Part shown: positions 1 to 64,000 of the stretch, one piece after another
Layout: the number at the start of each line of letters is the position of its first letter
Position numbering within the stretch: position 1 is the first letter of the stretch
IMG/VR virus record: IMGVR_UViG_2502957028_000003
Location: 3,810-67,809 of that record
DNA length: 64,000 nucleotides
Strand: one strand, 5' to 3'
From: a virus
Lineage: Duplodnaviria > Caudoviricetes
Translations under genes and position numbers: made by a program
Notes under the pieces: generated by a model
Seen by the model: the letters and a program-made list of their open reading frames with translations, nothing else
What the model was told of the DNA's origin: nothing
Database searches by the model: none

Positions 1-1
1 A

Positions 2-379
2 GAGGGTTTACAAGTCATGGCGGCGTGGGGTTTTACCTATAAGACCAATATTGTGTGGGTAAAGATCACGCAAGGCGGCGAAGTGAGCCGTGGTGGTGTT
101 GGGTTTTATTTTAGGAATGCAACCGAACTCTTGCTGTTTGGAGTTCGTGGCAGTTTGGTTACTCTGGATTCAGCGAGAACCCAACCTAATGTTATTTGGG
201 CCGCAAGGGGACGACATTCTGAAAAACCCCAAGAGTCATACCGCATAATAGAGGCATGTAGCCCAGGACCACGGCTTGAATTATTCGCAAGGCCAGACAC
301 GCCAATGTTTCCGAAGCGTCCTGGATGGCACGTTTGGGGTAACGAAGTGGAGTCAGATATTCAGCTGGAAGTAGCATAA
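2..379 (+). CDS. MT-A70 family adenine methyltransferase (5'-truncated by window edge)
   Basis: AWGFTYKTNIVWVK, FRNATELLLFGVRG, HSEKP, RLELFAR, GWHVWGNE motifs; frame open to the window start. Confidence 0.9.
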   Translation, partial: EGLQVMAAWGFTYKTNIVWVKITQGGEVSRGGVGFYFRNATELLLFGVRGSLVTLDSARTQPNVIWAARGRHSEKPQESYRIIEACSPGPRLELFARPDTPMFPKRPGWHVWGNEVESDIQLEVA

Positions 380-420
380 TATAACCGCCCCACGCACCGT
401 GGGCTCGGAAGGGAGGAACT

Positions 421-618
421 ATGACAACCAAAAAAGAAACAAACATTTTTCAAATCAACGACATTGTTTTGGCTGGCGGAACTGTCTTGAGGCAAATCAA
501 AACAGGCGCTTGGGTTCCAGCAAGACCTATCGGAAAAACTAATCTGAAATACCGCCTGAAGGCAGCATGGATGGTTTTTGCTGGCAAGGCTGACGTAGTA
601 GTATGGCCCGGACAATAA
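421..618 (+). CDS. Hypothetical phage protein
   Basis: GGAGG RBS; WVPARP motif typical of small phage genes. Confidence 0.75.
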   Translation: MTTKKETNIFQINDIVLAGGTVLRQIKTGAWVPARPIGKTNLKYRLKAAWMVFAGKADVVVWPGQ

Positions 619-672
619 CCCGGCGCTCCGTGCGCCATCCGGCATGGGAAGATGCCAGGAGAGAGGGATAGA

Positions 673-849
673 ATGAGGTTTATAGTAAGGAGGACTTGCG
701 CCAAGACCTTGTGGCATAGTTGGTTCGCTTGGAGGCCTGTAATTATAGACGGGGAACTTATCTGGCTTGAAAAGATAATCAGGCGACGGGTTATAGATGG
801 CAGAGATGGAGAGTCCTGGTGGGAATATAAAAATGACCCGTGCTATTAA
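673..849 (+). CDS. Hypothetical phage protein
   Basis: WHSWFAWRPV motif common in small phage genes; start adjusted to RBS. Confidence 0.65.
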   Translation: MRFIVRRTCAKTLWHSWFAWRPVIIDGELIWLEKIIRRRVIDGRDGESWWEYKNDPCY

Positions 850-881
850 AGATAACCACCACACCACCCAAAGGAGGAACT

Positions 882-1241
882 ATGAAACCGAAACATACGC
901 CAGGGCCTTGGGTAGTTGAACGCGGAGACGTCGGAGACGAAACATATATTTGGACAGCAACAGATATAGTTGGGGCGGACGGATTCCCAGTTGTATCTGA
1001 CACCGGACTAATACCAGAAGGGTTGGCCTTTAAATATGAAACAACCGAAGCCAACGCCCGCCTCATCGCCGCCGCCCCGGACCTGTTGGAGGCGCTGGAA
1101 GATGCCTTGAAGTTTCTTCACGGTTCGCACACAAAATCTGTTGGCCCGACCGAAATGCAGCTATGTGACCAGATGGAAGCCGCCATCGCCAAGGCCCGCG
1201 GCCTGGACGCCAGCCTGGACGGCGGGGAGGAGGAGGCATAA
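882..1241 (+). CDS. Hypothetical phage protein
   Basis: AAGGAGG RBS before 882; KHTPGPW and NARLIAAAPDLLEAL phage motifs. Confidence 0.85.
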   Translation: MKPKHTPGPWVVERGDVGDETYIWTATDIVGADGFPVVSDTGLIPEGLAFKYETTEANARLIAAAPDLLEALEDALKFLHGSHTKSVGPTEMQLCDQMEAAIAKARGLDASLDGGEEEA

Positions 1242-1822
1242 TGGACACACCGAAAGCATGCTTAGGTTGCGAATATGAGCCGTGGTGTCTGCAAAACCCA
1301 ACTGAGATTCATCCAAGGTGCAGGATGTTCTCTGAAATGATACAGATAAAGTCAGACATTCAACATGAACGCCTTGAGTCTGGCTTTGTTGACGACTCGC
1401 CGTGTACGATAGCTTTCTTTAAAGGAGGAATCATGCTGAAACCGTGCCCGAATCCGTGGTGTGATGGGTCTGGCGACGATCTAGAAGGAATTTATCAGGT
1501 CAAGTTCGCAATAAAATGCAAACTTTGCGGCCTGACTGGCCCGTTTAGAAAAACCCCATATGAAGCGGAAGAAGCCTGGAACACCCGGCCAGAGCCAATC
1601 GGCCCCAAGCGGTGGGTGTGGGATGGGCTACATGGAACCTGTGGACCATATTCGGCAGAAATAGAAGTCTACAAAGGCGTTTCGGTTGAGATAATAAAAG
1701 ACGGAAAGCGGGTTGATTTTTCGTTGGTAGACTCCATCCCAGACGCCAAGCAAAAGGCCCAGGACTTCATTGACCAGCGGTTTTGGGAAATCGCGGAAGG
1801 GGGAAGAAATGAAGGTGATTAA
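1241..1822 (+). CDS. Protein with Lar (restriction alleviation)-like zinc-finger domain
   Basis: LKPCP..C, CxxCG, EAEEAWNTR motifs; second in-frame RBS+ATG at 1433. Confidence 0.7.
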   Translation: MDTPKACLGCEYEPWCLQNPTEIHPRCRMFSEMIQIKSDIQHERLESGFVDDSPCTIAFFKGGIMLKPCPNPWCDGSGDDLEGIYQVKFAIKCKLCGLTGPFRKTPYEAEEAWNTRPEPIGPKRWVWDGLHGTCGPYSAEIEVYKGVSVEIIKDGKRVDFSLVDSIPDAKQKAQDFIDQRFWEIAEGGRNEGD

Positions 1823-2126
1823 AGTCAAATCATGCTGGAAGTGCCCGAAGGCCGTGCACAACCCAATGAGACTGATAGAGCATTGGTGCGGCATGCCAGG
1901 AGGCCCGAAGGACCTTGGCTCGGATGAAGACATGGAATGTATTCACAAGAATTGCCCCCTCAGCGACGACCCAACCGCCAAGCTGGTGGAGGCGTTGAGT
2001 GAGTGCGTCTCGCGGTTTAAGTGGCTTAAAATATATGGCTCGCTAAGCCACGCTGCCGATTGGAAGAAATGCGAACGCACCATGGGAAAAGCCAAGGCCG
2101 TGCTTGCGGAGGTGAAAGATGTTTGA
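1809..2126 (+). CDS. Hypothetical Cys-rich phage protein
   Basis: Coupled to neighbours; CWKCP and CPL motifs. Confidence 0.7.
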   Translation: MKVIKVKSCWKCPKAVHNPMRLIEHWCGMPGGPKDLGSDEDMECIHKNCPLSDDPTAKLVEALSECVSRFKWLKIYGSLSHAADWKKCERTMGKAKAVLAEVKDV

Positions 2127-2562
2127 GCCGAAAGAGTTGGAGTGGTTTGAAGTTGAATATGAATACTATGAGGCGCATGTATTAAACTGGAATGTTTGCT
2201 ATAGCCTTAGCCGAGGCAGAGCAGGCGGTTGGTATGTAATTTTTCGTATTGAGAACAAATCTGTGTCTTTGTGCCGTGGGTGCGATATCGACTCAGCCAA
2301 ATCCGCCGCCCAAGCCCACTACGACGCCCTATACGCCTCGGGCGGTGTTGAGGTCAAGGTTCCCACCTGGACCCGGTTTGACCCGGAGGATAAAGCGACG
2401 TGGCCGGAGGACGGGCGACGGTTTTTGTTTGGCGGAGTGGGTGTGAATCCAACGATAGATGTGTGGCCATGGTCAGATGATTTTAAGCCGGAATATATTA
2501 AGGCGAGCTCTAAAAACGGCTACACCCACTGGCTCCCCATCACCCCACCGGAGGCAACCTAA
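2119..2562 (+). CDS. Hypothetical phage protein (C-terminal DUF551-like THWLP motif)
   Basis: AKSAAQAHY and YTHWLPI motifs; coupled. Confidence 0.7.
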   Translation: MFEPKELEWFEVEYEYYEAHVLNWNVCYSLSRGRAGGWYVIFRIENKSVSLCRGCDIDSAKSAAQAHYDALYASGGVEVKVPTWTRFDPEDKATWPEDGRRFLFGGVGVNPTIDVWPWSDDFKPEYIKASSKNGYTHWLPITPPEAT

Positions 2563-2756
2563 TGCCCTGTGAAAACTTCGGCCCATGGATTGTCTGCGGC
2601 AACCGGCCTGTCAAAACCATCACCCACAAAGGGCGTCGTTGGTCGTTTGAATTCACCCCGGCTTGCGGCTGGACCCATGTCAAGCAAAACGGCATGGGCG
2701 GGGATGACAGGCGGGTGCCCAAGGCTGTTTGGGAGAAATTGGAAAAGGAGACCTAA
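2562..2756 (+). CDS. Hypothetical phage protein
   Basis: TAATG coupling on both sides. Confidence 0.65.
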   Translation: MPCENFGPWIVCGNRPVKTITHKGRRWSFEFTPACGWTHVKQNGMGGDDRRVPKAVWEKLEKET

Positions 2757-3112
2757 TGGACACCACACCAGAATACATCGCCATGTGCGATTGCAAGGAA
2801 GTGCAGGGGCTTAAAAACGACCAACAATTTAGGGATGGGAGAAACTTCACCCATTCTTACGAGCACAGGCACGAATGGAAAATCATCTGGCTCCCACGTC
2901 TGGACCAGTTGATTGCCATGTTGTCAGAGAACGACGAACTACAACCAGACTACTATCTGTTCAAGAATTACGGTAGCCAGTGGATGTGTTCTGTTTCGGC
3001 ATCTGAAATATACGAGGAAGGTTTTGACTCTCCCACCCCCGAACAGGCCATGCTAAAACTGGTCATGTGGGTACGGCACGGGAAGAAATGGGAGGATGGG
3101 GAATGGAAGTGA
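2756..3112 (+). CDS. Hypothetical phage protein
   Basis: WLPRLDQL and PEQAML motifs; TAATG coupling. Confidence 0.7.
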   Translation: MDTTPEYIAMCDCKEVQGLKNDQQFRDGRNFTHSYEHRHEWKIIWLPRLDQLIAMLSENDELQPDYYLFKNYGSQWMCSVSASEIYEEGFDSPTPEQAMLKLVMWVRHGKKWEDGEWK

Positions 3113-3303
3113 TATGTAAGCACGCGGATAAGTTCGCCGAATGCCAAGGATGCAGGCATTCTGAGCCACACGAGAAGGATAAAAAAGGATTTTATTGCCC
3201 ACTGCACGGGTGCAGTCTTGGCGGGCGCTGTGTTGGCGTCAACAGCAAACAGGGCAAAGCAGCCCTCGCACGTGTCAACGCACTCAACGCACCTGGTGCG
3301 TAA
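3103..3303 (+). CDS. Small Cys/His-rich hypothetical protein
   Basis: Coupled ORF; CxxCxHxxPH motif. Confidence 0.55.
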   Translation: MEVICKHADKFAECQGCRHSEPHEKDKKGFYCPLHGCSLGGRCVGVNSKQGKAALARVNALNAPGA

Positions 3304-3380
3304 GGCTATACACGCGTGTGTAAAAACTTTGCACGCGTGCATAAAACGTGCATAAACGTGTAAAATGGAAAGGATCGTAC

Positions 3381-3635
3381 ATGACAGGATATGAGGACAT
3401 CTCAGTTATACCAATTTTTATAGGCATAAACAGGATTTATGATTCCGAGATTGACCATTCCTGGGATAACATGGTTTATATCGGAACTCAATATTCTAAA
3501 GCGGTAAGCGCTGTTATTGGCGCTAAAGACCCTAAAAACTTGCCAGACACAGCTTCGGCGCAAGGAATTATCAAACATTTCCATTTGCTTCCAAATGGAG
3601 ATATGCGTTTTTTAATGTGGGAGGGTGACAAATGA
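3381..3635 (+). CDS. Hypothetical protein
   Basis: AAAGGA RBS; ATGA overlap with next gene. Confidence 0.55.
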   Translation: MTGYEDISVIPIFIGINRIYDSEIDHSWDNMVYIGTQYSKAVSAVIGAKDPKNLPDTASAQGIIKHFHLLPNGDMRFLMWEGDK

Positions 3636-4018
3636 AATGGGTTGACGCAAAAACAAAACCAAGCGAAGGACAGGAAGTAGTCGTTAGGGCCAGAGCCGGG
3701 GTGGGTGAGCATTGGTCCTATCAAATCGGAATTTGGTCCGACGGGGTTTTCAAAAACCCATACATGGGTTGCGACATGTGCGGCGGGGATGCACGTTATC
3801 TCCCTGTCACATGGAACCCGTTTTCAAGGCCGGTTTTTGAATGGCTCCCACTCAGTAAGTTTATCGAAATGGAACGAAAGATTGACCACCTGGAATTCGA
3901 GAAAGCCCGGTTGCATGACCGTGTTTTAAAATGCGAAGAGGTAATGTACGAGGCCGTTGTCAAAGGCAACGACAATGACCTTATAGACTATGTGAACGAA
4001 GGACTTGAAAAGATATGA
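3632..4018 (+). CDS. DUF551-like hypothetical protein
   Basis: MKWVDAKTKP...EVVV...EWLPL pattern. Confidence 0.65.
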   Translation: MKWVDAKTKPSEGQEVVVRARAGVGEHWSYQIGIWSDGVFKNPYMGCDMCGGDARYLPVTWNPFSRPVFEWLPLSKFIEMERKIDHLEFEKARLHDRVLKCEEVMYEAVVKGNDNDLIDYVNEGLEKI

Positions 4019-4218
4019 ACTCAACATGTCAATATTGCGAATTATGGGAAAAGTGCGCCATGGCCTCGTTTGGCGGATCGTGCGGAAACTTTCGTCCTCG
4101 TACGCTCTGCTTCCAAGGTAAAAAGCATAAGTGGACTGATGGATGGGTATGCGACAGATGTGGATTGAAACGTGTCGACTACGAAGAGGCGAAGACCAAA
4201 GTGCTCAAGGTGCTATGA
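4015..4218 (+). CDS. Small Cys-rich hypothetical protein
   Basis: ATGA overlap; last gene of the + strand block. Confidence 0.65.
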   Translation: MNSTCQYCELWEKCAMASFGGSCGNFRPRTLCFQGKKHKWTDGWVCDRCGLKRVDYEEAKTKVLKVL

Positions 4219-4240
4219 TATATTCGATCCAAGAAGAAAG

Positions 4241-4275
4241 AAAATAAAAAACCCCGCCCAAAATGAGCGGGGTTG
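4241..4275 (-). terminator. Intrinsic terminator ending the late/lysis operon
   Basis: AACCCCGC/GCGGGGTT stem followed by a T-rich tract on the - strand. Confidence 0.8.
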
Positions 4276-4523
4276 AACTACCGAGGACTGCTCGGTAGAT
4301 GGACCGGTGGTTAAGCCGGTCGGGGCAAAATTAGCGCCGATTTGTCCATGCGGGCTCGGCGTCAGCCTTTGCAGGATACCAACCATTGGTTGGGATCAAT
4401 CTAACAGGCCGATGTAGAACATGGGCCTAACTCTTTGTACCATTGGTACATGAGATAGCGGGTTTTATCCGCGCCGTGGGTCGAAACCGCACGGGGAGTT
4501 ATCCGGGATTGCCGGAATGCTGG

Positions 4524-4694
4524 CTATGCGCTGGTATTGCCGCCACGGATGGACTGCAATCCGTTCCAGAGGCTCTCAAGGATGCGGTTATCCTCGTCGA
4601 ACGGCGTAATCACAGCGATGCTTTTCAGGACGCCATAAGCAAGGCTAATGGTCAGCCAGTTCTTGCCGATAAAATCCAAAAGCGCTTGATCCAT
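4524..4694 (-). CDS. Small membrane protein in lysis cassette (56 aa, not in ORF track)
   Basis: MDQALLDFIGKNWLTISLAYGVLKSIAVIT...; GGAGG RBS. Confidence 0.7.
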   Translation of the reverse strand: MDQALLDFIGKNWLTISLAYGVLKSIAVITPFDEDNRILESLWNGLQSIRGGNTSA

Positions 4695-4703
4695 TTATTC
4701 CTC

Positions 4704-4874
4704 CTAAACTTCCGGCAAATTCGCCGGGTTCCTTTTGTCAAATTTGGCTCTTTCCTCGTCGAACAGATCGTTAATCTGTTCCTCGGTCAGGCCGTTGATT
4801 TCCGCGTACTTGAAGTATGCGTTCAGGGCCAGACGTGCGCCCTCAATGATAGCCGCCAGCAAAACAGGATTCAT
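4704..4874 (-). CDS. Small protein in lysis cassette (56 aa, not in ORF track)
   Basis: MNPVLLAAIIEGARLALNAYFK...; TAATG coupling to the lipoprotein. Confidence 0.7.
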   Translation of the reverse strand: MNPVLLAAIIEGARLALNAYFKYAEINGLTEEQINDLFDEERAKFDKRNPANLPEV

Positions 4875-5218
4875 TATATGCCCTCCAATTTGCCCAATAG
4901 GCGTATGATGTTGTTTGTCAGGTCGTCGGGCGGTATCTGTCCCAACTTGGTATAGTTGGAATACATGCTTATCAACGGGTAGACCTCTGTCAACACATCG
5001 TGCTTAACCCGCAAGACCGTCCGCTTGTCCTCGGAAATATCCATGGCCGAAGCCTGGAAGGCGTAATCGTCATAGGCCGTGTTATACATGGACATCATCC
5101 ATGTGGCCTTTGCCTTGGGCGACATGTTTTGCACGTCATTTGCGGCCTGTTGCACATTGGCGCACCCAACGGCCATTGCCAGCACCAGGGCCAGCACGAT
5201 CAATGATAATTTTTTCAT
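4874..5218 (-). CDS. Lipoprotein in lysis cassette (spanin-like position)
   Basis: MKKLSLIVLALVLAMAVG-C lipobox; GGAG RBS upstream. Confidence 0.8.
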   Translation of the reverse strand: MKKLSLIVLALVLAMAVGCANVQQAANDVQNMSPKAKATWMMSMYNTAYDDYAFQASAMDISEDKRTVLRVKHDVLTEVYPLISMYSNYTKLGQIPPDDLTNNIIRLLGKLEGI

Positions 5219-5234
5219 GGTTTCATTTCTCCTT

Positions 5235-5585
5235 TCAGTAAAGCCAGGTTCTTTTTTCGTTCTTGGCCGGGTCCGCGTCCACATGGATAAAATCCTTGCG
5301 GATTCCGATCCGGGTAAATCCGGCCATGTAAAGTCCATACAGGATGTGGCCGCGTGATTTGTCGTCTGTGGCCTTAATGTCTGCGGCCCATCCGATCATG
5401 TGGCTTGAGCATTTTGAGCCGCCCACGGCCCTGTTGTGGCTCTTGCAACGATATCCGGAGTTAATGACAAAAGGTACACCTGCAATCCCACGGGCGCGGT
5501 CCAGGCGTTGCAGGAATTCGTCTTGCATTTCGCATTGGCCGCCGCAGCACGGACAGTAAAATTCATGGATTCCAAAGTGACGCAT
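5235..5585 (-). CDS. Endolysin, peptidase M15 family
   Basis: EFYCPCCG, INSGYRC, SSHMIGWAADI and HVD zinc-peptidase motifs. Confidence 0.9.
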   Translation of the reverse strand: MRHFGIHEFYCPCCGGQCEMQDEFLQRLDRARGIAGVPFVINSGYRCKSHNRAVGGSKCSSHMIGWAADIKATDDKSRGHILYGLYMAGFTRIGIRKDFIHVDADPAKNEKRTWLY

Positions 5586-5586
5586 A

Positions 5587-5880
5587 TCACGGCCCCCCTA
5601 TTAGCACTTTAAGCCAAGCCATCGCCATCCCGGTGAACACAATTGCGATCGCCCACCATTGACGTTTTATGGCTTCTTCCAGCAGGCTGAGCCTGGTTCC
5701 CATGGGCGGCTTTCCGTTGCCGGAGACGACCACCTTGTGTATGTCGGCAACTTGTGCCGAAACGGAAGCAATGGCTTGATCCTGCAGCGCCAGCTTAACG
5801 TCGCCTTGGGCAAGCCTGCGGTCCACTTTCTGGAATTCGTCTCTGCACTCCCGCGCCATTTGATGTTCATCCTGAACCAT
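5587..5880 (-). CDS. Holin-like protein (coiled coil plus C-terminal TM, XhlA-like)
   Basis: One C-terminal TM; directly upstream of endolysin. Confidence 0.55.
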   Translation of the reverse strand: MVQDEHQMARECRDEFQKVDRRLAQGDVKLALQDQAIASVSAQVADIHKVVVSGNGKPPMGTRLSLLEEAIKRQWWAIAIVFTGMAMAWLKVLIGGP

Positions 5881-6000
5881 CGGCTTTTCCCTTTCCTTGA
5901 CCTCTCGCCGCTGGCCGTGCTATCCGATTGTGGGCCGAGCGGTGGCTTTTGTGTGGTTTCGTCATCCATCCGGGAAGGTTGGGGCCAACCCGGACGGCCC

Positions 6001-7962
6001 TTACCTTACCTCTAAATCGGTAAACGTGCTCTCGGCCCCCGTTGCGAACAATCCGCAATAGGCCCCCGTCATCCCGGCCACGGTCTGATTGGTGCCGACC
6101 TGTGCGCCGTTGTAGTAGAAGCTGAAAACATCGCCATTGCGCCGGATTTCTACTTCTGCGCCTGCCGCATAGGTGACGTTGGTATCAATGAGACTTGTCC
6201 AGACTCCGGCAACGACCTTGTAGGCTTTGAAATCGTCTGTATCGCCGCTATCAATGAAGGCCACCACAAAATTCGCCGGACTCGTCTGCGAATCCTGCGC
6301 CATGACCACGCCTACCCATTCGGAACCGGAAGCCGTCACGCCTGCTTTGATGCGCCTGGCTCCGGGGAGGCGGAGGGTGCTGGTTGTGGTGGAGAGGGTG
6401 AGTTTTTTTACGGAGGCGTAATCAGCACCGCCTCTAAAAAACTCAATACCCCACAATGTGAAAGCCCCGGCAGAAGCAATTGGAACAGTCTTCCCGGTAT
6501 ATAATCCCGCACTGATTGCAATGGCGATATTTTGTCCTGCAACAGATGGGACAATGACTCCTGCTGTAACACTATCAATATTTACAGCGACTTGGCATAA
6601 TGAGTAAGAAGGAATAATATTTCCAGAGGATACTATGCCTCCAGTATCAGACACCATAGATGCCACCCCATCCGCAACACTCCAACCCGTTCCGATCGTC
6701 CACGCCCCCGCATCATCAAAATCCGGGTCCGCCAGCAGTTCCTTGCCGGGGAGGACGCGACGGAGGGAGACGTCATCGAAGTAGCAGTATTTTGTTGCCC
6801 CACTCGGAGAAAACAAATATAATCTTAAATTTTCACATCCGGCATGGACAGAAAATATTTTAGTGTACTTAGTGTAAGTTGTTCCGGCTACGCCAGTTTG
6901 CGTTGGCGTAACTATGTATTCACTACTGTTTAGATCGAGTATAAAATAAGACCCTTGATTGATCCCATCGCCTCTTGTCCAAAACGAAAGCACGTAAGTA
7001 TCAAATTCTACAACTGCCGCGTTTTGTTGCACCCATACAGATCCAGAAGCCCCTGTTAATTTTGCTGCATATGTTCCATAATGAGGGGTTGCATCTTGCT
7101 CGACCAGACCATCGTTTGGGTGCTCGCCCCACGACGCAAACACATCCGCCCCACCAGCCCCTGGCGTTTCAAAGCCTCCGTTGCTGATAAGGTTGGTGGC
7201 GTCGAGGGAGCATTGGGTTACTGATATGCTGTGGTAGGTGATGTCGGTGGGGCCAGAATCATATCTATAAAAATAAATTCTAATCGTTGTACAATCATCT
7301 GGAACGACAAAATAATAATCATTCGTGCCAGTAGCCCAATCCATGTTTGTGAGTTCCAGAATGTTAGCGGAGTTTGTTATATCGCCAATTCTTAAGCGCA
7401 CACTCCCTTCGTTTATACCGCAATTAACTGATAGTTTTTGAACAGAGCCGGAAGAAACTGACATTGTTTGCCAGAACGCCAGCACTACAGATCCAGTAGA
7501 CACCATCCGCAAACCATCTGGCGCGCCAGGAACAAAGTAATTATCAGCGTCTTGGTTGTTTACCGTCCAATCATCCCACGAAATCTCCTTAACCTTGTCG
7601 CCAGCACCTAGTGTGACGTTGGTATCCGCGGCAATAAAGCGAGTGCCTACATTGTTGTCAGCCGCACCGTCAGCGGTAAAATCCGCACCATCGTGGGCGG
7701 TGATTTCATAGTAATGGCCGGGAGCGAGGTTGCCGGAAGCCTGTTCGGCGCCAAGTGACGTTGCGGAAAAATCCCCGTTCGTGACAAGTTCGGGACTGTA
7801 AAAAGACGGATTGCCCGACACCGTACCATCGCCGTTGTCGGTGAGGTTGGCTGATGACAGGTAGGACGGTATGCCGGAGGAAAAGTTGGTGCGTCGAACT
7901 ACGCTGTTCTTATGATTAAAACTCGTAAACCTGTTAAAGCTACGGAATTTCTTGAAGGCCAT
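6001..7962 (-). CDS. Tail fibre/receptor-binding protein with repeated CBM-like beta-sandwich modules
   Basis: LVTNGDF, LISNGGFE and LLADPDFD module starts; ConA-like C-terminus; position at the end of the tail genes. Confidence 0.7.
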   Translation of the reverse strand: MAFKKFRSFNRFTSFNHKNSVVRRTNFSSGIPSYLSSANLTDNGDGTVSGNPSFYSPELVTNGDFSATSLGAEQASGNLAPGHYYEITAHDGADFTADGAADNNVGTRFIAADTNVTLGAGDKVKEISWDDWTVNNQDADNYFVPGAPDGLRMVSTGSVVLAFWQTMSVSSGSVQKLSVNCGINEGSVRLRIGDITNSANILELTNMDWATGTNDYYFVVPDDCTTIRIYFYRYDSGPTDITYHSISVTQCSLDATNLISNGGFETPGAGGADVFASWGEHPNDGLVEQDATPHYGTYAAKLTGASGSVWVQQNAAVVEFDTYVLSFWTRGDGINQGSYFILDLNSSEYIVTPTQTGVAGTTYTKYTKIFSVHAGCENLRLYLFSPSGATKYCYFDDVSLRRVLPGKELLADPDFDDAGAWTIGTGWSVADGVASMVSDTGGIVSSGNIIPSYSLCQVAVNIDSVTAGVIVPSVAGQNIAIAISAGLYTGKTVPIASAGAFTLWGIEFFRGGADYASVKKLTLSTTTSTLRLPGARRIKAGVTASGSEWVGVVMAQDSQTSPANFVVAFIDSGDTDDFKAYKVVAGVWTSLIDTNVTYAAGAEVEIRRNGDVFSFYYNGAQVGTNQTVAGMTGAYCGLFATGAESTFTDLEVR

Positions 7963-7964
7963 GA

Positions 7965-8357
7965 TTACCTCCCATAAACGGCGGCGGTAATCGTTACTGA
8001 ATTAGACGTTCCTGTTTCGGTGACCTTAATCTTCATGTATCTGCCTATTGCATCCCCAAAAGAAACTGGAATTTGGACATGCCCAGAACCATCGCCGGAG
8101 GTTTTGGTCAGGCCAGTAGCCAGGTCGTCCACGTTTTCTGGCTCAGAAAAATAATCCCCAGAGCATGACGTCAAAAGCTCGAACTTGCACGTGCCGTCTC
8201 CTGTAATCGTGGCCTCGATTACGAAAGACCCATACGCCTTGCTAATTGGGATTTCGGGCGTTGACGTAGCGTCTCCACTGGCGGCTATTTCTTCGGCTGA
8301 AAAAATATCCTGGACTTTTTCACACGGGACGTCATTGATGACGGTTTTTGTGCTCAT
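7965..8357 (-). CDS. Small beta-rich virion/tail-associated protein
   Basis: Position; Thr/Ser/Gly-rich beta pattern. Confidence 0.55.
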   Translation of the reverse strand: MSTKTVINDVPCEKVQDIFSAEEIAASGDATSTPEIPISKAYGSFVIEATITGDGTCKFELLTSCSGDYFSEPENVDDLATGLTKTSGDGSGHVQIPVSFGDAIGRYMKIKVTETGTSNSVTITAAVYGR

Positions 8358-8398
8358 TAGTGAGAACTCCTTGTTTTAGGTGGGGTGGTGTTGCGGTT

Positions 8399-9403
8399 TT
8401 ATTGGAGGGAAATATCTGTCCAGCCCCTTGTAAAGAGGCGTAGTTTTGACGATGTGGCCGTTGATATAACATTTATCTGCGAAGATGTATTAGTTAAGAT
8501 GTCGATATGTCCAGTAATATTGTTACCTGTGTTTGTCCTGACCATGGAGCCTGGGGCGGCGTTATACGCCGGTGTTTCTGCGGTTTTTCCAGGGTAAAAC
8601 ACATTCATATCCTTGCCGCCCTGGGCGTCCGCCTCCCAGTTCAGGTGGGCAATAACCTGGACACCGGAAGGAACAGAAATCGTGTGGCTTGTCGCTGTCG
8701 TTCCTATGGTTGTGCTATTAAGGTCCATGGGCGTTGCGTCCCAGATAAAGCGATTGCCGATTTGATGGAATGCCAGAATATTTGCCGAGCCGTCTGTTTT
8801 GACGGAAGCAACCCGCCTATATAGCGTGTACCCGCTCGGGAGCACTGCCGTTGGGTCCAGGCCAGTGTAAAACCCGGCGTCAACCGTGCCGTCTGCTTTT
8901 CCAATTAGGAATAGGTGATACCATGTCCCGGAAGCAACCGAGCCTGTCAGCATCCCGCCGTTGCCCGTACCAGCCGCCCATGCAGCATCAATCCGCTTTA
9001 CCATGGCAGAGGCCAACGTCATGCCTGTCTGGTGGTCTGACGTGCTTACGCGGTAGCCTGCCGTTATCTGAATATCGTGGCTTGCGTCAGTGTGGTTGCT
9101 TGTGATGCACCCGTATCGTTCTGTTGAGCCGGAAGATATCCCGGTCAGATTGGACCCGTCAACGGCTGGCAAGGCTCCTGAGCCGTCAAGTTGGACGATG
9201 TTATTCGCGCCAGTTCCGACATCATAGTTTGCGGCGGTTCCAATCCCAAGGTTCTGCCTGGCCTGCGGGACGTCTTTCAGGTCTGACAGGTTCTTGGAGC
9301 TGAGCATGTCGCCGGTCAACTTGGATTCCGGGGATAGGTAGGGGCCTGCGAAGGCGGGTTGCAATGCCAGGAGCAGACAAAGCAGGAGGGTTAGTTTTTT
9401 CAT
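8399..9403 (-). CDS. Tail fibre-like protein with N-terminal Sec signal peptide
   Basis: KNLSDL...ARQNLGIGTAA fibre repeat; MKKLTLLLCLLLALQPAFA leader. Confidence 0.75.
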   Translation of the reverse strand: MKKLTLLLCLLLALQPAFAGPYLSPESKLTGDMLSSKNLSDLKDVPQARQNLGIGTAANYDVGTGANNIVQLDGSGALPAVDGSNLTGISSGSTERYGCITSNHTDASHDIQITAGYRVSTSDHQTGMTLASAMVKRIDAAWAAGTGNGGMLTGSVASGTWYHLFLIGKADGTVDAGFYTGLDPTAVLPSGYTLYRRVASVKTDGSANILAFHQIGNRFIWDATPMDLNSTTIGTTATSHTISVPSGVQVIAHLNWEADAQGGKDMNVFYPGKTAETPAYNAAPGSMVRTNTGNNITGHIDILTNTSSQINVISTATSSKLRLFTRGWTDISLQ

Positions 9404-12400
9404 TTATCTTTATCGCTTTGGGGTTTAGGAGCACCAGTAAAGGCGGTGTCATTCAATGCCCTTGCTATCACAGCGGCCCTTTCTTCTTGATTTTGGGCCG
9501 ACATGATTTCTTGTAAATATACATTGCTTCCATTGGCTATCATCTCTTCAATTCTTTCTGGAATTGTTTCAAATTTTGCCGCCATATTCATGATGTCTTC
9601 GTCTGTTATAATGTCCCCATTAACCACCCTTCCTATGGCTTCTTCTGTATCAAGAGACTGTTGCGCCCTATGTCTTCTAATATCCTCTTTGTCGCCACGT
9701 ATTTTTTCCCGCAGCCCGTAGTCACTGACCTTTACAAAGCGGCCAACGATATTGCTCACTATGGGATACCCAAGCAACTTCTCAATATCGGTTTTTACCT
9801 CTCCTGGACGCTCTGTCTTGAAGACATGCACAACGCCAACGCCCGAGTTGTTGGCAAGCCACTTTGCAAATTCTTTATGGGAGCGCTCACCACCAGCCTC
9901 AAACACCTGTTCGTCAACGGCGTATCTTCTCCTAAAATTGTCATACGGGTTATGACCTGCCGCGTATTCCGTTACGGCATAAAGCAGGTTCCAGAATGGG
10001 GAAACATTTGGAGCTTGTCCCGCCATGTAGTCGGCAAGGTCACTGTAACTCTTTGTGTCGTCCAAGTTGAGAAGTTTCCACATTACCCCACCAAGAAGCC
10101 TGCCGGTTTCGTCTTGTGGGACCCTGAAATAGACAGCCTTTCCGCTCTCGGTCATCCCTATTGGGACTATGATATAGTTCGCCATGTCATATTCAGACAC
10201 GCGGTCGTAAATTTCCTTAAGCCCTGAGCCCAAAAGGCCAGCAAGGATAGCCTTCTGTATAAACTTGAATATTAAATTATACTTTGCCGCCTTCCATGCG
10301 AACTCAGACGGCGATGCTTTTGCAGCCTCAAGGTCACCACGCCAGCCTTCTTTTTGTGCATTTGAAAAAATGAGAAGGTTGTTATAAATTGGCGCACCCG
10401 TGCCCATTCTTAGGAATGCAGGAGAGCCAGCCCTAACCCTGACGATATGGGCTATTTCCTCTTGCGACAGGCTTGGAAAATTCTTTTTCAGGTAGATGTA
10501 AGCTGCCGCCTTGGGCCAGCGCTCTATCCCCCTGCTCACTGTTGACACGTAGTAGAACATGTCCCCAAAGGGCTTTAACACCTTGTTTTGCCAAACACTT
10601 GGTAAGACATGATACCGCTTGAGTAGTCTTTCAAGTTGGTGGTCTGTTTCGGTGTCACCCCTATAATCAGCAACAGAAATCAGCATTTTGCCCTGTTGCA
10701 TTTCTTTCATAACGGGGTCCGGGACACCAAAGACGCTCCGCATGGCTGGCTTTAGTCCTTCCGTATAAGCCATGGCAGTTTTAGCCATCGTAGCGCCCGG
10801 AAGGTTTCTGGCCGCTCTCTTAAAATCCCTGGCAAAGTTCATTGTCCAGAAACCGGGATTCAACTCTGTAAAGACAGTTCTAAATGGTTGCGCCGTAACC
10901 CTTAGTATTTGCGCTATGAGTTGGCCCTCAACAGGGTTTTTATGAAACGATTCGGCTATGTGGCGAGGAACGTAGTGACCAGCCATCTTCCCTTTCTTGA
11001 GATATACAAGTAGCCCGAGGTTTGGGTCTTTGGGGTCTATAAGCTCATGGCCTTTGCCATTCCACCTTGTGTCTGCCGGAGTTATTTCATCCGGGAAGAA
11101 TTCAGTCATGAAATCAGCAACGGATTTAGCGGCTACGTTTTTATTGGTAGCCCGCATCAGGGCTATGTCCTTCATGACAGTAGCGGTAAGCGGGTTGCCA
11201 ATGTCTTCAAGCGTTCCAACTTGTTGGTAAATCTTACCAGCGGCGACATTACCAAATCTGTTTTCAAGATACTTGGCAACGTCAAACGTGGCGTATTCGT
11301 TAATCCTTGAGGCTATGGCGTCCTTTAACTCTTGCGGGTAAAAGTCAAAGTTGAGCACCCTGTCCACAAAGTAGTCCTTCCTAAGCCTGGAAAAAGCGTC
11401 TGCAATTTCCTTGACTTTCGGACCAAGGGTTTGCTCCATCTCGGCCATGCGCTTTTTGGAAAGCTCTGCGGTCCAGCCCTGGGGGTTGGCAACATCCGAA
11501 CGCTCGGTTGAAACCCTTCTGTGAAACAGGTATTCTCCAATATCAGTATGGTCAAGCCCATTCCGTTCCGCTTCAACCATAATGTCTTTGTTGAACTCAG
11601 TTAAATATCCTTCTGCTTCCGCCGCTCCGTAACGCATTTCTTCCAACTTATACCTTGGATTTTTATGCGGTGGCAAAAGCGGGTCGCCGGTGTAATCAAA
11701 CTTGCCCTCAAGGGTCTTTACTCTGCGGATGACGGCATAGTCCCTGTCAATCAGTGTGGTTCCAAATTCGTCCTTTGTAAACCAATCCTTCCGCCTGTCA
11801 ACAGCCTGTTTGAAATACTGCGCCTCTGTATTGCGGAATCCCTCTCTAAGCCTCTTGACCCTGCTCCTTTCCGCTGTTCCACCCCGCATTTCGTCTATGA
11901 TGGATTCATAAAGCCTCTTTACTTCGGGCTTATTCTCCATGTAGGCAAAAAACGCCTCGTAAAACCTGGGGGCTGTCCCCCTGAGAAACACAGGGTTTGT
12001 TATGACTGCGCTAATGGCGTCAGCGTATAGTTCCTTGGAGGAAAACCTGTATTGAGTAAATTTGTAATTTTCGGACGGGTCAAAAGGCTTCCATTGAAGG
12101 GTGAAGTTTTTCAACTCGTTCGTGATTTCGTCTTTGTGGAGAAGGTGCCGCTTTTTGATTTCCTCATTAATCAGGTCATGGTATTTCTTGGCTATCATTT
12201 CGCTGGTAGGCGGTATGTTTTTCTTAATCTTTTTTCCGGTCTTCTGCTTCACAATCTCTGCGAATTTTTCAAGACCACTTGCAACCTGACCTTTTAGTGC
12301 CTCCTTGATTATTGATTTCTTTTCGGCGGTTGATAAGCCCTGAACGTACCGATACAGATCCTGGTTGAAAGCAGAACTATCAATGGCGCTGTTCCAGATA

Positions 12401-15400
12401 TCTAAAATGTCTTGCGCCACAACCGGGATGGTTTTTTCTATTTCCTCGTCAACCCACTGTTCGGCGTCAGCCTCAAGCAGTCTCTTTGCCTCCCTGCGGA
12501 GCCTTTGCCTGTCTTTTGGTGTGAGTGCGCCAAGTCCTCCGGGTTTGTCGGCCATGGTGTGCTTCATGAATTTTTTGAGCGAGGCTATCCTGCCAAGGAT
12601 GTTTCCACGGCTCATGTCTTGGTCTGGGAGCCAGTCAACAAGGTGGCCTATTTCATGGGCGAGGGTTTTTGCTGCTTCGTTTGGGTTGGCAAAAATATCA
12701 GCACGAAGGTCTATTTCTCCGCTCACGCTTGAATGGCGGAAAAGCCCCTGTGCGCTTGCTGTGCTGAGTTTCTTTTTAATGGATGGATATTTGCCGCCAA
12801 GCAGTTCTTTGGCAAGGCGGACGATTTCGGGCATTTCCATGGCAACGGATATGTCGGCGTACCCGCCAGTATCGGCATTTGAGGAAGCGGAAGACGGGGT
12901 TTTGGGGGTTTCCCCCGGCATCTTCCGAATATCCTTGGCCTCAACCTTGGATTTCTTGCCATCGGGCCAAGTAACCTCGAATTTGCCTGCTTGCTTGCCG
13001 CGCTTGATTTCACGGGCGGCGGTTATGGGGCGGAACTGGCGACCGTTCCAGGCGGAACCGGGGGAGTGGGTTGGCTGTTCTGCTGACTGAGGTTCGGAAT
13101 CTTCTATCTTGGATATTGGCTCTCTCAGTTTGAATTCCCTAAACACCTTAACAGTAGACTTCTCAAAGTGCTTTGGCACATCCCCCTTTCCATCCCATGC
13201 CCTGTTTGCAACCGAAAGCCTATAAGCAAGTTCTCTTGCCCCCTTCTTGTCGCGGGCAACATTATTCCCCATTAGACCGCCCGATGGAATATGAGTGACG
13301 CTATTTGATTCTGCTCCGTCCCTGTACGCATAGTCCCCAATTATATTGGCACCAACCTCTTGGGTTTCGCCATTTTTCATCTTAATGCGTATCTTGCCTT
13401 TTTTGGCTCTGGCAGATTTCATTTGCTCGGCTATGACGCGCTCATCGTTGGCGGCACGTTCTGCCGCGACTCGGTAACTCTCCTGCTGCCTCCTTATCTG
13501 TTCGTCATGTGCCTTCTGTTCTTCGGCTTTTTGGTTTCTTTTTTGTATCTCTTTGCCTGCGTACTCCCGCGCCTTAGAATTGCTGAATTTAATATCCTCA
13601 ATATTTGTATTCCACCGAGACGGAAATTTTTCGACGAACATCCTTAGCGCGGCATCCTTGTTTATGCCTGCACCAGACATTGCGGATTCCCACTTACCAA
13701 CAGAACCGTCTTCGTGGACAGGGCGAACCATAGACCGGTACTTTAACTGCGGGGCATCGTCGTCAAACGTGTTTTCTTTTATGGCTATTTCGAGGTTGTC
13801 ACCATTAGATAACTTAACGGTTCCGACTACATCATGGTCAACCTCCCGACCACCACTCTCTTTCAACCCCCACCCGCCCTCAACCTCCACGACTTCGCCG
13901 CCGCCCTGCCTTTTGGCCTGCAAAGCCGCCATGCCCTTGGACTTGAAGGGCTTGCCGGATTTGGCGAGGGTGACTTCCGGGGCGGCATCCAGGGTGACTT
14001 TCGGGGTTTCAGTGGGCGAAGAGCCTTTCTTGTTAATTAAATACTCAGCATAGTCTACGCCGGTCTTGGTTATTTGCCCAATACCCATATACCGACCATC
14101 GTCCGACATCAAAACTTTTTGCCCACCCTCCTGCTGGATAGACCACCCCTTGCCAACTCTTTGCCTTATAATCTCCTTCCTGCTCATGTATTTGCCGTTA
14201 AACATAAACTTCTTGTTTAAAACGGACAAAACCCGGCCTCGGGCCATTTTGGTAGTGTTGTCGGCAAAGCCATCTATGTCTTCGTATTCCCTAATCCTGT
14301 CCGCTTCTTTTCGGTCCTCGTCCTTTTTTATGGCGTCAACGCGCTTTTGGTACTCTTGGTTTGCGATGTCGCGCAAATCACGATCTTTAATGTATCGCTC
14401 TGCGATATCCTGCGTGTCAAATAAGGGGTCGCCAAAACCACGGGGGTTATCCATTTTCTCGCGGACAGCAAACATATTTTTCCCGCCAACATGTATGTTG
14501 TAAATTGTATTTTTTTGGTCCGGTATTGTGCTCGTTTTGGCGTTTTCAACAGGCATTGAAACGGGCTGTTCTGAGGAAGCCTGCTTTTGGAGGTCGGGAT
14601 AATCCCTGAGGACTTCGGGGGGGACGGGCTTGCCTTTGGAGAGGGCCCTCTGGATATCCTCCCTATGCGCCTTGGTCCATTTATCAGATAGCGGAGTTCT
14701 CGTCTCGCTTAGCCCAACGTATTCGGTTGAATCCCTCCCAACCCCAAGTCGTTGTTCGGTGATATTAAACCACTCGTCTTGCGTCATCTCCCACGGCTCT
14801 TTTTTAGCCGCTTCCTGCTCCACTGGTGCTTCATTTCGATTTACTTCTTTATTTTTAAACCTAAGAATCGGGTCAATATTTGATTCCGTGTAATATTCTT
14901 TGTTTGCAAGGAAGTCTTTTTTGAACGCATCAATGTCAACTTGCTCGTATTCATCGGCGACAAGCCCATATCTTTGCGCTATTTCTTCTTTTCCTGCTTC
15001 GCGATTTTTAGACTCTAACAACCTCGCTCTTTTTATCTCAGCCTGGCGGTATTTGAGCGCTTCTGCAAGGTCTGTGTCTTCCACGGGCGCGGCAGCACTC
15101 GTTTCCGGCCTTAACGGCTCCTGCGCCATCTGTACAGGAGTTTCAACCTGTGGTAGCGTTACCCTATTCGGCCCCCCGGTTTCCAATGGCTGTTCTACAA
15201 GCGTTGTGCCTCCCGCGATTCCCGCATCTATCTTAGCCTGCCTTAACCCCCACCCGCCTTCAACCTCTACAGGTTCGGCATCCAACTTACGTGCTTTGGC
15301 TGCGCGGATCGCGGAGCCTTTAGACTTTAGATCCGGGTAGTCCTTGAGGACTTCGGGGGGGACGGGCTTGCCTTCGGAGAGGGCTATTTCCACTATCCTT

Positions 15401-16920
15401 CTGTGTTGCTCTTTTTGGGCTGGTCTTTCATTGATTTGAACAAATCCAACATCATCGTTCTTTGATTGTCCGTCGGCATTGGCCTCCGCCGCATTTTTTG
15501 TGTAAAATACTGTATCGGTAAGGCCGCCAAGTCCCTGTACCCCACGAGAATGCGCCCTTACAACGTATTCTGTGGCACCCCCAAACTCATCCCTCGTCAT
15601 CTCCCACGGCTCTTTTTGAGCCACTTCCTGCTCCGTGGCTACATCCACCTTCGCTTCCGGCTTTAACGCATCCTGCGCCGTCTCAGGCTGTTGTACGGGG
15701 GTTTCCGTGGGTGTTGTCTGAATAGGTGGTGTTGCCTGTTCGGGCAACGGGGTGGGTTTGGGCAACTGTTGTTCCTGGACAGGCTCAGGTGTCGCTTGCG
15801 CCTGCTGCTCTTCGGCAAGTTCGACAACGGCCTGCGGAGACTGCCCACGGATAGGCGCAACACGGGGACCGCCTTGGGATTGCAAGGCGCGGTCCATGCT
15901 GGCGGCTTCGGATAGCGCAGCAAAATCTTCCGGTGGTATTTCTGGCTGCGTACTCGTAATGGGTTCGCTGGTAGCCTGTTCTGGTTTAATCGGCTCTTGT
16001 GCTGCTGGCTTTTCTGGTTTGATATCTGTGCGCTGATTTTCGCCCGTGGAACGAGCCTTAATCATGTCCTCTTTGGCCCGCACGAATTCGTCATGCCTTC
16101 CAGCCGCACGAAGATTTTTAAGAATTTCACCATCAGTCAGACCAGCGTCCTTCATCTCAGAAACAGACTGCTGAACAATTTCACGTTCCTTAATGGTCAG
16201 GCGTCTGTACCAATCCATTTCCTCAATTGGCTTTCTAAGCGCCTCGTTCAGTTTTGGGAATTTTTTTAGGCCGGCACCAATAGCCTCTCCAGCCCATTTT
16301 GCAGCCATGGGAGTTACGGACCAGCCAGCGGTTTCGCCAAGAATTTGGAGTCGCTGCGCTTCTATCGGAGCATTTGCAAAAGCCTCACGTTCTTCAGGCG
16401 AGGCGAGTTCTTGACCCCCAGGAATAAAACTCATTGTGGCATACCGAGCGGCCATGAGATTCGGATTCTCTCTTGCAAGGCGGTCTTCCGTAGCCCTGTC
16501 AAGCATCACACCCTTGTCTCCCCAATAATCAACGGCTGTTTCTGCTGGCTTTTGAAGATATCCGACACCTTCACGTAATCCCTGTACGCCAAACAAGGAA
16601 TCTTTTGCAATGTCACGTGTTGCTTGGTCGCTTGGATTGTTTGTTCTGCTGTCTGTAATCTGCTGATTAAGCCTTGCGAATGGGCTCTGCTGTGCGGGGA
16701 TATCACTAATAACCTGTTGTCTTGATGGGCCAACATCAAAAGACATTTCGCCCGTATCAACATCGGCTGGCTGTTCCGGGGTTATTGAAAAGCCAATCCG
16801 CCTGGAAAAATCACCAAAGTCCATGTCCGAATAAAACTTCTTGTGAAGTCCTTCGGCAAGTTGCTGGTCGGACATGTCTTGGTACTGAGGATATTTTTCT
16901 CTGATTTCAGAAATATTCAT
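9400..16920 (-). CDS. Giant internal-virion/ejection polyvalent protein (2506 aa) with zincin-like HExxH and LPD38-like C-terminus
   Basis: Position after smaller ejection genes; AHEIGHLVD motif; internal repeats; YIIVPIG...YFRVPQ region. Confidence 0.75.
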   Translation of the reverse strand: MNISEIREKYPQYQDMSDQQLAEGLHKKFYSDMDFGDFSRRIGFSITPEQPADVDTGEMSFDVGPSRQQVISDIPAQQSPFARLNQQITDSRTNNPSDQATRDIAKDSLFGVQGLREGVGYLQKPAETAVDYWGDKGVMLDRATEDRLARENPNLMAARYATMSFIPGGQELASPEEREAFANAPIEAQRLQILGETAGWSVTPMAAKWAGEAIGAGLKKFPKLNEALRKPIEEMDWYRRLTIKEREIVQQSVSEMKDAGLTDGEILKNLRAAGRHDEFVRAKEDMIKARSTGENQRTDIKPEKPAAQEPIKPEQATSEPITSTQPEIPPEDFAALSEAASMDRALQSQGGPRVAPIRGQSPQAVVELAEEQQAQATPEPVQEQQLPKPTPLPEQATPPIQTTPTETPVQQPETAQDALKPEAKVDVATEQEVAQKEPWEMTRDEFGGATEYVVRAHSRGVQGLGGLTDTVFYTKNAAEANADGQSKNDDVGFVQINERPAQKEQHRRIVEIALSEGKPVPPEVLKDYPDLKSKGSAIRAAKARKLDAEPVEVEGGWGLRQAKIDAGIAGGTTLVEQPLETGGPNRVTLPQVETPVQMAQEPLRPETSAAAPVEDTDLAEALKYRQAEIKRARLLESKNREAGKEEIAQRYGLVADEYEQVDIDAFKKDFLANKEYYTESNIDPILRFKNKEVNRNEAPVEQEAAKKEPWEMTQDEWFNITEQRLGVGRDSTEYVGLSETRTPLSDKWTKAHREDIQRALSKGKPVPPEVLRDYPDLQKQASSEQPVSMPVENAKTSTIPDQKNTIYNIHVGGKNMFAVREKMDNPRGFGDPLFDTQDIAERYIKDRDLRDIANQEYQKRVDAIKKDEDRKEADRIREYEDIDGFADNTTKMARGRVLSVLNKKFMFNGKYMSRKEIIRQRVGKGWSIQQEGGQKVLMSDDGRYMGIGQITKTGVDYAEYLINKKGSSPTETPKVTLDAAPEVTLAKSGKPFKSKGMAALQAKRQGGGEVVEVEGGWGLKESGGREVDHDVVGTVKLSNGDNLEIAIKENTFDDDAPQLKYRSMVRPVHEDGSVGKWESAMSGAGINKDAALRMFVEKFPSRWNTNIEDIKFSNSKAREYAGKEIQKRNQKAEEQKAHDEQIRRQQESYRVAAERAANDERVIAEQMKSARAKKGKIRIKMKNGETQEVGANIIGDYAYRDGAESNSVTHIPSGGLMGNNVARDKKGARELAYRLSVANRAWDGKGDVPKHFEKSTVKVFREFKLREPISKIEDSEPQSAEQPTHSPGSAWNGRQFRPITAAREIKRGKQAGKFEVTWPDGKKSKVEAKDIRKMPGETPKTPSSASSNADTGGYADISVAMEMPEIVRLAKELLGGKYPSIKKKLSTASAQGLFRHSSVSGEIDLRADIFANPNEAAKTLAHEIGHLVDWLPDQDMSRGNILGRIASLKKFMKHTMADKPGGLGALTPKDRQRLRREAKRLLEADAEQWVDEEIEKTIPVVAQDILDIWNSAIDSSAFNQDLYRYVQGLSTAEKKSIIKEALKGQVASGLEKFAEIVKQKTGKKIKKNIPPTSEMIAKKYHDLINEEIKKRHLLHKDEITNELKNFTLQWKPFDPSENYKFTQYRFSSKELYADAISAVITNPVFLRGTAPRFYEAFFAYMENKPEVKRLYESIIDEMRGGTAERSRVKRLREGFRNTEAQYFKQAVDRRKDWFTKDEFGTTLIDRDYAVIRRVKTLEGKFDYTGDPLLPPHKNPRYKLEEMRYGAAEAEGYLTEFNKDIMVEAERNGLDHTDIGEYLFHRRVSTERSDVANPQGWTAELSKKRMAEMEQTLGPKVKEIADAFSRLRKDYFVDRVLNFDFYPQELKDAIASRINEYATFDVAKYLENRFGNVAAGKIYQQVGTLEDIGNPLTATVMKDIALMRATNKNVAAKSVADFMTEFFPDEITPADTRWNGKGHELIDPKDPNLGLLVYLKKGKMAGHYVPRHIAESFHKNPVEGQLIAQILRVTAQPFRTVFTELNPGFWTMNFARDFKRAARNLPGATMAKTAMAYTEGLKPAMRSVFGVPDPVMKEMQQGKMLISVADYRGDTETDHQLERLLKRYHVLPSVWQNKVLKPFGDMFYYVSTVSRGIERWPKAAAYIYLKKNFPSLSQEEIAHIVRVRAGSPAFLRMGTGAPIYNNLLIFSNAQKEGWRGDLEAAKASPSEFAWKAAKYNLIFKFIQKAILAGLLGSGLKEIYDRVSEYDMANYIIVPIGMTESGKAVYFRVPQDETGRLLGGVMWKLLNLDDTKSYSDLADYMAGQAPNVSPFWNLLYAVTEYAAGHNPYDNFRRRYAVDEQVFEAGGERSHKEFAKWLANNSGVGVVHVFKTERPGEVKTDIEKLLGYPIVSNIVGRFVKVSDYGLREKIRGDKEDIRRHRAQQSLDTEEAIGRVVNGDIITDEDIMNMAAKFETIPERIEEMIANGSNVYLQEIMSAQNQEERAAVIARALNDTAFTGAPKPQSDKDK

Positions 16921-18014
16921 TAGCGGATTCCCAGGGGATCTATTTCATCGGCGTTAGTGGGTACGTCTTCCGGCAAAAGCGAAGTCCCAAGGCGATCAAC
17001 TTCGGCATAGAATTTTTTCAGGGTGGCAAGATCTTTGGCCGCGTCCGGGTTCTTTCCTGATTGCGCCTGTTCATTTAGAATCTGATAGGCGTTCCGCTTC
17101 TTTTCTTCCAGGCCGCTGAATGCCTGAAGAACAACATCTCTTGTTCTTTCTTCCGGTGGTATTGTTAGCAACCCACCAATAGTCCCAACGCCAGTATCCA
17201 TTCCGCTGCCACGGTATTTCCCTTCAATGGTTTTGATAGCGCCGGAAATCAGCTTGATTTTGTTTCCAGTCATCTTTAGTTGTTTTTCTTGGGCGTCGGA
17301 TGGCTTGCTGTCTTTCGCTGCATTAAACTCCTGGGTCGCCTGAATGATTTCTTCCTGGGTAGCGTTTGGTCCAAGTTTCTGGACAAGGTAGGCTTCGAGG
17401 GTTTTGGGGGTGCCGCCTCCACTCGCATTCGCCCTAATAGTAGCGATATTCTCCATGTTCTGGTAATGGGCGTTGGTCTTTTCCATGGTCTGCTTATGCT
17501 GCTGGGCGTCCTGTTCCAGCCTTGCTTCCGCCTGCTGTGCATACTGCTCCCTGGAAAGTCTCGCCCTGTTTTCCAGACCTTCCTGCCCACGCTGAAATTG
17601 CTTTTCATTGGATAACTCGCCGGTTATCGTCTTCCACATTCCTCCAAATTGACGCGGATTCCCAAGCGCAGCCCATAAATCCTGCCCCGTCTCCTGCTTG
17701 ACGTAATCGGCCTGTTTTTTAAGGTCTGCCCTTTCAGCATTGGTTAGGGTCGGGCTACTCATTACAAACTGCCCGTAGGTCATATCTGTGTCGAGCCACT
17801 TCTCACGCTCGAATTTTTTCAATTCCAGGTCCGCCTGCGCCTGCCCAAGCGCCAACGCTCCACGCTGTTGTTCCGCCTGCAAAGCAAGGGCCTGTTCTGC
17901 GCGTTGGTTGTTCTGGTAGTTCTGCCCCAAAGCGCCCAGCTTGGTTCCAAGCCTGTCCAGCCCCTGGGCTACTGCGTTCGGGTTATAACTCATATTCGGA
18001 ATTCCAATAGCCAT
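16920..18014 (-). CDS. Probable ejection (DNA transfer) protein, helical
   Basis: Gln/Ala-rich coiled coil; P22-like gene order. Confidence 0.6.
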   Translation of the reverse strand: MAIGIPNMSYNPNAVAQGLDRLGTKLGALGQNYQNNQRAEQALALQAEQQRGALALGQAQADLELKKFEREKWLDTDMTYGQFVMSSPTLTNAERADLKKQADYVKQETGQDLWAALGNPRQFGGMWKTITGELSNEKQFQRGQEGLENRARLSREQYAQQAEARLEQDAQQHKQTMEKTNAHYQNMENIATIRANASGGGTPKTLEAYLVQKLGPNATQEEIIQATQEFNAAKDSKPSDAQEKQLKMTGNKIKLISGAIKTIEGKYRGSGMDTGVGTIGGLLTIPPEERTRDVVLQAFSGLEEKKRNAYQILNEQAQSGKNPDAAKDLATLKKFYAEVDRLGTSLLPEDVPTNADEIDPLGIR

Positions 18015-18024
18015 TCAAGCCTCC

Positions 18025-19659
18025 TTAGAACAGGCTGGCGATGCCGGAAAATTGGTTATTTTCTTCGTTCGCGTTCCCGGTGGAAACCCCGCCCGAATTA
18101 CTGGCCGTGGTGGTGGTTGTCCCGCCGTAAACCGTCCCGTTCGTCGTGTAATCGTTATAGGCGTTCAGGAATTCCAGCGCCTGCTTTTGTTCGTTGATAT
18201 TTGAGCCGCCAAGGTTGTAGCCCTTCACGGCGTCGTACAACCCGGACAGCCCGGAATCCTCACTGATGTTCAGGCCAAGGTCGCCGATGGTTCCACTTCC
18301 GCCGAGAGCGCCGTAGAAGTAGCTGCGGATTGCGTTACGGATGTCTCTCTCAACGTTATCCTTCTCCCGGTCTGCGGTGCTGTTATCCGAAATCGTCCAC
18401 TGCGGGCCGGAGCCGCCAAACTCGGTGTAGTTGTTCGCAAGACTGGCCGTAACCGCGTCCCGCACTCCGGGGGCCGCCTGGAACAGTGCGTCCAGATATT
18501 TGGTGTTGAATTTATTAACCTGGCTGATTTCGTCGCCGATAGAGTCCTTGACCCAATCAATATCCGAAAAGCCTGACAGCATGCCGCTCGGGTAAGTAAA
18601 GCTGCCTGTTTCCGGGTTGTACGTGTAAGCCGTTTCACGGACATTGTAATACTGGGTCGGGTCGCCTTGAATAGCGTCGTAAACGGATTCGCCGATGCCG
18701 TACAGCCCGCCGCCTATTGCGCCAGCAAGGCCGAGCACAGGCCCTCCGAGCGTCCACCCAAGGCCGCCTATTTCAGCGGCCCTGCCAAGAACGTTGGCTA
18801 CAGGCTGGAAAGATGTCCCAAGGTGTTCTTCAGCCCAATCCGTGTAATCGTGGTGCCTTGCAATTCCATAAGCCCCTGCAAGTCCGGGGGCGAGTTTCAG
18901 CGCGGTTGAACCGAGAGAAGACGATGTTCCGCCAGCCGCCCCGGCTGCTTCCGCGCCTGCCGCTTCGGACGCAGCTATCCCTGCCGAAATATCCGCAGCG
19001 GGTGCAGCGGCCAGCGCACCAGTGGCCTCTGTGGCTCCGGCCGCACCAAGAGCGCCAACGCCAGCGGTCGCCCCTGCCGCTTCCGTAGCCGGGATAACCA
19101 GCGTTGGGACTTCCGCCATTGCGGTCGCTCCTGCGAGTCCTGTTGTCCCTGCTGCTCCGGCTCCCATTCCGGCCGCATCTGCAACAATTGCCTCCATGAG
19201 CGCGGGGGTAGCTGTTTCAAAGGCGGTGCCAGCCCCAACCAGACCGATTTCAGACGCAGTGGCCCCTCCAAGACCAAGGGCGCTCATAGCAGGGGTGACA
19301 ACGTATTTCCCGAGTGCACCGGCAACCTTCCCGCCAGTTAGCTTGTCCAGGGCCATCGCACCCGAAATACCTGTGCCAATGCCGGAAAGCATGGTGTTGG
19401 TTTTCGCTTGGCTTTCTGCCAGTTCGTTGGCGTCCTTCTGCAACGCCGTTTGGGCTCCGTAATAATCCTTTGTCGCTTCAAGTTCTTTTTGGGCGTTGGC
19501 AAGATTCTTATTTGCGATGTCAAGTTGCGCGTTCTGGTACTTCGTGGCGTCTTCAATCTGCTTGGCAGTAATCAGATAGGGGGCCTGAGCATTGATTGAC
19601 GAAAGGCGCGTTGACGGATTTGAGCGGCCTGTCAGGGCGTATGATTGTCCAAGCGGCAT
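18025..19659 (-). CDS. Probable ejection protein, Gly/Ala-rich with hydrophobic segments
   Basis: AAAGGAGG RBS before 19659; long Gly/Ala apolar stretches. Confidence 0.65.
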   Translation of the reverse strand: MPLGQSYALTGRSNPSTRLSSINAQAPYLITAKQIEDATKYQNAQLDIANKNLANAQKELEATKDYYGAQTALQKDANELAESQAKTNTMLSGIGTGISGAMALDKLTGGKVAGALGKYVVTPAMSALGLGGATASEIGLVGAGTAFETATPALMEAIVADAAGMGAGAAGTTGLAGATAMAEVPTLVIPATEAAGATAGVGALGAAGATEATGALAAAPAADISAGIAASEAAGAEAAGAAGGTSSSLGSTALKLAPGLAGAYGIARHHDYTDWAEEHLGTSFQPVANVLGRAAEIGGLGWTLGGPVLGLAGAIGGGLYGIGESVYDAIQGDPTQYYNVRETAYTYNPETGSFTYPSGMLSGFSDIDWVKDSIGDEISQVNKFNTKYLDALFQAAPGVRDAVTASLANNYTEFGGSGPQWTISDNSTADREKDNVERDIRNAIRSYFYGALGGSGTIGDLGLNISEDSGLSGLYDAVKGYNLGGSNINEQKQALEFLNAYNDYTTNGTVYGGTTTTTASNSGGVSTGNANEENNQFSGIASLF

Positions 19660-19700
19660 GGGGGGATGCCTCCTTTGGCGGGATGTTTCAGGTGGGATTT

Positions 19701-20285
19701 TTATCTGCCGCCGAGAACCGGCATGGTTAGGGGGCTTAATTGGTTCTGCGCCGGGAGAGATCCCGTGTTCTGTGTGAGCCATTCGGCCATTTTTGCGGTT
19801 GCGGCAAGGTTGGCATTCTTGGTTTGCCTTGCTGTCTCTATGATGCCACTGAAAATCTTGTCCATCCGCTGCGCCGACTTGTACGAATTCCAGCCGTTCA
19901 CAGCGTCCACGGCCAAACCAACGCCGCCCAAGGCAGAAAGCGTCCTTCCCTGCTTGCGGTTGGCGTCCAGGGTGGCCCTGGCGTTGGCTATTTCCTGTTC
20001 GCGCATTTGCTGGCGCAGGCCCATGCGTTGAGTCTCAAGCGCAAGCTGTCCCTCGCTGAGCCCAAGCCGCCTGTCGCGGATAGCGTTTTCATCGCCCATA
20101 AGCTTGGCTTCTACGGCCTTAGCCATTTCGGCGCCAGCATACTTCTGGGCGATATCCGCGTAGCTGGCCTGGGTGCCGCCAGGAACGCCCATGTTGGCGT
20201 TGCCAAGGGCGCCCGAACGACGGGCCATTTCACGCTGCATCTGGATTCCAGCCGGTGAGGCCGGGTTGATAAAGGCTCCATTCAT
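19701..20285 (-). CDS. Probable small ejection protein
   Basis: Gly/Ala hydrophobic patch; coupled to nozzle gene. Confidence 0.6.
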   Translation of the reverse strand: MNGAFINPASPAGIQMQREMARRSGALGNANMGVPGGTQASYADIAQKYAGAEMAKAVEAKLMGDENAIRDRRLGLSEGQLALETQRMGLRQQMREQEIANARATLDANRKQGRTLSALGGVGLAVDAVNGWNSYKSAQRMDKIFSGIIETARQTKNANLAATAKMAEWLTQNTGSLPAQNQLSPLTMPVLGGR

Positions 20286-23200
20286 TATTGCGTATCCTCT
20301 CTCACGAATCTGGTCTGCAAGCCGAAGCCAAGCGGCTGCCAGCCCTTTTCGGTTTCTGAGGTTGATGTTTCAAATTTGAGGCGATGAGTCCAACAAGGGG
20401 TTTTGTTCTCGTTTTGGGTGTCGCGGGTTATGCGATCCGTTCCGGTGTTCAGGCTCCACGCTCCAAGGCTTGAGCCCGTGGCCGATGTATTGCTGTAATG
20501 TGTCACGGTCACATTGGCTGTCTCCGTGATATCCTTGGAGAATAACTTCACCTTGTCCAGGGCGCTCAAAAACCAAAGGTCGCCGCCTGTCAGGTCAAAG
20601 TCCCCGGTTTCCACCACCTGATTAATGGCCGTCCCGTCCCATGTCGTGCCGTTTTCTAGGCGCAGCACGTATCCGTCAGCAGTCCCGGCGTAAACGTAGG
20701 GCGTCCCGCTCGCGTCCTGCACGGTGAATGCAGCAGTCGGGTAGGTGGTCGGAACCTTCTCAAACCACTTGTTCCGGGAAAAATCATAGACCAGCCATGC
20801 GTTATTGGATGTCTGGCCGTCGCCGGACGGGAATGTCAGGTTGTATTCCTTGTGGGTGCGGTCGTACCAGCCCCTTGCGGTGGAAATAAAATCGAAGTTG
20901 ATGCAATCGTCGTCGTCTGGGTCAAAATAATTGTCAACGCCGGGGATTCCAACAATGGTAGCCCCGTCAAATACCTTGGGGCCGGAAGCGGAGAGCCACA
21001 CAATAACCTTGCGTTTCAAACTCTCGCTGTCGGAAGCCCCGGCGTCAACAGCCGCTATGGTAAGCGGCGCAGGGCAACCCACGTCTTCTGAAACCGGAAA
21101 AACCTGGAAGTCTTCCGGGGTGGAGCCGGAAAGCTGGTAAACGCCCGACTCCGTAAAAAGGACTTCCGTGGTATAGAAGTTTGATCCGTAGCGGTTGTAA
21201 AGGGACGCGGCCCCGGTTAGGTCGCCTGTCCCTGGGATGTAGATGGATTGCAAGCCGTCATACGAGGATGTGATGCCGTTCCAGCTATCAGGCGCGTTAT
21301 CGGTGCAATAGTCAATCCTTTGCCCTTCGCCCGAGCCAACATTATTGGCAAGGAAGAGTTTGTTCTTGTAAATGAACGGGAATTTAAAAGCACCGATTTC
21401 CACCTGGGCCGGAATGCCGGTGATATGGTCAAGTGTAGCCGTAGCGTCAATGGTTTCTGACCAGACAATCTTGTATGCGTAGCCGGGTATATCGAATAGC
21501 GCCTGGGGGATCTCTTTAGAAATGTCGGGCGGCGTCCACGTCACAAGGCCGGACGTTCCAAGCGTCTGCCATGTCGTTGCGTCATCCGGTATCGTCCCGT
21601 CGTTCAGGCTGCTAACCGGTTGCCAGCCAGTTTCACCGTGATAGTACACAGTCAACGGGCAAGCCGCGCTATTCGCGCCTTCTGGTGTGGCCTTCATATG
21701 GAACGCCGTCATTCTCTCTTCAAAGATTACAATGGCGTAATCACTTGCCCCGAAACCGCCAATCTCGGCTCCAATCTCGTAGCCTTCGTAAGAGTCCTGG
21801 TTGACGTGCAGAACGTAATCCGTATACGAGCCTACGCTTGCGTCATAAACCTGAAATCCAACGCATTGACGGTAAAGCCCGTCCCAAATGTCCTTAATTT
21901 TCTGAAACGGCGCATCAACAGTCACCCGGTAAATGTTTGCGCTTGAGCCGGATGTGATATTGAACAGGTAGGCGTAACAGAGATATCCCTCAAACCAGAG
22001 CGGCCTTGCAACGTCAACCGTGCTGTCAAACGTCATGCTCCCGGTTTGGGCCAATGAGACGCCGCCAGACGCCGTACCGTCCGTTATTTCCAGGGCCTCC
22101 ATGGATGAGCCGTTCCAGACCCATCCTGCGGTCGTACTCGCAGTTGAATTCGGCTCTGAGACGTAGTATTTGACGCCTTGAATCGGTCTCCTGGTCATAA
22201 CCAGCCATGAGTTATTGGTAGTGGAAACGCTGTTCGCCTGCGGGGAGAACGTGGACGTCCAAAGGGCCTTTCCCTTGGTAATACGAAAGTCGTCTATGTT
22301 GCCTGAAAACGTATTGGAGCCGTTGTTTGCCCCAACAACAAAGTCGGCGGATAAGTTCGGGTAGTCTGCAGAATTCGACACCACATAAACAGCCACACCG
22401 TCAATTGTCATGGCCCATGCGTCATCATCACCACCCCATCCACGGATCAAGGCTATGTGATACCACTGATTGTAATTAAGCTCTTCGTAGATGTAAGCAA
22501 CTATACTTATCCCTGCTCCTGCTATTTCAAGGCGAAACCTGTCTGTGTTCTGCGTGTAGTACAAACGCATGTAATTGCTACTGTCCTGGTACTGGCTGAA
22601 CAGGGAGTGGTTATATCCTACATAGTTGACCTTTGAGAGCTTAAACCAACCGTCGATGGTGAACCTGCCGGAATCAAAATCCACATCATCCGTGTCAATC
22701 ATGGAAATGTAATCACCGTTTCCATCCAGCTTCAAAGAGCCAGTTCCATATCTAGATGAAGCGGTGCTTATTTTAGCGTTGCCTGTGGCTGTATAGCTTT
22801 GGCTTGCTGACGAAGAATCTGTGAATGTCGTTGATCCGTCCGAACCTTCGAATTCAAGAAAGGTCTTGCAGCTTGAATCGTCAGCCGTGGATAGGCCGAT
22901 AGGGGCCACATTTCCGTTCGAGGATAGTTTGTTATTGACCGCAACGGAATAAATAAGCGGATTCTCGTATCCGCCAGTTGACACGCAGGCAGTCAGGGTT
23001 GCAGTGCCTGCCCCGGCCCCTTCGTCGGTTACGAGGTTTTCCAGGATGTTCAGAACGTTGTTTGTGCCGCCGTCGCTGGTTATGCTTTCAATGGTGAAGG
23101 TCTTGTTATTGCTTGACGTCCCGCCAACTTCGATTCTCTGCCCCGGCCTGAATCCTGCGTCAAACCAGTTGATCGAGCCGTCCTTGATGGTGTCCGTTGA

Positions 23201-24391
23201 TGCCGTGAAGGTAAGAGCCGCACCGTCCTGGACAATCTGGTTCAGCGTCCAGAATCCGGCCACTGGCATTTCGTCGCCGTGCCAGATGCAGCACTCCGCG
23301 CCGTTGCAGTAGGCTATGCCGTTATCGGGAGTGGGGCAGAAGCGGCCGTCTAAACCATCGTCGGCTCCATACCACAAAACGGTGCTCGTGAAATCTCCTG
23401 ACTCAGGGATTGCGGTATTGTTTCTGTAGAGCCTCGAATTCCCTTGTCCAACCTGGGCTATAAAACATGTGTCGCTGGCGTCAACAAGTTGGATGCCGTT
23501 GGTTACTTCACCGCAAGTGCTGAAATTCCTAATATATCCATCAAATGATGCATGTCCCGACACAGCGTCTTCCTGGAATGCAATTAGATAGGGCCTACTT
23601 TCTTCGGAGAAATTAAACAGGTCGTATGCGTAGATTGTTTCAAGTGGTTCGGATAAATCATTTTCGGCGTAAATATCCATGTAAACAACGCCGTAAACGT
23701 GCTGTGGGTCGCCCGTGAAATCATTATAGTCAGGATGCTCGTCTTCATATCTTATACGGCATGTATAATATGCGTCTTCACTATAGGAACCAGAGGTCTC
23801 CATGTTATAAACTGCCGAGTTGTTGCTTTCTGCGTAGATGCCAAAAATAACTGTTCCGGATAGCTCGGATGTTATGGCTGCCCTGTAATTATTTCTCGAC
23901 CCGCCTACAAATTCGCTTATTCCCCAAAAATTAATTGTGCCATATCCACCGCCGCTTGTGGATTTTACGTCAATCTGGTACTCAGTGCTGCCTTCAAAAA
24001 AACCCCCGCTATACGGGGCATACAAATAAACAGGCGTCGCATGTTGCGGGTTGCTTATGGAAATTAAGGTGCTACTATCAACCGAAATCTTGGAAAAATC
24101 GTCGTCCTCGGTAAACTTCTCAAGGTCGAGACTGTTAAGTAGCGCCGTGCTATTAACCTTCGTATACCCCGCCACCCCCTCCAACCCCACATCATTGTAC
24201 CGCATATTCTCAAGGCGGGTGTAGCCGTCAATCCCAATAGCCAGAGGGTCGTCGCCGGGACGGAATGCGCCGTTAAAGCCGAACGTCTTGTTGACGACCT
24301 GACCGTGCGAAAGCGGCTGGCCCTGCTGCGCCGCCCCGGCAATGCCAAGGCAAAGCAGCGCGAAGGCGATAATAAAATAGCGGATCTTCAT
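20285..24391 (-). CDS. Tail nozzle/stabilisation protein (P22 gp10-like) with inserted LamG-like domain and Sec signal peptide
   Basis: Beta-propeller-like C-terminal half (DVGCPAPLTI, WLVYDF); GTGSLKLDGNGDY...FTIDGW LamG motif; MKIRYFIIAFALLCLGIAGA leader. Confidence 0.75.
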   Translation of the reverse strand: MKIRYFIIAFALLCLGIAGAAQQGQPLSHGQVVNKTFGFNGAFRPGDDPLAIGIDGYTRLENMRYNDVGLEGVAGYTKVNSTALLNSLDLEKFTEDDDFSKISVDSSTLISISNPQHATPVYLYAPYSGGFFEGSTEYQIDVKSTSGGGYGTINFWGISEFVGGSRNNYRAAITSELSGTVIFGIYAESNNSAVYNMETSGSYSEDAYYTCRIRYEDEHPDYNDFTGDPQHVYGVVYMDIYAENDLSEPLETIYAYDLFNFSEESRPYLIAFQEDAVSGHASFDGYIRNFSTCGEVTNGIQLVDASDTCFIAQVGQGNSRLYRNNTAIPESGDFTSTVLWYGADDGLDGRFCPTPDNGIAYCNGAECCIWHGDEMPVAGFWTLNQIVQDGAALTFTASTDTIKDGSINWFDAGFRPGQRIEVGGTSSNNKTFTIESITSDGGTNNVLNILENLVTDEGAGAGTATLTACVSTGGYENPLIYSVAVNNKLSSNGNVAPIGLSTADDSSCKTFLEFEGSDGSTTFTDSSSASQSYTATGNAKISTASSRYGTGSLKLDGNGDYISMIDTDDVDFDSGRFTIDGWFKLSKVNYVGYNHSLFSQYQDSSNYMRLYYTQNTDRFRLEIAGAGISIVAYIYEELNYNQWYHIALIRGWGGDDDAWAMTIDGVAVYVVSNSADYPNLSADFVVGANNGSNTFSGNIDDFRITKGKALWTSTFSPQANSVSTTNNSWLVMTRRPIQGVKYYVSEPNSTASTTAGWVWNGSSMEALEITDGTASGGVSLAQTGSMTFDSTVDVARPLWFEGYLCYAYLFNITSGSSANIYRVTVDAPFQKIKDIWDGLYRQCVGFQVYDASVGSYTDYVLHVNQDSYEGYEIGAEIGGFGASDYAIVIFEERMTAFHMKATPEGANSAACPLTVYYHGETGWQPVSSLNDGTIPDDATTWQTLGTSGLVTWTPPDISKEIPQALFDIPGYAYKIVWSETIDATATLDHITGIPAQVEIGAFKFPFIYKNKLFLANNVGSGEGQRIDYCTDNAPDSWNGITSSYDGLQSIYIPGTGDLTGAASLYNRYGSNFYTTEVLFTESGVYQLSGSTPEDFQVFPVSEDVGCPAPLTIAAVDAGASDSESLKRKVIVWLSASGPKVFDGATIVGIPGVDNYFDPDDDDCINFDFISTARGWYDRTHKEYNLTFPSGDGQTSNNAWLVYDFSRNKWFEKVPTTYPTAAFTVQDASGTPYVYAGTADGYVLRLENGTTWDGTAINQVVETGDFDLTGGDLWFLSALDKVKLFSKDITETANVTVTHYSNTSATGSSLGAWSLNTGTDRITRDTQNENKTPCWTHRLKFETSTSETEKGWQPLGFGLQTRFVREDTQ

Positions 24392-24400
24392 ATTTTACCT

Positions 24401-25093
24401 TTACTGAGCGGCGGGTTGGAGGGGCTTGCGGATTTGGAGGGTGTAGCGGGAGATTACTTGCTCAAAGGACTGCCTGAAAATCATGGCCCGCTCAATCTGG
24501 TTGGCCTTTTTCCAGAACTTGTAACAACACCAATCCAGGAGGGCCTTGTCAAAGTAGTACGGAGTCTCGATTGTTGAGGATGTTGCGGAAACGCCCGTGG
24601 GCTTCCCGGCCAAAAACAGGGTGACGGTGGTGTCGGCAACACTTGAATCGGGGATAGGCCAAAGGTAGACGTAGTTAGCCCACTCAAAGAAATATTGGGG
24701 GCGGCCCGTCTCACGGTTGAATTTCTCCGGGTCGTTGGGCGAAACAGGCGCAAGAAAGTAAAACCGCCTGCTGCTGGAAGACCCGTTGTCATACATGGCC
24801 GAAAGGATGTCGTAATGGCTGGTTGTGACGGAATAGCTTTGCGTATTCGCCGCCAGGGTCACTGTCTGTGTCAGTTCCAGGCACCCGGACATTTCCGCGA
24901 CCATGTTCACGGCCTCGTTAATCCACCTGACCGCCTCGGCGTCGGAAAACAGGGTGCCGGATTCGTCGTTCAACTCCTGTTCAATCCGGTCAATGATGGT
25001 CTGCGCCGTAATGCCGGACGTCGCCGTGGTCCCGGCGTATGACGAAACCACGAGCAACAGGGTAAAAATTACTGCGTAAGTCAGTTTTTTCAT
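24401..25093 (-). CDS. Head-tail adaptor-like protein with Sec signal peptide
   Basis: TAQTIIDR...WINEA...GRPQYF...LWPIPD adaptor pattern behind a MKKLTYAVIFTLLLVVSSYA leader. Confidence 0.75.
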   Translation of the reverse strand: MKKLTYAVIFTLLLVVSSYAGTTATSGITAQTIIDRIEQELNDESGTLFSDAEAVRWINEAVNMVAEMSGCLELTQTVTLAANTQSYSVTTSHYDILSAMYDNGSSSSRRFYFLAPVSPNDPEKFNRETGRPQYFFEWANYVYLWPIPDSSVADTTVTLFLAGKPTGVSATSSTIETPYYFDKALLDWCCYKFWKKANQIERAMIFRQSFEQVISRYTLQIRKPLQPAAQ

Positions 25094-25094
25094 A

Positions 25095-25739
25095 TCAAAA
25101 ATCGCCCCTTCGTCTTTTCACGTAGCCCCTTGCTATAGCCCGTGAGCGCACGGCGTCAGTAAACATCTTGTTAATTTCGTAATCAGCCCTTGTCAGGACG
25201 CCAGCCATCTTCCCATCATCCGCAACAGAGGAATTTTTTGCCTTCACCAAAATGACGACAGACGACCTCAGTTCATCGTTAAACTGGTCGTCGTATGGCA
25301 TGTTGTCGGTAAGTTCCAGGTCGGCTGAATACTGCTTGTAGTGGGCTTTCAGGGTGTAGTCCTGGTCGGCTGTCCGGTCGAAAATCAGGTTTGTTCCTGC
25401 GTGCGCCCAATAATACGGAGAACCCGTGCTGGTCCCGTTCAGTCTTTGGCGTTGGCGAATAAAGTCTGGGGTTTTCTTTGTCAGTCTGTTCGCACTGTTC
25501 CAGACCTCTTTGACCACCATGCAGCGGGTAGGAACGGAAGCGGTTGTCCCGTCTTCCGACAGAGTGATATCCGCGTCCGCCTCAACCCAATCACTACCAA
25601 GGCTGGCAAGGGCGCTGTCAAGCACCCTTACCGCCCTGTTTAGGTAGTCAAGCAACTGATAATCCTGCCAATCCTGCGAAATGCCGCCGGGTAGGTCACG
25701 GAGGGCGGAATCAATTATTTGACTTGCCGTGTAGGCCAT
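25095..25739 (-). CDS. Head-tail adaptor-like protein (no signal peptide)
   Basis: TASQIIDSA...YLNRAV...GSPYYW adaptor pattern. Confidence 0.75.
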   Translation of the reverse strand: MAYTASQIIDSALRDLPGGISQDWQDYQLLDYLNRAVRVLDSALASLGSDWVEADADITLSEDGTTASVPTRCMVVKEVWNSANRLTKKTPDFIRQRQRLNGTSTGSPYYWAHAGTNLIFDRTADQDYTLKAHYKQYSADLELTDNMPYDDQFNDELRSSVVILVKAKNSSVADDGKMAGVLTRADYEINKMFTDAVRSRAIARGYVKRRRGDF

Positions 25740-26470
25740 TAGTTTTTCCTGTAAAGCCAGATAGTAATGGAGTGAACGGCGATTGTGTCGGAAGCGTGGC
25801 CCGATGTAATGTCCAGCCCAATGCTCACCGGTTCGCTAAAATCAGTGGTCTGCGCCGTGTGGTCTGCGTCACCGTCTGCGGCTGCGGAGGATTTCAGGAA
25901 TCCGTAAACCTCCTGATTCGCAAAGTTGGTGTGCTCACAAATTGTGAACTCGGCCGTGAAGTCGCCAGCCCCAGCGGCCTTGTCAAGCTGACAGGCTGCG
26001 GTAGTGCCGAACATGAGTTGAAGTTGCGTCGCTGCGTTCGCCCCGGTGACAGTACCCGAAACTTCAATCTTGAGAACGTCGCCAGCGGCAAAAGCGGAAT
26101 TACTGGTGGTCAGGGTATAGGTGCTTTGGGTTGAGTTTACGGCCGAATACCAGGCCTCGCAGGAGTTGACCAGCAAAACGCCCATGCCGCCAGCGGACCA
26201 GCCTGAAAGGGTGGTCGCGCCGCTATCTGCGGTCAATGAGCCTGTGTAATCAAGGTTTCCGGTTAGGGTGGCGTTGCCGGTAATGCCAGTGGCCCCGGTG
26301 ATTGTGACTGCGCCAGTGACATTAATGGCGTCTTCGGTAATAGCTATGGCTCCGTTAATGCCGTTGACCGTTTTGGTGTTCAGGTGGTTGATAGTGTCCT
26401 TCGACCGGTACGCAAAAGAAAGCGTGGGCAAAAGGCACATGATGATAAGGATGGAAAAGATTTTTTTCAT
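25739..26470 (-). CDS. Virion-module protein with Sec signal peptide, Thr/Ser/Gly-rich
   Basis: GAGG RBS before ATG 26470, just after the upstream stop; MKKIFSILIIMCLLPTLSFA leader. Confidence 0.7.
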   Translation of the reverse strand: MKKIFSILIIMCLLPTLSFAYRSKDTINHLNTKTVNGINGAIAITEDAINVTGAVTITGATGITGNATLTGNLDYTGSLTADSGATTLSGWSAGGMGVLLVNSCEAWYSAVNSTQSTYTLTTSNSAFAAGDVLKIEVSGTVTGANAATQLQLMFGTTAACQLDKAAGAGDFTAEFTICEHTNFANQEVYGFLKSSAAADGDADHTAQTTDFSEPVSIGLDITSGHASDTIAVHSITIWLYRKN

Positions 26471-26480
26471 AGCGTCCTCG

Positions 26481-27467
26481 CTAAGTGGTTTCGTCTTGTT
26501 CGCCAATCATGATTCTTCTCTCAAGAGGCGAAACATCATTGAATCCGAGTATGGCTCCAAGTTGCCTTTCAGAGGCTCCATAGGCCGCCCTGACGGTCTG
26601 AATGTCCGACTGCATGCCTTCGGCTGCTTCCTGGGAAAGCCCGCTCACAATGCCTCTCACGCGGCCTAACTCACGCTTGATCTCGTCAATGTCGCCTTCG
26701 TGATATTTGACGGTTTCCGGGTAGAGCGGTTCGCCATTAGTGAATTCCTTGTATGTGGAGTCTCCGTGTGCGAACGCCCACTTGATCCATTTGCGGTGAA
26801 TGTGGTCCAATAGGTGGTCTGGTTGGCCTTGAAGAACGCGCTTAGGATCTTCAACGCGGTCCTCGATGTAGGTTTCCATTTCCCGGTTTTCATCGGTGAT
26901 AAACCACGAAACGGAAGGCCAGAACTTCATTTCGAACTCAGTGCATCCGCGTTTCAGCACTACAGGGATTTCGGGCGAAATATGTTCATTGACAGCGGCG
27001 CGGACGATTTCATAAATGTTGCGCCCTTCTTCCACGGAATTACCGTAAAAATAGCCGCCATAAAGGGCGTGGGTGTAATCCCGGACCTCAATGCCGCACT
27101 TGCTGGCAAGGCCAAGGCCCTTTTCAACTTCCAGAAGCAGGAACAACTCCTTGACGGTTCTCGGGTTAACAACAACCTTCCAGCATTCCATGCACCTGGA
27201 CGGGATAAACCCGAAGTGGTCAAAAATGATATGATGGTCAAGGTTACACCGCTTGTTGTGGGCGGATTTCACATGGTGCCACGGGGTAATCCACGCAACA
27301 CCCTTGGTCATGCGTTCAAACACGCCACGGTCATTGATGGTGTAGCCCATATTAAAAAGCGGCCTGAGTCGGCTTACGAGGTCGTTCTTGTCGAGTTTGG
27401 AGTAATAGCCTTTTTCGTGGTCTGTTTCAGGCCCCTTGAAATAATCTTCCCCTAAAAACATTGACAT
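26481..27467 (-). CDS. Cys-containing hypothetical protein in head module
   Basis: 328-aa ORF with GGAGG RBS; CMECWK, KCGIE, KRGCTEF motifs. Confidence 0.8.
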   Translation of the reverse strand: MSMFLGEDYFKGPETDHEKGYYSKLDKNDLVSRLRPLFNMGYTINDRGVFERMTKGVAWITPWHHVKSAHNKRCNLDHHIIFDHFGFIPSRCMECWKVVVNPRTVKELFLLLEVEKGLGLASKCGIEVRDYTHALYGGYFYGNSVEEGRNIYEIVRAAVNEHISPEIPVVLKRGCTEFEMKFWPSVSWFITDENREMETYIEDRVEDPKRVLQGQPDHLLDHIHRKWIKWAFAHGDSTYKEFTNGEPLYPETVKYHEGDIDEIKRELGRVRGIVSGLSQEAAEGMQSDIQTVRAAYGASERQLGAILGFNDVSPLERRIMIGEQDETT

Positions 27468-27520
27468 TTAATCCTCCCACTGGTGGGTTTGTTGGGGGCC
27501 GATGAAGGCCCCCGGTTGGT

Positions 27521-28165
27521 TTATTCGGGCAGGTGGTAGCACTCGGCCACAACGTCCATGACCCCGGTAAAAGCGCCATTGATGTTGCTGGTGCTGGAAC
27601 CCGTGGAGTCGGTGACGCCCATGGTCACAAAGCCGCCGTACTGGAATGTGTACGGAGCGGTGGCGGCGGTGGTATCGTCCACGGTCACATAGTCGGTGAA
27701 AGGGGTGCTTGCAGCCGCAGTCGGAGACAGGGTTGCAACCGCACCGGTCGCCTTGGTAATCGCCTCAACAGACATAAAGGTGTTGGCCGTGGTGACGGCG
27801 GAAGATGCGGATTGAGAGGCGGATTTGTAAACAATGGAACCCACGTCCATGGTAGCGGACTTTCCAGCGGAGGCGCCAAGGGCGGAACCACTCTTGTGGG
27901 CGTAGGCGTGGGTCGGGGCGGTCTTGCCGCGAACAGCATGAAACCGCAACTTGGTGATGGTGGTCCCTTTGGGAACCTTGAGAATTTTCAGGGTGTTGGC
28001 AACCGCGTCCGTAATGGTCGGAGCGATGGAGTTGGTGAAGTCGATTCTGTTGTGCAGAATAAAGGTCCCGCCATGAGTGGGCACGGAGTGCGGCTGGCAG
28101 GCCATGGGGTTTACCTTGCCGTTTGTGAGATCGTAAGTGGTCCCACTGGCATTATCAAAAGCCAT
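27521..28165 (-). CDS. Probable capsid decoration/cement protein
   Basis: Directly after MCP; Ala/Thr/Ser-rich, beta pattern. Confidence 0.6.
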   Translation of the reverse strand: MAFDNASGTTYDLTNGKVNPMACQPHSVPTHGGTFILHNRIDFTNSIAPTITDAVANTLKILKVPKGTTITKLRFHAVRGKTAPTHAYAHKSGSALGASAGKSATMDVGSIVYKSASQSASSAVTTANTFMSVEAITKATGAVATLSPTAAASTPFTDYVTVDDTTAATAPYTFQYGGFVTMGVTDSTGSSTSNINGAFTGVMDVVAECYHLPE

Positions 28166-28218
28166 GATATAGTCTCCTATTGAAAGAGAAATCTAACGCT
28201 CAGGAAGAGCGGGTTTGG

Positions 28219-29301
28219 TTAGCCGGAGTGTTTGGCGGCGTAGGTGGGCAGCACGATTTTGCCGAAGTCCTTGCTGTTGAAGCGGCAGGACTTCATGCCG
28301 ACAGTGGTTCCGACAGAGATGCCCTTTTCGTTGTCGTAGTCGCCAAGACGCTCAACCCATTTTGCGTACTGGTTGGCCTTGAAGGCTTTGCCGTCGATGG
28401 GCTTGTAGGCGTTGGCCCATGCGAGAACGCCAGCCTGGGCTCCCAGGAACAGGTTTCTGCGGACGTTGGCAATCGGGCTGTAAATCCTGGAAGATTGGTG
28501 CAGAATCATGTTGTTGTAGATGCCAAGAGCTCCGGTAAAGATGGGGTTCTTTGGCCCGCGCAGCGCCGCGTTCATCTGGATTTCCGGCCAGGTGATAGTG
28601 GAGGCGTTTGCTGTGTCCAGACGGAGGTCATACACGCTGTAATCGTGGAGAATGACCACATACATGTCCTGGCCGTTGATATTAACCGGACGAATGGGAA
28701 TTTCGTCGGAGTCAGGGGCTCCCGCCAGTTCCTTGCACTTATCCAGGTCGGACAAGGTGATAACGTCGTTGGAGTCCAGGTTTCCTTCGTCCGTGGCGAT
28801 CACGCCGGTTTTGGTGGCGCTACCGGCCAGAATGTAATGGTCGGTGTCAGGGGCGCTTGCGGCCTGACCGTGGGATACGGTTGTGTCGCCGCACAGGTTG
28901 CGGAAAAGCAGGTTGTCCAACCAGCCATACAGCCAGTCGGACAGGTTTTCCTTGGCGTCGGATCTCAGGTCGTGCAGGGTGCGCTGCTGAGACATTTTGC
29001 GGAAGGAATGGGCATGACGAATCTGGTCAACAACAACGGAGTCCTGTTCGTAAACAAGGGCTTCTTCGTTGCCCTCCAGGCGATTGTCGCCGGTGACGCC
29101 GGCGCCGGTGGCCTGTAGCAGCAGGTCGTACTTGATGGTGTCGCCTGCGGAGCTTTCCAGGTCATCGATCTTTTGAATGACTGAACGCTTGCTTTTGCCG
29201 ACAAAGCGCATAAGCATTGTGTGCTTGAGCGCTTCGCGCATGGTCAGGTCAGACCAATATTTTACCGCTTGGGGTGAATTTACTCCAAACTCAGTGTTCA
29301 T
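28219..29301 (-). CDS. Major capsid protein (N4-gp56/DUF4043-like)
   Basis: AGDTIKY, LEGNEEAL, DQIRHA, IFTGALG, NLFLGAQA motifs. Confidence 0.9.
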   Translation of the reverse strand: MNTEFGVNSPQAVKYWSDLTMREALKHTMLMRFVGKSKRSVIQKIDDLESSAGDTIKYDLLLQATGAGVTGDNRLEGNEEALVYEQDSVVVDQIRHAHSFRKMSQQRTLHDLRSDAKENLSDWLYGWLDNLLFRNLCGDTTVSHGQAASAPDTDHYILAGSATKTGVIATDEGNLDSNDVITLSDLDKCKELAGAPDSDEIPIRPVNINGQDMYVVILHDYSVYDLRLDTANASTITWPEIQMNAALRGPKNPIFTGALGIYNNMILHQSSRIYSPIANVRRNLFLGAQAGVLAWANAYKPIDGKAFKANQYAKWVERLGDYDNEKGISVGTTVGMKSCRFNSKDFGKIVLPTYAAKHSG

Positions 29302-29329
29302 TTGGTTCTCCTATTGAGAACCACCAGCC

Positions 29330-30490
29330 TTATCCCTCGGATGCGAGGAAATTTTCCAATGCTTTAATTTCTTCGTCTGTGGAGTTGAAGATAATGTCTT
29401 CGGAGGATTTCCTTGCGAGGGCGTCCAGGGTGGTGGGCTCTTGTTTTACTTGGTTGTTTAAACCGGTTAGGTTCCTTGCCTTGGACGTAATGGAAGCGAC
29501 CCTTTCGGAATCTTTGCGAGGGTCTTTGGACGGCGGGGCGGATGGCGCCGGTTTTGGATTCTGCATACCGGCGATGGTTTCAAGGGATCTGCGAAGGTAT
29601 TTCTTGGAAGCGGGGGCCAAGATAACATCGGCCATATCAAGGCCTGGAAAGTACTCGTTAAACTTAGCTTCCACTTCCGTGCCTTCATAGAGCGTCACGG
29701 CGTCAAGGACGGTCACGGGCCTTGCAATGCCTTTCGCCTCAATATAACCAAAGGCTATGTCGGCAAGCGCACTCTGCACCTGTTTAAAAAGCGGCCTTGC
29801 CTCCATGACAGAACCGTCCATGTCCTTGGTGGCTTCCGCAAAAAAAGCGTCCTCTGCCTTCTCTGCCTCTATTTGCCGGTTCATTTGCTCGGCAACCTGG
29901 ACTTTCGCCTGTAACTCGGAAAGCCTCGGGTCGTTCTGCATGGCCCTCTTGACGTACTGCTCAAGAACGCTTGCAGGAAGCGACACGTTGCCTTCGTCGT
30001 CGATTTCGGCGAGAATGCGCTCGGGCGCCTTTTCTTCCGGCTTTGGCTCAGGCTGCTTCCTGCTTTCTTCGACCAACTTCCTTAGCTGCGCCATTTCATC
30101 ACGCAACTGTTTGGCCTCGGCTTCTGCGGCCTTGCGCTTTTCCTTCTCTGCCTGCTTTGCCGCAAGCAGCCCCTTGCTTTGGCTTTCAAAGTCAGCCAGT
30201 CTGTCCTGAAAAGATTTAGGCTCCGTTTCATCGCCCGTTTCATCTTCACCCGGCGTCGGTGCGGGGCCCTCCTCTTCCTTGGCTGGTTCTTCATCAACCT
30301 TGTTTTCAGGCTCACCATCCGGCTCTTCCACGGTTTCCGCGTCATCGCCAGCATTGGTTTCGCCTTCGTCGCCCTGCGTTTCTTCGATGCCCTTTTGTGA
30401 ACTCTCCTCTTCGCCAGCGCTTTCAGGTGTAGGCTCACCGAGGATGTCGTTCACTGCGGACTCCATTACGTCTTTGTCTTCTTTTTCCAT
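29330..30490 (-). CDS. Scaffolding protein
   Basis: Acidic N-terminus, coiled coil; located between portal and MCP. Confidence 0.8.
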   Translation of the reverse strand: MEKEDKDVMESAVNDILGEPTPESAGEEESSQKGIEETQGDEGETNAGDDAETVEEPDGEPENKVDEEPAKEEEGPAPTPGEDETGDETEPKSFQDRLADFESQSKGLLAAKQAEKEKRKAAEAEAKQLRDEMAQLRKLVEESRKQPEPKPEEKAPERILAEIDDEGNVSLPASVLEQYVKRAMQNDPRLSELQAKVQVAEQMNRQIEAEKAEDAFFAEATKDMDGSVMEARPLFKQVQSALADIAFGYIEAKGIARPVTVLDAVTLYEGTEVEAKFNEYFPGLDMADVILAPASKKYLRRSLETIAGMQNPKPAPSAPPSKDPRKDSERVASITSKARNLTGLNNQVKQEPTTLDALARKSSEDIIFNSTDEEIKALENFLASEG

Positions 30491-30551
30491 TGTTCAACTA
30501 CTCCCTTTCGCCCGTATCGTCGGCGGCACGAAACACCTTTCCCGGTGAGGT

Positions 30552-30704
30552 TTAATGGTTTTTGTTTTCTTTGTTTTTATTGGGCTGGCCTTCGTCATCC
30601 TTGCCATCCCACCTGATGCCGTCATATCCCTTGCGGTACTTGTCAGAAGTAATCCGCATTTCCTTTGCCAAATACATGGTGCCGTTTTGTTTAATTATTC
30701 CCAT
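30552..30704 (-). CDS. Small hypothetical protein (50 aa)
   Basis: Overlaps portal stop; KYRKGYDGIRW motif. Confidence 0.5.
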   Translation of the reverse strand: MGIIKQNGTMYLAKEMRITSDKYRKGYDGIRWDGKDDEGQPNKNKENKNH

Positions 30705-32805
30705 TGGGCCTGCTCTCCCTGTTCCCTTGGTTTCTCAGGGCTGCAAACTTGGCGGCTGCGTCCAAAACCATCTTTGAATCTTCATGGTCAAGTTTTGCGG
30801 CGTCGATTACAAACTTCCTGTCTTCGCGCTCCCGGTCGTGGGCGAATTTGGTGCTGTCCTTTTGGGCCTGCGCCCTGACCTTCGCGGTCTTCACGGCAAT
30901 GTCGCCATCCACCTTTTTGGCCTCTGTCTGAATTCCGGCCATAACCTTCTGCGCCTCAAGTTGCTGCGCCTGCTGTGCGGCCTGTGCCTGCGCCTGTTGT
31001 TGGGCGTCGATATATTCAATCCATCGTTGTTTTTCAGTGGCTGGAAGCTGGAGTTTTTCAATGACAGTCTTCGGATCAACCGGGAAGCCAGCATGCATCA
31101 TTTCCATAAATACTTGCAATTGCAGCATATCTTTTGCAAGGTTACCAGGGGCCTCTTCAATATCCACGTTGAATTTCAGATTGCGGATATCGCGGATTGC
31201 AGCGGCCATTCCGTTCTTCGGGTTAATGACCATCCCGTTTTCAATCTGGTATTTTTCGTTGCCGCCAAGGATGCGGAGGATTTGACCGTCCGGCATGTAT
31301 TTGGAAATAATCGCAATGACGCGCTTGAATATTTCCCGGCGAACCCTCTTGTGTTCCTTGAATAATTTTTGAAGCAGGATAAGGCCCTGTCTCTGTCTGG
31401 TCTGAACAACAACCCCTGGCTCCTGTCTCCCGCTATCCTGTCCGAGCAAGTCGGGGTTAATGCCGGTGATTTTTCGTATAATGTCCTGGGACATTTGCTC
31501 CATCTGCATAGGGGCGCTTGGGAACTGCGGAGCGCTGCGCTCCTTTATCTTGCCGTCCCTTAATGCCCCACTTGAAACAATGCCGACGCCGCCAGGGGTC
31601 TTTCTTGCCTCACTGTACTGGTCAATGTCAGGCACGGCGCCGTCTTCAATATCGGTCCCTGGCTGCACCATGTTGTTCAGGAGGTTAAGCGCCTGGCTCC
31701 ATCGCTTGTTGATTTCTCTTTGCGGATCTTTCATCAGGCGTATTACGCCGAAATGATTGTTTGAACGCCTGGATGGGTCTGTGTTTGCGATGGACGTTAC
31801 TACCGAAAACCCGTCATAGGGCATAGGGGAGTCGCCGTCATACAGGATTTCATCCCCTATGAACTGTAACCACTTGACCTTCTTGTCCATCATGGTGTTG
31901 TATTCAAAGGGAGTTTTGTATTTCAGGATATAGTTGACCTTGAGTTGTTCGATGTTCTCCGGGTCAAACTCCTCCCACTCCTGGGTTTCCGGGTTAAACG
32001 CGACATGGCGTTTAAACGCCTCCCAATATTCCATGTGGCAGACGCGCACCCGATCTTTTTTCAGGTCGTAATAGTTGGCGTCTATCGGGCGGTCGTAATC
32101 GTCGTCATCCCCAAGGTCGTCAAAAATGTTTTCGTCTGTCTTGGGGTCGGGCGACTCGCCAAAGGAAGATGCCCTGCCGGTTTCCATGAACTCGTCAACA
32201 CGGTCGGCAAATTCAGGGTATCGTATTTTAAAGTCTTCCCGTGTAACCCACCTGTCCCAAAAAATATGGTTGGCGTCCGAGCCGTCGCGCTCCCGGCTGG
32301 CTGGGTCAATACGTATTTCGTGAACAGGAACAACAGACTCGTTCAGGATTATTTCCCCAAACCTTTTCGGGTCGATTGAAAAGTCAAGGGCTATGTGGCC
32401 GCGTCCGCAAATAACAACCGACTCAAAAAGTTCTTCCTCTCTGTCCTCGAAATTGTTTTCGTCAGAAACCCACTCAACAACGTCGTTCAGCACTTCACAC
32501 AGAAACCCGTCAGAAGGCTCAACGGGAGATGCAACCATCCTGACGGGATTGGACGAATTGACGCCGACAACCAAATCAACAGAACCCTTGCACACAGGAA
32601 ATGTGAGGCATGGCCTATTTTGCTCCTTGAGAATATCCCTGTCTTCCTTGGTCCACTGCCCTGTCCCGTCATAAAACCCGAAGTCCTCACGGAACTCCTT
32701 TTGCGTGTCGGAGTCCATGGTCCTTGCGTAGTCAAGGCGCCTTTTGGCCTCCTCGAGCTTGGACTCTTTATCCAATTTGGAAAATGGCAGCTTTTTGGCT
32801 TTCAT
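30691..32805 (-). CDS. Portal protein (P22-like)
   Basis: FYDG.GQW, RPCLTF, SVVICGRG, DPQREINKRWS motifs; C-terminal Gln/Ala coiled coil. Confidence 0.9.
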   Translation of the reverse strand: MKAKKLPFSKLDKESKLEEAKRRLDYARTMDSDTQKEFREDFGFYDGTGQWTKEDRDILKEQNRPCLTFPVCKGSVDLVVGVNSSNPVRMVASPVEPSDGFLCEVLNDVVEWVSDENNFEDREEELFESVVICGRGHIALDFSIDPKRFGEIILNESVVPVHEIRIDPASRERDGSDANHIFWDRWVTREDFKIRYPEFADRVDEFMETGRASSFGESPDPKTDENIFDDLGDDDDYDRPIDANYYDLKKDRVRVCHMEYWEAFKRHVAFNPETQEWEEFDPENIEQLKVNYILKYKTPFEYNTMMDKKVKWLQFIGDEILYDGDSPMPYDGFSVVTSIANTDPSRRSNNHFGVIRLMKDPQREINKRWSQALNLLNNMVQPGTDIEDGAVPDIDQYSEARKTPGGVGIVSSGALRDGKIKERSAPQFPSAPMQMEQMSQDIIRKITGINPDLLGQDSGRQEPGVVVQTRQRQGLILLQKLFKEHKRVRREIFKRVIAIISKYMPDGQILRILGGNEKYQIENGMVINPKNGMAAAIRDIRNLKFNVDIEEAPGNLAKDMLQLQVFMEMMHAGFPVDPKTVIEKLQLPATEKQRWIEYIDAQQQAQAQAAQQAQQLEAQKVMAGIQTEAKKVDGDIAVKTAKVRAQAQKDSTKFAHDREREDRKFVIDAAKLDHEDSKMVLDAAAKFAALRNQGNRESRPNGNN

Positions 32806-32865
32806 CTGAATATCCTAAGGGCGGGAGAATTGTTGCGGGGTGGTGAACTGCGGGGAGCCAAAGGG

Positions 32866-33276
32866 CTACTTGGTAAGTTCTTCGTAAATCTTCACAAGCT
32901 CGTCCTTCTTCTGGAAGTTCCACGGCCTGTCAAACTCTTTCCCCATGGCGACACAGGCATCGTACAGTTCCCTGCGGTCCATGCCGTCCGGCCCCGGTTC
33001 TGCATCGCCTTCGGGCTGGATATGGTCGGTTTCTTCCTCGTCGCCAGCGACTTCACAAATAGTATCTTCGGCCCCAGGCTCAACCACGATATCGCTCCCT
33101 TCGGGGTAAAACAGGACAACAGAAGATGTGTCGAGCATAACCCCGCCTCCAAGATTCATGCCTACACGGGCGGCGCCCCAGCACTTCCCGCTGGCCCCTT
33201 CCCTAAAGGCCTTGATATCCCGCTCGCGCGTGACCTTGACTTTGGTTCCGGTTCTAAGCATTGCGATGTAAGTCAT
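32866..33276 (-). CDS. Hypothetical protein between TerL and portal
   Basis: AAGGAG RBS; possible small C-terminal helical domain. Confidence 0.7.
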   Translation of the reverse strand: MTYIAMLRTGTKVKVTRERDIKAFREGASGKCWGAARVGMNLGGGVMLDTSSVVLFYPEGSDIVVEPGAEDTICEVAGDEEETDHIQPEGDAEPGPDGMDRRELYDACVAMGKEFDRPWNFQKKDELVKIYEELTK

Positions 33277-33291
33277 TGATGATTCTCCTTT

Positions 33292-34917
33292 TTAGGCCCC
33301 CATAAAGGTGCCTGTTCTTTTTTTCTTTTTCAGCTTGTATTTTTGTAAGGCCCGTCCAAGGGCCGTGGTGGATATGAGTTGGCTTGCTATTTCAAAATAC
33401 GCTGTGGCGTGGCGGTAGTGGTCGGCGCCTAATTTCCGGTAGTGATATCTGTGAATTCCGGTGTCCTCATCCTTGGAAAGCACCTTGGCTGTGGCGCACA
33501 TCTGCTTGGCGTATTCCCTGATTTCACTACATGGCGCCGGTATTTCGAATCGGCCGGGAGTCACAACCAGCTCGTGGGTTGCGTCCAAAACCTCGTTTCG
33601 ATTTACGGTCACGATATTGGAGTTGTGGTTGAATGAATAGTCGTCACGCTGGTGATCGGAATAGGTGCACCCATAAACGGGGAAGTTCGCATCCTTGATA
33701 AATTCCCGGACCTTCCTTGTTTCCGGCAAAAGGTCGAACACGGCAGCCTTAACATTGAATCTTTTCGCAAGGTCGTGGGCATCGTTAAAGGAACCAACCC
33801 TGGCCGCCTTGACAATTTTGCGCGTCTTGTCCTGCGGCTTGGTTCCAATAACTATGTTCAATTCCTTGCCGACATCCACACCCATAGCGCACGGCCCTTC
33901 GTGCCGTGTGTCCATGGCGTCCCTGCCGCAACAGGCAAAAACGTCGTTTTGCGCCAGGCGGTTTTCTGCGGCTATGTAGGCGCGGCCCAACTTGGAATTC
34001 ATGACTTCTGCAAGGTTGCCGTTTGGCGGATTATTGTATAGCCTAAGAATCTTGGCAGGGTCGATATAGGTGGACACAAGTTGGCTTATCCACCAACCGA
34101 CCATATCCTTTGCCCTGTCAGGATATTGGGCTACCCATCTGCCATTGGCAGGATTTAAAACTCCGCGCCTGCAATGGACGCAAAGCCGGATAACACGGCC
34201 ATCTTTCAACTCGGCAAGGCAATTTGGGAATTCCAATTCAAGGCATGTTTCCTTGCCGCAAACCCCGCACTTAATCATCCAAACCCGCTGGTCGGATTCC
34301 TGATAGAGTTTATCAATCCCGTAATCAGGAATTGTCGGGGTGCCAAGGTGGATTTCCTCCTGGATGGAACTATGGCTCATGCGCTCAATAGCGAGGTCCA
34401 CCATGTCGTCTGTCATTTCGTCCCGCTCGTCAAAGACAACGCGGTCAGCCGGAATTGACTTCAACTGAGAAGAACTTTTTTTATCCCCGATGCTCTTAGT
34501 GGCTCTTGCGCCGCGAAGATAAAGAAAACTCTTTCCAATCTTTTTGATGTTGGCGGCATCTGTATCCTGCACGAACTTGCCGATGGAATCCGGGTTGTTG
34601 GCAATCAGGGGATCAAATCTGGCCTTTGAAAAATCCTTGACGTCATCCCTTGTGGGGAAAAGATACAAACTACCCTGCGGGTATCTGCCATGAATCTGGC
34701 CGTGCATAGTCTTGATAACATTGACTTCCGTAATTCCAAGTTGAGCGCCCTTAATGCTGCATTGACGCGGGGCATCCTCCTCAAGCATGGCGTGTTGATA
34801 CTCATGCCCCTTGATTGAAAACTCGCTGGAGCCAAGTTTGACCTTGCTCATGGTAGCCCACAAAAAGGCGCTATGAGCCTGCACTCCGGTCGTAAGTTGT
34901 TGCTCGGTAAATTCCAT
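33292..34917 (-). CDS. terL: Terminase large subunit (GpA-like)
   Basis: KGAQLGITE Walker A, VVFDERD Walker B, GTPT, CGVCG/CVHC zinc motif, MGVDVG nuclease. Confidence 0.9.
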   Translation of the reverse strand: MEFTEQQLTTGVQAHSAFLWATMSKVKLGSSEFSIKGHEYQHAMLEEDAPRQCSIKGAQLGITEVNVIKTMHGQIHGRYPQGSLYLFPTRDDVKDFSKARFDPLIANNPDSIGKFVQDTDAANIKKIGKSFLYLRGARATKSIGDKKSSSQLKSIPADRVVFDERDEMTDDMVDLAIERMSHSSIQEEIHLGTPTIPDYGIDKLYQESDQRVWMIKCGVCGKETCLELEFPNCLAELKDGRVIRLCVHCRRGVLNPANGRWVAQYPDRAKDMVGWWISQLVSTYIDPAKILRLYNNPPNGNLAEVMNSKLGRAYIAAENRLAQNDVFACCGRDAMDTRHEGPCAMGVDVGKELNIVIGTKPQDKTRKIVKAARVGSFNDAHDLAKRFNVKAAVFDLLPETRKVREFIKDANFPVYGCTYSDHQRDDYSFNHNSNIVTVNRNEVLDATHELVVTPGRFEIPAPCSEIREYAKQMCATAKVLSKDEDTGIHRYHYRKLGADHYRHATAYFEIASQLISTTALGRALQKYKLKKKKRTGTFMGA

Positions 34918-34941
34918 GAAACCTGTAAATGGAGGGAATTA

Positions 34942-35103
34942 TTACTTCTTTTCTGGAAACTGCGAATACGTGGATTCTGCGATAGCTGCAAGGATTGCAG
35001 CCGTCTTTTCCGGCGAGTCGTCACGAACGACCATTTGCTCTTTGTTCATGGCTTCCAGGCGCATTTCGTTGAACTGCTCAATATCTCGGTAGGATTCTTC
35101 CAT
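34942..35103 (-). CDS. Small hypothetical protein
   Basis: AAGGA RBS immediately after tRNA-Ser. Confidence 0.5.
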   Translation of the reverse strand: MEESYRDIEQFNEMRLEAMNKEQMVVRDDSPEKTAAILAAIAESTYSQFPEKK

Positions 35104-35113
35104 TTTTTCCTTA

Positions 35114-35202
35114 TGGAGGAAGGTAAGGGATTCGAACCCTTGGAGCTTTTTACACTCGCCGGTTTTCAAGACCGATGCTTTTGACCGCTCAGCCAACCTT
35201 CC
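35114..35202 (-). tRNA. tRNA-Ser(UGA)
   Basis: Class II cloverleaf, anticodon loop CT-TGA-AA, encoded CCA. Confidence 0.95.
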
Positions 35203-35203
35203 T

Positions 35204-35279
35204 TGGAGCCGGTGGAGGGATTCGAACCCCCAACACGATGATTACAAATCACCCGCTCTGCCAGTTGAGCTACACCGGC
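35204..35279 (-). tRNA. tRNA-Thr(UGU)
   Basis: Cloverleaf, loop TT-TGT-AA, encoded CCA. Confidence 0.95.
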
Positions 35280-35593
35280 CTTTCTGAATCTCTTATGAAA
35301 TCAATGTCGTGGGTGAAGTCCATGTAGTGGTATTTCTCATAACCAGCGACTTCGTTCCAGATTTCAGCCATAATCTTGCTCCATTGGCCGAGTGAGGTAT
35401 AAAATGCCGACCCGTCGCTGAAAACAGGCGCCATGTTGTTCTGGTGCTCATGGCTTCCAATTTTCATGTTGCACATGACAACGGCGTCAAACAGGGCCTT
35501 GTAATGAGGGTTTGATGGGTGGTTTACAAGCCGGTTCGTGAGCCTGCATGCTTTATCCCAATCAGTCCATTTTTCAACAGTCAGTCTTTGCAC
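35270..35593 (-). CDS. Hypothetical protein between tRNA genes
   Basis: GTG start after tRNA-CAT; 3' end overlaps tRNA-Thr 5' end. Confidence 0.6.
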   Translation of the reverse strand: MQRLTVEKWTDWDKACRLTNRLVNHPSNPHYKALFDAVVMCNMKIGSHEHQNNMAPVFSDGSAFYTSLGQWSKIMAEIWNEVAGYEKYHYMDFTHDIDFIRDSERPV

Positions 35594-35607
35594 GGTCTTC
35601 CACTTTT

Positions 35608-35682
35608 TGGTTCCTGGGGCTGGATTCGAACCAGCGACGACTCGCTTATGAGGCGAATTCTCTACCGCTGAGATACCCAGGA
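35608..35682 (-). tRNA. tRNA with CAU anticodon (Ile2-like or elongator Met)
   Basis: Cloverleaf, loop CT-CAT-AA, T-arm GCTGG-TTCGAAT-CCAGC, encoded CCA; identity not resolvable by eye. Confidence 0.9.
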
Positions 35683-35689
35683 TTAGGTT

Positions 35690-35766
35690 TGGCGTACCCT
35701 GAAGGATTCGAACCTTCAACCTACGGATTTGGAGTCCGTTGCGCTGCCAGTTGACGCCAAGGGCAC
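35690..35766 (-). tRNA. tRNA-Trp(CCA)
   Basis: Cloverleaf, loop CT-CCA-AA, G73, encoded CCA. Confidence 0.95.
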
Positions 35767-35827
35767 GTAGTTTTTTAGTTTGCACCCCGACCCCCAACGG
35801 CGGGAGGGTTCCGTTGGTAGGATGGGG

Positions 35828-36322
35828 TCAGGGTGCGGTCGAACCGGACAGAGGGGGAGTTATCCGGTTCTGGTTGGATCGGTAAGCGGCGTAGTATCCG
35901 CCAAGGGCTTTCTTGTCTTCCGGCCTGATTGCCAGCGCCCTCTCGTAGCATTTCATGGCCTTTTCGTTCTCCCCTTGCAGGCGATAGGCCCACGCGAGGT
36001 TAATCAAACCGTTCATGTGGTAGGGGTAATCGTCCGTTAAATCCTCCAGGACTGCCGTTGCCCCTATCACATCACCGGTTTCAATCTTCGCGCGTCCAAT
36101 AAAGGAGCGCGGTTCCTTCTCCACGGGGAAAATTGACCACGCCTTTTCAGCCCAATATTCGGCAACGTCCCACATCCTTAACCGTTCGGCTGCGTCATAA
36201 ACCTTGTGGCATTGGTCGGCGCGGATTGCCTGGGCGTAAAGGATGCAAATGGTAATCGCCATGAGTAAGGCGACCATGGAATTGGAGCGGAAGCGGAGGA
36301 TTTCGCGGTGGTTATTTTTCAT
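35828..36322 (-). CDS. TPR protein with N-terminal TM segment
   Basis: VALLMAITICILYA TM; NLAWAYRLQGENEKAMKCYERALAIRP TPR. Confidence 0.8.
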   Translation of the reverse strand: MKNNHREILRFRSNSMVALLMAITICILYAQAIRADQCHKVYDAAERLRMWDVAEYWAEKAWSIFPVEKEPRSFIGRAKIETGDVIGATAVLEDLTDDYPYHMNGLINLAWAYRLQGENEKAMKCYERALAIRPEDKKALGGYYAAYRSNQNRITPPLSGSTAP

Positions 36323-36499
36323 AATTAGTAACTCATCCCCTCATGTCCGCGCATCCGCCAATACTGTCTATGCGCCTTGTGGTAGCGGCGCTTGGGCCCC
36401 TTGTGCTTGTCGGTATACATGTCGTAGTGGTGGACCCATAGTTTAATCCATGCCGACCTAATCGACCGGCTCCATAGAATGTCTTTTTTGTGGGCCATT

Positions 36500-37189
36500 C
36501 TATGTTGCCTGATATGAACACACAATCCCGCCAAAAGAAGGCTCCTTGCGCGGAATTGAGGCTGAAACCAAAACCCTTTTCTTGGACGCCTCAGCGCCTT
36601 GGTCTTCTTTGGAATTAAACTCGTCAATTATTTGTTTATTTTTGTTTCGGATATCTCTCAACTCACCCCTGATTAGGTTCAAAAATCTTCTGAATAAATA
36701 AACCGTGCCAGTTAACCCTATTCTGTCTTTGTTTTTATTTACGAATGAATCAATGCGCCCTTTTGCCGCAATTGAATTTTTATTTGATTCTTCACCCTCT
36801 CCGATTGCAAATAAATAAAAATCATTAAGGTCGAGCGGATACGTAAGCCCGTTGTAATCGCTGGCCATGGTAAGCCTTGTAAGAAAAAATCTATCATCCC
36901 TATTAAGTTTTCTGACAGCGCTATAAACAACAGTCTCTGCTTTTTCACTTACTAATTCAGGCGGTCTCTTGGCGTCCTTCGTGAAAAACACATCCGACAA
37001 AAGCGAATCTATCTTTTCAAGCCCGTAAATGTGAACTGGCTCTCTGGGCGGGACAATCTTTTCAAGTCTTCCGCAACCAGTATTGTTTGCAAGGGTTTCC
37101 ATCGGGTTTCCATTTGCAAAGTCGGAGCAGACGCCAATAGCGCCGTCATATTTTGCCCCGGAATATTTCCCACAATCACGACACTTCAT
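36500..37189 (-). CDS. Hypothetical protein, AT-rich, with N-terminal Cys motif
   Basis: Overlaps ligase stop; 229-aa ORF. Confidence 0.65.
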   Translation of the reverse strand: MKCRDCGKYSGAKYDGAIGVCSDFANGNPMETLANNTGCGRLEKIVPPREPVHIYGLEKIDSLLSDVFFTKDAKRPPELVSEKAETVVYSAVRKLNRDDRFFLTRLTMASDYNGLTYPLDLNDFYLFAIGEGEESNKNSIAAKGRIDSFVNKNKDRIGLTGTVYLFRRFLNLIRGELRDIRNKNKQIIDEFNSKEDQGAEASKKRVLVSASIPRKEPSFGGIVCSYQAT

Positions 37190-38537
37190 TTTTGCACCCT
37201 AAAATCCCCAAGTAAACCGCCCCAACCATCGGCGGTATCGACCGTTGCATCGGGAATGAGAACATGGCCGCTATTGCCAACGCCACCAATCCCAACAAAA
37301 CGCTTATTTTCTGCCAACCCCCTTGAAAAGCTCCCGCAACCGCCACCCGGCCGACCGAGAAAACCAGCCAGCAAAGCAGGAGAACCCCGACAATCCCCGT
37401 CTCCACGGCCCATTGCAGATAATCATTATGGGCGTTGTGGAGTTGAATCTTCTCACTAAACACCCTGTCCTTGACTGCCGCCTGGGAATACGCAGGGTAA
37501 AATACCTTGTGGTTTCCGATGCCAAATCCGAACCACGGCCTGTCTTTAAACATTTCCAGTGAATTCAGGTATATGGCCTTTCTCAGGGCTACCGAAGTAT
37601 CCCGTTTGCCGTCATGTTGCCCGGCGGCTTCACTCACCGCCGTCCCGACCCTGTGCGTCATGTTGGTCAGGCTTGAGAAACGAATACCATCCGGCCCCAA
37701 GCTGATTAAAAAGAGAAATAAGGCGAGTCCATAGGCCAGGGCTATTCGGCGGTGAAACGAAGAATTCTTCCGGGTCGATTGTTTCAATTCCGTTTTCGGT
37801 GATTTTTGCAGGGTAGCCAGAGCATATTTTGGCGAGAAAATCCTTTTCAATCTTGATGTCTTTGAGGTTGACGCTTGCGATTTCTCTTGAGAGTTTTTCA
37901 AGGAAAGCATAATCGCCAACGCCACTCCCTGGCAGCACACCACCAGCCAGCCCGTCCGGTTGTCCGCTACCACAATGTATGCCAGCATCGTTGCACACAT
38001 ATGGGTGATAACCGGATACATTGCCTTTCCCGCTTGACGCCAGAGTGCGAAACCGACCGGCCAGACCATCGCGATAAATTGCACAGCCATGTTTCTGTTC
38101 GCAAAGGTCGCAGCAGGAGCGACGCTTTGTTGAATCGGCAGGCAGAATTCCAGGTATTGCAGAATGCCAATAACCGATATCCCCCATCCTGCCGCAAAAA
38201 GCGCCCAAAGGACGGTTCGGACAGCCTTCGGGTTCCCGGCAAGAATCGTCGTTGTCATGAAGTACAGCCATGTTATCACTCCCCAATAAACCAAAGACCA
38301 AACGGCCTCAGTCGTGTTGTGCGCCCATAAAACCGAAAGGCAGGCCCAACCCATGCATGCCAGAATCGGAAGGCCGAAACGCGGCATTTTGTACTTTCCC
38401 CGGAATGCCATGAAAACCCCGAGAGCCGAAACCCCGAACGCCACGAAAGCCCTCTGGGGCAAGTCGGCGTAATTGAAGCAGGAGTCAAGGGTGATGAAGG
38501 GGGCGAGGGTCAGGATTATGAGAAGGGTCCAGGTCAT
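37176..38537 (-). CDS. O-antigen ligase / O-oligosaccharyltransferase family (Wzy_C) polytopic membrane protein
   Basis: About 11-12 hydrophobic segments; ATFANRN, RKAIYLNSLEMFKDRPWFGFGIGN and HNAHNDYLQWAVETGIVG motifs; TAATG coupling at 38537. Confidence 0.9.
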   Translation of the reverse strand: MTWTLLIILTLAPFITLDSCFNYADLPQRAFVAFGVSALGVFMAFRGKYKMPRFGLPILACMGWACLSVLWAHNTTEAVWSLVYWGVITWLYFMTTTILAGNPKAVRTVLWALFAAGWGISVIGILQYLEFCLPIQQSVAPAATFANRNMAVQFIAMVWPVGFALWRQAGKAMYPVITHMCATMLAYIVVADNRTGWLVVCCQGVALAIMLSLKNSQEKSQASTSKTSRLKRIFSPKYALATLQKSPKTELKQSTRKNSSFHRRIALAYGLALFLFLISLGPDGIRFSSLTNMTHRVGTAVSEAAGQHDGKRDTSVALRKAIYLNSLEMFKDRPWFGFGIGNHKVFYPAYSQAAVKDRVFSEKIQLHNAHNDYLQWAVETGIVGVLLLCWLVFSVGRVAVAGAFQGGWQKISVLLGLVALAIAAMFSFPMQRSIPPMVGAVYLGILGCKNEVS

Positions 38538-38803
38538 TAGTTGCGACAAGCGAAATTAATCGCCATAACAAAAGCGACCATCAAAACAACCACGGGCGAA
38601 AGAATTATTAGGAGGCCGACAAGTCCTTCAAATACGGCAGACCAAATCACACAGCATCCCATCGCTATTGCAGCAACCTTTAATAGCCCAAGTGCCACAC
38701 CCAAAAGGGCGCAAATCATAAATATTATCGCTTTGTATGAAAGCGCCTCATCCACCCTCCCACAAGTTGGGCACGGGGACGGGATGTCGTCAGTTTTTGG
38801 CAT
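38537..38803 (-). CDS. Small two-TM membrane protein with CPTC motif
   Basis: GAGGAGG RBS; two hydrophobic segments. Confidence 0.65.
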   Translation of the reverse strand: MPKTDDIPSPCPTCGRVDEALSYKAIIFMICALLGVALGLLKVAAIAMGCCVIWSAVFEGLVGLLIILSPVVVLMVAFVMAINFACRN

Positions 38804-39077
38804 TGGCGGCCTCCTCGATACACCCAAGATAAAGCCGCTCGAAACCATCAATGAGTTCAAGGCTTTCCGTGAGGCATTCATCCAACTTGCGGCACTTTGC
38901 GTCCAGTTCGAGCGAATGGCCGTATAGGAACCGAATTGCGGCCCTGTCTTGCATTGCATTCACCCGGAGCGTGAAGTTTTCATCCATGGTCCTATTGGCG
39001 TCTGCTGCTACGAACGCTGACGTAATCGCAAACCCAAGGCACAAGACAAATGCTGCCAAAATCGCAGTTTTCCTCAT
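38790..39077 (-). CDS. Signal-anchored hypothetical protein
   Basis: MRKTAILAAFVLCLGFAITSAFVAADA leader followed by coiled coil. Confidence 0.65.
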   Translation of the reverse strand: MRKTAILAAFVLCLGFAITSAFVAADANRTMDENFTLRVNAMQDRAAIRFLYGHSLELDAKCRKLDECLTESLELIDGFERLYLGCIEEAANAKN

Positions 39078-39259
39078 TTTTTCTCCCCTAAATACTTCTT
39101 CCCAAAAACCGCCTCACGCACTCTCCGAAGCAACGGCTTTCTCTTGTACCACCGGCACCGGTTGTGCAGCAGAACCCTGGGCCGCTCCATCTTGCATGTG
39201 GTGGCGAATGGCTTGTAAAGCAGGAACTCAAAAACGCATGTTTTGCATGGGCCGGTCAT
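39074..39259 (-). CDS. Small Cys-rich basic protein
   Basis: CKTC...C...C pattern; ATGA overlap. Confidence 0.55.
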   Translation of the reverse strand: MTGPCKTCVFEFLLYKPFATTCKMERPRVLLHNRCRWYKRKPLLRRVREAVFGKKYLGEKK

Positions 39260-39361
39260 ATTTCTTACTCACTAACCCGCAAAGCGGAGTAAAGATCAGC
39301 CATTCGTCACCCTCATAAATGAAACCGCTTTCGATGCGTTGGACTGGTGGCGGCTACACCA

Positions 39362-39436
39362 TGGCAGGGGCGGCTGGATTCGAACCAGCAGTATTGGGTC
39401 CAAGGCCCAATGTCTTGCCAATTAAACTACACCCCT
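39362..39436 (-). tRNA. tRNA-Gln(UUG)
   Basis: Cloverleaf; stem TTGGG/CCCAA with loop CC-TTG-GA; G73; encoded CCA. Confidence 0.85.
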
Positions 39437-39958
39437 TTATCATTTATCCGCTCCGCTTTTGAAGGTCTTCGAGCGAATTCCCAACCACGCCAACGATAAT
39501 TCTGTCAATTTGCGCGACAACTTCCTCGTCTTGAACGCTAAATACAGAAGTGGTTTTCGTATTAATTTTTGTTTCAAAGTTGACTCCCGCGATTGTGTGG
39601 TAAGTACCTATATATATTTGCACCCACCCCCTAAACCCATGGGCGCCCCCACCCCCTCGGCCAGAAAAAAAGCATGCTTATTCATTTTGGTTTCGAAACA
39701 TAGCTCTTGCCGGATAAAAGATCGTATCTCCTGACCCCTGAGCGCGCGTGCCTTATCTCTGACCGTATCCACCAAGCCACAAAGCGGCGCATCATCGCAT
39801 CTTTGGCCGCCTTGACTTTATCCATGTCTTGTGCTAACCTATTGTTTATACAAACTATACAGTCCGATAACATCCATTATGTTAACTATGGTCAATTATC
39901 GGAGCATTTGGCCGAATATCGCAGGACTTGCGAGTCCGTGCTCTTTTTCCCGGCTACG

Positions 39959-40549
39959 TCAATCCTTGCTCTCGCCGCCTACTGTACAGTTTACCAACTC
40001 CTCCGGGCTAATCGTCTCTAACTGGTCACAATCGCCCGTATCTGCCCCAGATTGGGATTTCTGGTCTGGCATCGCCAGCAAATCAGGCTCAATTTCGATG
40101 ATTTCGGCCTCCTGGGCGTCCTGGGTGAGCAAGCCCTGGCTGAATTTGGCCGCGATCTGCTTTAGGCCCTCGATCATATCGGGGGCTATGGTGTGGGTCA
40201 CCGTGCCTTGCTGGTGGACGTCTATCCGGTCGCCATATTTGCGCGGCTTGAGCTTGGAAGCCGCCCATTGTCTGGCTTGCACACGGACAGCGGCTTTTTT
40301 TGGGTTGTCCTCGGTGTCGGCTATCGTTATGATTTCATCGGCAAAAAAGTCAGCCTGGCGCTCTCGTGCACGCGTATACATCTCCCTGAATTTGCTATAC
40401 CTCGCATCAGCCAGCCATCTATAAACCATAGCGCTTGACGGCATATCCTCATCGGACGTTATGCTCTGGACGCTCTCGCCGGATGCTATCCGCTCGCAGA
40501 TAGTCTCAGCGATTTCATCCGTGTACGCGCTCGGCCTGCCTGCTGCCAT
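39959..40549 (-). CDS. terS: Terminase small subunit (Sf6/P22-like)
   Basis: GRPSAYTDEIAETICERIASGES, YTRARERQAD and KLKPRKYGD motifs. Confidence 0.92.
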   Translation of the reverse strand: MAAGRPSAYTDEIAETICERIASGESVQSITSDEDMPSSAMVYRWLADARYSKFREMYTRARERQADFFADEIITIADTEDNPKKAAVRVQARQWAASKLKPRKYGDRIDVHQQGTVTHTIAPDMIEGLKQIAAKFSQGLLTQDAQEAEIIEIEPDLLAMPDQKSQSGADTGDCDQLETISPEELVNCTVGGESKD

Positions 40550-40664
40550 CACATCCCCCATCCGCCCAAAACACATGCACCGACGCACACGGCCAGGACC
40601 GCTATCGCGATCCCGGCCAGCGCCATGTTTTCGGCGCGATTGCCCTTATCCTTGGCTGTCCTCA

Positions 40665-40949
40665 TTAGTACAGCGCCGCCTCAATCTCTGCGATTTCGCA
40701 GTTGATAGACTCGGACGCTTCCGACAGAATAGCGGGGAGTTGGTCGAGCAATGTTTCGATAGACTCGAATGCACAGTCAGTGCACTCTTCATGCGCGCTC
40801 CGTTGATCGCCAGCCCGCATCCTCGCCCTTAAGTCTTGCAGTCGCCTGACCGCGCTTTGCAGTTTGTCGATGTTGAGAGCGATTGTTTCGGATTTACCCA
40901 TGCGTGCAGGCTCTTCATTTGTGCACCCTGTGGTTGTAATACTCATCAC
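40665..40949 (-). CDS. Hypothetical coiled-coil protein, first gene of late operon
   Basis: GGAGG RBS; lies downstream of the putative late promoter. Confidence 0.7.
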   Translation of the reverse strand: MMSITTTGCTNEEPARMGKSETIALNIDKLQSAVRRLQDLRARMRAGDQRSAHEECTDCAFESIETLLDQLPAILSEASESINCEIAEIEAALY

Positions 40950-41033
40950 TAATTCCTCCCTCGTTCCTCGGTCGACCGGTTGTTTGTCAATTTAGAGCCT
41001 TTTGGTCCCCGGCTGATTAAACCCTGTATGTAG

Positions 41034-41145
41034 ATTATAGATATATGGCCCGGTAAAATAGGACCAAAAAACGTACTATAGGGGGTGACCATAGGACCAG
41101 TAACCAGTCCTATTTTGCATTCATAGGACCAAAAAACAGTCCTAT
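41034..41145 (-). promoter_or_regulatory. Putative activator-dependent late promoter with three ATAGGAC-N8/9-GTCCTAT palindromes
   Basis: TATAAT at 41034-41039 (- strand), no consensus -35; palindromes at 41058, 41091 and 41123. Confidence 0.7.
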
Positions 41146-41149
41146 GGGT

Positions 41150-41524
41150 TTAAAACGGGGAATCGAACAATTGAGGGTTTGGGTCCGCCTGTTGCCATCT
41201 ACCAGACAGGGATACAACCGTTTTGACGTTGGGAAATTTGCCGGGCGTGACAACATCAATAAATCCTCGGTTGATTAGGTCTGCCTTGGATTTTCTGAAT
41301 GTGTCCTTGCTCATAACGTGCCTTACATCCGCGTAGCCAATTTGCAGGCTGTCGTCACTCCGGTTTATTTTCCTGCCCCGTGAGTCAATCGTGTCTCGTT
41401 GCCGCTTGATGTATGCATACAGCGTCCGTGCCGAATGCGTCAGGGCTATCCAGTGCGGGCTGTCCAACATCTTGTACGGCAACGCAACAAACTGTTCGGT
41501 CTTCCTCCGGTATTCTTTTTTCAC
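41150..41524 (-). CDS. Winged-helix DNA-binding protein (candidate late activator)
   Basis: FVALPYKMLDS..W..L...ARTLY and SKDTFRKSKADLINRGFI wHTH pattern. Confidence 0.75.
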   Translation of the reverse strand: MKKEYRRKTEQFVALPYKMLDSPHWIALTHSARTLYAYIKRQRDTIDSRGRKINRSDDSLQIGYADVRHVMSKDTFRKSKADLINRGFIDVVTPGKFPNVKTVVSLSGRWQQADPNPQLFDSPF

Positions 41525-41992
41525 CAGCGCCTCTGGCTGTGCGCCTGGCTTTTGTGAGTAGGGGGCAGGGCGGGCCAGATACCGCCTTTTCAGGAGCTAC
41601 CTTAGCCCCCACACTTTTAAAAATATCCGGCATCCGTCTTATTTGGGTGCAGTCGCCGGAATTATTAATCAGAGTGACCGCCCGATTTGAGCTTGCGTCA
41701 GAGGCTTGGGCGGTATCTTGTAAGCCGGTTTTAGTGCGCTTTAGACTCAACAAAGGGGACCGGCGGCCCGAAATCCTGCTCGTACAACTTCTGTGCCTCG
41801 GGGTGAGCCGGTCCGGGACATATCCCGGTCGGGTTATTCCGCTCCGTGCATTCCCACTGATCACACTCTCTGCAATTTGCTTTCTCACTCTTCATGAACA
41901 CATTATACCACTACATATTGTGGTCGTAAATGCTTTTTTTAGCGATATGTTGTGTTTTTGAATAAAAGTGATATGAAACAATAAGAAAAACT

Positions 41993-42021
41993 TTACAGCA
42001 AAATATAACGGTGTTATCTTG
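41993..42021 (+). promoter_or_regulatory. Sigma70-type promoter for the accessory + strand cluster
   Basis: TTTACA-N17-TATCTT in an AT-rich intergenic region. Confidence 0.55.
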
Positions 42022-42070
42022 GAGTCAAGATCGAGGCAGGGAACGCAAACACCAAGCAGGAGGAAATGAC

Positions 42071-42247
42071 ATGTATAAAACCACAGTGCGGGGCAAAAAC
42101 AGAATGGCCGCCCTGGCCAGGTATCTATTAGACAGCGGGATCGACTTTTCGGTCAAAAACATCAAGCCGGATTATTACCGCGTAGAATGCAGCACTGACG
42201 GAAGTGTTGTGGAGTCTATCCTGGATTCGATTGGATATGCAGCCTAA
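42071..42247 (+). CDS. Hypothetical protein
   Basis: AGGAGG RBS. Confidence 0.7.
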   Translation: MYKTTVRGKNRMAALARYLLDSGIDFSVKNIKPDYYRVECSTDGSVVESILDSIGYAA

Positions 42248-42296
42248 CCCAACACCGCCCCGCTCCGGCGGGGCGAAACACAAAGGAGGAAATGAC

Positions 42297-42782
42297 ATGA
42301 AAATACAACCCCCAGAAGCCCTTTTGAAAATGTGTTGCGGCGAAACATACGAAAATATGTGGGCCGTCTCGCTCGACAGGGCGCAGCATCTTAGGACCTG
42401 TAATTATTGGTACCTTGTAGACAACTACGCCACCCCGCACACTGCATTTAGGACCAAGGAGCATATGGAAGCATGGCTTAACCTCCTGGGCCTCGCGCTT
42501 GAGGAGCCATTACCGCAAAAAACAGGTGAGCACGGATCTGCTAAAGTCGTTGGCAGATACAAAAGACTTTCCGTGGTGTGCTCACAAGAAGAATGGGACT
42601 CTTTCCGCCCCGAAAAAGAAGTGAGAATGGTTAGCAATGGAAGATATACAGCGGCTAAAATGTTTACGGAAAAAGACGGAACGGCGGTTATGGTTGTCCC
42701 TAACCCAAACTGTAAGTGGCGCAAGGAATACGACCACGCAGAAACAAGGGCATTAAATGACAAGGGCATCTTGGCTGCATAG
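42297..42782 (+). CDS. Hypothetical protein
   Basis: AGGAGG RBS; 161-aa ORF. Confidence 0.8.
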   Translation: MKIQPPEALLKMCCGETYENMWAVSLDRAQHLRTCNYWYLVDNYATPHTAFRTKEHMEAWLNLLGLALEEPLPQKTGEHGSAKVVGRYKRLSVVCSQEEWDSFRPEKEVRMVSNGRYTAAKMFTEKDGTAVMVVPNPNCKWRKEYDHAETRALNDKGILAA

Positions 42783-42793
42783 GGGATTAAACC

Positions 42794-43210
42794 ATGAAAA
42801 TGGATCAAGCAATATACAAACAGGGGGACACCGGCGTTATCACAATCATCCGTAACGGTCGCTGTATCTTTTCCGGCTCTACCGCCGATGACATAATCTC
42901 TAAAAACGGCCCAGGGTGCTCTTTGATGCCGTTTGACGTCGCCTACGAACTTGCTGAGCAAGCCATGGAAGCGCGTTTTATCGGCGATTGGGAGGAAATA
43001 GACAGCGACCAGTGGTACGAAGCGCTTTATATGCTCCCGCCTGACAGGTGGGAAACCGTTAGCGGTGTCGAGTTTTTCCAGGTGTCTGAAAGACTGTGCG
43101 GAGCCATTACCAGCACATACGCCAGGGCTAGCGGAAGGTATTTCACCGCAAATAGGAAAATAAACGCCAATTATGGCGAGTTGGCAGACGAAGTTAGAAA
43201 AGTTCTATAA
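42794..43210 (+). CDS. DUF1419-like protein
   Basis: EIDSDQWYEALYMLPP...SERLCGAITSTY motif. Confidence 0.7.
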   Translation: MKMDQAIYKQGDTGVITIIRNGRCIFSGSTADDIISKNGPGCSLMPFDVAYELAEQAMEARFIGDWEEIDSDQWYEALYMLPPDRWETVSGVEFFQVSERLCGAITSTYARASGRYFTANRKINANYGELADEVRKVL

Positions 43211-43259
43211 CCACCCACCACCAGGGGGCCGCGCATCCTGCACGCGGGGAGAAATCACC

Positions 43260-43532
43260 ATGCTGAAATTTAATAAACACCACGTTACAAATGGAGTGGA
43301 AAAAGCCCGTTGTCATTACAGCCTTGACAATAGGGTTGACGGCAGGCCGTGCGTGACGATCTACGCCAAGGACTATGACAACAAGCTCGGCGCTCTCTTT
43401 GCTTTTGAGGATGGTGTATATAAGAACGAAACCGACATGAGGACCGACTATTTCGAAGCGGGCCGCGTGGTTTTGTTTGAAGACCACCCCCTTTATAAGC
43501 AGGCCCGGTCGCGGGCTGTTTCGTTCATATAA
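43260..43532 (+). CDS. Hypothetical protein
   Basis: GGAG RBS; NETDMRTDYFE...RV motif seen in phage proteins. Confidence 0.7.
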   Translation: MLKFNKHHVTNGVEKARCHYSLDNRVDGRPCVTIYAKDYDNKLGALFAFEDGVYKNETDMRTDYFEAGRVVLFEDHPLYKQARSRAVSFI

Positions 43533-43548
43533 CTAAGGAGCCTCACCC

Positions 43549-43740
43549 ATGAAAACAAAACAAGTCTCAGTCCGACTGCCGCTCGAACTCTGGCAGCGGC
43601 TATCAATCCATAAAACCATGGGCAACGTAAAGAGCGCCCAGGCTGGAATCAACATCGCCCTGGAGCGATTTGTCGATGAACTTGACAAAAAGCACGGGAG
43701 GCCGCTTTTTGATGGGTTGGCAGAAATGGAGGAAAAATGA
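43549..43740 (+). CDS. Ribbon-helix-helix-like protein
   Basis: KQVSVRLPLELWQRL motif. Confidence 0.65.
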   Translation: MKTKQVSVRLPLELWQRLSIHKTMGNVKSAQAGINIALERFVDELDKKHGRPLFDGLAEMEEK

Positions 43741-43982
43741 AAATAGTTACCAAAAAAGATGCGGTTGAACTGGCCTCAAAAACAATTCTTGATGGTAAAA
43801 ACAGGGCTAAAACGCCTACAAAATATGACTCTGGAAAATACAAGTGGACGGGAAAAGCGTCTGATTATACAGGGGTTGATATTGACTTTGTGTGGCCTGA
43901 GTTGCTGGCCGTTTATGTAGAGCGCAGGAGTGACGCGAACGGTCCATATGCGCAACTTATGTGTTTTTGCAGGGGGACATAA
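43737..43982 (+). CDS. Hypothetical protein
   Basis: ATGA overlap with GGAGG RBS. Confidence 0.65.
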   Translation: MKIVTKKDAVELASKTILDGKNRAKTPTKYDSGKYKWTGKASDYTGVDIDFVWPELLAVYVERRSDANGPYAQLMCFCRGT

Positions 43983-44068
43983 AACTATTTAGCGGATCAG
44001 AATGACCAAAATATGCACCACAAAGCAGCTTGTGGCTATTCTATTAGACACAAGCGAAGGGGGAGAAG

Positions 44069-44302
44069 ATGCCAACCTATGGAGCTATCTCACATAACGG
44101 TAAATTCGCCGTAGCTAAATTTCACAAAAACGGCGGCTTCCATATCTATAAAAAACTGGTGTTTAAGCCAGGAAAAAGAGTCCATGGGTCAACAAATAAC
44201 GCTTTCAGTTCGTGGGATAAGGCAGACCTTGAGGCACAACGATGCGCCATTGGGATATATGAACCAATTATTGAAAAGGGCCAATATGTCAACATGCGTT
44301 AG
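44069..44302 (+). CDS. Hypothetical protein
   Basis: GGGGGAG RBS. Confidence 0.6.
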   Translation: MPTYGAISHNGKFAVAKFHKNGGFHIYKKLVFKPGKRVHGSTNNAFSSWDKADLEAQRCAIGIYEPIIEKGQYVNMR

Positions 44303-44478
44303 CCCGATAATGACTAAAGCACTCCTTGCACTCCCATAACCCGTCAGATTCCCAAACAACCCGGCCACCGCCCCCGCAATGGGGGCACCGTGGCTTGGGG
44401 TTTGGCCTTATCTGCGGCCGGAACCAGCATTCCCATGTTTCAGGCTGCTCCGCTCTTAGACAAGTGCTCTCGGCTTCA

Positions 44479-45048
44479 TTACCCCGCCAGCGTGACCAGG
44501 ATTCCGCCAGCCAAAGCATTATACGCCGCCATGGCGTCCGCGATGTGCTCAAAGTTCCCAAATGCAATCCCTCCATAAGTCAAGAGCCTTGACCGTTTGC
44601 CGGTCTTTTTGCTTTCCTTTGTGTGTTTCACGACTTTTTCCAGCCCGTATTTTTTAGCCATGGCGTCCGCTATTTCTTCCTTGCTTGCAGAGGCCTTGCC
44701 GGTAGCCGCTTTTTTAACATCCGTCGGAGTGCACCATTCAGCCGGGATGCCCAACAACGCTGCTGTGGCAGCCACAATCCCAACGGCCTGGGTCATGTCG
44801 CCCATGGCTTTGGCAGACTGCGCCCCGCCGGACGGAAGCTCCCCTACTATCCCGGTTACACCGTGCTTTTCGACCACGGCCCGGATTTGCCTTGCGAGGC
44901 TTGCGGATCGGTCGGCCCTGTCATCCGCCACCCGGACGGTTTTCTTTTTGACTGGTGACGTGGTGCAAACTCCCCATTCCTGGGGCTTGCCGTTTTCAAA
45001 AACACAATATCCTGTGTTTGACAGCCCCACATCCAGTGCTAAAATCAT
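44479..45048 (-). CDS. RuvC-like Holliday junction resolvase
   Basis: ILALDVGLSNTGY, IVGELP, PTDVKKAATG.ASKEE and HIADA motifs. Confidence 0.9.
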   Translation of the reverse strand: MILALDVGLSNTGYCVFENGKPQEWGVCTTSPVKKKTVRVADDRADRSASLARQIRAVVEKHGVTGIVGELPSGGAQSAKAMGDMTQAVGIVAATAALLGIPAEWCTPTDVKKAATGKASASKEEIADAMAKKYGLEKVVKHTKESKKTGKRSRLLTYGGIAFGNFEHIADAMAAYNALAGGILVTLAG

Positions 45049-45148
45049 TTTGTTTGACCTTTCCCCATTTTCCGGGTTATGCAAAAGTTGGAAACTTGTA
45101 ATAGCCGTTCTGACGGCCTAAAAATTTTTACGGGTAGGTGAGCCTACC

Positions 45149-45433
45149 CTAAGCCCTGTTTTGGCTCTGGTGGGCCGCTGGCTCGGTTATTCGGCTATAT
45201 ACAGGCACCCTACACGACCGCCCATTAATGGATGTTCTGGTAGCCTCGCCATTAAACCGCAAAACGCCCTGGTCAATCATTTCCCGAACACGCGACCGGC
45301 ACCAATCCCTACCATGGCCTGTTGCGTCCGCCATTTCGGCAATTGAAAACCCTTCCGGCTGCGCCCTATCAAGTCGTTCAACCTCTGCCATGATTTCCTG
45401 CATCGAAATCCCAAGACTGCTACTCATTGACAA
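45149..45433 (-). CDS. Small winged-helix protein
   Basis: FSIAEMADATG...CRSRVREMIDQG HTH; coupled to phosphoesterase. Confidence 0.7.
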   Translation of the reverse strand: MSMSSSLGISMQEIMAEVERLDRAQPEGFSIAEMADATGHGRDWCRSRVREMIDQGVLRFNGEATRTSINGRSCRVPVYSRITEPAAHQSQNRA

Positions 45434-46277
45434 CCTCCGTTTCCAGAATATCCGTGGCCACTCTGTCTGTTTCCCACGTCCTGTGTCTTGTATAAAACTC
45501 CTCGTCTCCCTGCCGGATAATAGACCCGCCTATCATTGGTGTTGTCACTCTTCCGCCAGGAATGCGGAACAAAAACGGGGTTTTTAACTGCCATGCCGAT
45601 GTGACAAAGATTGTCCCATAACCGTTTTTGGTCGGAATTCTTACCTCTGCGTGGCGGTGCCTGTGACTCCTGACAACGACATCAGGTATCTGGCGGCCCC
45701 ACCTTGCCGACTCAGAACAAAACTCATTAAATTCCTTTGTGAGCGCCGTTGTCTCATAAGCCATGGAGCCGGTTACTCCGATGTGGTGTGAGGCGTGAAC
45801 AAGGCAGTTTCCGACCTTGAGGTACGCCTCATAACGGCTGTGCTTCCCGTTTGAATCCTTGACACAACCTATCCTTGCGGCGATTCGTTCTTCATCTTCG
45901 CCAGCTTCCCCGGCGTGAACAGGCGTCCCTGAGACGTAATAAATACGGCCTTCACACTTTTCGACAACCGGAGACAGGACGGCGACTGCGATTTCTTCTT
46001 GGTCGGCCTTATCCTGGCTCACCTGATGGGTTGCATTATGGTGTCTTCCATCCACAATATCGCCATTCAATAACACAGCGTAAGGCTCTCCGCGTGTAAC
46101 CTTCGGAACCCACACATTCCAGAATTCAAGCCACTTCTCCCATACAACGGCCTGTAAGTCTGAGTGGTGATAGTATCCGCCATGCCTAAGCATGATTTTT
46201 GGAGGGCAAAGCCCAAGTTGGCATCCGCAATGGGTGTCTGAAATACAGATTAGGTTTTTGATCGGTTCTTTTTGCAA
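45420..46277 (-). CDS. Calcineurin-like metallophosphoesterase
   Basis: SDTHCG, NGDIVDG, GTPVH, HHIG and SHRH motifs. Confidence 0.88.
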   Translation of the reverse strand: MQKEPIKNLICISDTHCGCQLGLCPPKIMLRHGGYYHHSDLQAVVWEKWLEFWNVWVPKVTRGEPYAVLLNGDIVDGRHHNATHQVSQDKADQEEIAVAVLSPVVEKCEGRIYYVSGTPVHAGEAGEDEERIAARIGCVKDSNGKHSRYEAYLKVGNCLVHASHHIGVTGSMAYETTALTKEFNEFCSESARWGRQIPDVVVRSHRHRHAEVRIPTKNGYGTIFVTSAWQLKTPFLFRIPGGRVTTPMIGGSIIRQGDEEFYTRHRTWETDRVATDILETEVVNE

Positions 46278-46278
46278 G

Positions 46279-46635
46279 TTAATTCTCCTTTTCAGCCTTC
46301 GGCAACAACCTGTCTGCAGCTATCGCCGTGTAGCCAGCGAGGTCAACGTAATTGTCCCGGCAAGGTTTCTGCCCTGACATCCGTGCGATTTTAAAAAGCA
46401 TCATCATATGGGCCACATCCAGTGCCGAAAGCTCCCGGCCAAGATAGGTAGACCAGTGACCGGCTATCAGCGCAAACGAGTCCTCGGGCGCCCCGTAACT
46501 GTCCTGGCGTTCGCCGTTGATGATGTGGTCTGCTTCGGCGAGACAGTCAGGAATCCAACTTAAGCACGGAGACCCGTTTTTTCCACAATAATCACACCCC
46601 TTGTAACCGCAATTCTGACACGTTTTTTCCATCAC
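46279..46635 (-). CDS. DUF6378-like protein
   Basis: INGERQDSYGAPEDSFALIA...MMLFKIAR...DNYVDLAGY. Confidence 0.8.
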   Translation of the reverse strand: MMEKTCQNCGYKGCDYCGKNGSPCLSWIPDCLAEADHIINGERQDSYGAPEDSFALIAGHWSTYLGRELSALDVAHMMMLFKIARMSGQKPCRDNYVDLAGYTAIAADRLLPKAEKEN

Positions 46636-46985
46636 ACCATCCCCCTATCCACGGTGTCGTCAATCGGCGGCGGGGTCCGCTTCCGAAGACTGAAAAGCAT
46701 TTTGTCGTGGTCTTTCATACCCTCAACCAGCATGGCGTTAAATTCTTCCCGGCTCTCAAACGTATGGCCCGATTCCTCCCCCTGGCGAAGCGCCTGAAAA
46801 ACCAGAAGTGGCGCAAAGCCAAGGTTTTTTCTGACATCCTTGTCGCACACGCACTGCAACATGATATCCGGCCAATGTTCGTTGCATTGCAGGACTTTCG
46901 CCATTTCGTGGGCCCTGGTCCTGTCGTCAAGGTCCGGGTCGGTGCAGCACTTGCGTTTGATAAAGTTTGAAAATGTGATTTTCAT
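46632..46985 (-). CDS. Hypothetical protein
   Basis: GGAGAG RBS; coupled to next gene. Confidence 0.65.
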   Translation of the reverse strand: MKITFSNFIKRKCCTDPDLDDRTRAHEMAKVLQCNEHWPDIMLQCVCDKDVRKNLGFAPLLVFQALRQGEESGHTFESREEFNAMLVEGMKDHDKMLFSLRKRTPPPIDDTVDRGMV

Positions 46986-46993
46986 TTTCTCTC

Positions 46994-48388
46994 CTATACC
47001 CTATAGTTTTCATGAACCCAATCCCCGAAGGTCTGGGTTTTTGGCGCCCATGTCAGGTTGACAACACCCGTGGGGCCTTCCTTTTGCTTGGCAATATTCA
47101 ACTCGACAACACCGCGTTTTTCCGCGGGCGTCGCCTCGCCCAAATACTTTTCCTCATAGAAAATCAGGGCTATCACATCGGCGTCCTGCTCGATATTCCC
47201 TGACTCTCGCAAATCAGACATCATGGGCCGCTTATTAGGCCGTTCCTCACATTTTCGGTTGAGTTGGCTTAGCGCGATAATCGGGATATTTAATTCCTTG
47301 GAGGCAAGTTTAAGCATCCGCGACATAGCCCCAACCCGCTCGTCATTCCGGTTGAATTTCCCGCGAACGTCCGCCAATTGGAGGTAATCTATAATCGCAA
47401 GCCCCAGGCCGCGCTCTTTCTTTATCCGGCGCATTTGCCTGACGATATCCTGAATCACATAGGCCTCATCGTCGAAAACCATTGGCAAGTCGTAAAGGTG
47501 CCGGAACGCCCGGTAAATAGCCTCCCGGTTTTCACGTGAGAAGTTGCCGTCCCTAAACTTGGAAAGGTTGACCTTGGCCTCATCCGCAGCCATTCGGAAC
47601 AAGAGCCGCTTATTCGATGTTTCCAGGGAAAATACGGCTACAGTCTCGCCAGCCTTCGCTGCGCTCTTTCCGATATTTAGCGCTAAAGCCGTCTTACCCA
47701 TGCTTGGGCGACCGGCGACGATAATGAGATCCGCAGGCTGTAATCCTCCAGTCATCTTGTTTAGATCGACGAATCCGGTATCAACCCCGCTCAATATCCC
47801 ACGATTATTTTCTAGCCATTCGCAGTGTTCTATCGCTTCCTGAACAACGGAAGACATCCCTTCCCAGGAGGCGCCAGACCCGCTTTTGTGGTCCACGGCC
47901 ATAATTTCAGATTGACTCATATCGAGTATTTCAGCGGCGCTTAAGGAGTCGTCGTAGCATTGGGCCGCTTGGTCGGAATGGAGTTGGATTAGGCGGCGCT
48001 TGGTGGATTTATCCCTGACTATATCGCAATAGTGCTGGATGTTAGCGGCCATGGGCACGGAGTTGACCAACCTGGACAGAAAGGCCGCACCACCCACGGC
48101 CTCAATATCTTTTTGCTCCATCAAGTGGTTTGAAACAGTCACGAGGTCAACCGGCTGGCCCTTGCCGAACAAATGAGCCATGGCCTTAAAAACCTTACCG
48201 TTACCGTCCCGGTAAAAATCATCCGGCAAGAGCAAGTTGACGGCCTCTTCCAGTGAATCCCTGGAAAGCAGGCAGGCCGACAATACGGATTCTTCCGCTT
48301 CGATATTGGCTGGCGGCATCTTCTGGAGGCTCAGGCCGGATGTTTTGTTAGGTCGGTTATTCGTCACTGTCCATATCCGAGAAGTCAT
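46994..48388 (-). CDS. dnaB: Replicative DNA helicase
   Basis: AGRPSMGKT, IIDYLQL, LSQLNR and SDLRESGNIEQDAD motifs. Confidence 0.97.
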   Translation of the reverse strand: MTSRIWTVTNNRPNKTSGLSLQKMPPANIEAEESVLSACLLSRDSLEEAVNLLLPDDFYRDGNGKVFKAMAHLFGKGQPVDLVTVSNHLMEQKDIEAVGGAAFLSRLVNSVPMAANIQHYCDIVRDKSTKRRLIQLHSDQAAQCYDDSLSAAEILDMSQSEIMAVDHKSGSGASWEGMSSVVQEAIEHCEWLENNRGILSGVDTGFVDLNKMTGGLQPADLIIVAGRPSMGKTALALNIGKSAAKAGETVAVFSLETSNKRLLFRMAADEAKVNLSKFRDGNFSRENREAIYRAFRHLYDLPMVFDDEAYVIQDIVRQMRRIKKERGLGLAIIDYLQLADVRGKFNRNDERVGAMSRMLKLASKELNIPIIALSQLNRKCEERPNKRPMMSDLRESGNIEQDADVIALIFYEEKYLGEATPAEKRGVVELNIAKQKEGPTGVVNLTWAPKTQTFGDWVHENYRV

Positions 48389-49178
48389 AGAGTTTTGGAG
48401 CGTCTGGAATTTCCGGTTGCTGTCCAGGAAGGCCTATCCTGCTTTTGACGGCCAATTGGTCCCATTGCTTGCGGAGTTTCCCCGGCGAAAGAATATTCCC
48501 TTTCCAGAATTCGTCTTTTTGCGTCCAGCGGATCATTTCCTTGATTTCATCCAAAGACTTTCCGTCCAAACGAATTATCAAGTCAAATTCTTTAGCCCAT
48601 GTCTGGTAGTTTGGCTCTTTTGCTTTTGGATTGTTTTTTTTGATATGCTTAAATAAAAATTCTGCAAGTCGAACTTCGTCAGAAGTTTCGACAAATAAGT
48701 TTTTATCTTGTTCTTGTTCTTGTTCTTGTTCTTGATTAGGCATAGCCTTCGAGAAGTCTTTAGGTAAGGCTTTACGATAGCCTTCCGAAAGGCTTTCGGT
48801 ATACCTTTTAACATGCTGCAATAATTCATAATAAAGCACACATTCTGGTAGCATATCCAGCGCCTTACCCCAACTTTTTACGACATTCGGACTCTCTGGG
48901 CCATTGTGTTTCAGAAATTTTGGGAGCCATACAAAACAGGCCCTTTCGTCATACTTCACCATACCCTTCGACAAGGCTTCCTCAAAGGCTTTGCTAAAGG
49001 CTTTCGGTTGCCAACCTAATTCATCCGCAAGGCCGTTTTGGGAAGCCCTCATGGCTCCGAGCGATGTCATATGAGGATGTGTAATCAGGAACAAGAACAC
49101 AAGCTTTCCGCTATCCGAAAATTCTCGAAAATTCTTGTCGTTCCAAATGGCGACCTCTACTTTCCTGTACTTACCCAC
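48357..49178 (-). CDS. Phage replication initiator with internal iteron-like AAGGCTTT repeats
   Basis: N-terminal wHTH, EQEQEQE linker, lambda-O-like C-terminus (FWKGNILSPGKLRKQWDQL); repeats about 48740-49010; upstream of dnaB. Confidence 0.85.
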   Translation of the reverse strand: MGKYRKVEVAIWNDKNFREFSDSGKLVFLFLITHPHMTSLGAMRASQNGLADELGWQPKAFSKAFEEALSKGMVKYDERACFVWLPKFLKHNGPESPNVVKSWGKALDMLPECVLYYELLQHVKRYTESLSEGYRKALPKDFSKAMPNQEQEQEQEQDKNLFVETSDEVRLAEFLFKHIKKNNPKAKEPNYQTWAKEFDLIIRLDGKSLDEIKEMIRWTQKDEFWKGNILSPGKLRKQWDQLAVKSRIGLPGQQPEIPDAPKLYDFSDMDSDE

Positions 49179-49700
49179 TTAACCAGCCCTCCGAGCCAAT
49201 TCTTTTTTGTTCAGCGAAATGCCAAGTTTTGACGCAACTTTATAAACATACCCAGGTTGACAGCCAACGGATGACGCGATTTTTTTAGCATCGCGCACAC
49301 CCTTGTCAAACAGCTTGATTATGTTCCCCTTATGTCCAGGATATGAGTTGCCGAGTTTGTGCTTCCTTGCGATTTTCTTGATAGTGGTCTGCGAGACCCC
49401 GAGCTCATCCCCGATAGCGCACTGCGTCATACCACCAGAAATCATTTTTTGAACAAGATTAACAACTGTCGGCTGATCTATAAATTGCACACCAGGGGAG
49501 TTAAAATAGAACTCTGTGGGGTCGTAGAATTCGCCGTACAATTTTACATAATCCGGAATAGTTCCGTCGCAGTCGAATCCTGTCATGCACAGCCTTGCCG
49601 GTGCCATGGAATCGCCAGCCACCATGACGCAATCAATCCAATTCGGGCAATCGCCATGTTTTTCGTATCTGGAATCAAATAGTTTTTGTTTGTCTGGCAA
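49179..49700 (-). CDS. HTH-containing protein
   Basis: TTG start with GGGG RBS; two C-terminal HTH-like motifs. Confidence 0.65.
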   Translation of the reverse strand: MPDKQKLFDSRYEKHGDCPNWIDCVMVAGDSMAPARLCMTGFDCDGTIPDYVKLYGEFYDPTEFYFNSPGVQFIDQPTVVNLVQKMISGGMTQCAIGDELGVSQTTIKKIARKHKLGNSYPGHKGNIIKLFDKGVRDAKKIASSVGCQPGYVYKVASKLGISLNKKELARRAG

Positions 49701-49779
49701 TTTGTAAACCCCTTAATTTATTCATGTATACATTGTAATACAACCAAACTACAACTGTAATACAGACAAGCCAAAAAAA

Positions 49780-50082
49780 TTATTTTAAGATGGAAATCAT
49801 GGGGGCAATATTGTCCCAGTTGGCAATAATTTTTTTAGCGTTTTCATCGGAACCGACAACAGAAAAAAGGGTTAACGCCATGCGCAAAACATCAGACCTT
49901 TTCCCGAACATCTTGGCCGCCATTTCATCAAGTTTTTTAGCCCCTGATGGGGTTACTCTGAATGTAATAACCGGGTCTCTTGACTCATGGTCGCCAGACG
50001 GGAAATTGTTGATAACCTGGTTTCTGATTGTGCAGCCGCAAAAATTAAACCCTTGCTGCTCAGGGGCTTTTGGGTTTTCCAT
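49780..50082 (-). CDS. Ribbon-helix-helix regulator (Cro/Arc-like position)
   Basis: VITFRVTP...KKLDEMA...RSDVLRMAL; divergent from repressor. Confidence 0.7.
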   Translation of the reverse strand: MENPKAPEQQGFNFCGCTIRNQVINNFPSGDHESRDPVITFRVTPSGAKKLDEMAAKMFGKRSDVLRMALTLFSVVGSDENAKKIIANWDNIAPMISILK

Positions 50083-50181
50083 GATTTTTACCTCAAGGTT
50101 TTTATTGGTTGACCCGAAATAGCCAGAAAGGCTAAAGTCCTATGTGTCTTTGGATTTTTCACGAGTATAGGATATGCTAAA

Positions 50182-50715
50182 ATGGAAGAAGTGTCAATAA
50201 AAAAAAGTGCAAAAATAGAAGATTTTGATCAAATCAATCTTTTTGAGCGCATTAAAAAACACTACTTGATTAATACTGTTAATGATTTAGCTGACGTTTG
50301 TTTTATGTCGCCAAATCAGGTTTCAAAGTTAAATTCAATAGACAAAAAAAGGGGGGTTTACTATAAAAAACTTAGTATTTTTGAGCTGGTCCATATATGT
50401 AAAAAAACAGGCCTTAGCGCCGATTATTTGCTTTTCGGGAAAACGGAAGCGGAGGGCTCGGTGACGCGCGAACCCACAGAAACACACGCGACAGCGTTAA
50501 TATCTCAGGCTGAGTACGAAAGAAAACTTAGAAAACTTACGGAAGAAAAATGCAGGCTAAAGGATGAGATCCTTGAACTTGAGAGGGAAAATAGACGTCT
50601 TGACGTTACGCTAACGGATTTGCGGGGAAAATTGAACGAGACCGAAGACGCACTGAAAGAACACGGGATCGCCAAGGAATTGGACGATCAACAGGCCGCG
50701 ACCATCGCAAGATAG
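50182..50715 (+). CDS. CI-like repressor (HTH plus coiled coil, no S24 peptidase domain)
   Basis: FERIK...LAD...QVSK...TGLSADYLLFG phage-CI HTH pattern. Confidence 0.7.
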   Translation: MEEVSIKKSAKIEDFDQINLFERIKKHYLINTVNDLADVCFMSPNQVSKLNSIDKKRGVYYKKLSIFELVHICKKTGLSADYLLFGKTEAEGSVTREPTETHATALISQAEYERKLRKLTEEKCRLKDEILELERENRRLDVTLTDLRGKLNETEDALKEHGIAKELDDQQAATIAR

Positions 50716-51111
50716 AAGGCATTCGGTATAGGGATGGTTACCCTATTTGCTGTATATCAACACGTTTAGAAAATAATTATATCACTCAAGTTCTATTTAA
50801 AGCTGTAAAACATAACGCCTATCTTTTTGGAACATTGTCCTATGCTGCTATCCTTTCTAATTTTATCGTAGCTTCCGATTGGCCCACGCCCCTGCGCGAC
50901 ACCGTAAATAAAATTCACATGAGTGATATTTATCCCCATGAATTTTTGCCCATACCACAAAAAATGTTTGACACATGCGTCCGCACAGGTAAAAATGCCT
51001 CATTCATTTACTGGTTAAAATATGGCAGCAATATGGCCCTGCGGAAATTCCAAGTTTACTGGGAGCTTGGTGAGATCAGGCTTTTCATTAAGCCCTATAA
51101 GGAGAAATGAC

Positions 51112-51675
51112 ATGTGGAAATCTTTTTTAACGGCTATGATTTTTCTTTTAATACTGTCAACATCTTTTGCCGGAGCCTATGATATCCATGGAGATATTAA
51201 CCTGATTATTAATAACGACTCTGCAAGAATTCAAATTGGCAGAGCCTGCTATTATTTTTCGAGCGGCGCAGAATCAGACAATATGTTTATTAGAGTCGTA
51301 GCCAGTGAAACCGCATATACAGGCGATGGAACATATTTTGGTTACGCTGTCTGTGAATTCGCCATAGGAACTCTTGACAGCGGATTTTGTTATGACAACA
51401 TAGACCAAACCACGCCTTACGTAGAGCCAGGCCCCGACCAGGAATACTATATCGCCGTTGCCCTTGTCAGTTATTCTGGCGATATAGGTATTTTATTGGA
51501 CATTTACGAGTTCGAAGGGAAACATCGACTTGGGAGTGGATCTGATTTTGCAGAATTATCCGGGGTTGCCGAAGACACACTTGATATCCCGCCTCAAAAC
51601 TCCAATGATAAAAAAATTAATTACGTCGAATCGAGCGACGACACCTGTTTTGTAGGTTCTCTAAAATATAAATGA
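51112..51675 (+). CDS. Secreted moron protein with C-terminal CFxxxL motif
   Basis: MWKSFLTAMIFLLILSTSFAGA leader; ends SSDDTCFVGSLKYK. Confidence 0.75.
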   Translation: MWKSFLTAMIFLLILSTSFAGAYDIHGDINLIINNDSARIQIGRACYYFSSGAESDNMFIRVVASETAYTGDGTYFGYAVCEFAIGTLDSGFCYDNIDQTTPYVEPGPDQEYYIAVALVSYSGDIGILLDIYEFEGKHRLGSGSDFAELSGVAEDTLDIPPQNSNDKKINYVESSDDTCFVGSLKYK

Positions 51676-51741
51676 AACCAAGAGCTTAAATAACGTAAGC
51701 CACTTTTTTGTAATTTTTTCTTCCAAATTAGAATTTTTTTC

Positions 51742-51770
51742 TTGACCTATCTTCCAAGATAGCATACACT
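51742..51770 (+). promoter_or_regulatory. Early promoter with operator palindrome
   Basis: TTGACC-N17-TACACT; spacer contains CTATCTT-CC-AAGATAG (51747-51762). Confidence 0.8.
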
Positions 51771-52371
51771 GTCCCCAACAATCACGAAACGGGGGCAGAA
51801 TGAAATACATCATATCCCACAATTCAATCGATTTCACCAACCAACCAGACCGGCGCACAGGCGAAAAAAAGGCCGACGCCCCCAATACTTCGGCCTCCGG
51901 TCTGGCCCTTTATGCACACGACACCCAAAACCTGGCCGTCCCTTGGCTGGTGGATTCCTTCAAACACCTGGAATCTTCCTGGCCTTGCGGATTTGCGCCC
52001 GTCGCAGGCCCCTGCCAAATAAAAGGCTTGGGGAGTGCGGCAACGGTTGCGGGTGCTCGAATTATGGCCTGCTCTTGTCATAACACCGCACATTTTTTGT
52101 TCCGGCTACCGACGATGCCGAAAATGTGCGGCGGGACTTTCCCGACTCCTTTCGCCGTGACTTGCGCCAGTGCTCACGGAAAATCGTCTGAAACGGGCGT
52201 GATGTGGCAGTAGGGGAACGAGTAGTAAAGCTGTGTGGGGATTACCGGCATCCGGCATTTATCAGCTATTTCGGTAAAATCTCCGGAGCCGGTTTTTCCC
52301 GAAGCTCGGCCAGACAGGCAGCAATTCGAAAGGTTTTTGAAAGGTGGGAGCACCTGAGTAGGTGGAATACG

Positions 52372-52383
52372 GTTCTTTGAAAA
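52372..52383 (+). promoter_or_regulatory. boxA-like antitermination element
   Basis: GTTCTTTGAAAA resembles rRNA-operon boxA. Confidence 0.45.
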
Positions 52384-52386
52384 TCT

Positions 52387-52512
52387 GGGGTAGTGGCGGA
52401 ATAGAGACGCGGTGGCGGGTGCGCCAGTGAAACCGACTGGAAGTGCACTTCCTGGTCACCACCCGTAGGACGCACGGCCTACGTGCAGGTTCAAACCCTG
52501 CCTACCCCACCC
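52387..52512 (+). ncRNA. tRNA-Leu-like RNA with anticodon arm replaced by a long hairpin
   Basis: GGGGTAG/CTACCCC acceptor, A73, GCG/CGC D-stem, variable arm, GCAGG-TTCAAAC-CCTGC T-arm. Confidence 0.75.
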
Positions 52513-52936
52513 AATTTGAGCAATGGGCAACCAGTCAACCGGCCCACAGGCCACAACCCAAGAAAGGAGAGCGTATGAAAATCAGAGGACCCGATGGAAA
52601 AGGCAACAGTATGAGAATTTTTAAATCTCCTTGCCCCCTGGTCGATCCGACCGACGAGTAACCCAGGATACCATGGAGTCACTATGACCAAAAAACGATA
52701 CCGGCCCCATGCTGCCCGGCAGACTCCGGGCGCCAGACCTGTACGAGGAAAACTTCATAATAGCGCCGCCCTGCCGAGTGTCGGGGCGGCGATAAAAATC
52801 ATTTTAGCCAATCACCCCGGCCCAATAATTTTTTAACCATAAAAGCGCAGGGCAGCGCAACGGAGATATCGAAGCGGAAGTTTTGTTTTAAGTGTGAACG
52901 AACGGGCCGGGGTTAACTAATTAAAGGAAAAATATC

Positions 52937-53221
52937 ATGGTCCACGAATCCCAAATAACCATAGACGGCATCGACTACCGCTTAATTGACACAGATTGGA
53001 GCCCGGGCACACCGATGCTGATTCACACGCACCCGGAATACATCGAGCCAGATTGGTGTGCCTGGGAAATTCTTCGGACAGACGAGGACCGGGATTGCTG
53101 GCGGACGATGGAGCCGGACGAATATGACATGTTTATTGAACGTAATTGGCAAGTTGTTCTAGAGCATCTAAAGCGCGAATCAGCGCAAGGGACAGATGAG
53201 CCAGTTAGGAGGGTAGCCTAA
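52937..53221 (+). CDS. Hypothetical acidic protein
   Basis: AAAGGA RBS. Confidence 0.7.
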   Translation: MVHESQITIDGIDYRLIDTDWSPGTPMLIHTHPEYIEPDWCAWEILRTDEDRDCWRTMEPDEYDMFIERNWQVVLEHLKRESAQGTDEPVRRVA

Positions 53222-53346
53222 GTGACCATCCCATGCACCATATACGGCATTATTGCAGACCTGACCCCGAAGTACACGCCGTGCCTTTGCCTCCTGGTGG
53301 TTCTGGCGGTGCTGATTGCGTGGCGGATGGATAAAAGGAGGGTGAT

Positions 53347-53634
53347 ATGAAGGCGAGAAAACACGTAAACATTCCGGCAATTTTTAAAAAATCTGCAAAG
53401 GAATATTTTGAGTGTTCAGAGTTAGACACTGTATGTCCTTTTTGCTTTGATCATCCAAAAGATCACCACTTATCTATTGATAAGGATTGCAAATATTGCA
53501 GTAGGCTGTTTGGGCCAAAAGACGAAGATGGGCCAATGTGTCCATGCAATAGGTTTGGCTACGAAAATATGGAGGCCATCCGCGACTGGGCCAAGTTGGT
53601 TCCAATCCGCTTTGTGGGAAAGGAGCATGTCTAA
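53347..53634 (+). CDS. Cys-rich hypothetical protein
   Basis: AAGGAGG RBS; CPFC, CKYC, CPC motifs. Confidence 0.7.
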   Translation: MKARKHVNIPAIFKKSAKEYFECSELDTVCPFCFDHPKDHHLSIDKDCKYCSRLFGPKDEDGPMCPCNRFGYENMEAIRDWAKLVPIRFVGKEHV

Positions 53635-53891
53635 TGCACCACAATATCAACTATGCAGCAATGAGCAAGGACGCCCAAATCGCCGCCCTTAAATCAGCCC
53701 TTGACGACCTCCTGAATGAGGTTGAGCAGCATCTTTTGCCGGAGGCCGCGCGCAGCCAGTTTCATGGACTGCATTACTGCAAGGATTGCGGGAATCATAT
53801 TTGGATGAATAATGAAGCTCACGCCGACGACTGCCAGTTTTCCGAGTCCGTGCGGATAATCGAGAGAGCCAAGGAGGCCGCAGATGCCTAA
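53634..53891 (+). CDS. Hypothetical protein with CxxC
   Basis: TAATG coupling. Confidence 0.6.
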   Translation: MHHNINYAAMSKDAQIAALKSALDDLLNEVEQHLLPEAARSQFHGLHYCKDCGNHIWMNNEAHADDCQFSESVRIIERAKEAADA

Positions 53892-54135
53892 GTACCTGAA
53901 CATACCCACAGAGGACTGGATGAAACTCAAAGCCCAACTCGCCGAAGCCAAGCGCCAGCGTGACGAGCTTTTGGAAGTGGTTGGTGTGGTTCTAAAGAAG
54001 GATGTAGCGTTTTTGCTTGCAGGGACAATTGGAGGTACGTGCATACCAGAGAGTATTGAATATCAAAGGTCTATTGCAAGCGCAGCCCAAACCGCCGCCC
54101 ACATCGAAAACGAGTTGAGGTCCGCCGATGCCTAA
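53884..54135 (+). CDS. Hypothetical coiled-coil protein
   Basis: AAGGAGG RBS; coupled. Confidence 0.65.
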   Translation: MPKYLNIPTEDWMKLKAQLAEAKRQRDELLEVVGVVLKKDVAFLLAGTIGGTCIPESIEYQRSIASAAQTAAHIENELRSADA

Positions 54136-54255
54136 CTGGCTATCCATAACCCTAAAGGCCATCGCGCTCTGGGCCGTGATATCCATCCCGGCCGGCTGGT
54201 TCCTGGGCCGGTTCTGCGCCGCTGGAAAAGGGGCGCTGTATCCGAGGAGGAAGAA

Positions 54256-55041
54256 GTGAACGAACTTGTATTTAATCAAACACATAGGGATTATCTTGCC
54301 GTTTACGCCTGTTCCAAGTCCCTGCTTTCCCGGTTCGCCATCACCCCGGCCCATTGCCGGGTAGCCCAGGAAACCACGGACGCCATGCTGTTCGGTACAG
54401 CCCTGCATACCTGCATTCTTGAGCCTGAAAAATTCGCCAAATATTACGCCACCTACCCGGAAGGTAAAGATGGGCGTTCATCCGAAGGTAGGGCCATCAA
54501 GAAAGCCATGGATGAAGCAGGCGGACATATTCTCACTCGTGATAAATGGGACCGCCTGTATGGTATGAGTGAGGCGATAAAGTCCAGCAAGACAGCATCC
54601 AATCTGATTAACCAGTCCAGACACGAAGTATCCCTTTTTTGGGAGCACCGTCACGGGTTCATGTGCAAGGCCAGGGCGGACATCTGGCATCCGACCATCG
54701 GGATAATCGCCGACCTGAAAAAAGTCACGCCCGGAGATTTCCAGGCCCTGGACCGAACCATCGTCAAGTACAAATACCACTGGCAGGATGAATGGTACAC
54801 GCAGGGCGCAAGGGCTGTCACGGATCGCATGGATTGGAATTTTGTTTTTATCTTTGTGGAGGATCAGGCGCCCTTTTCGGTCAGGTGCCTCACCCTGTCG
54901 CCCGAATCCAAAATGCAGGCCCACGAAGAACTGGCGGATATCACCGCCGACTACGCCCAATGCCTCAAAACCGACACATGGCCTGGATACCCGGACCGCG
55001 TTGAAATGATCGAACTGCCCAGGTGGGCGCAAACAGTATAG
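54256..55041 (+). CDS. PD-(D/E)XK exonuclease (RecE/DUF3799-like)
   Basis: GTALHTCILEP, CKARAD, IADLKK and YKYHWQDEWY motifs. Confidence 0.9.
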   Translation: MNELVFNQTHRDYLAVYACSKSLLSRFAITPAHCRVAQETTDAMLFGTALHTCILEPEKFAKYYATYPEGKDGRSSEGRAIKKAMDEAGGHILTRDKWDRLYGMSEAIKSSKTASNLINQSRHEVSLFWEHRHGFMCKARADIWHPTIGIIADLKKVTPGDFQALDRTIVKYKYHWQDEWYTQGARAVTDRMDWNFVFIFVEDQAPFSVRCLTLSPESKMQAHEELADITADYAQCLKTDTWPGYPDRVEMIELPRWAQTV

Positions 55042-55050
55042 GAGGAAAAC

Positions 55051-56136
55051 ATGAACGAACTTATGGTACAAAACGGAAACAATCTTCCTGTTGATCCTGC
55101 CGCCGTTGCGGCGAGAGAGAGCGCTAGGGCGGTTATTGAATCAGCCTACCAAATGGCGCTGTACCGCCCAAGAAATGAAGACGAGGCAAGAGATAGGATT
55201 TTGACAGCATGTAAGCGTCCGGGTTTTGCTGCCGATGTTGAGTATAGCAAGCCGATAGGCGGAAAGCCGGTCACTGGCCCGAGCATACGGTTTGTTGAAC
55301 TTGGCCTCAGGGAGTGGGGAAACGTCAAGATTGATTCTCCTGTTATTTATGAGGACGACAACATCAGGCGCGTTCGCGTCACTGTGCTGGATCTCCAAAC
55401 AAACGCTCAGTTTACCAAGGATATTCAGGTTAAAAAAACGGTTGAGCGCAAATCCTCCAAGGGCCGCGAGGATGGGATTATCAGCGAACGAAAAAACACA
55501 TACGGTGACACTGTTTACATCCTGCGAGCCACTGACGAAGAGGTTGACGTCAAGGCAAGCTCCGCCATTTCAAAGGCCATCAGGACAGAGGGTGGAAGAC
55601 TGCTTCCACAAGACATTGTTTCGGAAGCCCTGGCGATAGCTAAGGAAACGCTGAGAAAAGCCGACGCTGCCGACCCGGACGCCGCAAAGCGAAAAATCCT
55701 TGATGCCTTTTCGCCCCTTGGAGTTAAGCCACGCCACATCAAAGAATATCTTGGACATGACATTGAAACAATGTCCCCGGCTGAGTTGCAGGAACTCAGG
55801 GGGGTGTATTCTGCAATCAAAGAGGGCGGCACGACCTGGACCGAGTGCATGGAAGCAAAAAGGCCCGAATCACAAGGCGACTCACCCAAGGATTTAACCG
55901 ATAAAATCAACGGAAACACCGAAAAGCCCAAGCCCACCAAGAAGGCCGCCGACCCCAAGCCGGAACCCGACCCGGAGGCAGACGCCGCCGAACTGGCGAA
56001 GCTGAAAAAAGACGCAGCCGACCTTGAAAAGCACTTCAAGGAAAAGTTTGACGAGGCCCTGGAAAAATCCGGCCTGACGAACCTGGAAACACTGGAAGAC
56101 TACCGGGCGTTTATGGCTGCCATGGCGGATGTATAA
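55051..56136 (+). CDS. Putative single-strand annealing/recombination protein
   Basis: Between exonuclease and ssb; GPSIRFVELGLREWGN motif; acidic C-terminus. Confidence 0.6.
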   Translation: MNELMVQNGNNLPVDPAAVAARESARAVIESAYQMALYRPRNEDEARDRILTACKRPGFAADVEYSKPIGGKPVTGPSIRFVELGLREWGNVKIDSPVIYEDDNIRRVRVTVLDLQTNAQFTKDIQVKKTVERKSSKGREDGIISERKNTYGDTVYILRATDEEVDVKASSAISKAIRTEGGRLLPQDIVSEALAIAKETLRKADAADPDAAKRKILDAFSPLGVKPRHIKEYLGHDIETMSPAELQELRGVYSAIKEGGTTWTECMEAKRPESQGDSPKDLTDKINGNTEKPKPTKKAADPKPEPDPEADAAELAKLKKDAADLEKHFKEKFDEALEKSGLTNLETLEDYRAFMAAMADV

Positions 56137-56330
56137 TGCCTTCCAGCCCAAAGGCCGTGGCCAGTTGCTGCCAGACGTGCTCCGGTTACACCTTCAAGCG
56201 GAATCCGGTCCCGGCGCCCGAACGGAAGCACGGCGAAACATGGGCTTACTGCACGAAAAAGGGGAAGTGGTTTCCGCTGGATAAAATCAACACGCACGAA
56301 CACGAGTGCGAACTATGGAAGAGGAAATGA
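56136..56330 (+). CDS. Small Cys-rich protein
   Basis: CCQTC...C...C pattern; TAATG coupling. Confidence 0.6.
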   Translation: MPSSPKAVASCCQTCSGYTFKRNPVPAPERKHGETWAYCTKKGKWFPLDKINTHEHECELWKRK

Positions 56331-56518
56331 TGGAAATCGACGAACGTTCACGGGTGCTGCTCAAGGCGGCGCATGACATGCTTGTGCAATTAGATTTCTT
56401 TTCGGCTAATTTATACGCGGCCAATTATGACGGCCAGGACTGCGACGCGATTTGTCTCGTTGACGACATCAAGGCACACCTTGGAATAGAGGAGGGCGAT
56501 AATGGCAGGACTGAATAA
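56306..56518 (+). CDS. Hypothetical protein
   Basis: ORF coupled to ssb; true start probably the ATG after GAGG near 56327. Confidence 0.6.
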
Positions 56519-56942
56519 AGTGATGCTGATCGGCCACCTTGGCCGTGACCCGGAAATGAAATACGCCGCCTCCGGGCTGGCAATCGCCAATATCAACTTG
56601 GCGACCACGGAGAAATTCAAGGGTGAGGACCGGACCGAGTGGCATCGGATAGTTGTCTTCGACAAACTGGCCGAGATTTGCGGCCAATACCTCAAGAAAG
56701 GCTCCCAGGCCTATTTTGAAGGCCGTCTGAAAACCAAGGAATGGACCGACAAGGACGGTAACAAAAGGTACACCACGGAGATTGTCGCCAACAACATGGT
56801 GATGCTCGGAGGCCGCGACGCAGGCCAGGGCCGCCAGCAACGGCCGGCGCAGCAACCGACGCCTGAGCCAGGGCCGTCGCACTATGACGGGCCGCCGCTG
56901 GATGACGGAGACGATGACATCCCTTTTAGTCGAAGGGGTTAG
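56502..56942 (+). CDS. ssb: Single-stranded DNA-binding protein
   Basis: [30 protein letters not shown]; DDIPF tail. Confidence 0.97.
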
Positions 56943-57020
56943 CTGGTGCTTGCCGGTTAACCCCATATTCAATCTAAATAACGCCGTATCGGGCCACAAG
57001 GGCCATAAAAGGAAAAAGCA

Positions 57021-57365
57021 ATGCAAATACCTGTTGGAGATAAGCACCGCCTTGAAATCGACACACACAACGTGACGATTCAGGAATTGAAAACCAAGGG
57101 CAAGGACTCAAAAGACGCCGGTGAAACCTTCTGGAAGAACGAGCATTACTACCCGACCGTTGCCGAAAATCCAGCCAGAGGTATCAAGTTGGCAAGCATG
57201 CATCTGGTCAGCATCCTGGCTTTCGGGGAAGAATCAGCCGGGATTAGGGAACTGAATCAGGTCCACGACCACCTGGCAAAGATCGCCAAAAACCTGGAAA
57301 CCATTTTCGCGGACGCTGCCGAAGCATACGCCAAGGCTATGCTGGGACAGCAACGGGCTGCATAA
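57021..57365 (+). CDS. Hypothetical protein
   Basis: AAGGA RBS; 114-aa ORF. Confidence 0.7.
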   Translation: MQIPVGDKHRLEIDTHNVTIQELKTKGKDSKDAGETFWKNEHYYPTVAENPARGIKLASMHLVSILAFGEESAGIRELNQVHDHLAKIAKNLETIFADAAEAYAKAMLGQQRAA

Positions 57366-57406
57366 GCGGAAGTGCCAGGAGTACCTGGACAGGACAAAGG
57401 AGAAAG

Positions 57407-57709
57407 ATGATGACCCAAGTTGAAGTCAATATCTGCCCGCAAGAGGCCGCTGAAATATTCTCGGAGTGGTCGGATGAGGATCAAGCAAAGTTTTTCAGCC
57501 TTATCGGAGAGCGCTTCAGGGCGGCCAAGTGGGGCGAAACGCAGACCAACTACATGGCGGACTGCATTGACAAGTCTGGCCGTGATTTCATTTACACCCT
57601 TGCCAATTTCATGAAGGTTCGCGGCATTCCTGACACGTCTCCAAAGTACAACAAATTGATATGCAGCTACGAGGAGCAATCATGGAAACCATCGCAGAAA
57701 TCGAATTAG
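57407..57709 (+). CDS. Hypothetical protein
   Basis: AAAGGAG RBS. Confidence 0.7.
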   Translation: MMTQVEVNICPQEAAEIFSEWSDEDQAKFFSLIGERFRAAKWGETQTNYMADCIDKSGRDFIYTLANFMKVRGIPDTSPKYNKLICSYEEQSWKPSQKSN

Positions 57710-57837
57710 CGCTCGACCTTTGGAACCGCCTCTGGTGGGCGGCAAATGGTCCGTGCGCCTTGTGCATCAAGGGCGACTGTCCCAATTGGGAGCGGTGCCG
57801 AAAACGCGGGATTTACAGGATTTATTAGGAGGAAGTT

Positions 57838-58443
57838 ATGGGAACGAGAAATTTAACGGCTGTTTTCCAAGATGGAGAATACAAGGTTGCCCAATATGGA
57901 CAATGGGATGGATATCCGTCTGGACAGGGCTTAACCATTCTTAATTTTTTGACCAGCCAAGGCAACATCGACAGGCTGAAAGACGGCCTCAAAAAAGTCA
58001 GATTTCTTGACGACGAAAAGGATGCTGAGTTTATCAAGGCCTATAACGATGCTGCGCCAGAATGGAGCAGTGACCCGGACAACCGTACCCCCGATCAAAT
58101 ACATTGGTGTAAAACATTTGCATCAAGAGATATCGGCGGTGGGATTCTGGAATCAATAGCCAGTGCAACAGAGGATGAAATTCTACTGCAAAATAACATC
58201 GACTTCGCCGGTGATTCATTACTTTGTGAATGGTCCTATGTTGTTGACCTGGACAAAGGAACCCTTGAGGTCTTTGAGGGCTTTAACAATACCGAACTCG
58301 ACCCGTCAGAAAGATTTGCATCTTTTAAGTGCGAACACAACGAATACAAACAAGTCAAACACAAGTGGACATTCAAACTCGACATGCTCCCGCTCGAAGA
58401 TGACTTCGTATCTGTTCTTGAGCCGAAGGATGACGCCGAATAA
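57838..58443 (+). CDS. Conserved phage hypothetical protein (MGTR...QWDGYP family)
   Basis: AGGAGG RBS; recognisable motif. Confidence 0.8.
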   Translation: MGTRNLTAVFQDGEYKVAQYGQWDGYPSGQGLTILNFLTSQGNIDRLKDGLKKVRFLDDEKDAEFIKAYNDAAPEWSSDPDNRTPDQIHWCKTFASRDIGGGILESIASATEDEILLQNNIDFAGDSLLCEWSYVVDLDKGTLEVFEGFNNTELDPSERFASFKCEHNEYKQVKHKWTFKLDMLPLEDDFVSVLEPKDDAE

Positions 58444-58444
58444 C

Positions 58445-58849
58445 ATGCGCCCCCTACTCCCCATAATCGCTGTCCTTTGCCTCCTGGCCTCCTGCGCCGT
58501 CCACGGCCATCGCCAGAACGGAGACTGCAAGGCCAACGCGGTATATTGCGCCGTAACGTGGGCATATCAGACAGGGGACGCCGTGCGAATCGTCGTTGGA
58601 CCGTCCGCAGTATGGGGCGGCTACCCACACGCCCAGGCGGAGGCGCTAATCCCATGGAAGGGCGGCGTTATCTACGGAGAGATTGATCGGAAAAATGGAA
58701 TCCGGGTTTGGACGCCACTGGTAAAGGGGCTTGGGTGCGTTGAAGTCGGCAGGCGGGAAATAGCCGGTCAAACATCGAGTCAAACACTCACATCATTTGT
58801 CCAATCCTGCGAACGGGTCGGGAGAACCGGCGCGTGGGTTGGGCAGTAG
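58445..58849 (+). CDS. Lipoprotein with possible transglutaminase/papain-like Cys-His
   Basis: LCLLAS-C lipobox; GDCKANA and PHAQA motifs. Confidence 0.6.
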   Translation: MRPLLPIIAVLCLLASCAVHGHRQNGDCKANAVYCAVTWAYQTGDAVRIVVGPSAVWGGYPHAQAEALIPWKGGVIYGEIDRKNGIRVWTPLVKGLGCVEVGRREIAGQTSSQTLTSFVQSCERVGRTGAWVGQ

Positions 58850-58857
58850 GAGGTTGC

Positions 58858-59058
58858 ATGATCCGCCACCCGAAACCCGGCCAAGCCGTGGAACTCCACT
58901 ACCGCCAAAGCCTGCGGCAGTTGACCGGCCTGCATCTGATTTGCGGCTCGGTCGTGACTTCCGGCAAAGGACCTGGGCCACGGAATGCTTTGGTTGACCT
59001 GGGCCATAAAAAAGTAGTTGTCCCGTGCGGGCAACTATTCAGGAGGGTCGTCTCATGA
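58858..59058 (+). CDS. Small SH3-like hypothetical protein
   Basis: AGGAGG RBS; PKPGQAVEL...GPRNALV. Confidence 0.65.
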   Translation: MIRHPKPGQAVELHYRQSLRQLTGLHLICGSVVTSGKGPGPRNALVDLGHKKVVVPCGQLFRRVVS

Positions 59059-59438
59059 CAAGGAAAGAATTTAGAGAAGAGTTAAAAAAGCTACTTCCTG
59101 GCTATAAGTGGACAGTCCATCAGCCGTCACCGTTTACAAAGAAAGAAGAAATCAATGATTGGATGGAGGCAACCGGGTCGATATCGAGTGGTAGCAACCG
59201 GATATCGACCATGGTTGTTACTCGCTCCGATAAAGATAATAGGGTTAAGTACATAGCTCAAAGCTCGGGCTTTGGATTCCGTGGAGGAGAATCCGTTCTT
59301 CCTGAAAAAACACTCGCCAGGGCGGTAAGGGCATTGCAGGATCTTTACGAGCACAAGGCCAATTTGTACCACACTCTCGCTATGGATATCCAGTACGCAA
59401 GGCCTGAGAAAGTCCAAAAACTACGGAGGGCTTTATAA
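59055..59438 (+). CDS. Hypothetical protein
   Basis: GGAGG RBS; ATGA overlap. Confidence 0.7.
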   Translation: MTRKEFREELKKLLPGYKWTVHQPSPFTKKEEINDWMEATGSISSGSNRISTMVVTRSDKDNRVKYIAQSSGFGFRGGESVLPEKTLARAVRALQDLYEHKANLYHTLAMDIQYARPEKVQKLRRAL

Positions 59439-59803
59439 TGCCATACACAATCCCAATGTGGCTATCGCAGGACGGCTACAACATGCACCTATCATTTGAA
59501 AAGCCGCACCTTGAGGAATTCGAGGGTTCCGCCCGCCAGCTGTATGTCACAAACGATGAAAACATGCTGGACATCAATGATATCGCCGGGAATATACCGC
59601 TGCTCAACCTCCTGGCAAAAGAGGATGCAATCATCGTTATGGTTTCAATCAGCCTGCCGGATGACCAGGAAAAAATCTGTGAATGCACCAAGGTGGTCAG
59701 GCTCAGGGATTTGGCCGAGGAACAGCAAGCCCAGATTGACAGACTGATTAAAACCAATGATGAACTCCGGGCCGAACTGATAACGGCCCGAGGGGGTGAG
59801 TGA
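59438..59803 (+). CDS. Hypothetical protein, C-terminal coiled coil
   Basis: TAATG coupling. Confidence 0.65.
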   Translation: MPYTIPMWLSQDGYNMHLSFEKPHLEEFEGSARQLYVTNDENMLDINDIAGNIPLLNLLAKEDAIIVMVSISLPDDQEKICECTKVVRLRDLAEEQQAQIDRLIKTNDELRAELITARGGE

Positions 59804-60144
59804 TGCACATATTCAGAAGCGAATGCGACTCATGCGGGAAAAAGAAAGCCGATGTGGTGAGCATCGGTGGAGGCGCCTTTGAAGCCTGCCAGGAATGCCT
59901 CAGGGAAGCCCTGTCCCTCACCGGCACGGACGTGGAGGCGTTGGAGAAGGAAAACGCCGCACTCAAGGCCAGGGTGGGGGAGTTGGCAACTTCCGTTGAT
60001 TGGCTGCTTGAGTGCCAGGAAGCGGTTTATTGGGCTGACTGGATTGTCGACTTGACCAGTGACGGTAGTGCGGAGCTTACGGAAATCCAGGCCGCAGCTT
60101 ATGCGGCATATGAAGCGGCAAAGGAGGCCAAAAATGCCGAATGA
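59800..60144 (+). CDS. Hypothetical protein with CxxC...CxxC motif
   Basis: CDSCG...CQECL; coupled. Confidence 0.7.
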   Translation: MMHIFRSECDSCGKKKADVVSIGGGAFEACQECLREALSLTGTDVEALEKENAALKARVGELATSVDWLLECQEAVYWADWIVDLTSDGSAELTEIQAAAYAAYEAAKEAKNAE

Positions 60145-60309
60145 CCAGATGGGGACAGTGATAGTGGACAAAGACGGAAACGTAAAAATTCACTATCTTT
60201 ATTTCAGTGGCGAACATGTTTCTGCGCTAACAAGGGAAGAAAAAATCCGTGGCTTGCAACTCAAACGAATCAACCTAAGCGCTGGCATCCGTGCTGCGGA
60301 GGAAACGAC

Positions 60310-60831
60310 ATGAAAGAATACCACAGGCTTCTAACCGGCGAAATGGTCCGGGCCATTATTGAGGGCCGCAAGACCCAAACCCGCGTCCTGGCCGACGACA
60401 ATCGATACAAGAACACCAAGGTTGGGGACAGGCTGTGGGTAAGAGAGGCGTGGAATATTTTCGAACTCTCCGGTGACAGGGGGTATTTGCACCCAGTAAA
60501 CCCAATACCAAAAAATCTGCCACCGGGGACACTCTTGGCCTATGCTGCGGACAGAGGTAGCGGCCCGTGGCGTCCCTCCATGCACATGCCCCGTTGGGCC
60601 TGCCGCCTACTCCTGAAAGTGACCGGAGTCCGGGAGGAGCCGTTGCGGGCGATAAGCACCGAGGACATTATTGCCGAGGGGTTGTCAACAACGCTCAGGG
60701 GATACACCGCAGAGGTTGACCTCAAAGAGCAGTTTATCGGACTTTGGGACTCCCTATACGGCAAAACCCGCCCATGGGCCAGCAATCCCATGGTGAAGGC
60801 CCTGGACTTTGAAGTGATGGAGGCGTCATGA
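60310..60831 (+). CDS. ASCH-like phage protein
   Basis: MVRAIIEGRKTQTR, GDRLWVREAW, WRPSMHMPRWACR and WASNPMV motifs. Confidence 0.85.
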   Translation: MKEYHRLLTGEMVRAIIEGRKTQTRVLADDNRYKNTKVGDRLWVREAWNIFELSGDRGYLHPVNPIPKNLPPGTLLAYAADRGSGPWRPSMHMPRWACRLLLKVTGVREEPLRAISTEDIIAEGLSTTLRGYTAEVDLKEQFIGLWDSLYGKTRPWASNPMVKALDFEVMEAS

Positions 60832-61088
60832 CCGAACAACCATTTAGGCTGAAAATATATGACGGCTCAGTTTGGCCCAATCCGGCAAGTGATGCGTTTA
60901 AGGATGCTTTGTGGGCGGCTCGGTATGGTGAGACCACAAAGTCCGAGCTTCTTGAATTGGCGACGATAGCGGAAGCATACCGCGACCTGATAACCCACCC
61001 GGCGTTCACACTCGCAAAGGTGCGCCAAAAGGTAAGCTGGATCCGGCGAATGATAAAGGGCGATCCGGCAATAAGGGAGGCATCATGA
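60828..61088 (+). CDS. Hypothetical protein
   Basis: GGAGG RBS; ATGA overlap. Confidence 0.7.
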   Translation: MTEQPFRLKIYDGSVWPNPASDAFKDALWAARYGETTKSELLELATIAEAYRDLITHPAFTLAKVRQKVSWIRRMIKGDPAIREAS

Positions 61089-61339
61089 CCGAACAAGAGG
61101 CGATTAAAAAGGCTGAGGAAATCAATAAGGCAGCAGAAAAATTAGTATGCCCTATCCATAAAGGCATAAGGCCGGACCTTGACCTATGCCTTGGAGTGCA
61201 CTGCGCTTGGTTCGTCAGGGCAAGAGCGTGGAAAACATCGCGCAAAGACTCATGGGAGGCGTCTGAGTTCGCAAGATGCGCCGTTGTGGATATAGCTATT
61301 AACACTGATAATCTTTGCGAGTGTGTTTGGAACAAATAA
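61085..61339 (+). CDS. Cys-rich hypothetical protein
   Basis: CP...CLGVHCAWF motif; ATGA overlap. Confidence 0.7.
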   Translation: MTEQEAIKKAEEINKAAEKLVCPIHKGIRPDLDLCLGVHCAWFVRARAWKTSRKDSWEASEFARCAVVDIAINTDNLCECVWNK

Positions 61340-61363
61340 CGACGCGGCGGGGAGGTAGGGGAA

Positions 61364-61765
61364 TTGAACTGTGAATGGGCGACACCACAAGACCTATTCG
61401 ATAGCCTAAACAAGGAATTCCATTTCACACTGGATCCATGCTGCACGATCGAAAACGCGAAGTGTGAGCGTTTTTACACCAAGGCAGAGGATGGGTTATC
61501 CCAGGATTGGACCGGCGAAACCGTTTTCATGAACCCTCCATATTCCAGGTCCGAAATGCCCAAGTGGATCCAAAGGGCCTACGAGTCATCACTGGCAGGA
61601 TCCAAGGTGGTTTGTCTTCTTCCTGCCAAGACCGACACCAGATGGTTTCACGACTTTTGCCTAAAAGGTGAAATTCGGTTTATCAAGGGTAGAATATGCT
61701 TTGGATCCGGCGAAGGTAGAGCGCCGTTTCCGAGTATGGTTGTAATCTTTAACGGAGCCAAATAG
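61364..61765 (+). CDS. Phage DNA N6-adenine methyltransferase (Dam-like)
   Basis: WATPQDLF, FTLDPC, VFMNPPYS and LPAKTDTRWF motifs. Confidence 0.92.
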   Translation: MNCEWATPQDLFDSLNKEFHFTLDPCCTIENAKCERFYTKAEDGLSQDWTGETVFMNPPYSRSEMPKWIQRAYESSLAGSKVVCLLPAKTDTRWFHDFCLKGEIRFIKGRICFGSGEGRAPFPSMVVIFNGAK

Positions 61766-61854
61766 AACATATGTACCGGAATGACACACACCCAAATTTA
61801 GGTTATCCTGAAAGTTCCGCCCAATGTCGGGCGGCATCAACAGGAGGTGTGTGT

Positions 61855-63051
61855 ATGCTCGGAAACATCTATACCAGCCAAAAATGCCGGATTTGCGGCG
61901 GTCCGCTAATCCATGACGAACGCAAGCGTGGACTGTTTTGCCGGGAGCATCCCGAAGTCCAGGCCACAGGCGGCTTTAAAATCCAAATGGGCAACCGGAA
62001 ACATGGGACCGGAGTGTCCAGGGGCGCAACATCCTACGCGGAAGCGGCCCGAATCCTTAATGGGATGCGTTATCAAAAGGATATCAAACAGTTTGACCCA
62101 CGGGACCATCGCCGGGAAAACCCCCTGGCCTTTGACCGTCTTGCCGACCGATGGGTTGAATTCCGAAAGAAGCAAATTAAGGGCGATAAGCGCAAAAAGA
62201 AGCACTGGAACAATATCAATAATTATATGAACAAGGCCAAGGCCCGTTGGGGCGCCAAGAACGTCAAGGAAATTGACTTCATGGAATTTGAGGAATTCTT
62301 TCTTGACATGGGCCTGTCCAGTAAATCAATCGCAAACGCCCGGTCGGTTTACAATTCATTTTTCCGGTGGCTTATCCGGGCCAAGATTTTGAAAGCCGAC
62401 CAAATGCCCGACTTGCCAGAGGTTGAGGTCGAAATGGGTTTCCGCAAAATGGTCAGCCAGGAAGTCCAATGGAAACTTTTGGATGAGGTTTACCGGCTCA
62501 CCAGAAAGCGGGATATTAAAATCTGGTTGGGCATCAAATGGCTTGCAACCTATTTCTCCATCCGGCCAGGGGCTATGTTGAGCCTCCAAGAATGGCAACT
62601 TGACCGGGTTAACGGGACCATCACAATCCCCAAGCCTAAACAGAAGAAGCCCCAAATCATCAGGCTCTTGGACGAAGACGTGGAGCTTTTGCGGTCCATG
62701 CCCGAGCCAATTTCCCAGGAAATGCCCTTCTTCCGTCACGCCACGGGCCACGGCGGGGTTGAGCCTGGAACGCAGTACGGGCCGAAATACTTCAATGTCT
62801 GGTGGAAACGGGCCTGTGAAAACCTGGGCGTTGAGGGTGTCCCGGTCTACCCGGGAACCAAACATTCCACTGTGACGGCCCTGCGTGACCGGTTTTCCCC
62901 GGAGAAGATCCGCAAGACGGCGCAAATCAAAGAGAACTCGGCTTTTGACCGCTACTTCCAGGCAGAGGCCGAAGACGCTCTCGAAATTTGGGAGCAAACC
63001 AGACCGCCAAAGCCCAAGAAAAAGGGCGAGGTCGTAAATATTAAGAGGTGA
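61855..63051 (+). CDS. int: Tyrosine recombinase/integrase with N-terminal Cys/His motif
   Basis: AGGAGG RBS before 61855; SAM-like domain; SIRPGA box I, YPGTKH box II, AFDRY; near att. Confidence 0.85.
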   Translation: MLGNIYTSQKCRICGGPLIHDERKRGLFCREHPEVQATGGFKIQMGNRKHGTGVSRGATSYAEAARILNGMRYQKDIKQFDPRDHRRENPLAFDRLADRWVEFRKKQIKGDKRKKKHWNNINNYMNKAKARWGAKNVKEIDFMEFEEFFLDMGLSSKSIANARSVYNSFFRWLIRAKILKADQMPDLPEVEVEMGFRKMVSQEVQWKLLDEVYRLTRKRDIKIWLGIKWLATYFSIRPGAMLSLQEWQLDRVNGTITIPKPKQKKPQIIRLLDEDVELLRSMPEPISQEMPFFRHATGHGGVEPGTQYGPKYFNVWWKRACENLGVEGVPVYPGTKHSTVTALRDRFSPEKIRKTAQIKENSAFDRYFQAEAEDALEIWEQTRPPKPKKKGEVVNIKR

Positions 63052-63055
63052 AAAT

Positions 63056-63793
63056 ATCGGAACCCCAAACAACATAATATCGCTATCTGGCGGCAAAGAC
63101 TCCACTGCCATGCTCTTGATGATGCTGGAACGCGGTGAGCCGATCCATTCCGTGGTATTCTTCGATACCGGGTGGGAGTTTCCTGAAATGCTGGAGCATA
63201 TTGACTTGCTTAAACGGAGGACTGGCGTAAGTGTTTGGAAGCTCTACCCAAGGATTCCGTTTGACTTCCGAATGCTTCACAGGCCAGTTATAGCCAAGAG
63301 CGGACAAAACAAGGGCAAAGTTCATAGGGTTGGTTATGGGTGGCCTTCGACTATGCGTAGGTGGTGCACACGCGAAAAGGTCGGACAAATCGAGTATTTT
63401 CAAAAAAACTTACCATCGCCAGTATCGTGCATTGGTTATGCCGCCGACGAAACACATAGGGCAAAAAAGGGCAGCAAAGACACATCAAAGCGCTACCCGC
63501 TTATTGAGTGGGGTATCACAGAGCACCAAGCGCTGGAATACTGCAAGTCTAAAGGTTATAATTGGGGTGGCCTGTACGACATTTTTGACCGGGTATCGTG
63601 CTTTTGCTGTCCCTTTCAAAACCTTGGCAGCCTTCGCAAGTTGCGCCACCACTTCCCCGCGTTGTGGGAAAGGGTGCTAAAAATGGACGACGCAAGGCCA
63701 AGCCACAACGTGGGGTTTAAGGATTATGTGTCTGTTCGTCAGTTAGACCAACGCTTTGCAGAGGAAGACCGGCAGATGAAGATCTTCGCCTAA
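63056..63793 (+). CDS. PAPS-reductase-family (PP-loop) protein, apparent ATC start
   Basis: SLSGGKDST upstream of the first ATG; FFDTGWEF, RWCT, GYAADE, YPL and RVSCFCCP motifs. Confidence 0.8.
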   Translation: MGTPNNIISLSGGKDSTAMLLMMLERGEPIHSVVFFDTGWEFPEMLEHIDLLKRRTGVSVWKLYPRIPFDFRMLHRPVIAKSGQNKGKVHRVGYGWPSTMRRWCTREKVGQIEYFQKNLPSPVSCIGYAADETHRAKKGSKDTSKRYPLIEWGITEHQALEYCKSKGYNWGGLYDIFDRVSCFCCPFQNLGSLRKLRHHFPALWERVLKMDDARPSHNVGFKDYVSVRQLDQRFAEEDRQMKIFA

Positions 63794-63800
63794 AACCCGA

Positions 63801-63821
63801 GAAGGACATTGGAAGGACATT
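63801..63821 (+). repeat. Tandem direct repeat GAAGGACATT, probable integrase arm-type sites
   Basis: Copies at 63801 and 63812, about 50 bp from the tmRNA 3' end. Confidence 0.65.
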
Positions 63822-63868
63822 TTTACATGTTCGCAAGCATCAAATTTTCAAAGAACTTAATGGGTTAC

Positions 63869-64000
63869 TGGTGGAGGCGGCGGGAGTCGAACCCGCGTCC
63901 GGAAATATTCCGCGGTGGCGTCTACATACTTGTCCCGAATATTGTATTTCGCCTGGCAGAGCCCATTCAGGCCGGGGCGGCTGGCAGGCTAGCCTGTTAA
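63869..64000 (-). ncRNA. ssrA: tmRNA 3' part (host gene; prophage attachment site)
   Basis: Reverse complement ends ...ATGTAGACG...CCGGACGCGGGTTCGACTCCCGCCGCCTCCACCA, a typical tmRNA 3' domain; 5' part is beyond the window. Confidence 0.88.

Follow-up and report, generated by a model that had tools for sequence, protein, structure and literature searches.

A late-operon cassette in a prophage of Desulfatibacillum alkenivorans AK-01 encodes a glycan transferase of the WaaL/PglL superfamily in two pieces, and it is plausible from the sequence that this two-piece enzyme sugar-coats the leader-bearing tail proteins of the phage. The acceptors would be the phage's own exported proteins, i.e., the tail proteins or a 95-aa protein encoded in the same cassette, and this full decoration reading is given a probability of about 0.4. 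The window (the whole stretch of 64,000 nucleotides that was analysed) represents a podovirus-like prophage of that strain (CP001322.1). All features described below lie on its minus strand, which carries every long ORF from 40949 down to 4874 in the ORF list. The single-orientation late operon proposed in the sequence-only reading was confirmed, and Pfam and PHROG matches placed TerS, TerL, portal, capsid, adaptors and endolysin in it.

The cassette is bordered upstream by the small terminase subunit TerS (39959-40588; Pfam Sf6_terminase, E 7e-39; phrog_1482) and downstream by the large subunit TerL (33292-34917; Pfam GpA_ATPase; phrog_675, E 2e-90). The operon also includes a P22-like portal protein (30691-32805; P22_portal, E 5e-120) and the major capsid protein (28219-29301; Phage_capsid_3, E 3e-49; phrog_334). 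A leaderless, Cys-free 2506-aa protein (9400-16920), probably an internal or ejection protein judging from the ORF list and its composition, is a member of the operon outside the exported set. A carbohydrate-binding fibre-like protein of 653 aa (6001-7962; CBM_4_9, E 1.5e-8) is likewise without a leader. The lysis genes (4874-5880; Peptidase_M15_3, phrog_894) encode a 97-aa protein with a C-terminal TM segment, an M15 endolysin (5235-5585) and a spanin-like ORF with a lipoprotein signal. At the DNA level, the head genes had no match among deposited phages.

The larger piece of the enzyme is a polytopic glycan transferase of the Wzy_C/WaaL type, 453-457 aa in length (37176-38549). The Wzy_C profile (PF04932) matched residues 185-392 of its translation with 67.1 bits against a cut-off of 31.7 (E 1.9e-18), and the match was reconfirmed by a profile search on the viral record. 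QLHNAHNDYLQWAVETGIVG in the translation of 37176-38549 fits H-N-x9-G-x-x-G, and the ligase motif H-[NSQ]-x9-G-x-x-[GTY] is matched by HNAHNDYLQWAVETGIVG in the same protein. In the family alignment R323, H374, N375 and D376 are invariant, and the phage ORF keeps all of the invariant residues. The intact ligase with an HNAHND motif claimed earlier was therefore borne out, with the profile above cut-off and the Arg and His motifs kept, and the enzyme is shown, as far as its sequence goes, to be an intact member of the WaaL/PglL superfamily. Conserved Arg and His residues have been described in both branches, i.e., R215, R288 and H338 in E. coli WaaL and R224, R298 and H349 in PglL (PMC3643930). 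The sole solved homologue of the ORF is WaaL of C. metallidurans (7TPG/7TPJ, E 1.7e-7); the alignment to 7TPG pairs both the conserved Arg and the His of the HxHND motif. PglL_A (PF15864) and Wzy_C_2 (PF11846) gave no match in the ORF at E<=0.01, Wzy_C alone being reported. Between WaaL and PglL, the sequence of the enzyme thus resembles WaaL most, with the PglL-specific motifs absent, and its gene is part of the late operon of a phage and not of an LPS core locus.

The closest solved relative being WaaL, together with the lack of PglL-specific motifs, favours a rival explanation in which the enzyme remodels the host envelope. A glycan would be ligated or polymerised onto a molecule of the host surface, which could be lipid A-core or a different lipid-linked polymer, or else pilin or some other surface protein; this would keep superinfecting phages out of the lysogen or, late in infection, prevent progeny from adhering to debris, and the exported tail proteins would be an unrelated trait of the lineage. 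The explanation is a tentative one that has to be taken seriously, and the evidence from gene context and distribution that bears on it is given below.

The smaller piece is a TM-TPR protein of 164 aa (35828-36322; Pfam TPR_1 and others) with a K/R-rich N-terminus, one TM helix and a predicted periplasmic TPR domain. Residues 1-451 of the Wzy_C protein align to residues 60-520, and residues 33-152 of the TM-TPR protein to residues 561-680, of a chromosomal Wzy_C-TM-TPR fusion from a Desulfatibacillaceae MAG (P0002); judged by this alignment, the two genes together make up a chromosomal fusion of Desulfobacterota, one half each. In a tree of 26 family members the Wzy_C ORF falls by sequence within the fusion clade (98/98 support) as a variant architecture. 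The domain content and order of the single-polypeptide fusions are kept, but in two genes with a 229-aa ORF between them. The two phage copies, from the window and from a related viral record (G024), sit in an unresolved polytomy, and PglL lies outside the fusion clade on a long branch, with Acinetobacter PglL (P0185) as outgroup. The TM-TPR gene is homologous to that of G024, and in both phages the split occurs at the same boundary, just before the 13th TM helix. The intervening Cys-rich ORF (36500-37189), of unknown function, had no Pfam or PHROG match, and an atlas search returned noise-level scores and no credible relative. Its stretch is AT-rich (GC 36-43%) and it is missing between the two halves in G024; on this comparison, it is a later insertion between the enzyme halves.

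Such an insertion could also mean that the enzyme is a passenger or decaying gene, that is, host DNA recently gained in a terS-terL recombination hot spot and disrupted, with no role for the phage. The AT-rich foreign ORF splitting the two halves would fit, as would the tRNA genes flanking the region and the lack of the gene in most relatives. However, the open frames and all family-invariant residues are kept in both halves, and the two-gene split must be older than the insertion because it is common to G024. Moreover, the nearest cellular homologue of the Wzy_C ORF shows only 34% identity, which speaks against a recent capture. A passenger gene is considered highly improbable.

The topology of the Wzy_C protein was predicted by a crude, home-made combination of a hydropathy window and the positive-inside rule, with about 12 TM helices expected for the class. 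The N-terminus was predicted inside, and the K/R-rich loops at residues 50-57 and 218-268 (14 K+R) opposite the loop at residues 286-385. Since this charge pattern follows the positive-inside rule, the catalytic loop 286-385 and the TPR domain are inferred to face the periplasm. The predicted active site and TPR domain would then be located in the same compartment that the tail-protein leaders point to, which supports the decoration reading.

A heuristic Sec/SPase I pattern (K/R n-region, h-region, small residues at -3/-1) was found in five late-operon proteins. Four of these are virion-module proteins with canonical leaders by sequence pattern, in agreement with the earlier claim of tail proteins with Sec leaders; the fifth, beyond those noted then, is the 95-aa cassette protein. 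The first virion-module protein (25739-26470; leader MKKIF...LSFA followed by Y; 23% Ser+Thr), recognised from translation and hydropathy, likely starts at the internal MKKIF, and relatives hold a leader-bearing protein at the same place. Two adaptor paralogues lie between the head and nozzle genes, in a gene order that is the same in relatives. Adaptor 1 (25095-25739) is leaderless and matches SU10_adaptor (PF24175) from residue 4 (E 7e-17, 63 bits against a cut-off of 27); adaptor 2 (24401-25093) has a 21-aa Sec leader (MKKLT...SSYA followed by G), and its match to the same profile begins at residue 29 (E 3e-22, 80.5 bits). The nozzle position is occupied by a leader-bearing tail protein of 1368 aa (20285-24391; MKIRY...IAGA followed by A; 17 Cys; phrog_701/24074, virion structural), which has homologues in 21 relatives and is leader-bearing wherever inspected (L004-L007, G024, G022 and G014). 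The last is a fibre-like protein of 334 aa (8399-9403; MKKLT...PAFA followed by G; 21% Ser+Thr) with a weak tail-fibre PHROG match.

Homologues of adaptor 2 number 711 at E<=1e-3, and a leader is present in 97 of the 150 best cluster representatives. These leaders have a median length of 22 aa, with Ala at -1 in 56/81 and A/V/S at -3 in 51/81, and in homologues without a leader the protein starts right at the predicted cleavage junction. Conservation in 97/150 representatives with an A-x-A-type junction indicates that the leaders are not due to chance. On these sequence patterns, leader-bearing SU10-type adaptors are a large lineage, and the trait of a Sec leader, which extends from the adaptor to nozzle-position and other tail proteins, is lineage-wide. 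Single-protein scans of IMG/VR with adaptor 2 or Wzy_C yielded no close relatives, an adaptor alignment scan of GTDB genomes found nothing, and a literature search on leader-bearing virion proteins and on Wzy_C-TPR function found nothing directly relevant.

To our knowledge, every part of a tailed-phage virion is thought to be built in the cytoplasm, and the particles are assembled there in all studied cases. The hydrophobic N-termini of the tail proteins could accordingly be segments that anchor in or insert into membranes during assembly or genome delivery, with no periplasmic exposure in the producing cell; a periplasmic enzyme could not modify tail proteins that are never at the periplasmic face. 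During infection, nozzle proteins of the SU10 type undergo a rearrangement that takes them across the envelope, and both the 653-aa fibre-like protein and adaptor 1 are without a leader, as this explanation would allow. However, the segments display the full Sec/SPase I grammar, i.e., a K/R n-region, 10-15 hydrophobic residues and, in most of the 81 homologues, A/V/S at -3 and Ala at -1, and the start of the leaderless homologues exactly at the cleavage site gives the leader the look of a removable add-on. We therefore regard non-exported tail proteins as unlikely.

The distribution of the enzyme is far narrower than that of the leaders. Among 24 related IMG/VR records searched whole, the Wzy_C gene was found in one (G024); two complete genomes (G003 and G014) and 21 fragments were without it, and no copy was present within the flanks of 24 metagenome loci. 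An enzyme-alignment scan of 2.9 million IMG/VR contigs returned G024 as the only other viral contig, and 50,697 deposited phages (INPHARED) gave no match to the family. Other polytopic (GT-C-like) ORFs were also not found in the complete relatives G003 and G014. As the leaders are lineage-wide and Wzy_C is sporadic, the export of tail proteins is independent of a phage ligase, and the absence of the gene from G003, G014 and the 21 fragments shows it to be dispensable for this virion type. From its distribution, the enzyme is an accessory gene, an optional decoration module, and most relatives would export the same tail proteins without it. The co-occurrence of ligase and leaders in related phages, suggested in the sequence-only reading, was thus upheld only in part: the ligase occurs in 1/24 relatives, but the phage with the one further viral copy found is a member of this leader-adaptor lineage and encodes an adaptor and a nozzle protein that both bear leaders. 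With two phages behind the association, and the enzyme family being common in the host phylum that they probably share, host phylogeny may account for some of it.

Sporadic spread, with the gene lacking from complete genomes, is typical of host-interaction accessory genes and would suit envelope remodelling. Genomic contexts were viewed for two cellular homologues from their encoding contigs, and one of these (P0008), located among epimerase, ABC-transporter, pyruvyl-transferase and methyltransferase genes in a polysaccharide locus, points in the same direction; no phage gene was seen near 52 chromosomal homologue loci. Phage O-antigen modification is, moreover, an established paradigm, with gtrABC of P22/SfV and the O-antigen polymerase of D3 as seroconversion genes. 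However, a general gene for seroconversion should have spread further among phages of these hosts than to a single additional viral contig in IMG/VR and none in INPHARED. In G024 the split Wzy_C and TM-TPR pair is wedged into the portal-scaffold-capsid block in the middle of the morphogenesis operon; the two genes overlap at start and stop, with an exported-protein gene 36 bp ahead of them and the scaffold gene 80 bp behind. This spacing leaves no room for separate regulation of the pair and speaks for its expression at a strictly late stage, at which excluding superinfecting phages would be of little use. The insertion sites differ, i.e., terS-terL in the window and portal-scaffold in G024, so the association was either kept or made twice.

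From terS to terL, the cassette of the window comprises genes for the 95-aa exported protein, a membrane protein of 88 aa, Wzy_C, the inserted ORF and TM-TPR. It is flanked by tRNA-Gln(ttg) (39362-39436) and a tRNA cluster of Trp, Met, Thr and Ser (35114-35766), both detected with ARAGORN. The membrane protein (38537-38803; translation, hydropathy and gene call) has three hydrophobic segments, and its stop codon shares bases with the ATG start of Wzy_C. Genes in the cassette overlap or abut, which is consistent with co-translation in one operon. On the other hand, with its tRNAs, AT-rich insertion and non-coding upstream gaps of about 400-500 bp, the cassette looks like a moron hot spot, and its separate expression would be possible. 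A promoter in these gaps would again suit envelope remodelling; in a consensus scan of 33000-41600, promoter- and terminator-like sites occurred at shuffle level with no excess around the cassette, so the scan itself carries little information.

The small exported protein of 95 aa (38790-39077; leader MRKTAIL...SAFVA followed by AD; translation, with a gene call in the NCBI record) is encoded just upstream of Wzy_C. Two D/E-x-N-x-S/T sequons directly follow its predicted cleavage site (2 against 0.05 expected, p=0.002). The exported tail proteins showed no enrichment of bacterial N-glycosylation sequons, and only the 95-aa protein stands out. The Ser/Thr richness of the exported tail proteins noted earlier was confirmed at 18-23%, but virion proteins without a leader reach the same level (25%, 23% and 19%); as an acceptor signature it is non-specific and was rejected. 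The single low-complexity Ser/Thr tract among the proteins checked lies at residues 515-534 of the nozzle-position protein. Pfam and PHROG searches found no glycan-biosynthesis gene in the window, as the sequence-only reading had stated, and GT2 and epimerase genes were absent from all 67.8 kb of the record. Two relatives have genes of this kind in the late region: G024 has sugar-nucleotide genes (a C-methyltransferase and an epimerase) upstream of the enzyme pair, and G022 has oxidoreductase, acetyltransferase, GT2 and epimerase genes beside the capsid genes.

Under the decoration reading, the cassette would be a phage-adapted, two-piece form of the Desulfobacterota Wzy_C-TM-TPR glycan transferase. 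Late in infection, the enzyme would take a host-made, undecaprenyl-PP-linked glycan, to which a sugar could be added or altered by the phage's sugar-nucleotide genes in relatives of the G024 and G022 type, and move it en bloc to Ser/Thr of exported phage proteins, either the leader-bearing tail proteins or the 95-aa protein. The periplasmic TPR domain would be the part that docks the acceptor. However, TPR domains also occur in polysaccharide export machines, so the domain does not prove a protein acceptor. A bolder version, which we think improbable as a whole, would have the tail itself built outside the cytoplasm. Sec would export adaptor 2 together with the nozzle-position and fibre-like proteins, which would be cleaved and would assemble in the periplasm; members with the split Wzy_C/TPR enzyme would coat these tails en bloc with undecaprenyl-PP-linked glycan; and DNA-filled heads, capped by the leaderless adaptor 1, would meet the tails once the holin breaches the inner membrane. 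If true, tailed phages would have an assembly route not seen before, and virion glycosylation of a periplasmic oligosaccharyltransferase type would have its first example.

A large lineage, so far uncultured-only, bears cleavable-type export signals on core tail proteins, and some of its members combine a predicted periplasm-facing en bloc glycan transferase with sugar-nucleotide genes in the same operon. If the enzyme acts on tail proteins, the host-recognition gear would be clothed in host-like glycans, with a bearing on shielding, stability and host range, and natural O-OTase/acceptor pairs would be available for glyco-engineering. If it remodels the host envelope instead, sulfate reducers would be subject to a new type of phage surface conversion, one encoded in a late operon. 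The present instance occurs in a cultured, fully sequenced sulfate reducer, D. alkenivorans AK-01, in which the idea is directly testable.

Several known systems are comparable in part. Virion glycosylation has been reported for mycobacteriophages, where it is cytoplasmic and carried out by soluble glycosyltransferases, and seroconversion genes are expressed by the lysogen and lie outside morphogenesis operons. Both kinds of phage genes likewise draw on lipid-linked or nucleotide sugars of the host, but we know of no phage with a periplasm-facing en bloc transferase acting on exported virion parts. PglL and PilO (TfpO) belong to the same Wzy_C superfamily and share the conserved Arg and His (PMC3643930). 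O-OTase genes usually adjoin their acceptor genes, and in pilA-pilO/tfpO and many pglL loci the enzyme adjoins a gene for an exported protein (PMC3643930), as in the window and G024. However, Acinetobacter PglL (P0185) has both PF11846 and PF15864 and the phage enzyme neither, and the candidate acceptors here are phage proteins and not pilins. TfpW of Pseudomonas aeruginosa, a pilin glycosylating enzyme, is similarly a polytopic lipid-linked-sugar transferase with a periplasmic C-terminal TPR domain and an exported-protein acceptor (bioRxiv 10.1101/2020.04.19.049825); it differs in being modelled on ArnT (GT-C) and not on Wzy_C, and in being a single polypeptide encoded on the chromosome beside pilA. 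WaaL (7TPG/7TPJ; E. coli) shares the Wzy_C domain, and its N-in/C-in topology with a large periplasmic loop before TM10 would match the one predicted for the phage enzyme. It works without a TPR partner, however, transfers Und-PP-linked O-antigen to lipid A-core and is encoded in the chromosomal LPS-core locus, and its similarity to the phage enzyme is remote. The Desulfobacterota Wzy_C-TM-TPR fusions belong to the same clade as the phage pair, with 30-34% identity over the whole Wzy_C part, all invariant residues shared and the TPR part collinear. They are carried by the Desulfatibacillaceae MAG (P0002) and also by Opitutales, Kangiella and Thiomargarita, with their function uncharacterised. 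The cellular fusions are single polypeptides of 660-870 aa in non-phage contexts, whereas the phage copies are encoded by two genes within late operons.

The window covers 64 kb of the 67.8-kb IMG/VR provirus record, and its Wzy_C protein is encoded without a single difference on CP001322.1 (6,517,073 bp), the accession for the Desulfatibacillum alkenivorans AK-01 genome (PMC4703814). Between about 40949 and 4874, every long ORF reads from the minus strand. This operon begins with TerS, a cassette of ~5 kb with tRNAs, and TerL; a portal of the P22-like type, a protein resembling scaffolds and a capsid protein of the Phage_capsid_3 family follow. Several proteins without known identity, two SU10-type adaptor paralogues (adaptor 1, 25095..25739; adaptor 2, 24401..25093) and a 1368-aa tail protein come next, and then four leaderless Cys-free proteins (2506 aa in one case), two proteins of 334 and 130 aa, a CBM_4_9 fibre-like protein and, at the end, lysis genes that include an M15 endolysin. 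The prophage has a short tail and is a mosaic of the SU10-like and P22-like types. In the terS-terL interval, the Wzy_C cassette is bracketed by five tRNA genes of the phage (Ser-tga, Thr-tgt, Met, Trp and Gln; 35114-35766 and 39362-39436, minus strand). The four consecutive leaderless proteins at 9400-20285 (minus strand; 194, 585, 364 and 2506 aa) contain no Cys in a total of 3649 residues, whereas the neighbouring leader-bearing 1368-aa protein contains 17; the pattern fits internal or ejection proteins that need to unfold, as opposed to a protein that folds where conditions are oxidising. Adjoining the endolysin, an internal start within the ORF at 4874-5338 (minus strand) gives MKKLSLIVLALVLAMAVGC..., a lipoprotein-type signal, and the product is probably an outer-membrane spanin. 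The early/replication region encodes a PAPS-reductase-domain protein (63110-63793, plus strand), and beside it a helicase of the DnaB-like type (46994-48388) and a DUF3799 protein that is PDDEXK-like (54256-55041).

The sequence-only reading had placed a Wzy_C ligase with an intact HNAHND motif in this late operon, and this was borne out: the ORF at 37176-38549 encodes a Wzy_C protein with the motif present and every family-invariant residue retained. A gene carried along as a functionless passenger would be a minor alternative, to be set beside this complete set of residues. The sole solved relative is WaaL of C. metallidurans, with which the key Arg and His align, while the homologues are Wzy_C-TM-TPR fusions of 660-870 aa, mostly from Desulfobacterota, with 30-34% identity. 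Since residues 1-451 of Wzy_C aligned with positions 60-520 of a chromosomal fusion protein from a Desulfatibacillaceae MAG (P0002), and residues 33-152 of the TM-TPR ORF (35828-36322) aligned collinearly with its positions 561-680, the two phage genes are the two halves of a Desulfobacterota-type fusion. They are separated by an AT-rich (36-43% GC), Cys-rich ORF of 229 aa (36500-37189, minus strand), which had no family match and is missing at the counterpart position in the related IMG/VR contig G024. In Opitutales MAGs (loci L092 and L106), five to six paralogues of the fusion stand head to tail in tandem, which hints that donor or acceptor specificity has diversified there.

By the positive-inside rule, a crude predictor, the strongly K/R-rich loops of Wzy_C and its catalytic loop are on opposite sides of the membrane, and the TM-TPR protein has a K/R-rich N-terminus, a single TM helix and then the repeats; judging from this K/R distribution, active site and TPR domain alike should face the periplasm. 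PglL-specific flanking motifs were absent from the window Wzy_C, and a PglL sequence formed an outgroup on a long branch in the tree. From its sequence the enzyme cannot be assigned to either the lipid-directed or the protein-directed transfer class.

Textbook Sec leaders are present on four virion-module proteins of the window, as had been claimed for its tail proteins, and a fifth is found on the 95-aa protein encoded two genes upstream of Wzy_C. Adaptor 2 had 711 homologues in an exhaustive HMMER search, with the leader conserved in 97 of the 150 best cluster representatives, and the leaders are therefore no peculiarity of this prophage. The junction is conserved, with aromatic-Ala before and Gly-(Ser/Thr)-Gln-x-Thr-Ser after it; position -1 is Ala in 56/81 leaders, position -3 is A, V or S in 51/81, and the median length is 22 residues. 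Leaderless homologues start at the exact junction position, and the whole pattern is the signature of a removable add-on. That these segments are leaders in appearance and not export signals is a minor alternative to be weighed against this pattern. In related contigs, leaders are borne by the small upstream protein, adaptor 2, the protein at the nozzle position and others further downstream, and adaptor 1 has none. In the complete relative G014 (locus L029, 9290-10678, plus strand), two adaptor-2 paralogues stand in tandem, each with a leader, and after them comes a leader-bearing nozzle-position protein of 990 aa. The exported tail proteins had also been described as Ser/Thr-rich; their content of 18-23% is real, but leaderless virion proteins are equally rich and the property therefore adds nothing.

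The proposed co-occurrence of enzyme and leaders was examined in both directions. The forward set comprised 25 IMG/VR contigs and 24 metagenome loci encoding leader-adaptors. Of the 24 IMG/VR records searched whole, 23 gave no Wzy_C, among them the complete genomes G003 (62.8 kb, with terminal repeats) and G014 (62.2 kb), and our own HMM detected no further copy in the metagenome loci. Wzy_C is thus an accessory gene, and tail-protein export is independent of it. In the reverse direction, however, the enzyme alignment matched a single contig in all of IMG/VR, namely G024, itself a leader-adaptor phage; 50,697 deposited phages gave no match to the enzyme family. G024 encodes, in order, a portal, an exported protein of 131 aa, Wzy_C (375 aa), a TM-TPR protein (133 aa, stop/start overlap), scaffold and capsid, and, after the capsid, adaptor 1, a leader-adaptor 2 and a leader-nozzle. 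Over two aligned blocks its Wzy_C shows 31-36% identity to that of the window; the two TM-TPR proteins are homologues (E 8e-8) and the enzyme is split at the same boundary, with the pair inserted at a different site. The 52 chromosomal family members of GTDB genomes used as a control are nearly all fused, and no leader-adaptor or window phage gene occurred near any of them in 671 kb of context. Within the limits of pattern-based scans, viral copies of the family are confined to the tail-exporting lineage, in both cases in late operons. The association is drawn from two phages (n=2), both of which probably infect hosts of a phylum where the family is common, and shared host ancestry may explain part of it; the tree is compatible with one phage acquisition or two. 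As read from sequence, periplasmic glycosylation of exported tail proteins by a phage enzyme is partly supported, the association being specific but not obligatory.

The main rival explanation, that the enzyme remodels the host envelope, is possible, though at less than even odds. The WaaL-like sequence, the sporadic occurrence among relatives, one homologue in a polysaccharide locus and the moron-like setting of the window cassette are in its favour, but the enzyme pair is tightly embedded in the morphogenesis block of G024. We tentatively favour, at a probability of roughly 0.4, a split enzyme that is expressed together with the late genes and glycosylates the phage's own exported proteins. 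On the periplasmic side it would pick up an undecaprenyl-PP-linked glycan made by the host and pass it on to these proteins, with the TPR half docking the acceptor; the decoration would be an optional one. Of this picture, the enzyme's family, its intact motifs, its origin as a split fusion, the leaders across the lineage and the distribution among genomes are established, and the topology, the co-expression with late genes, the donor, the acceptor and any effect on virions are inferred.

The absence of glycan-biosynthesis genes from the window was confirmed, none being found there. In G024, genes for a sugar C-methyltransferase and an NAD-dependent epimerase/dehydratase lie upstream in the same orientation. 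G022, a 32-kb fragment of a leader-adaptor phage with a window-like capsid, carries a cluster of four sugar genes (locus L048, 8023-11411, minus strand) immediately upstream of its scaffold and capsid genes, encoding an oxidoreductase of the GFO/IDH/MocA family, a hexapeptide acetyltransferase, a GT2 and an NAD epimerase. Late regions of the lineage thus show glycan functions repeatedly; neither G003 nor G014 has any.

The acceptors could be the tail proteins, as first proposed, or possibly the small exported protein next to the enzyme. The proteins in this position, of 95 aa in the window and 131 aa in G024, are unrelated in sequence. Close to its predicted cleavage site, at a distance of up to about 12 residues, the 95-aa protein (38790-39077, minus strand) carries two sequons of the bacterial N-glycosylation type, D-A-N-R-T and D-E-N-F-T, where 0.05 would be expected (p=0.002); such sequons were not enriched in the exported tail proteins of the window. 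The window instance is the one suited to testing, because its host is in culture. An acceptor gene beside its enzyme has a precedent in O-OTase/acceptor gene pairs (PMC3643930), and it is by analogy with these that the small protein is a candidate. The enzyme itself is of a known kind, in a new variant that is split in two and carried by a phage, and the proposed glycosylation system, if true, would be categorically new.
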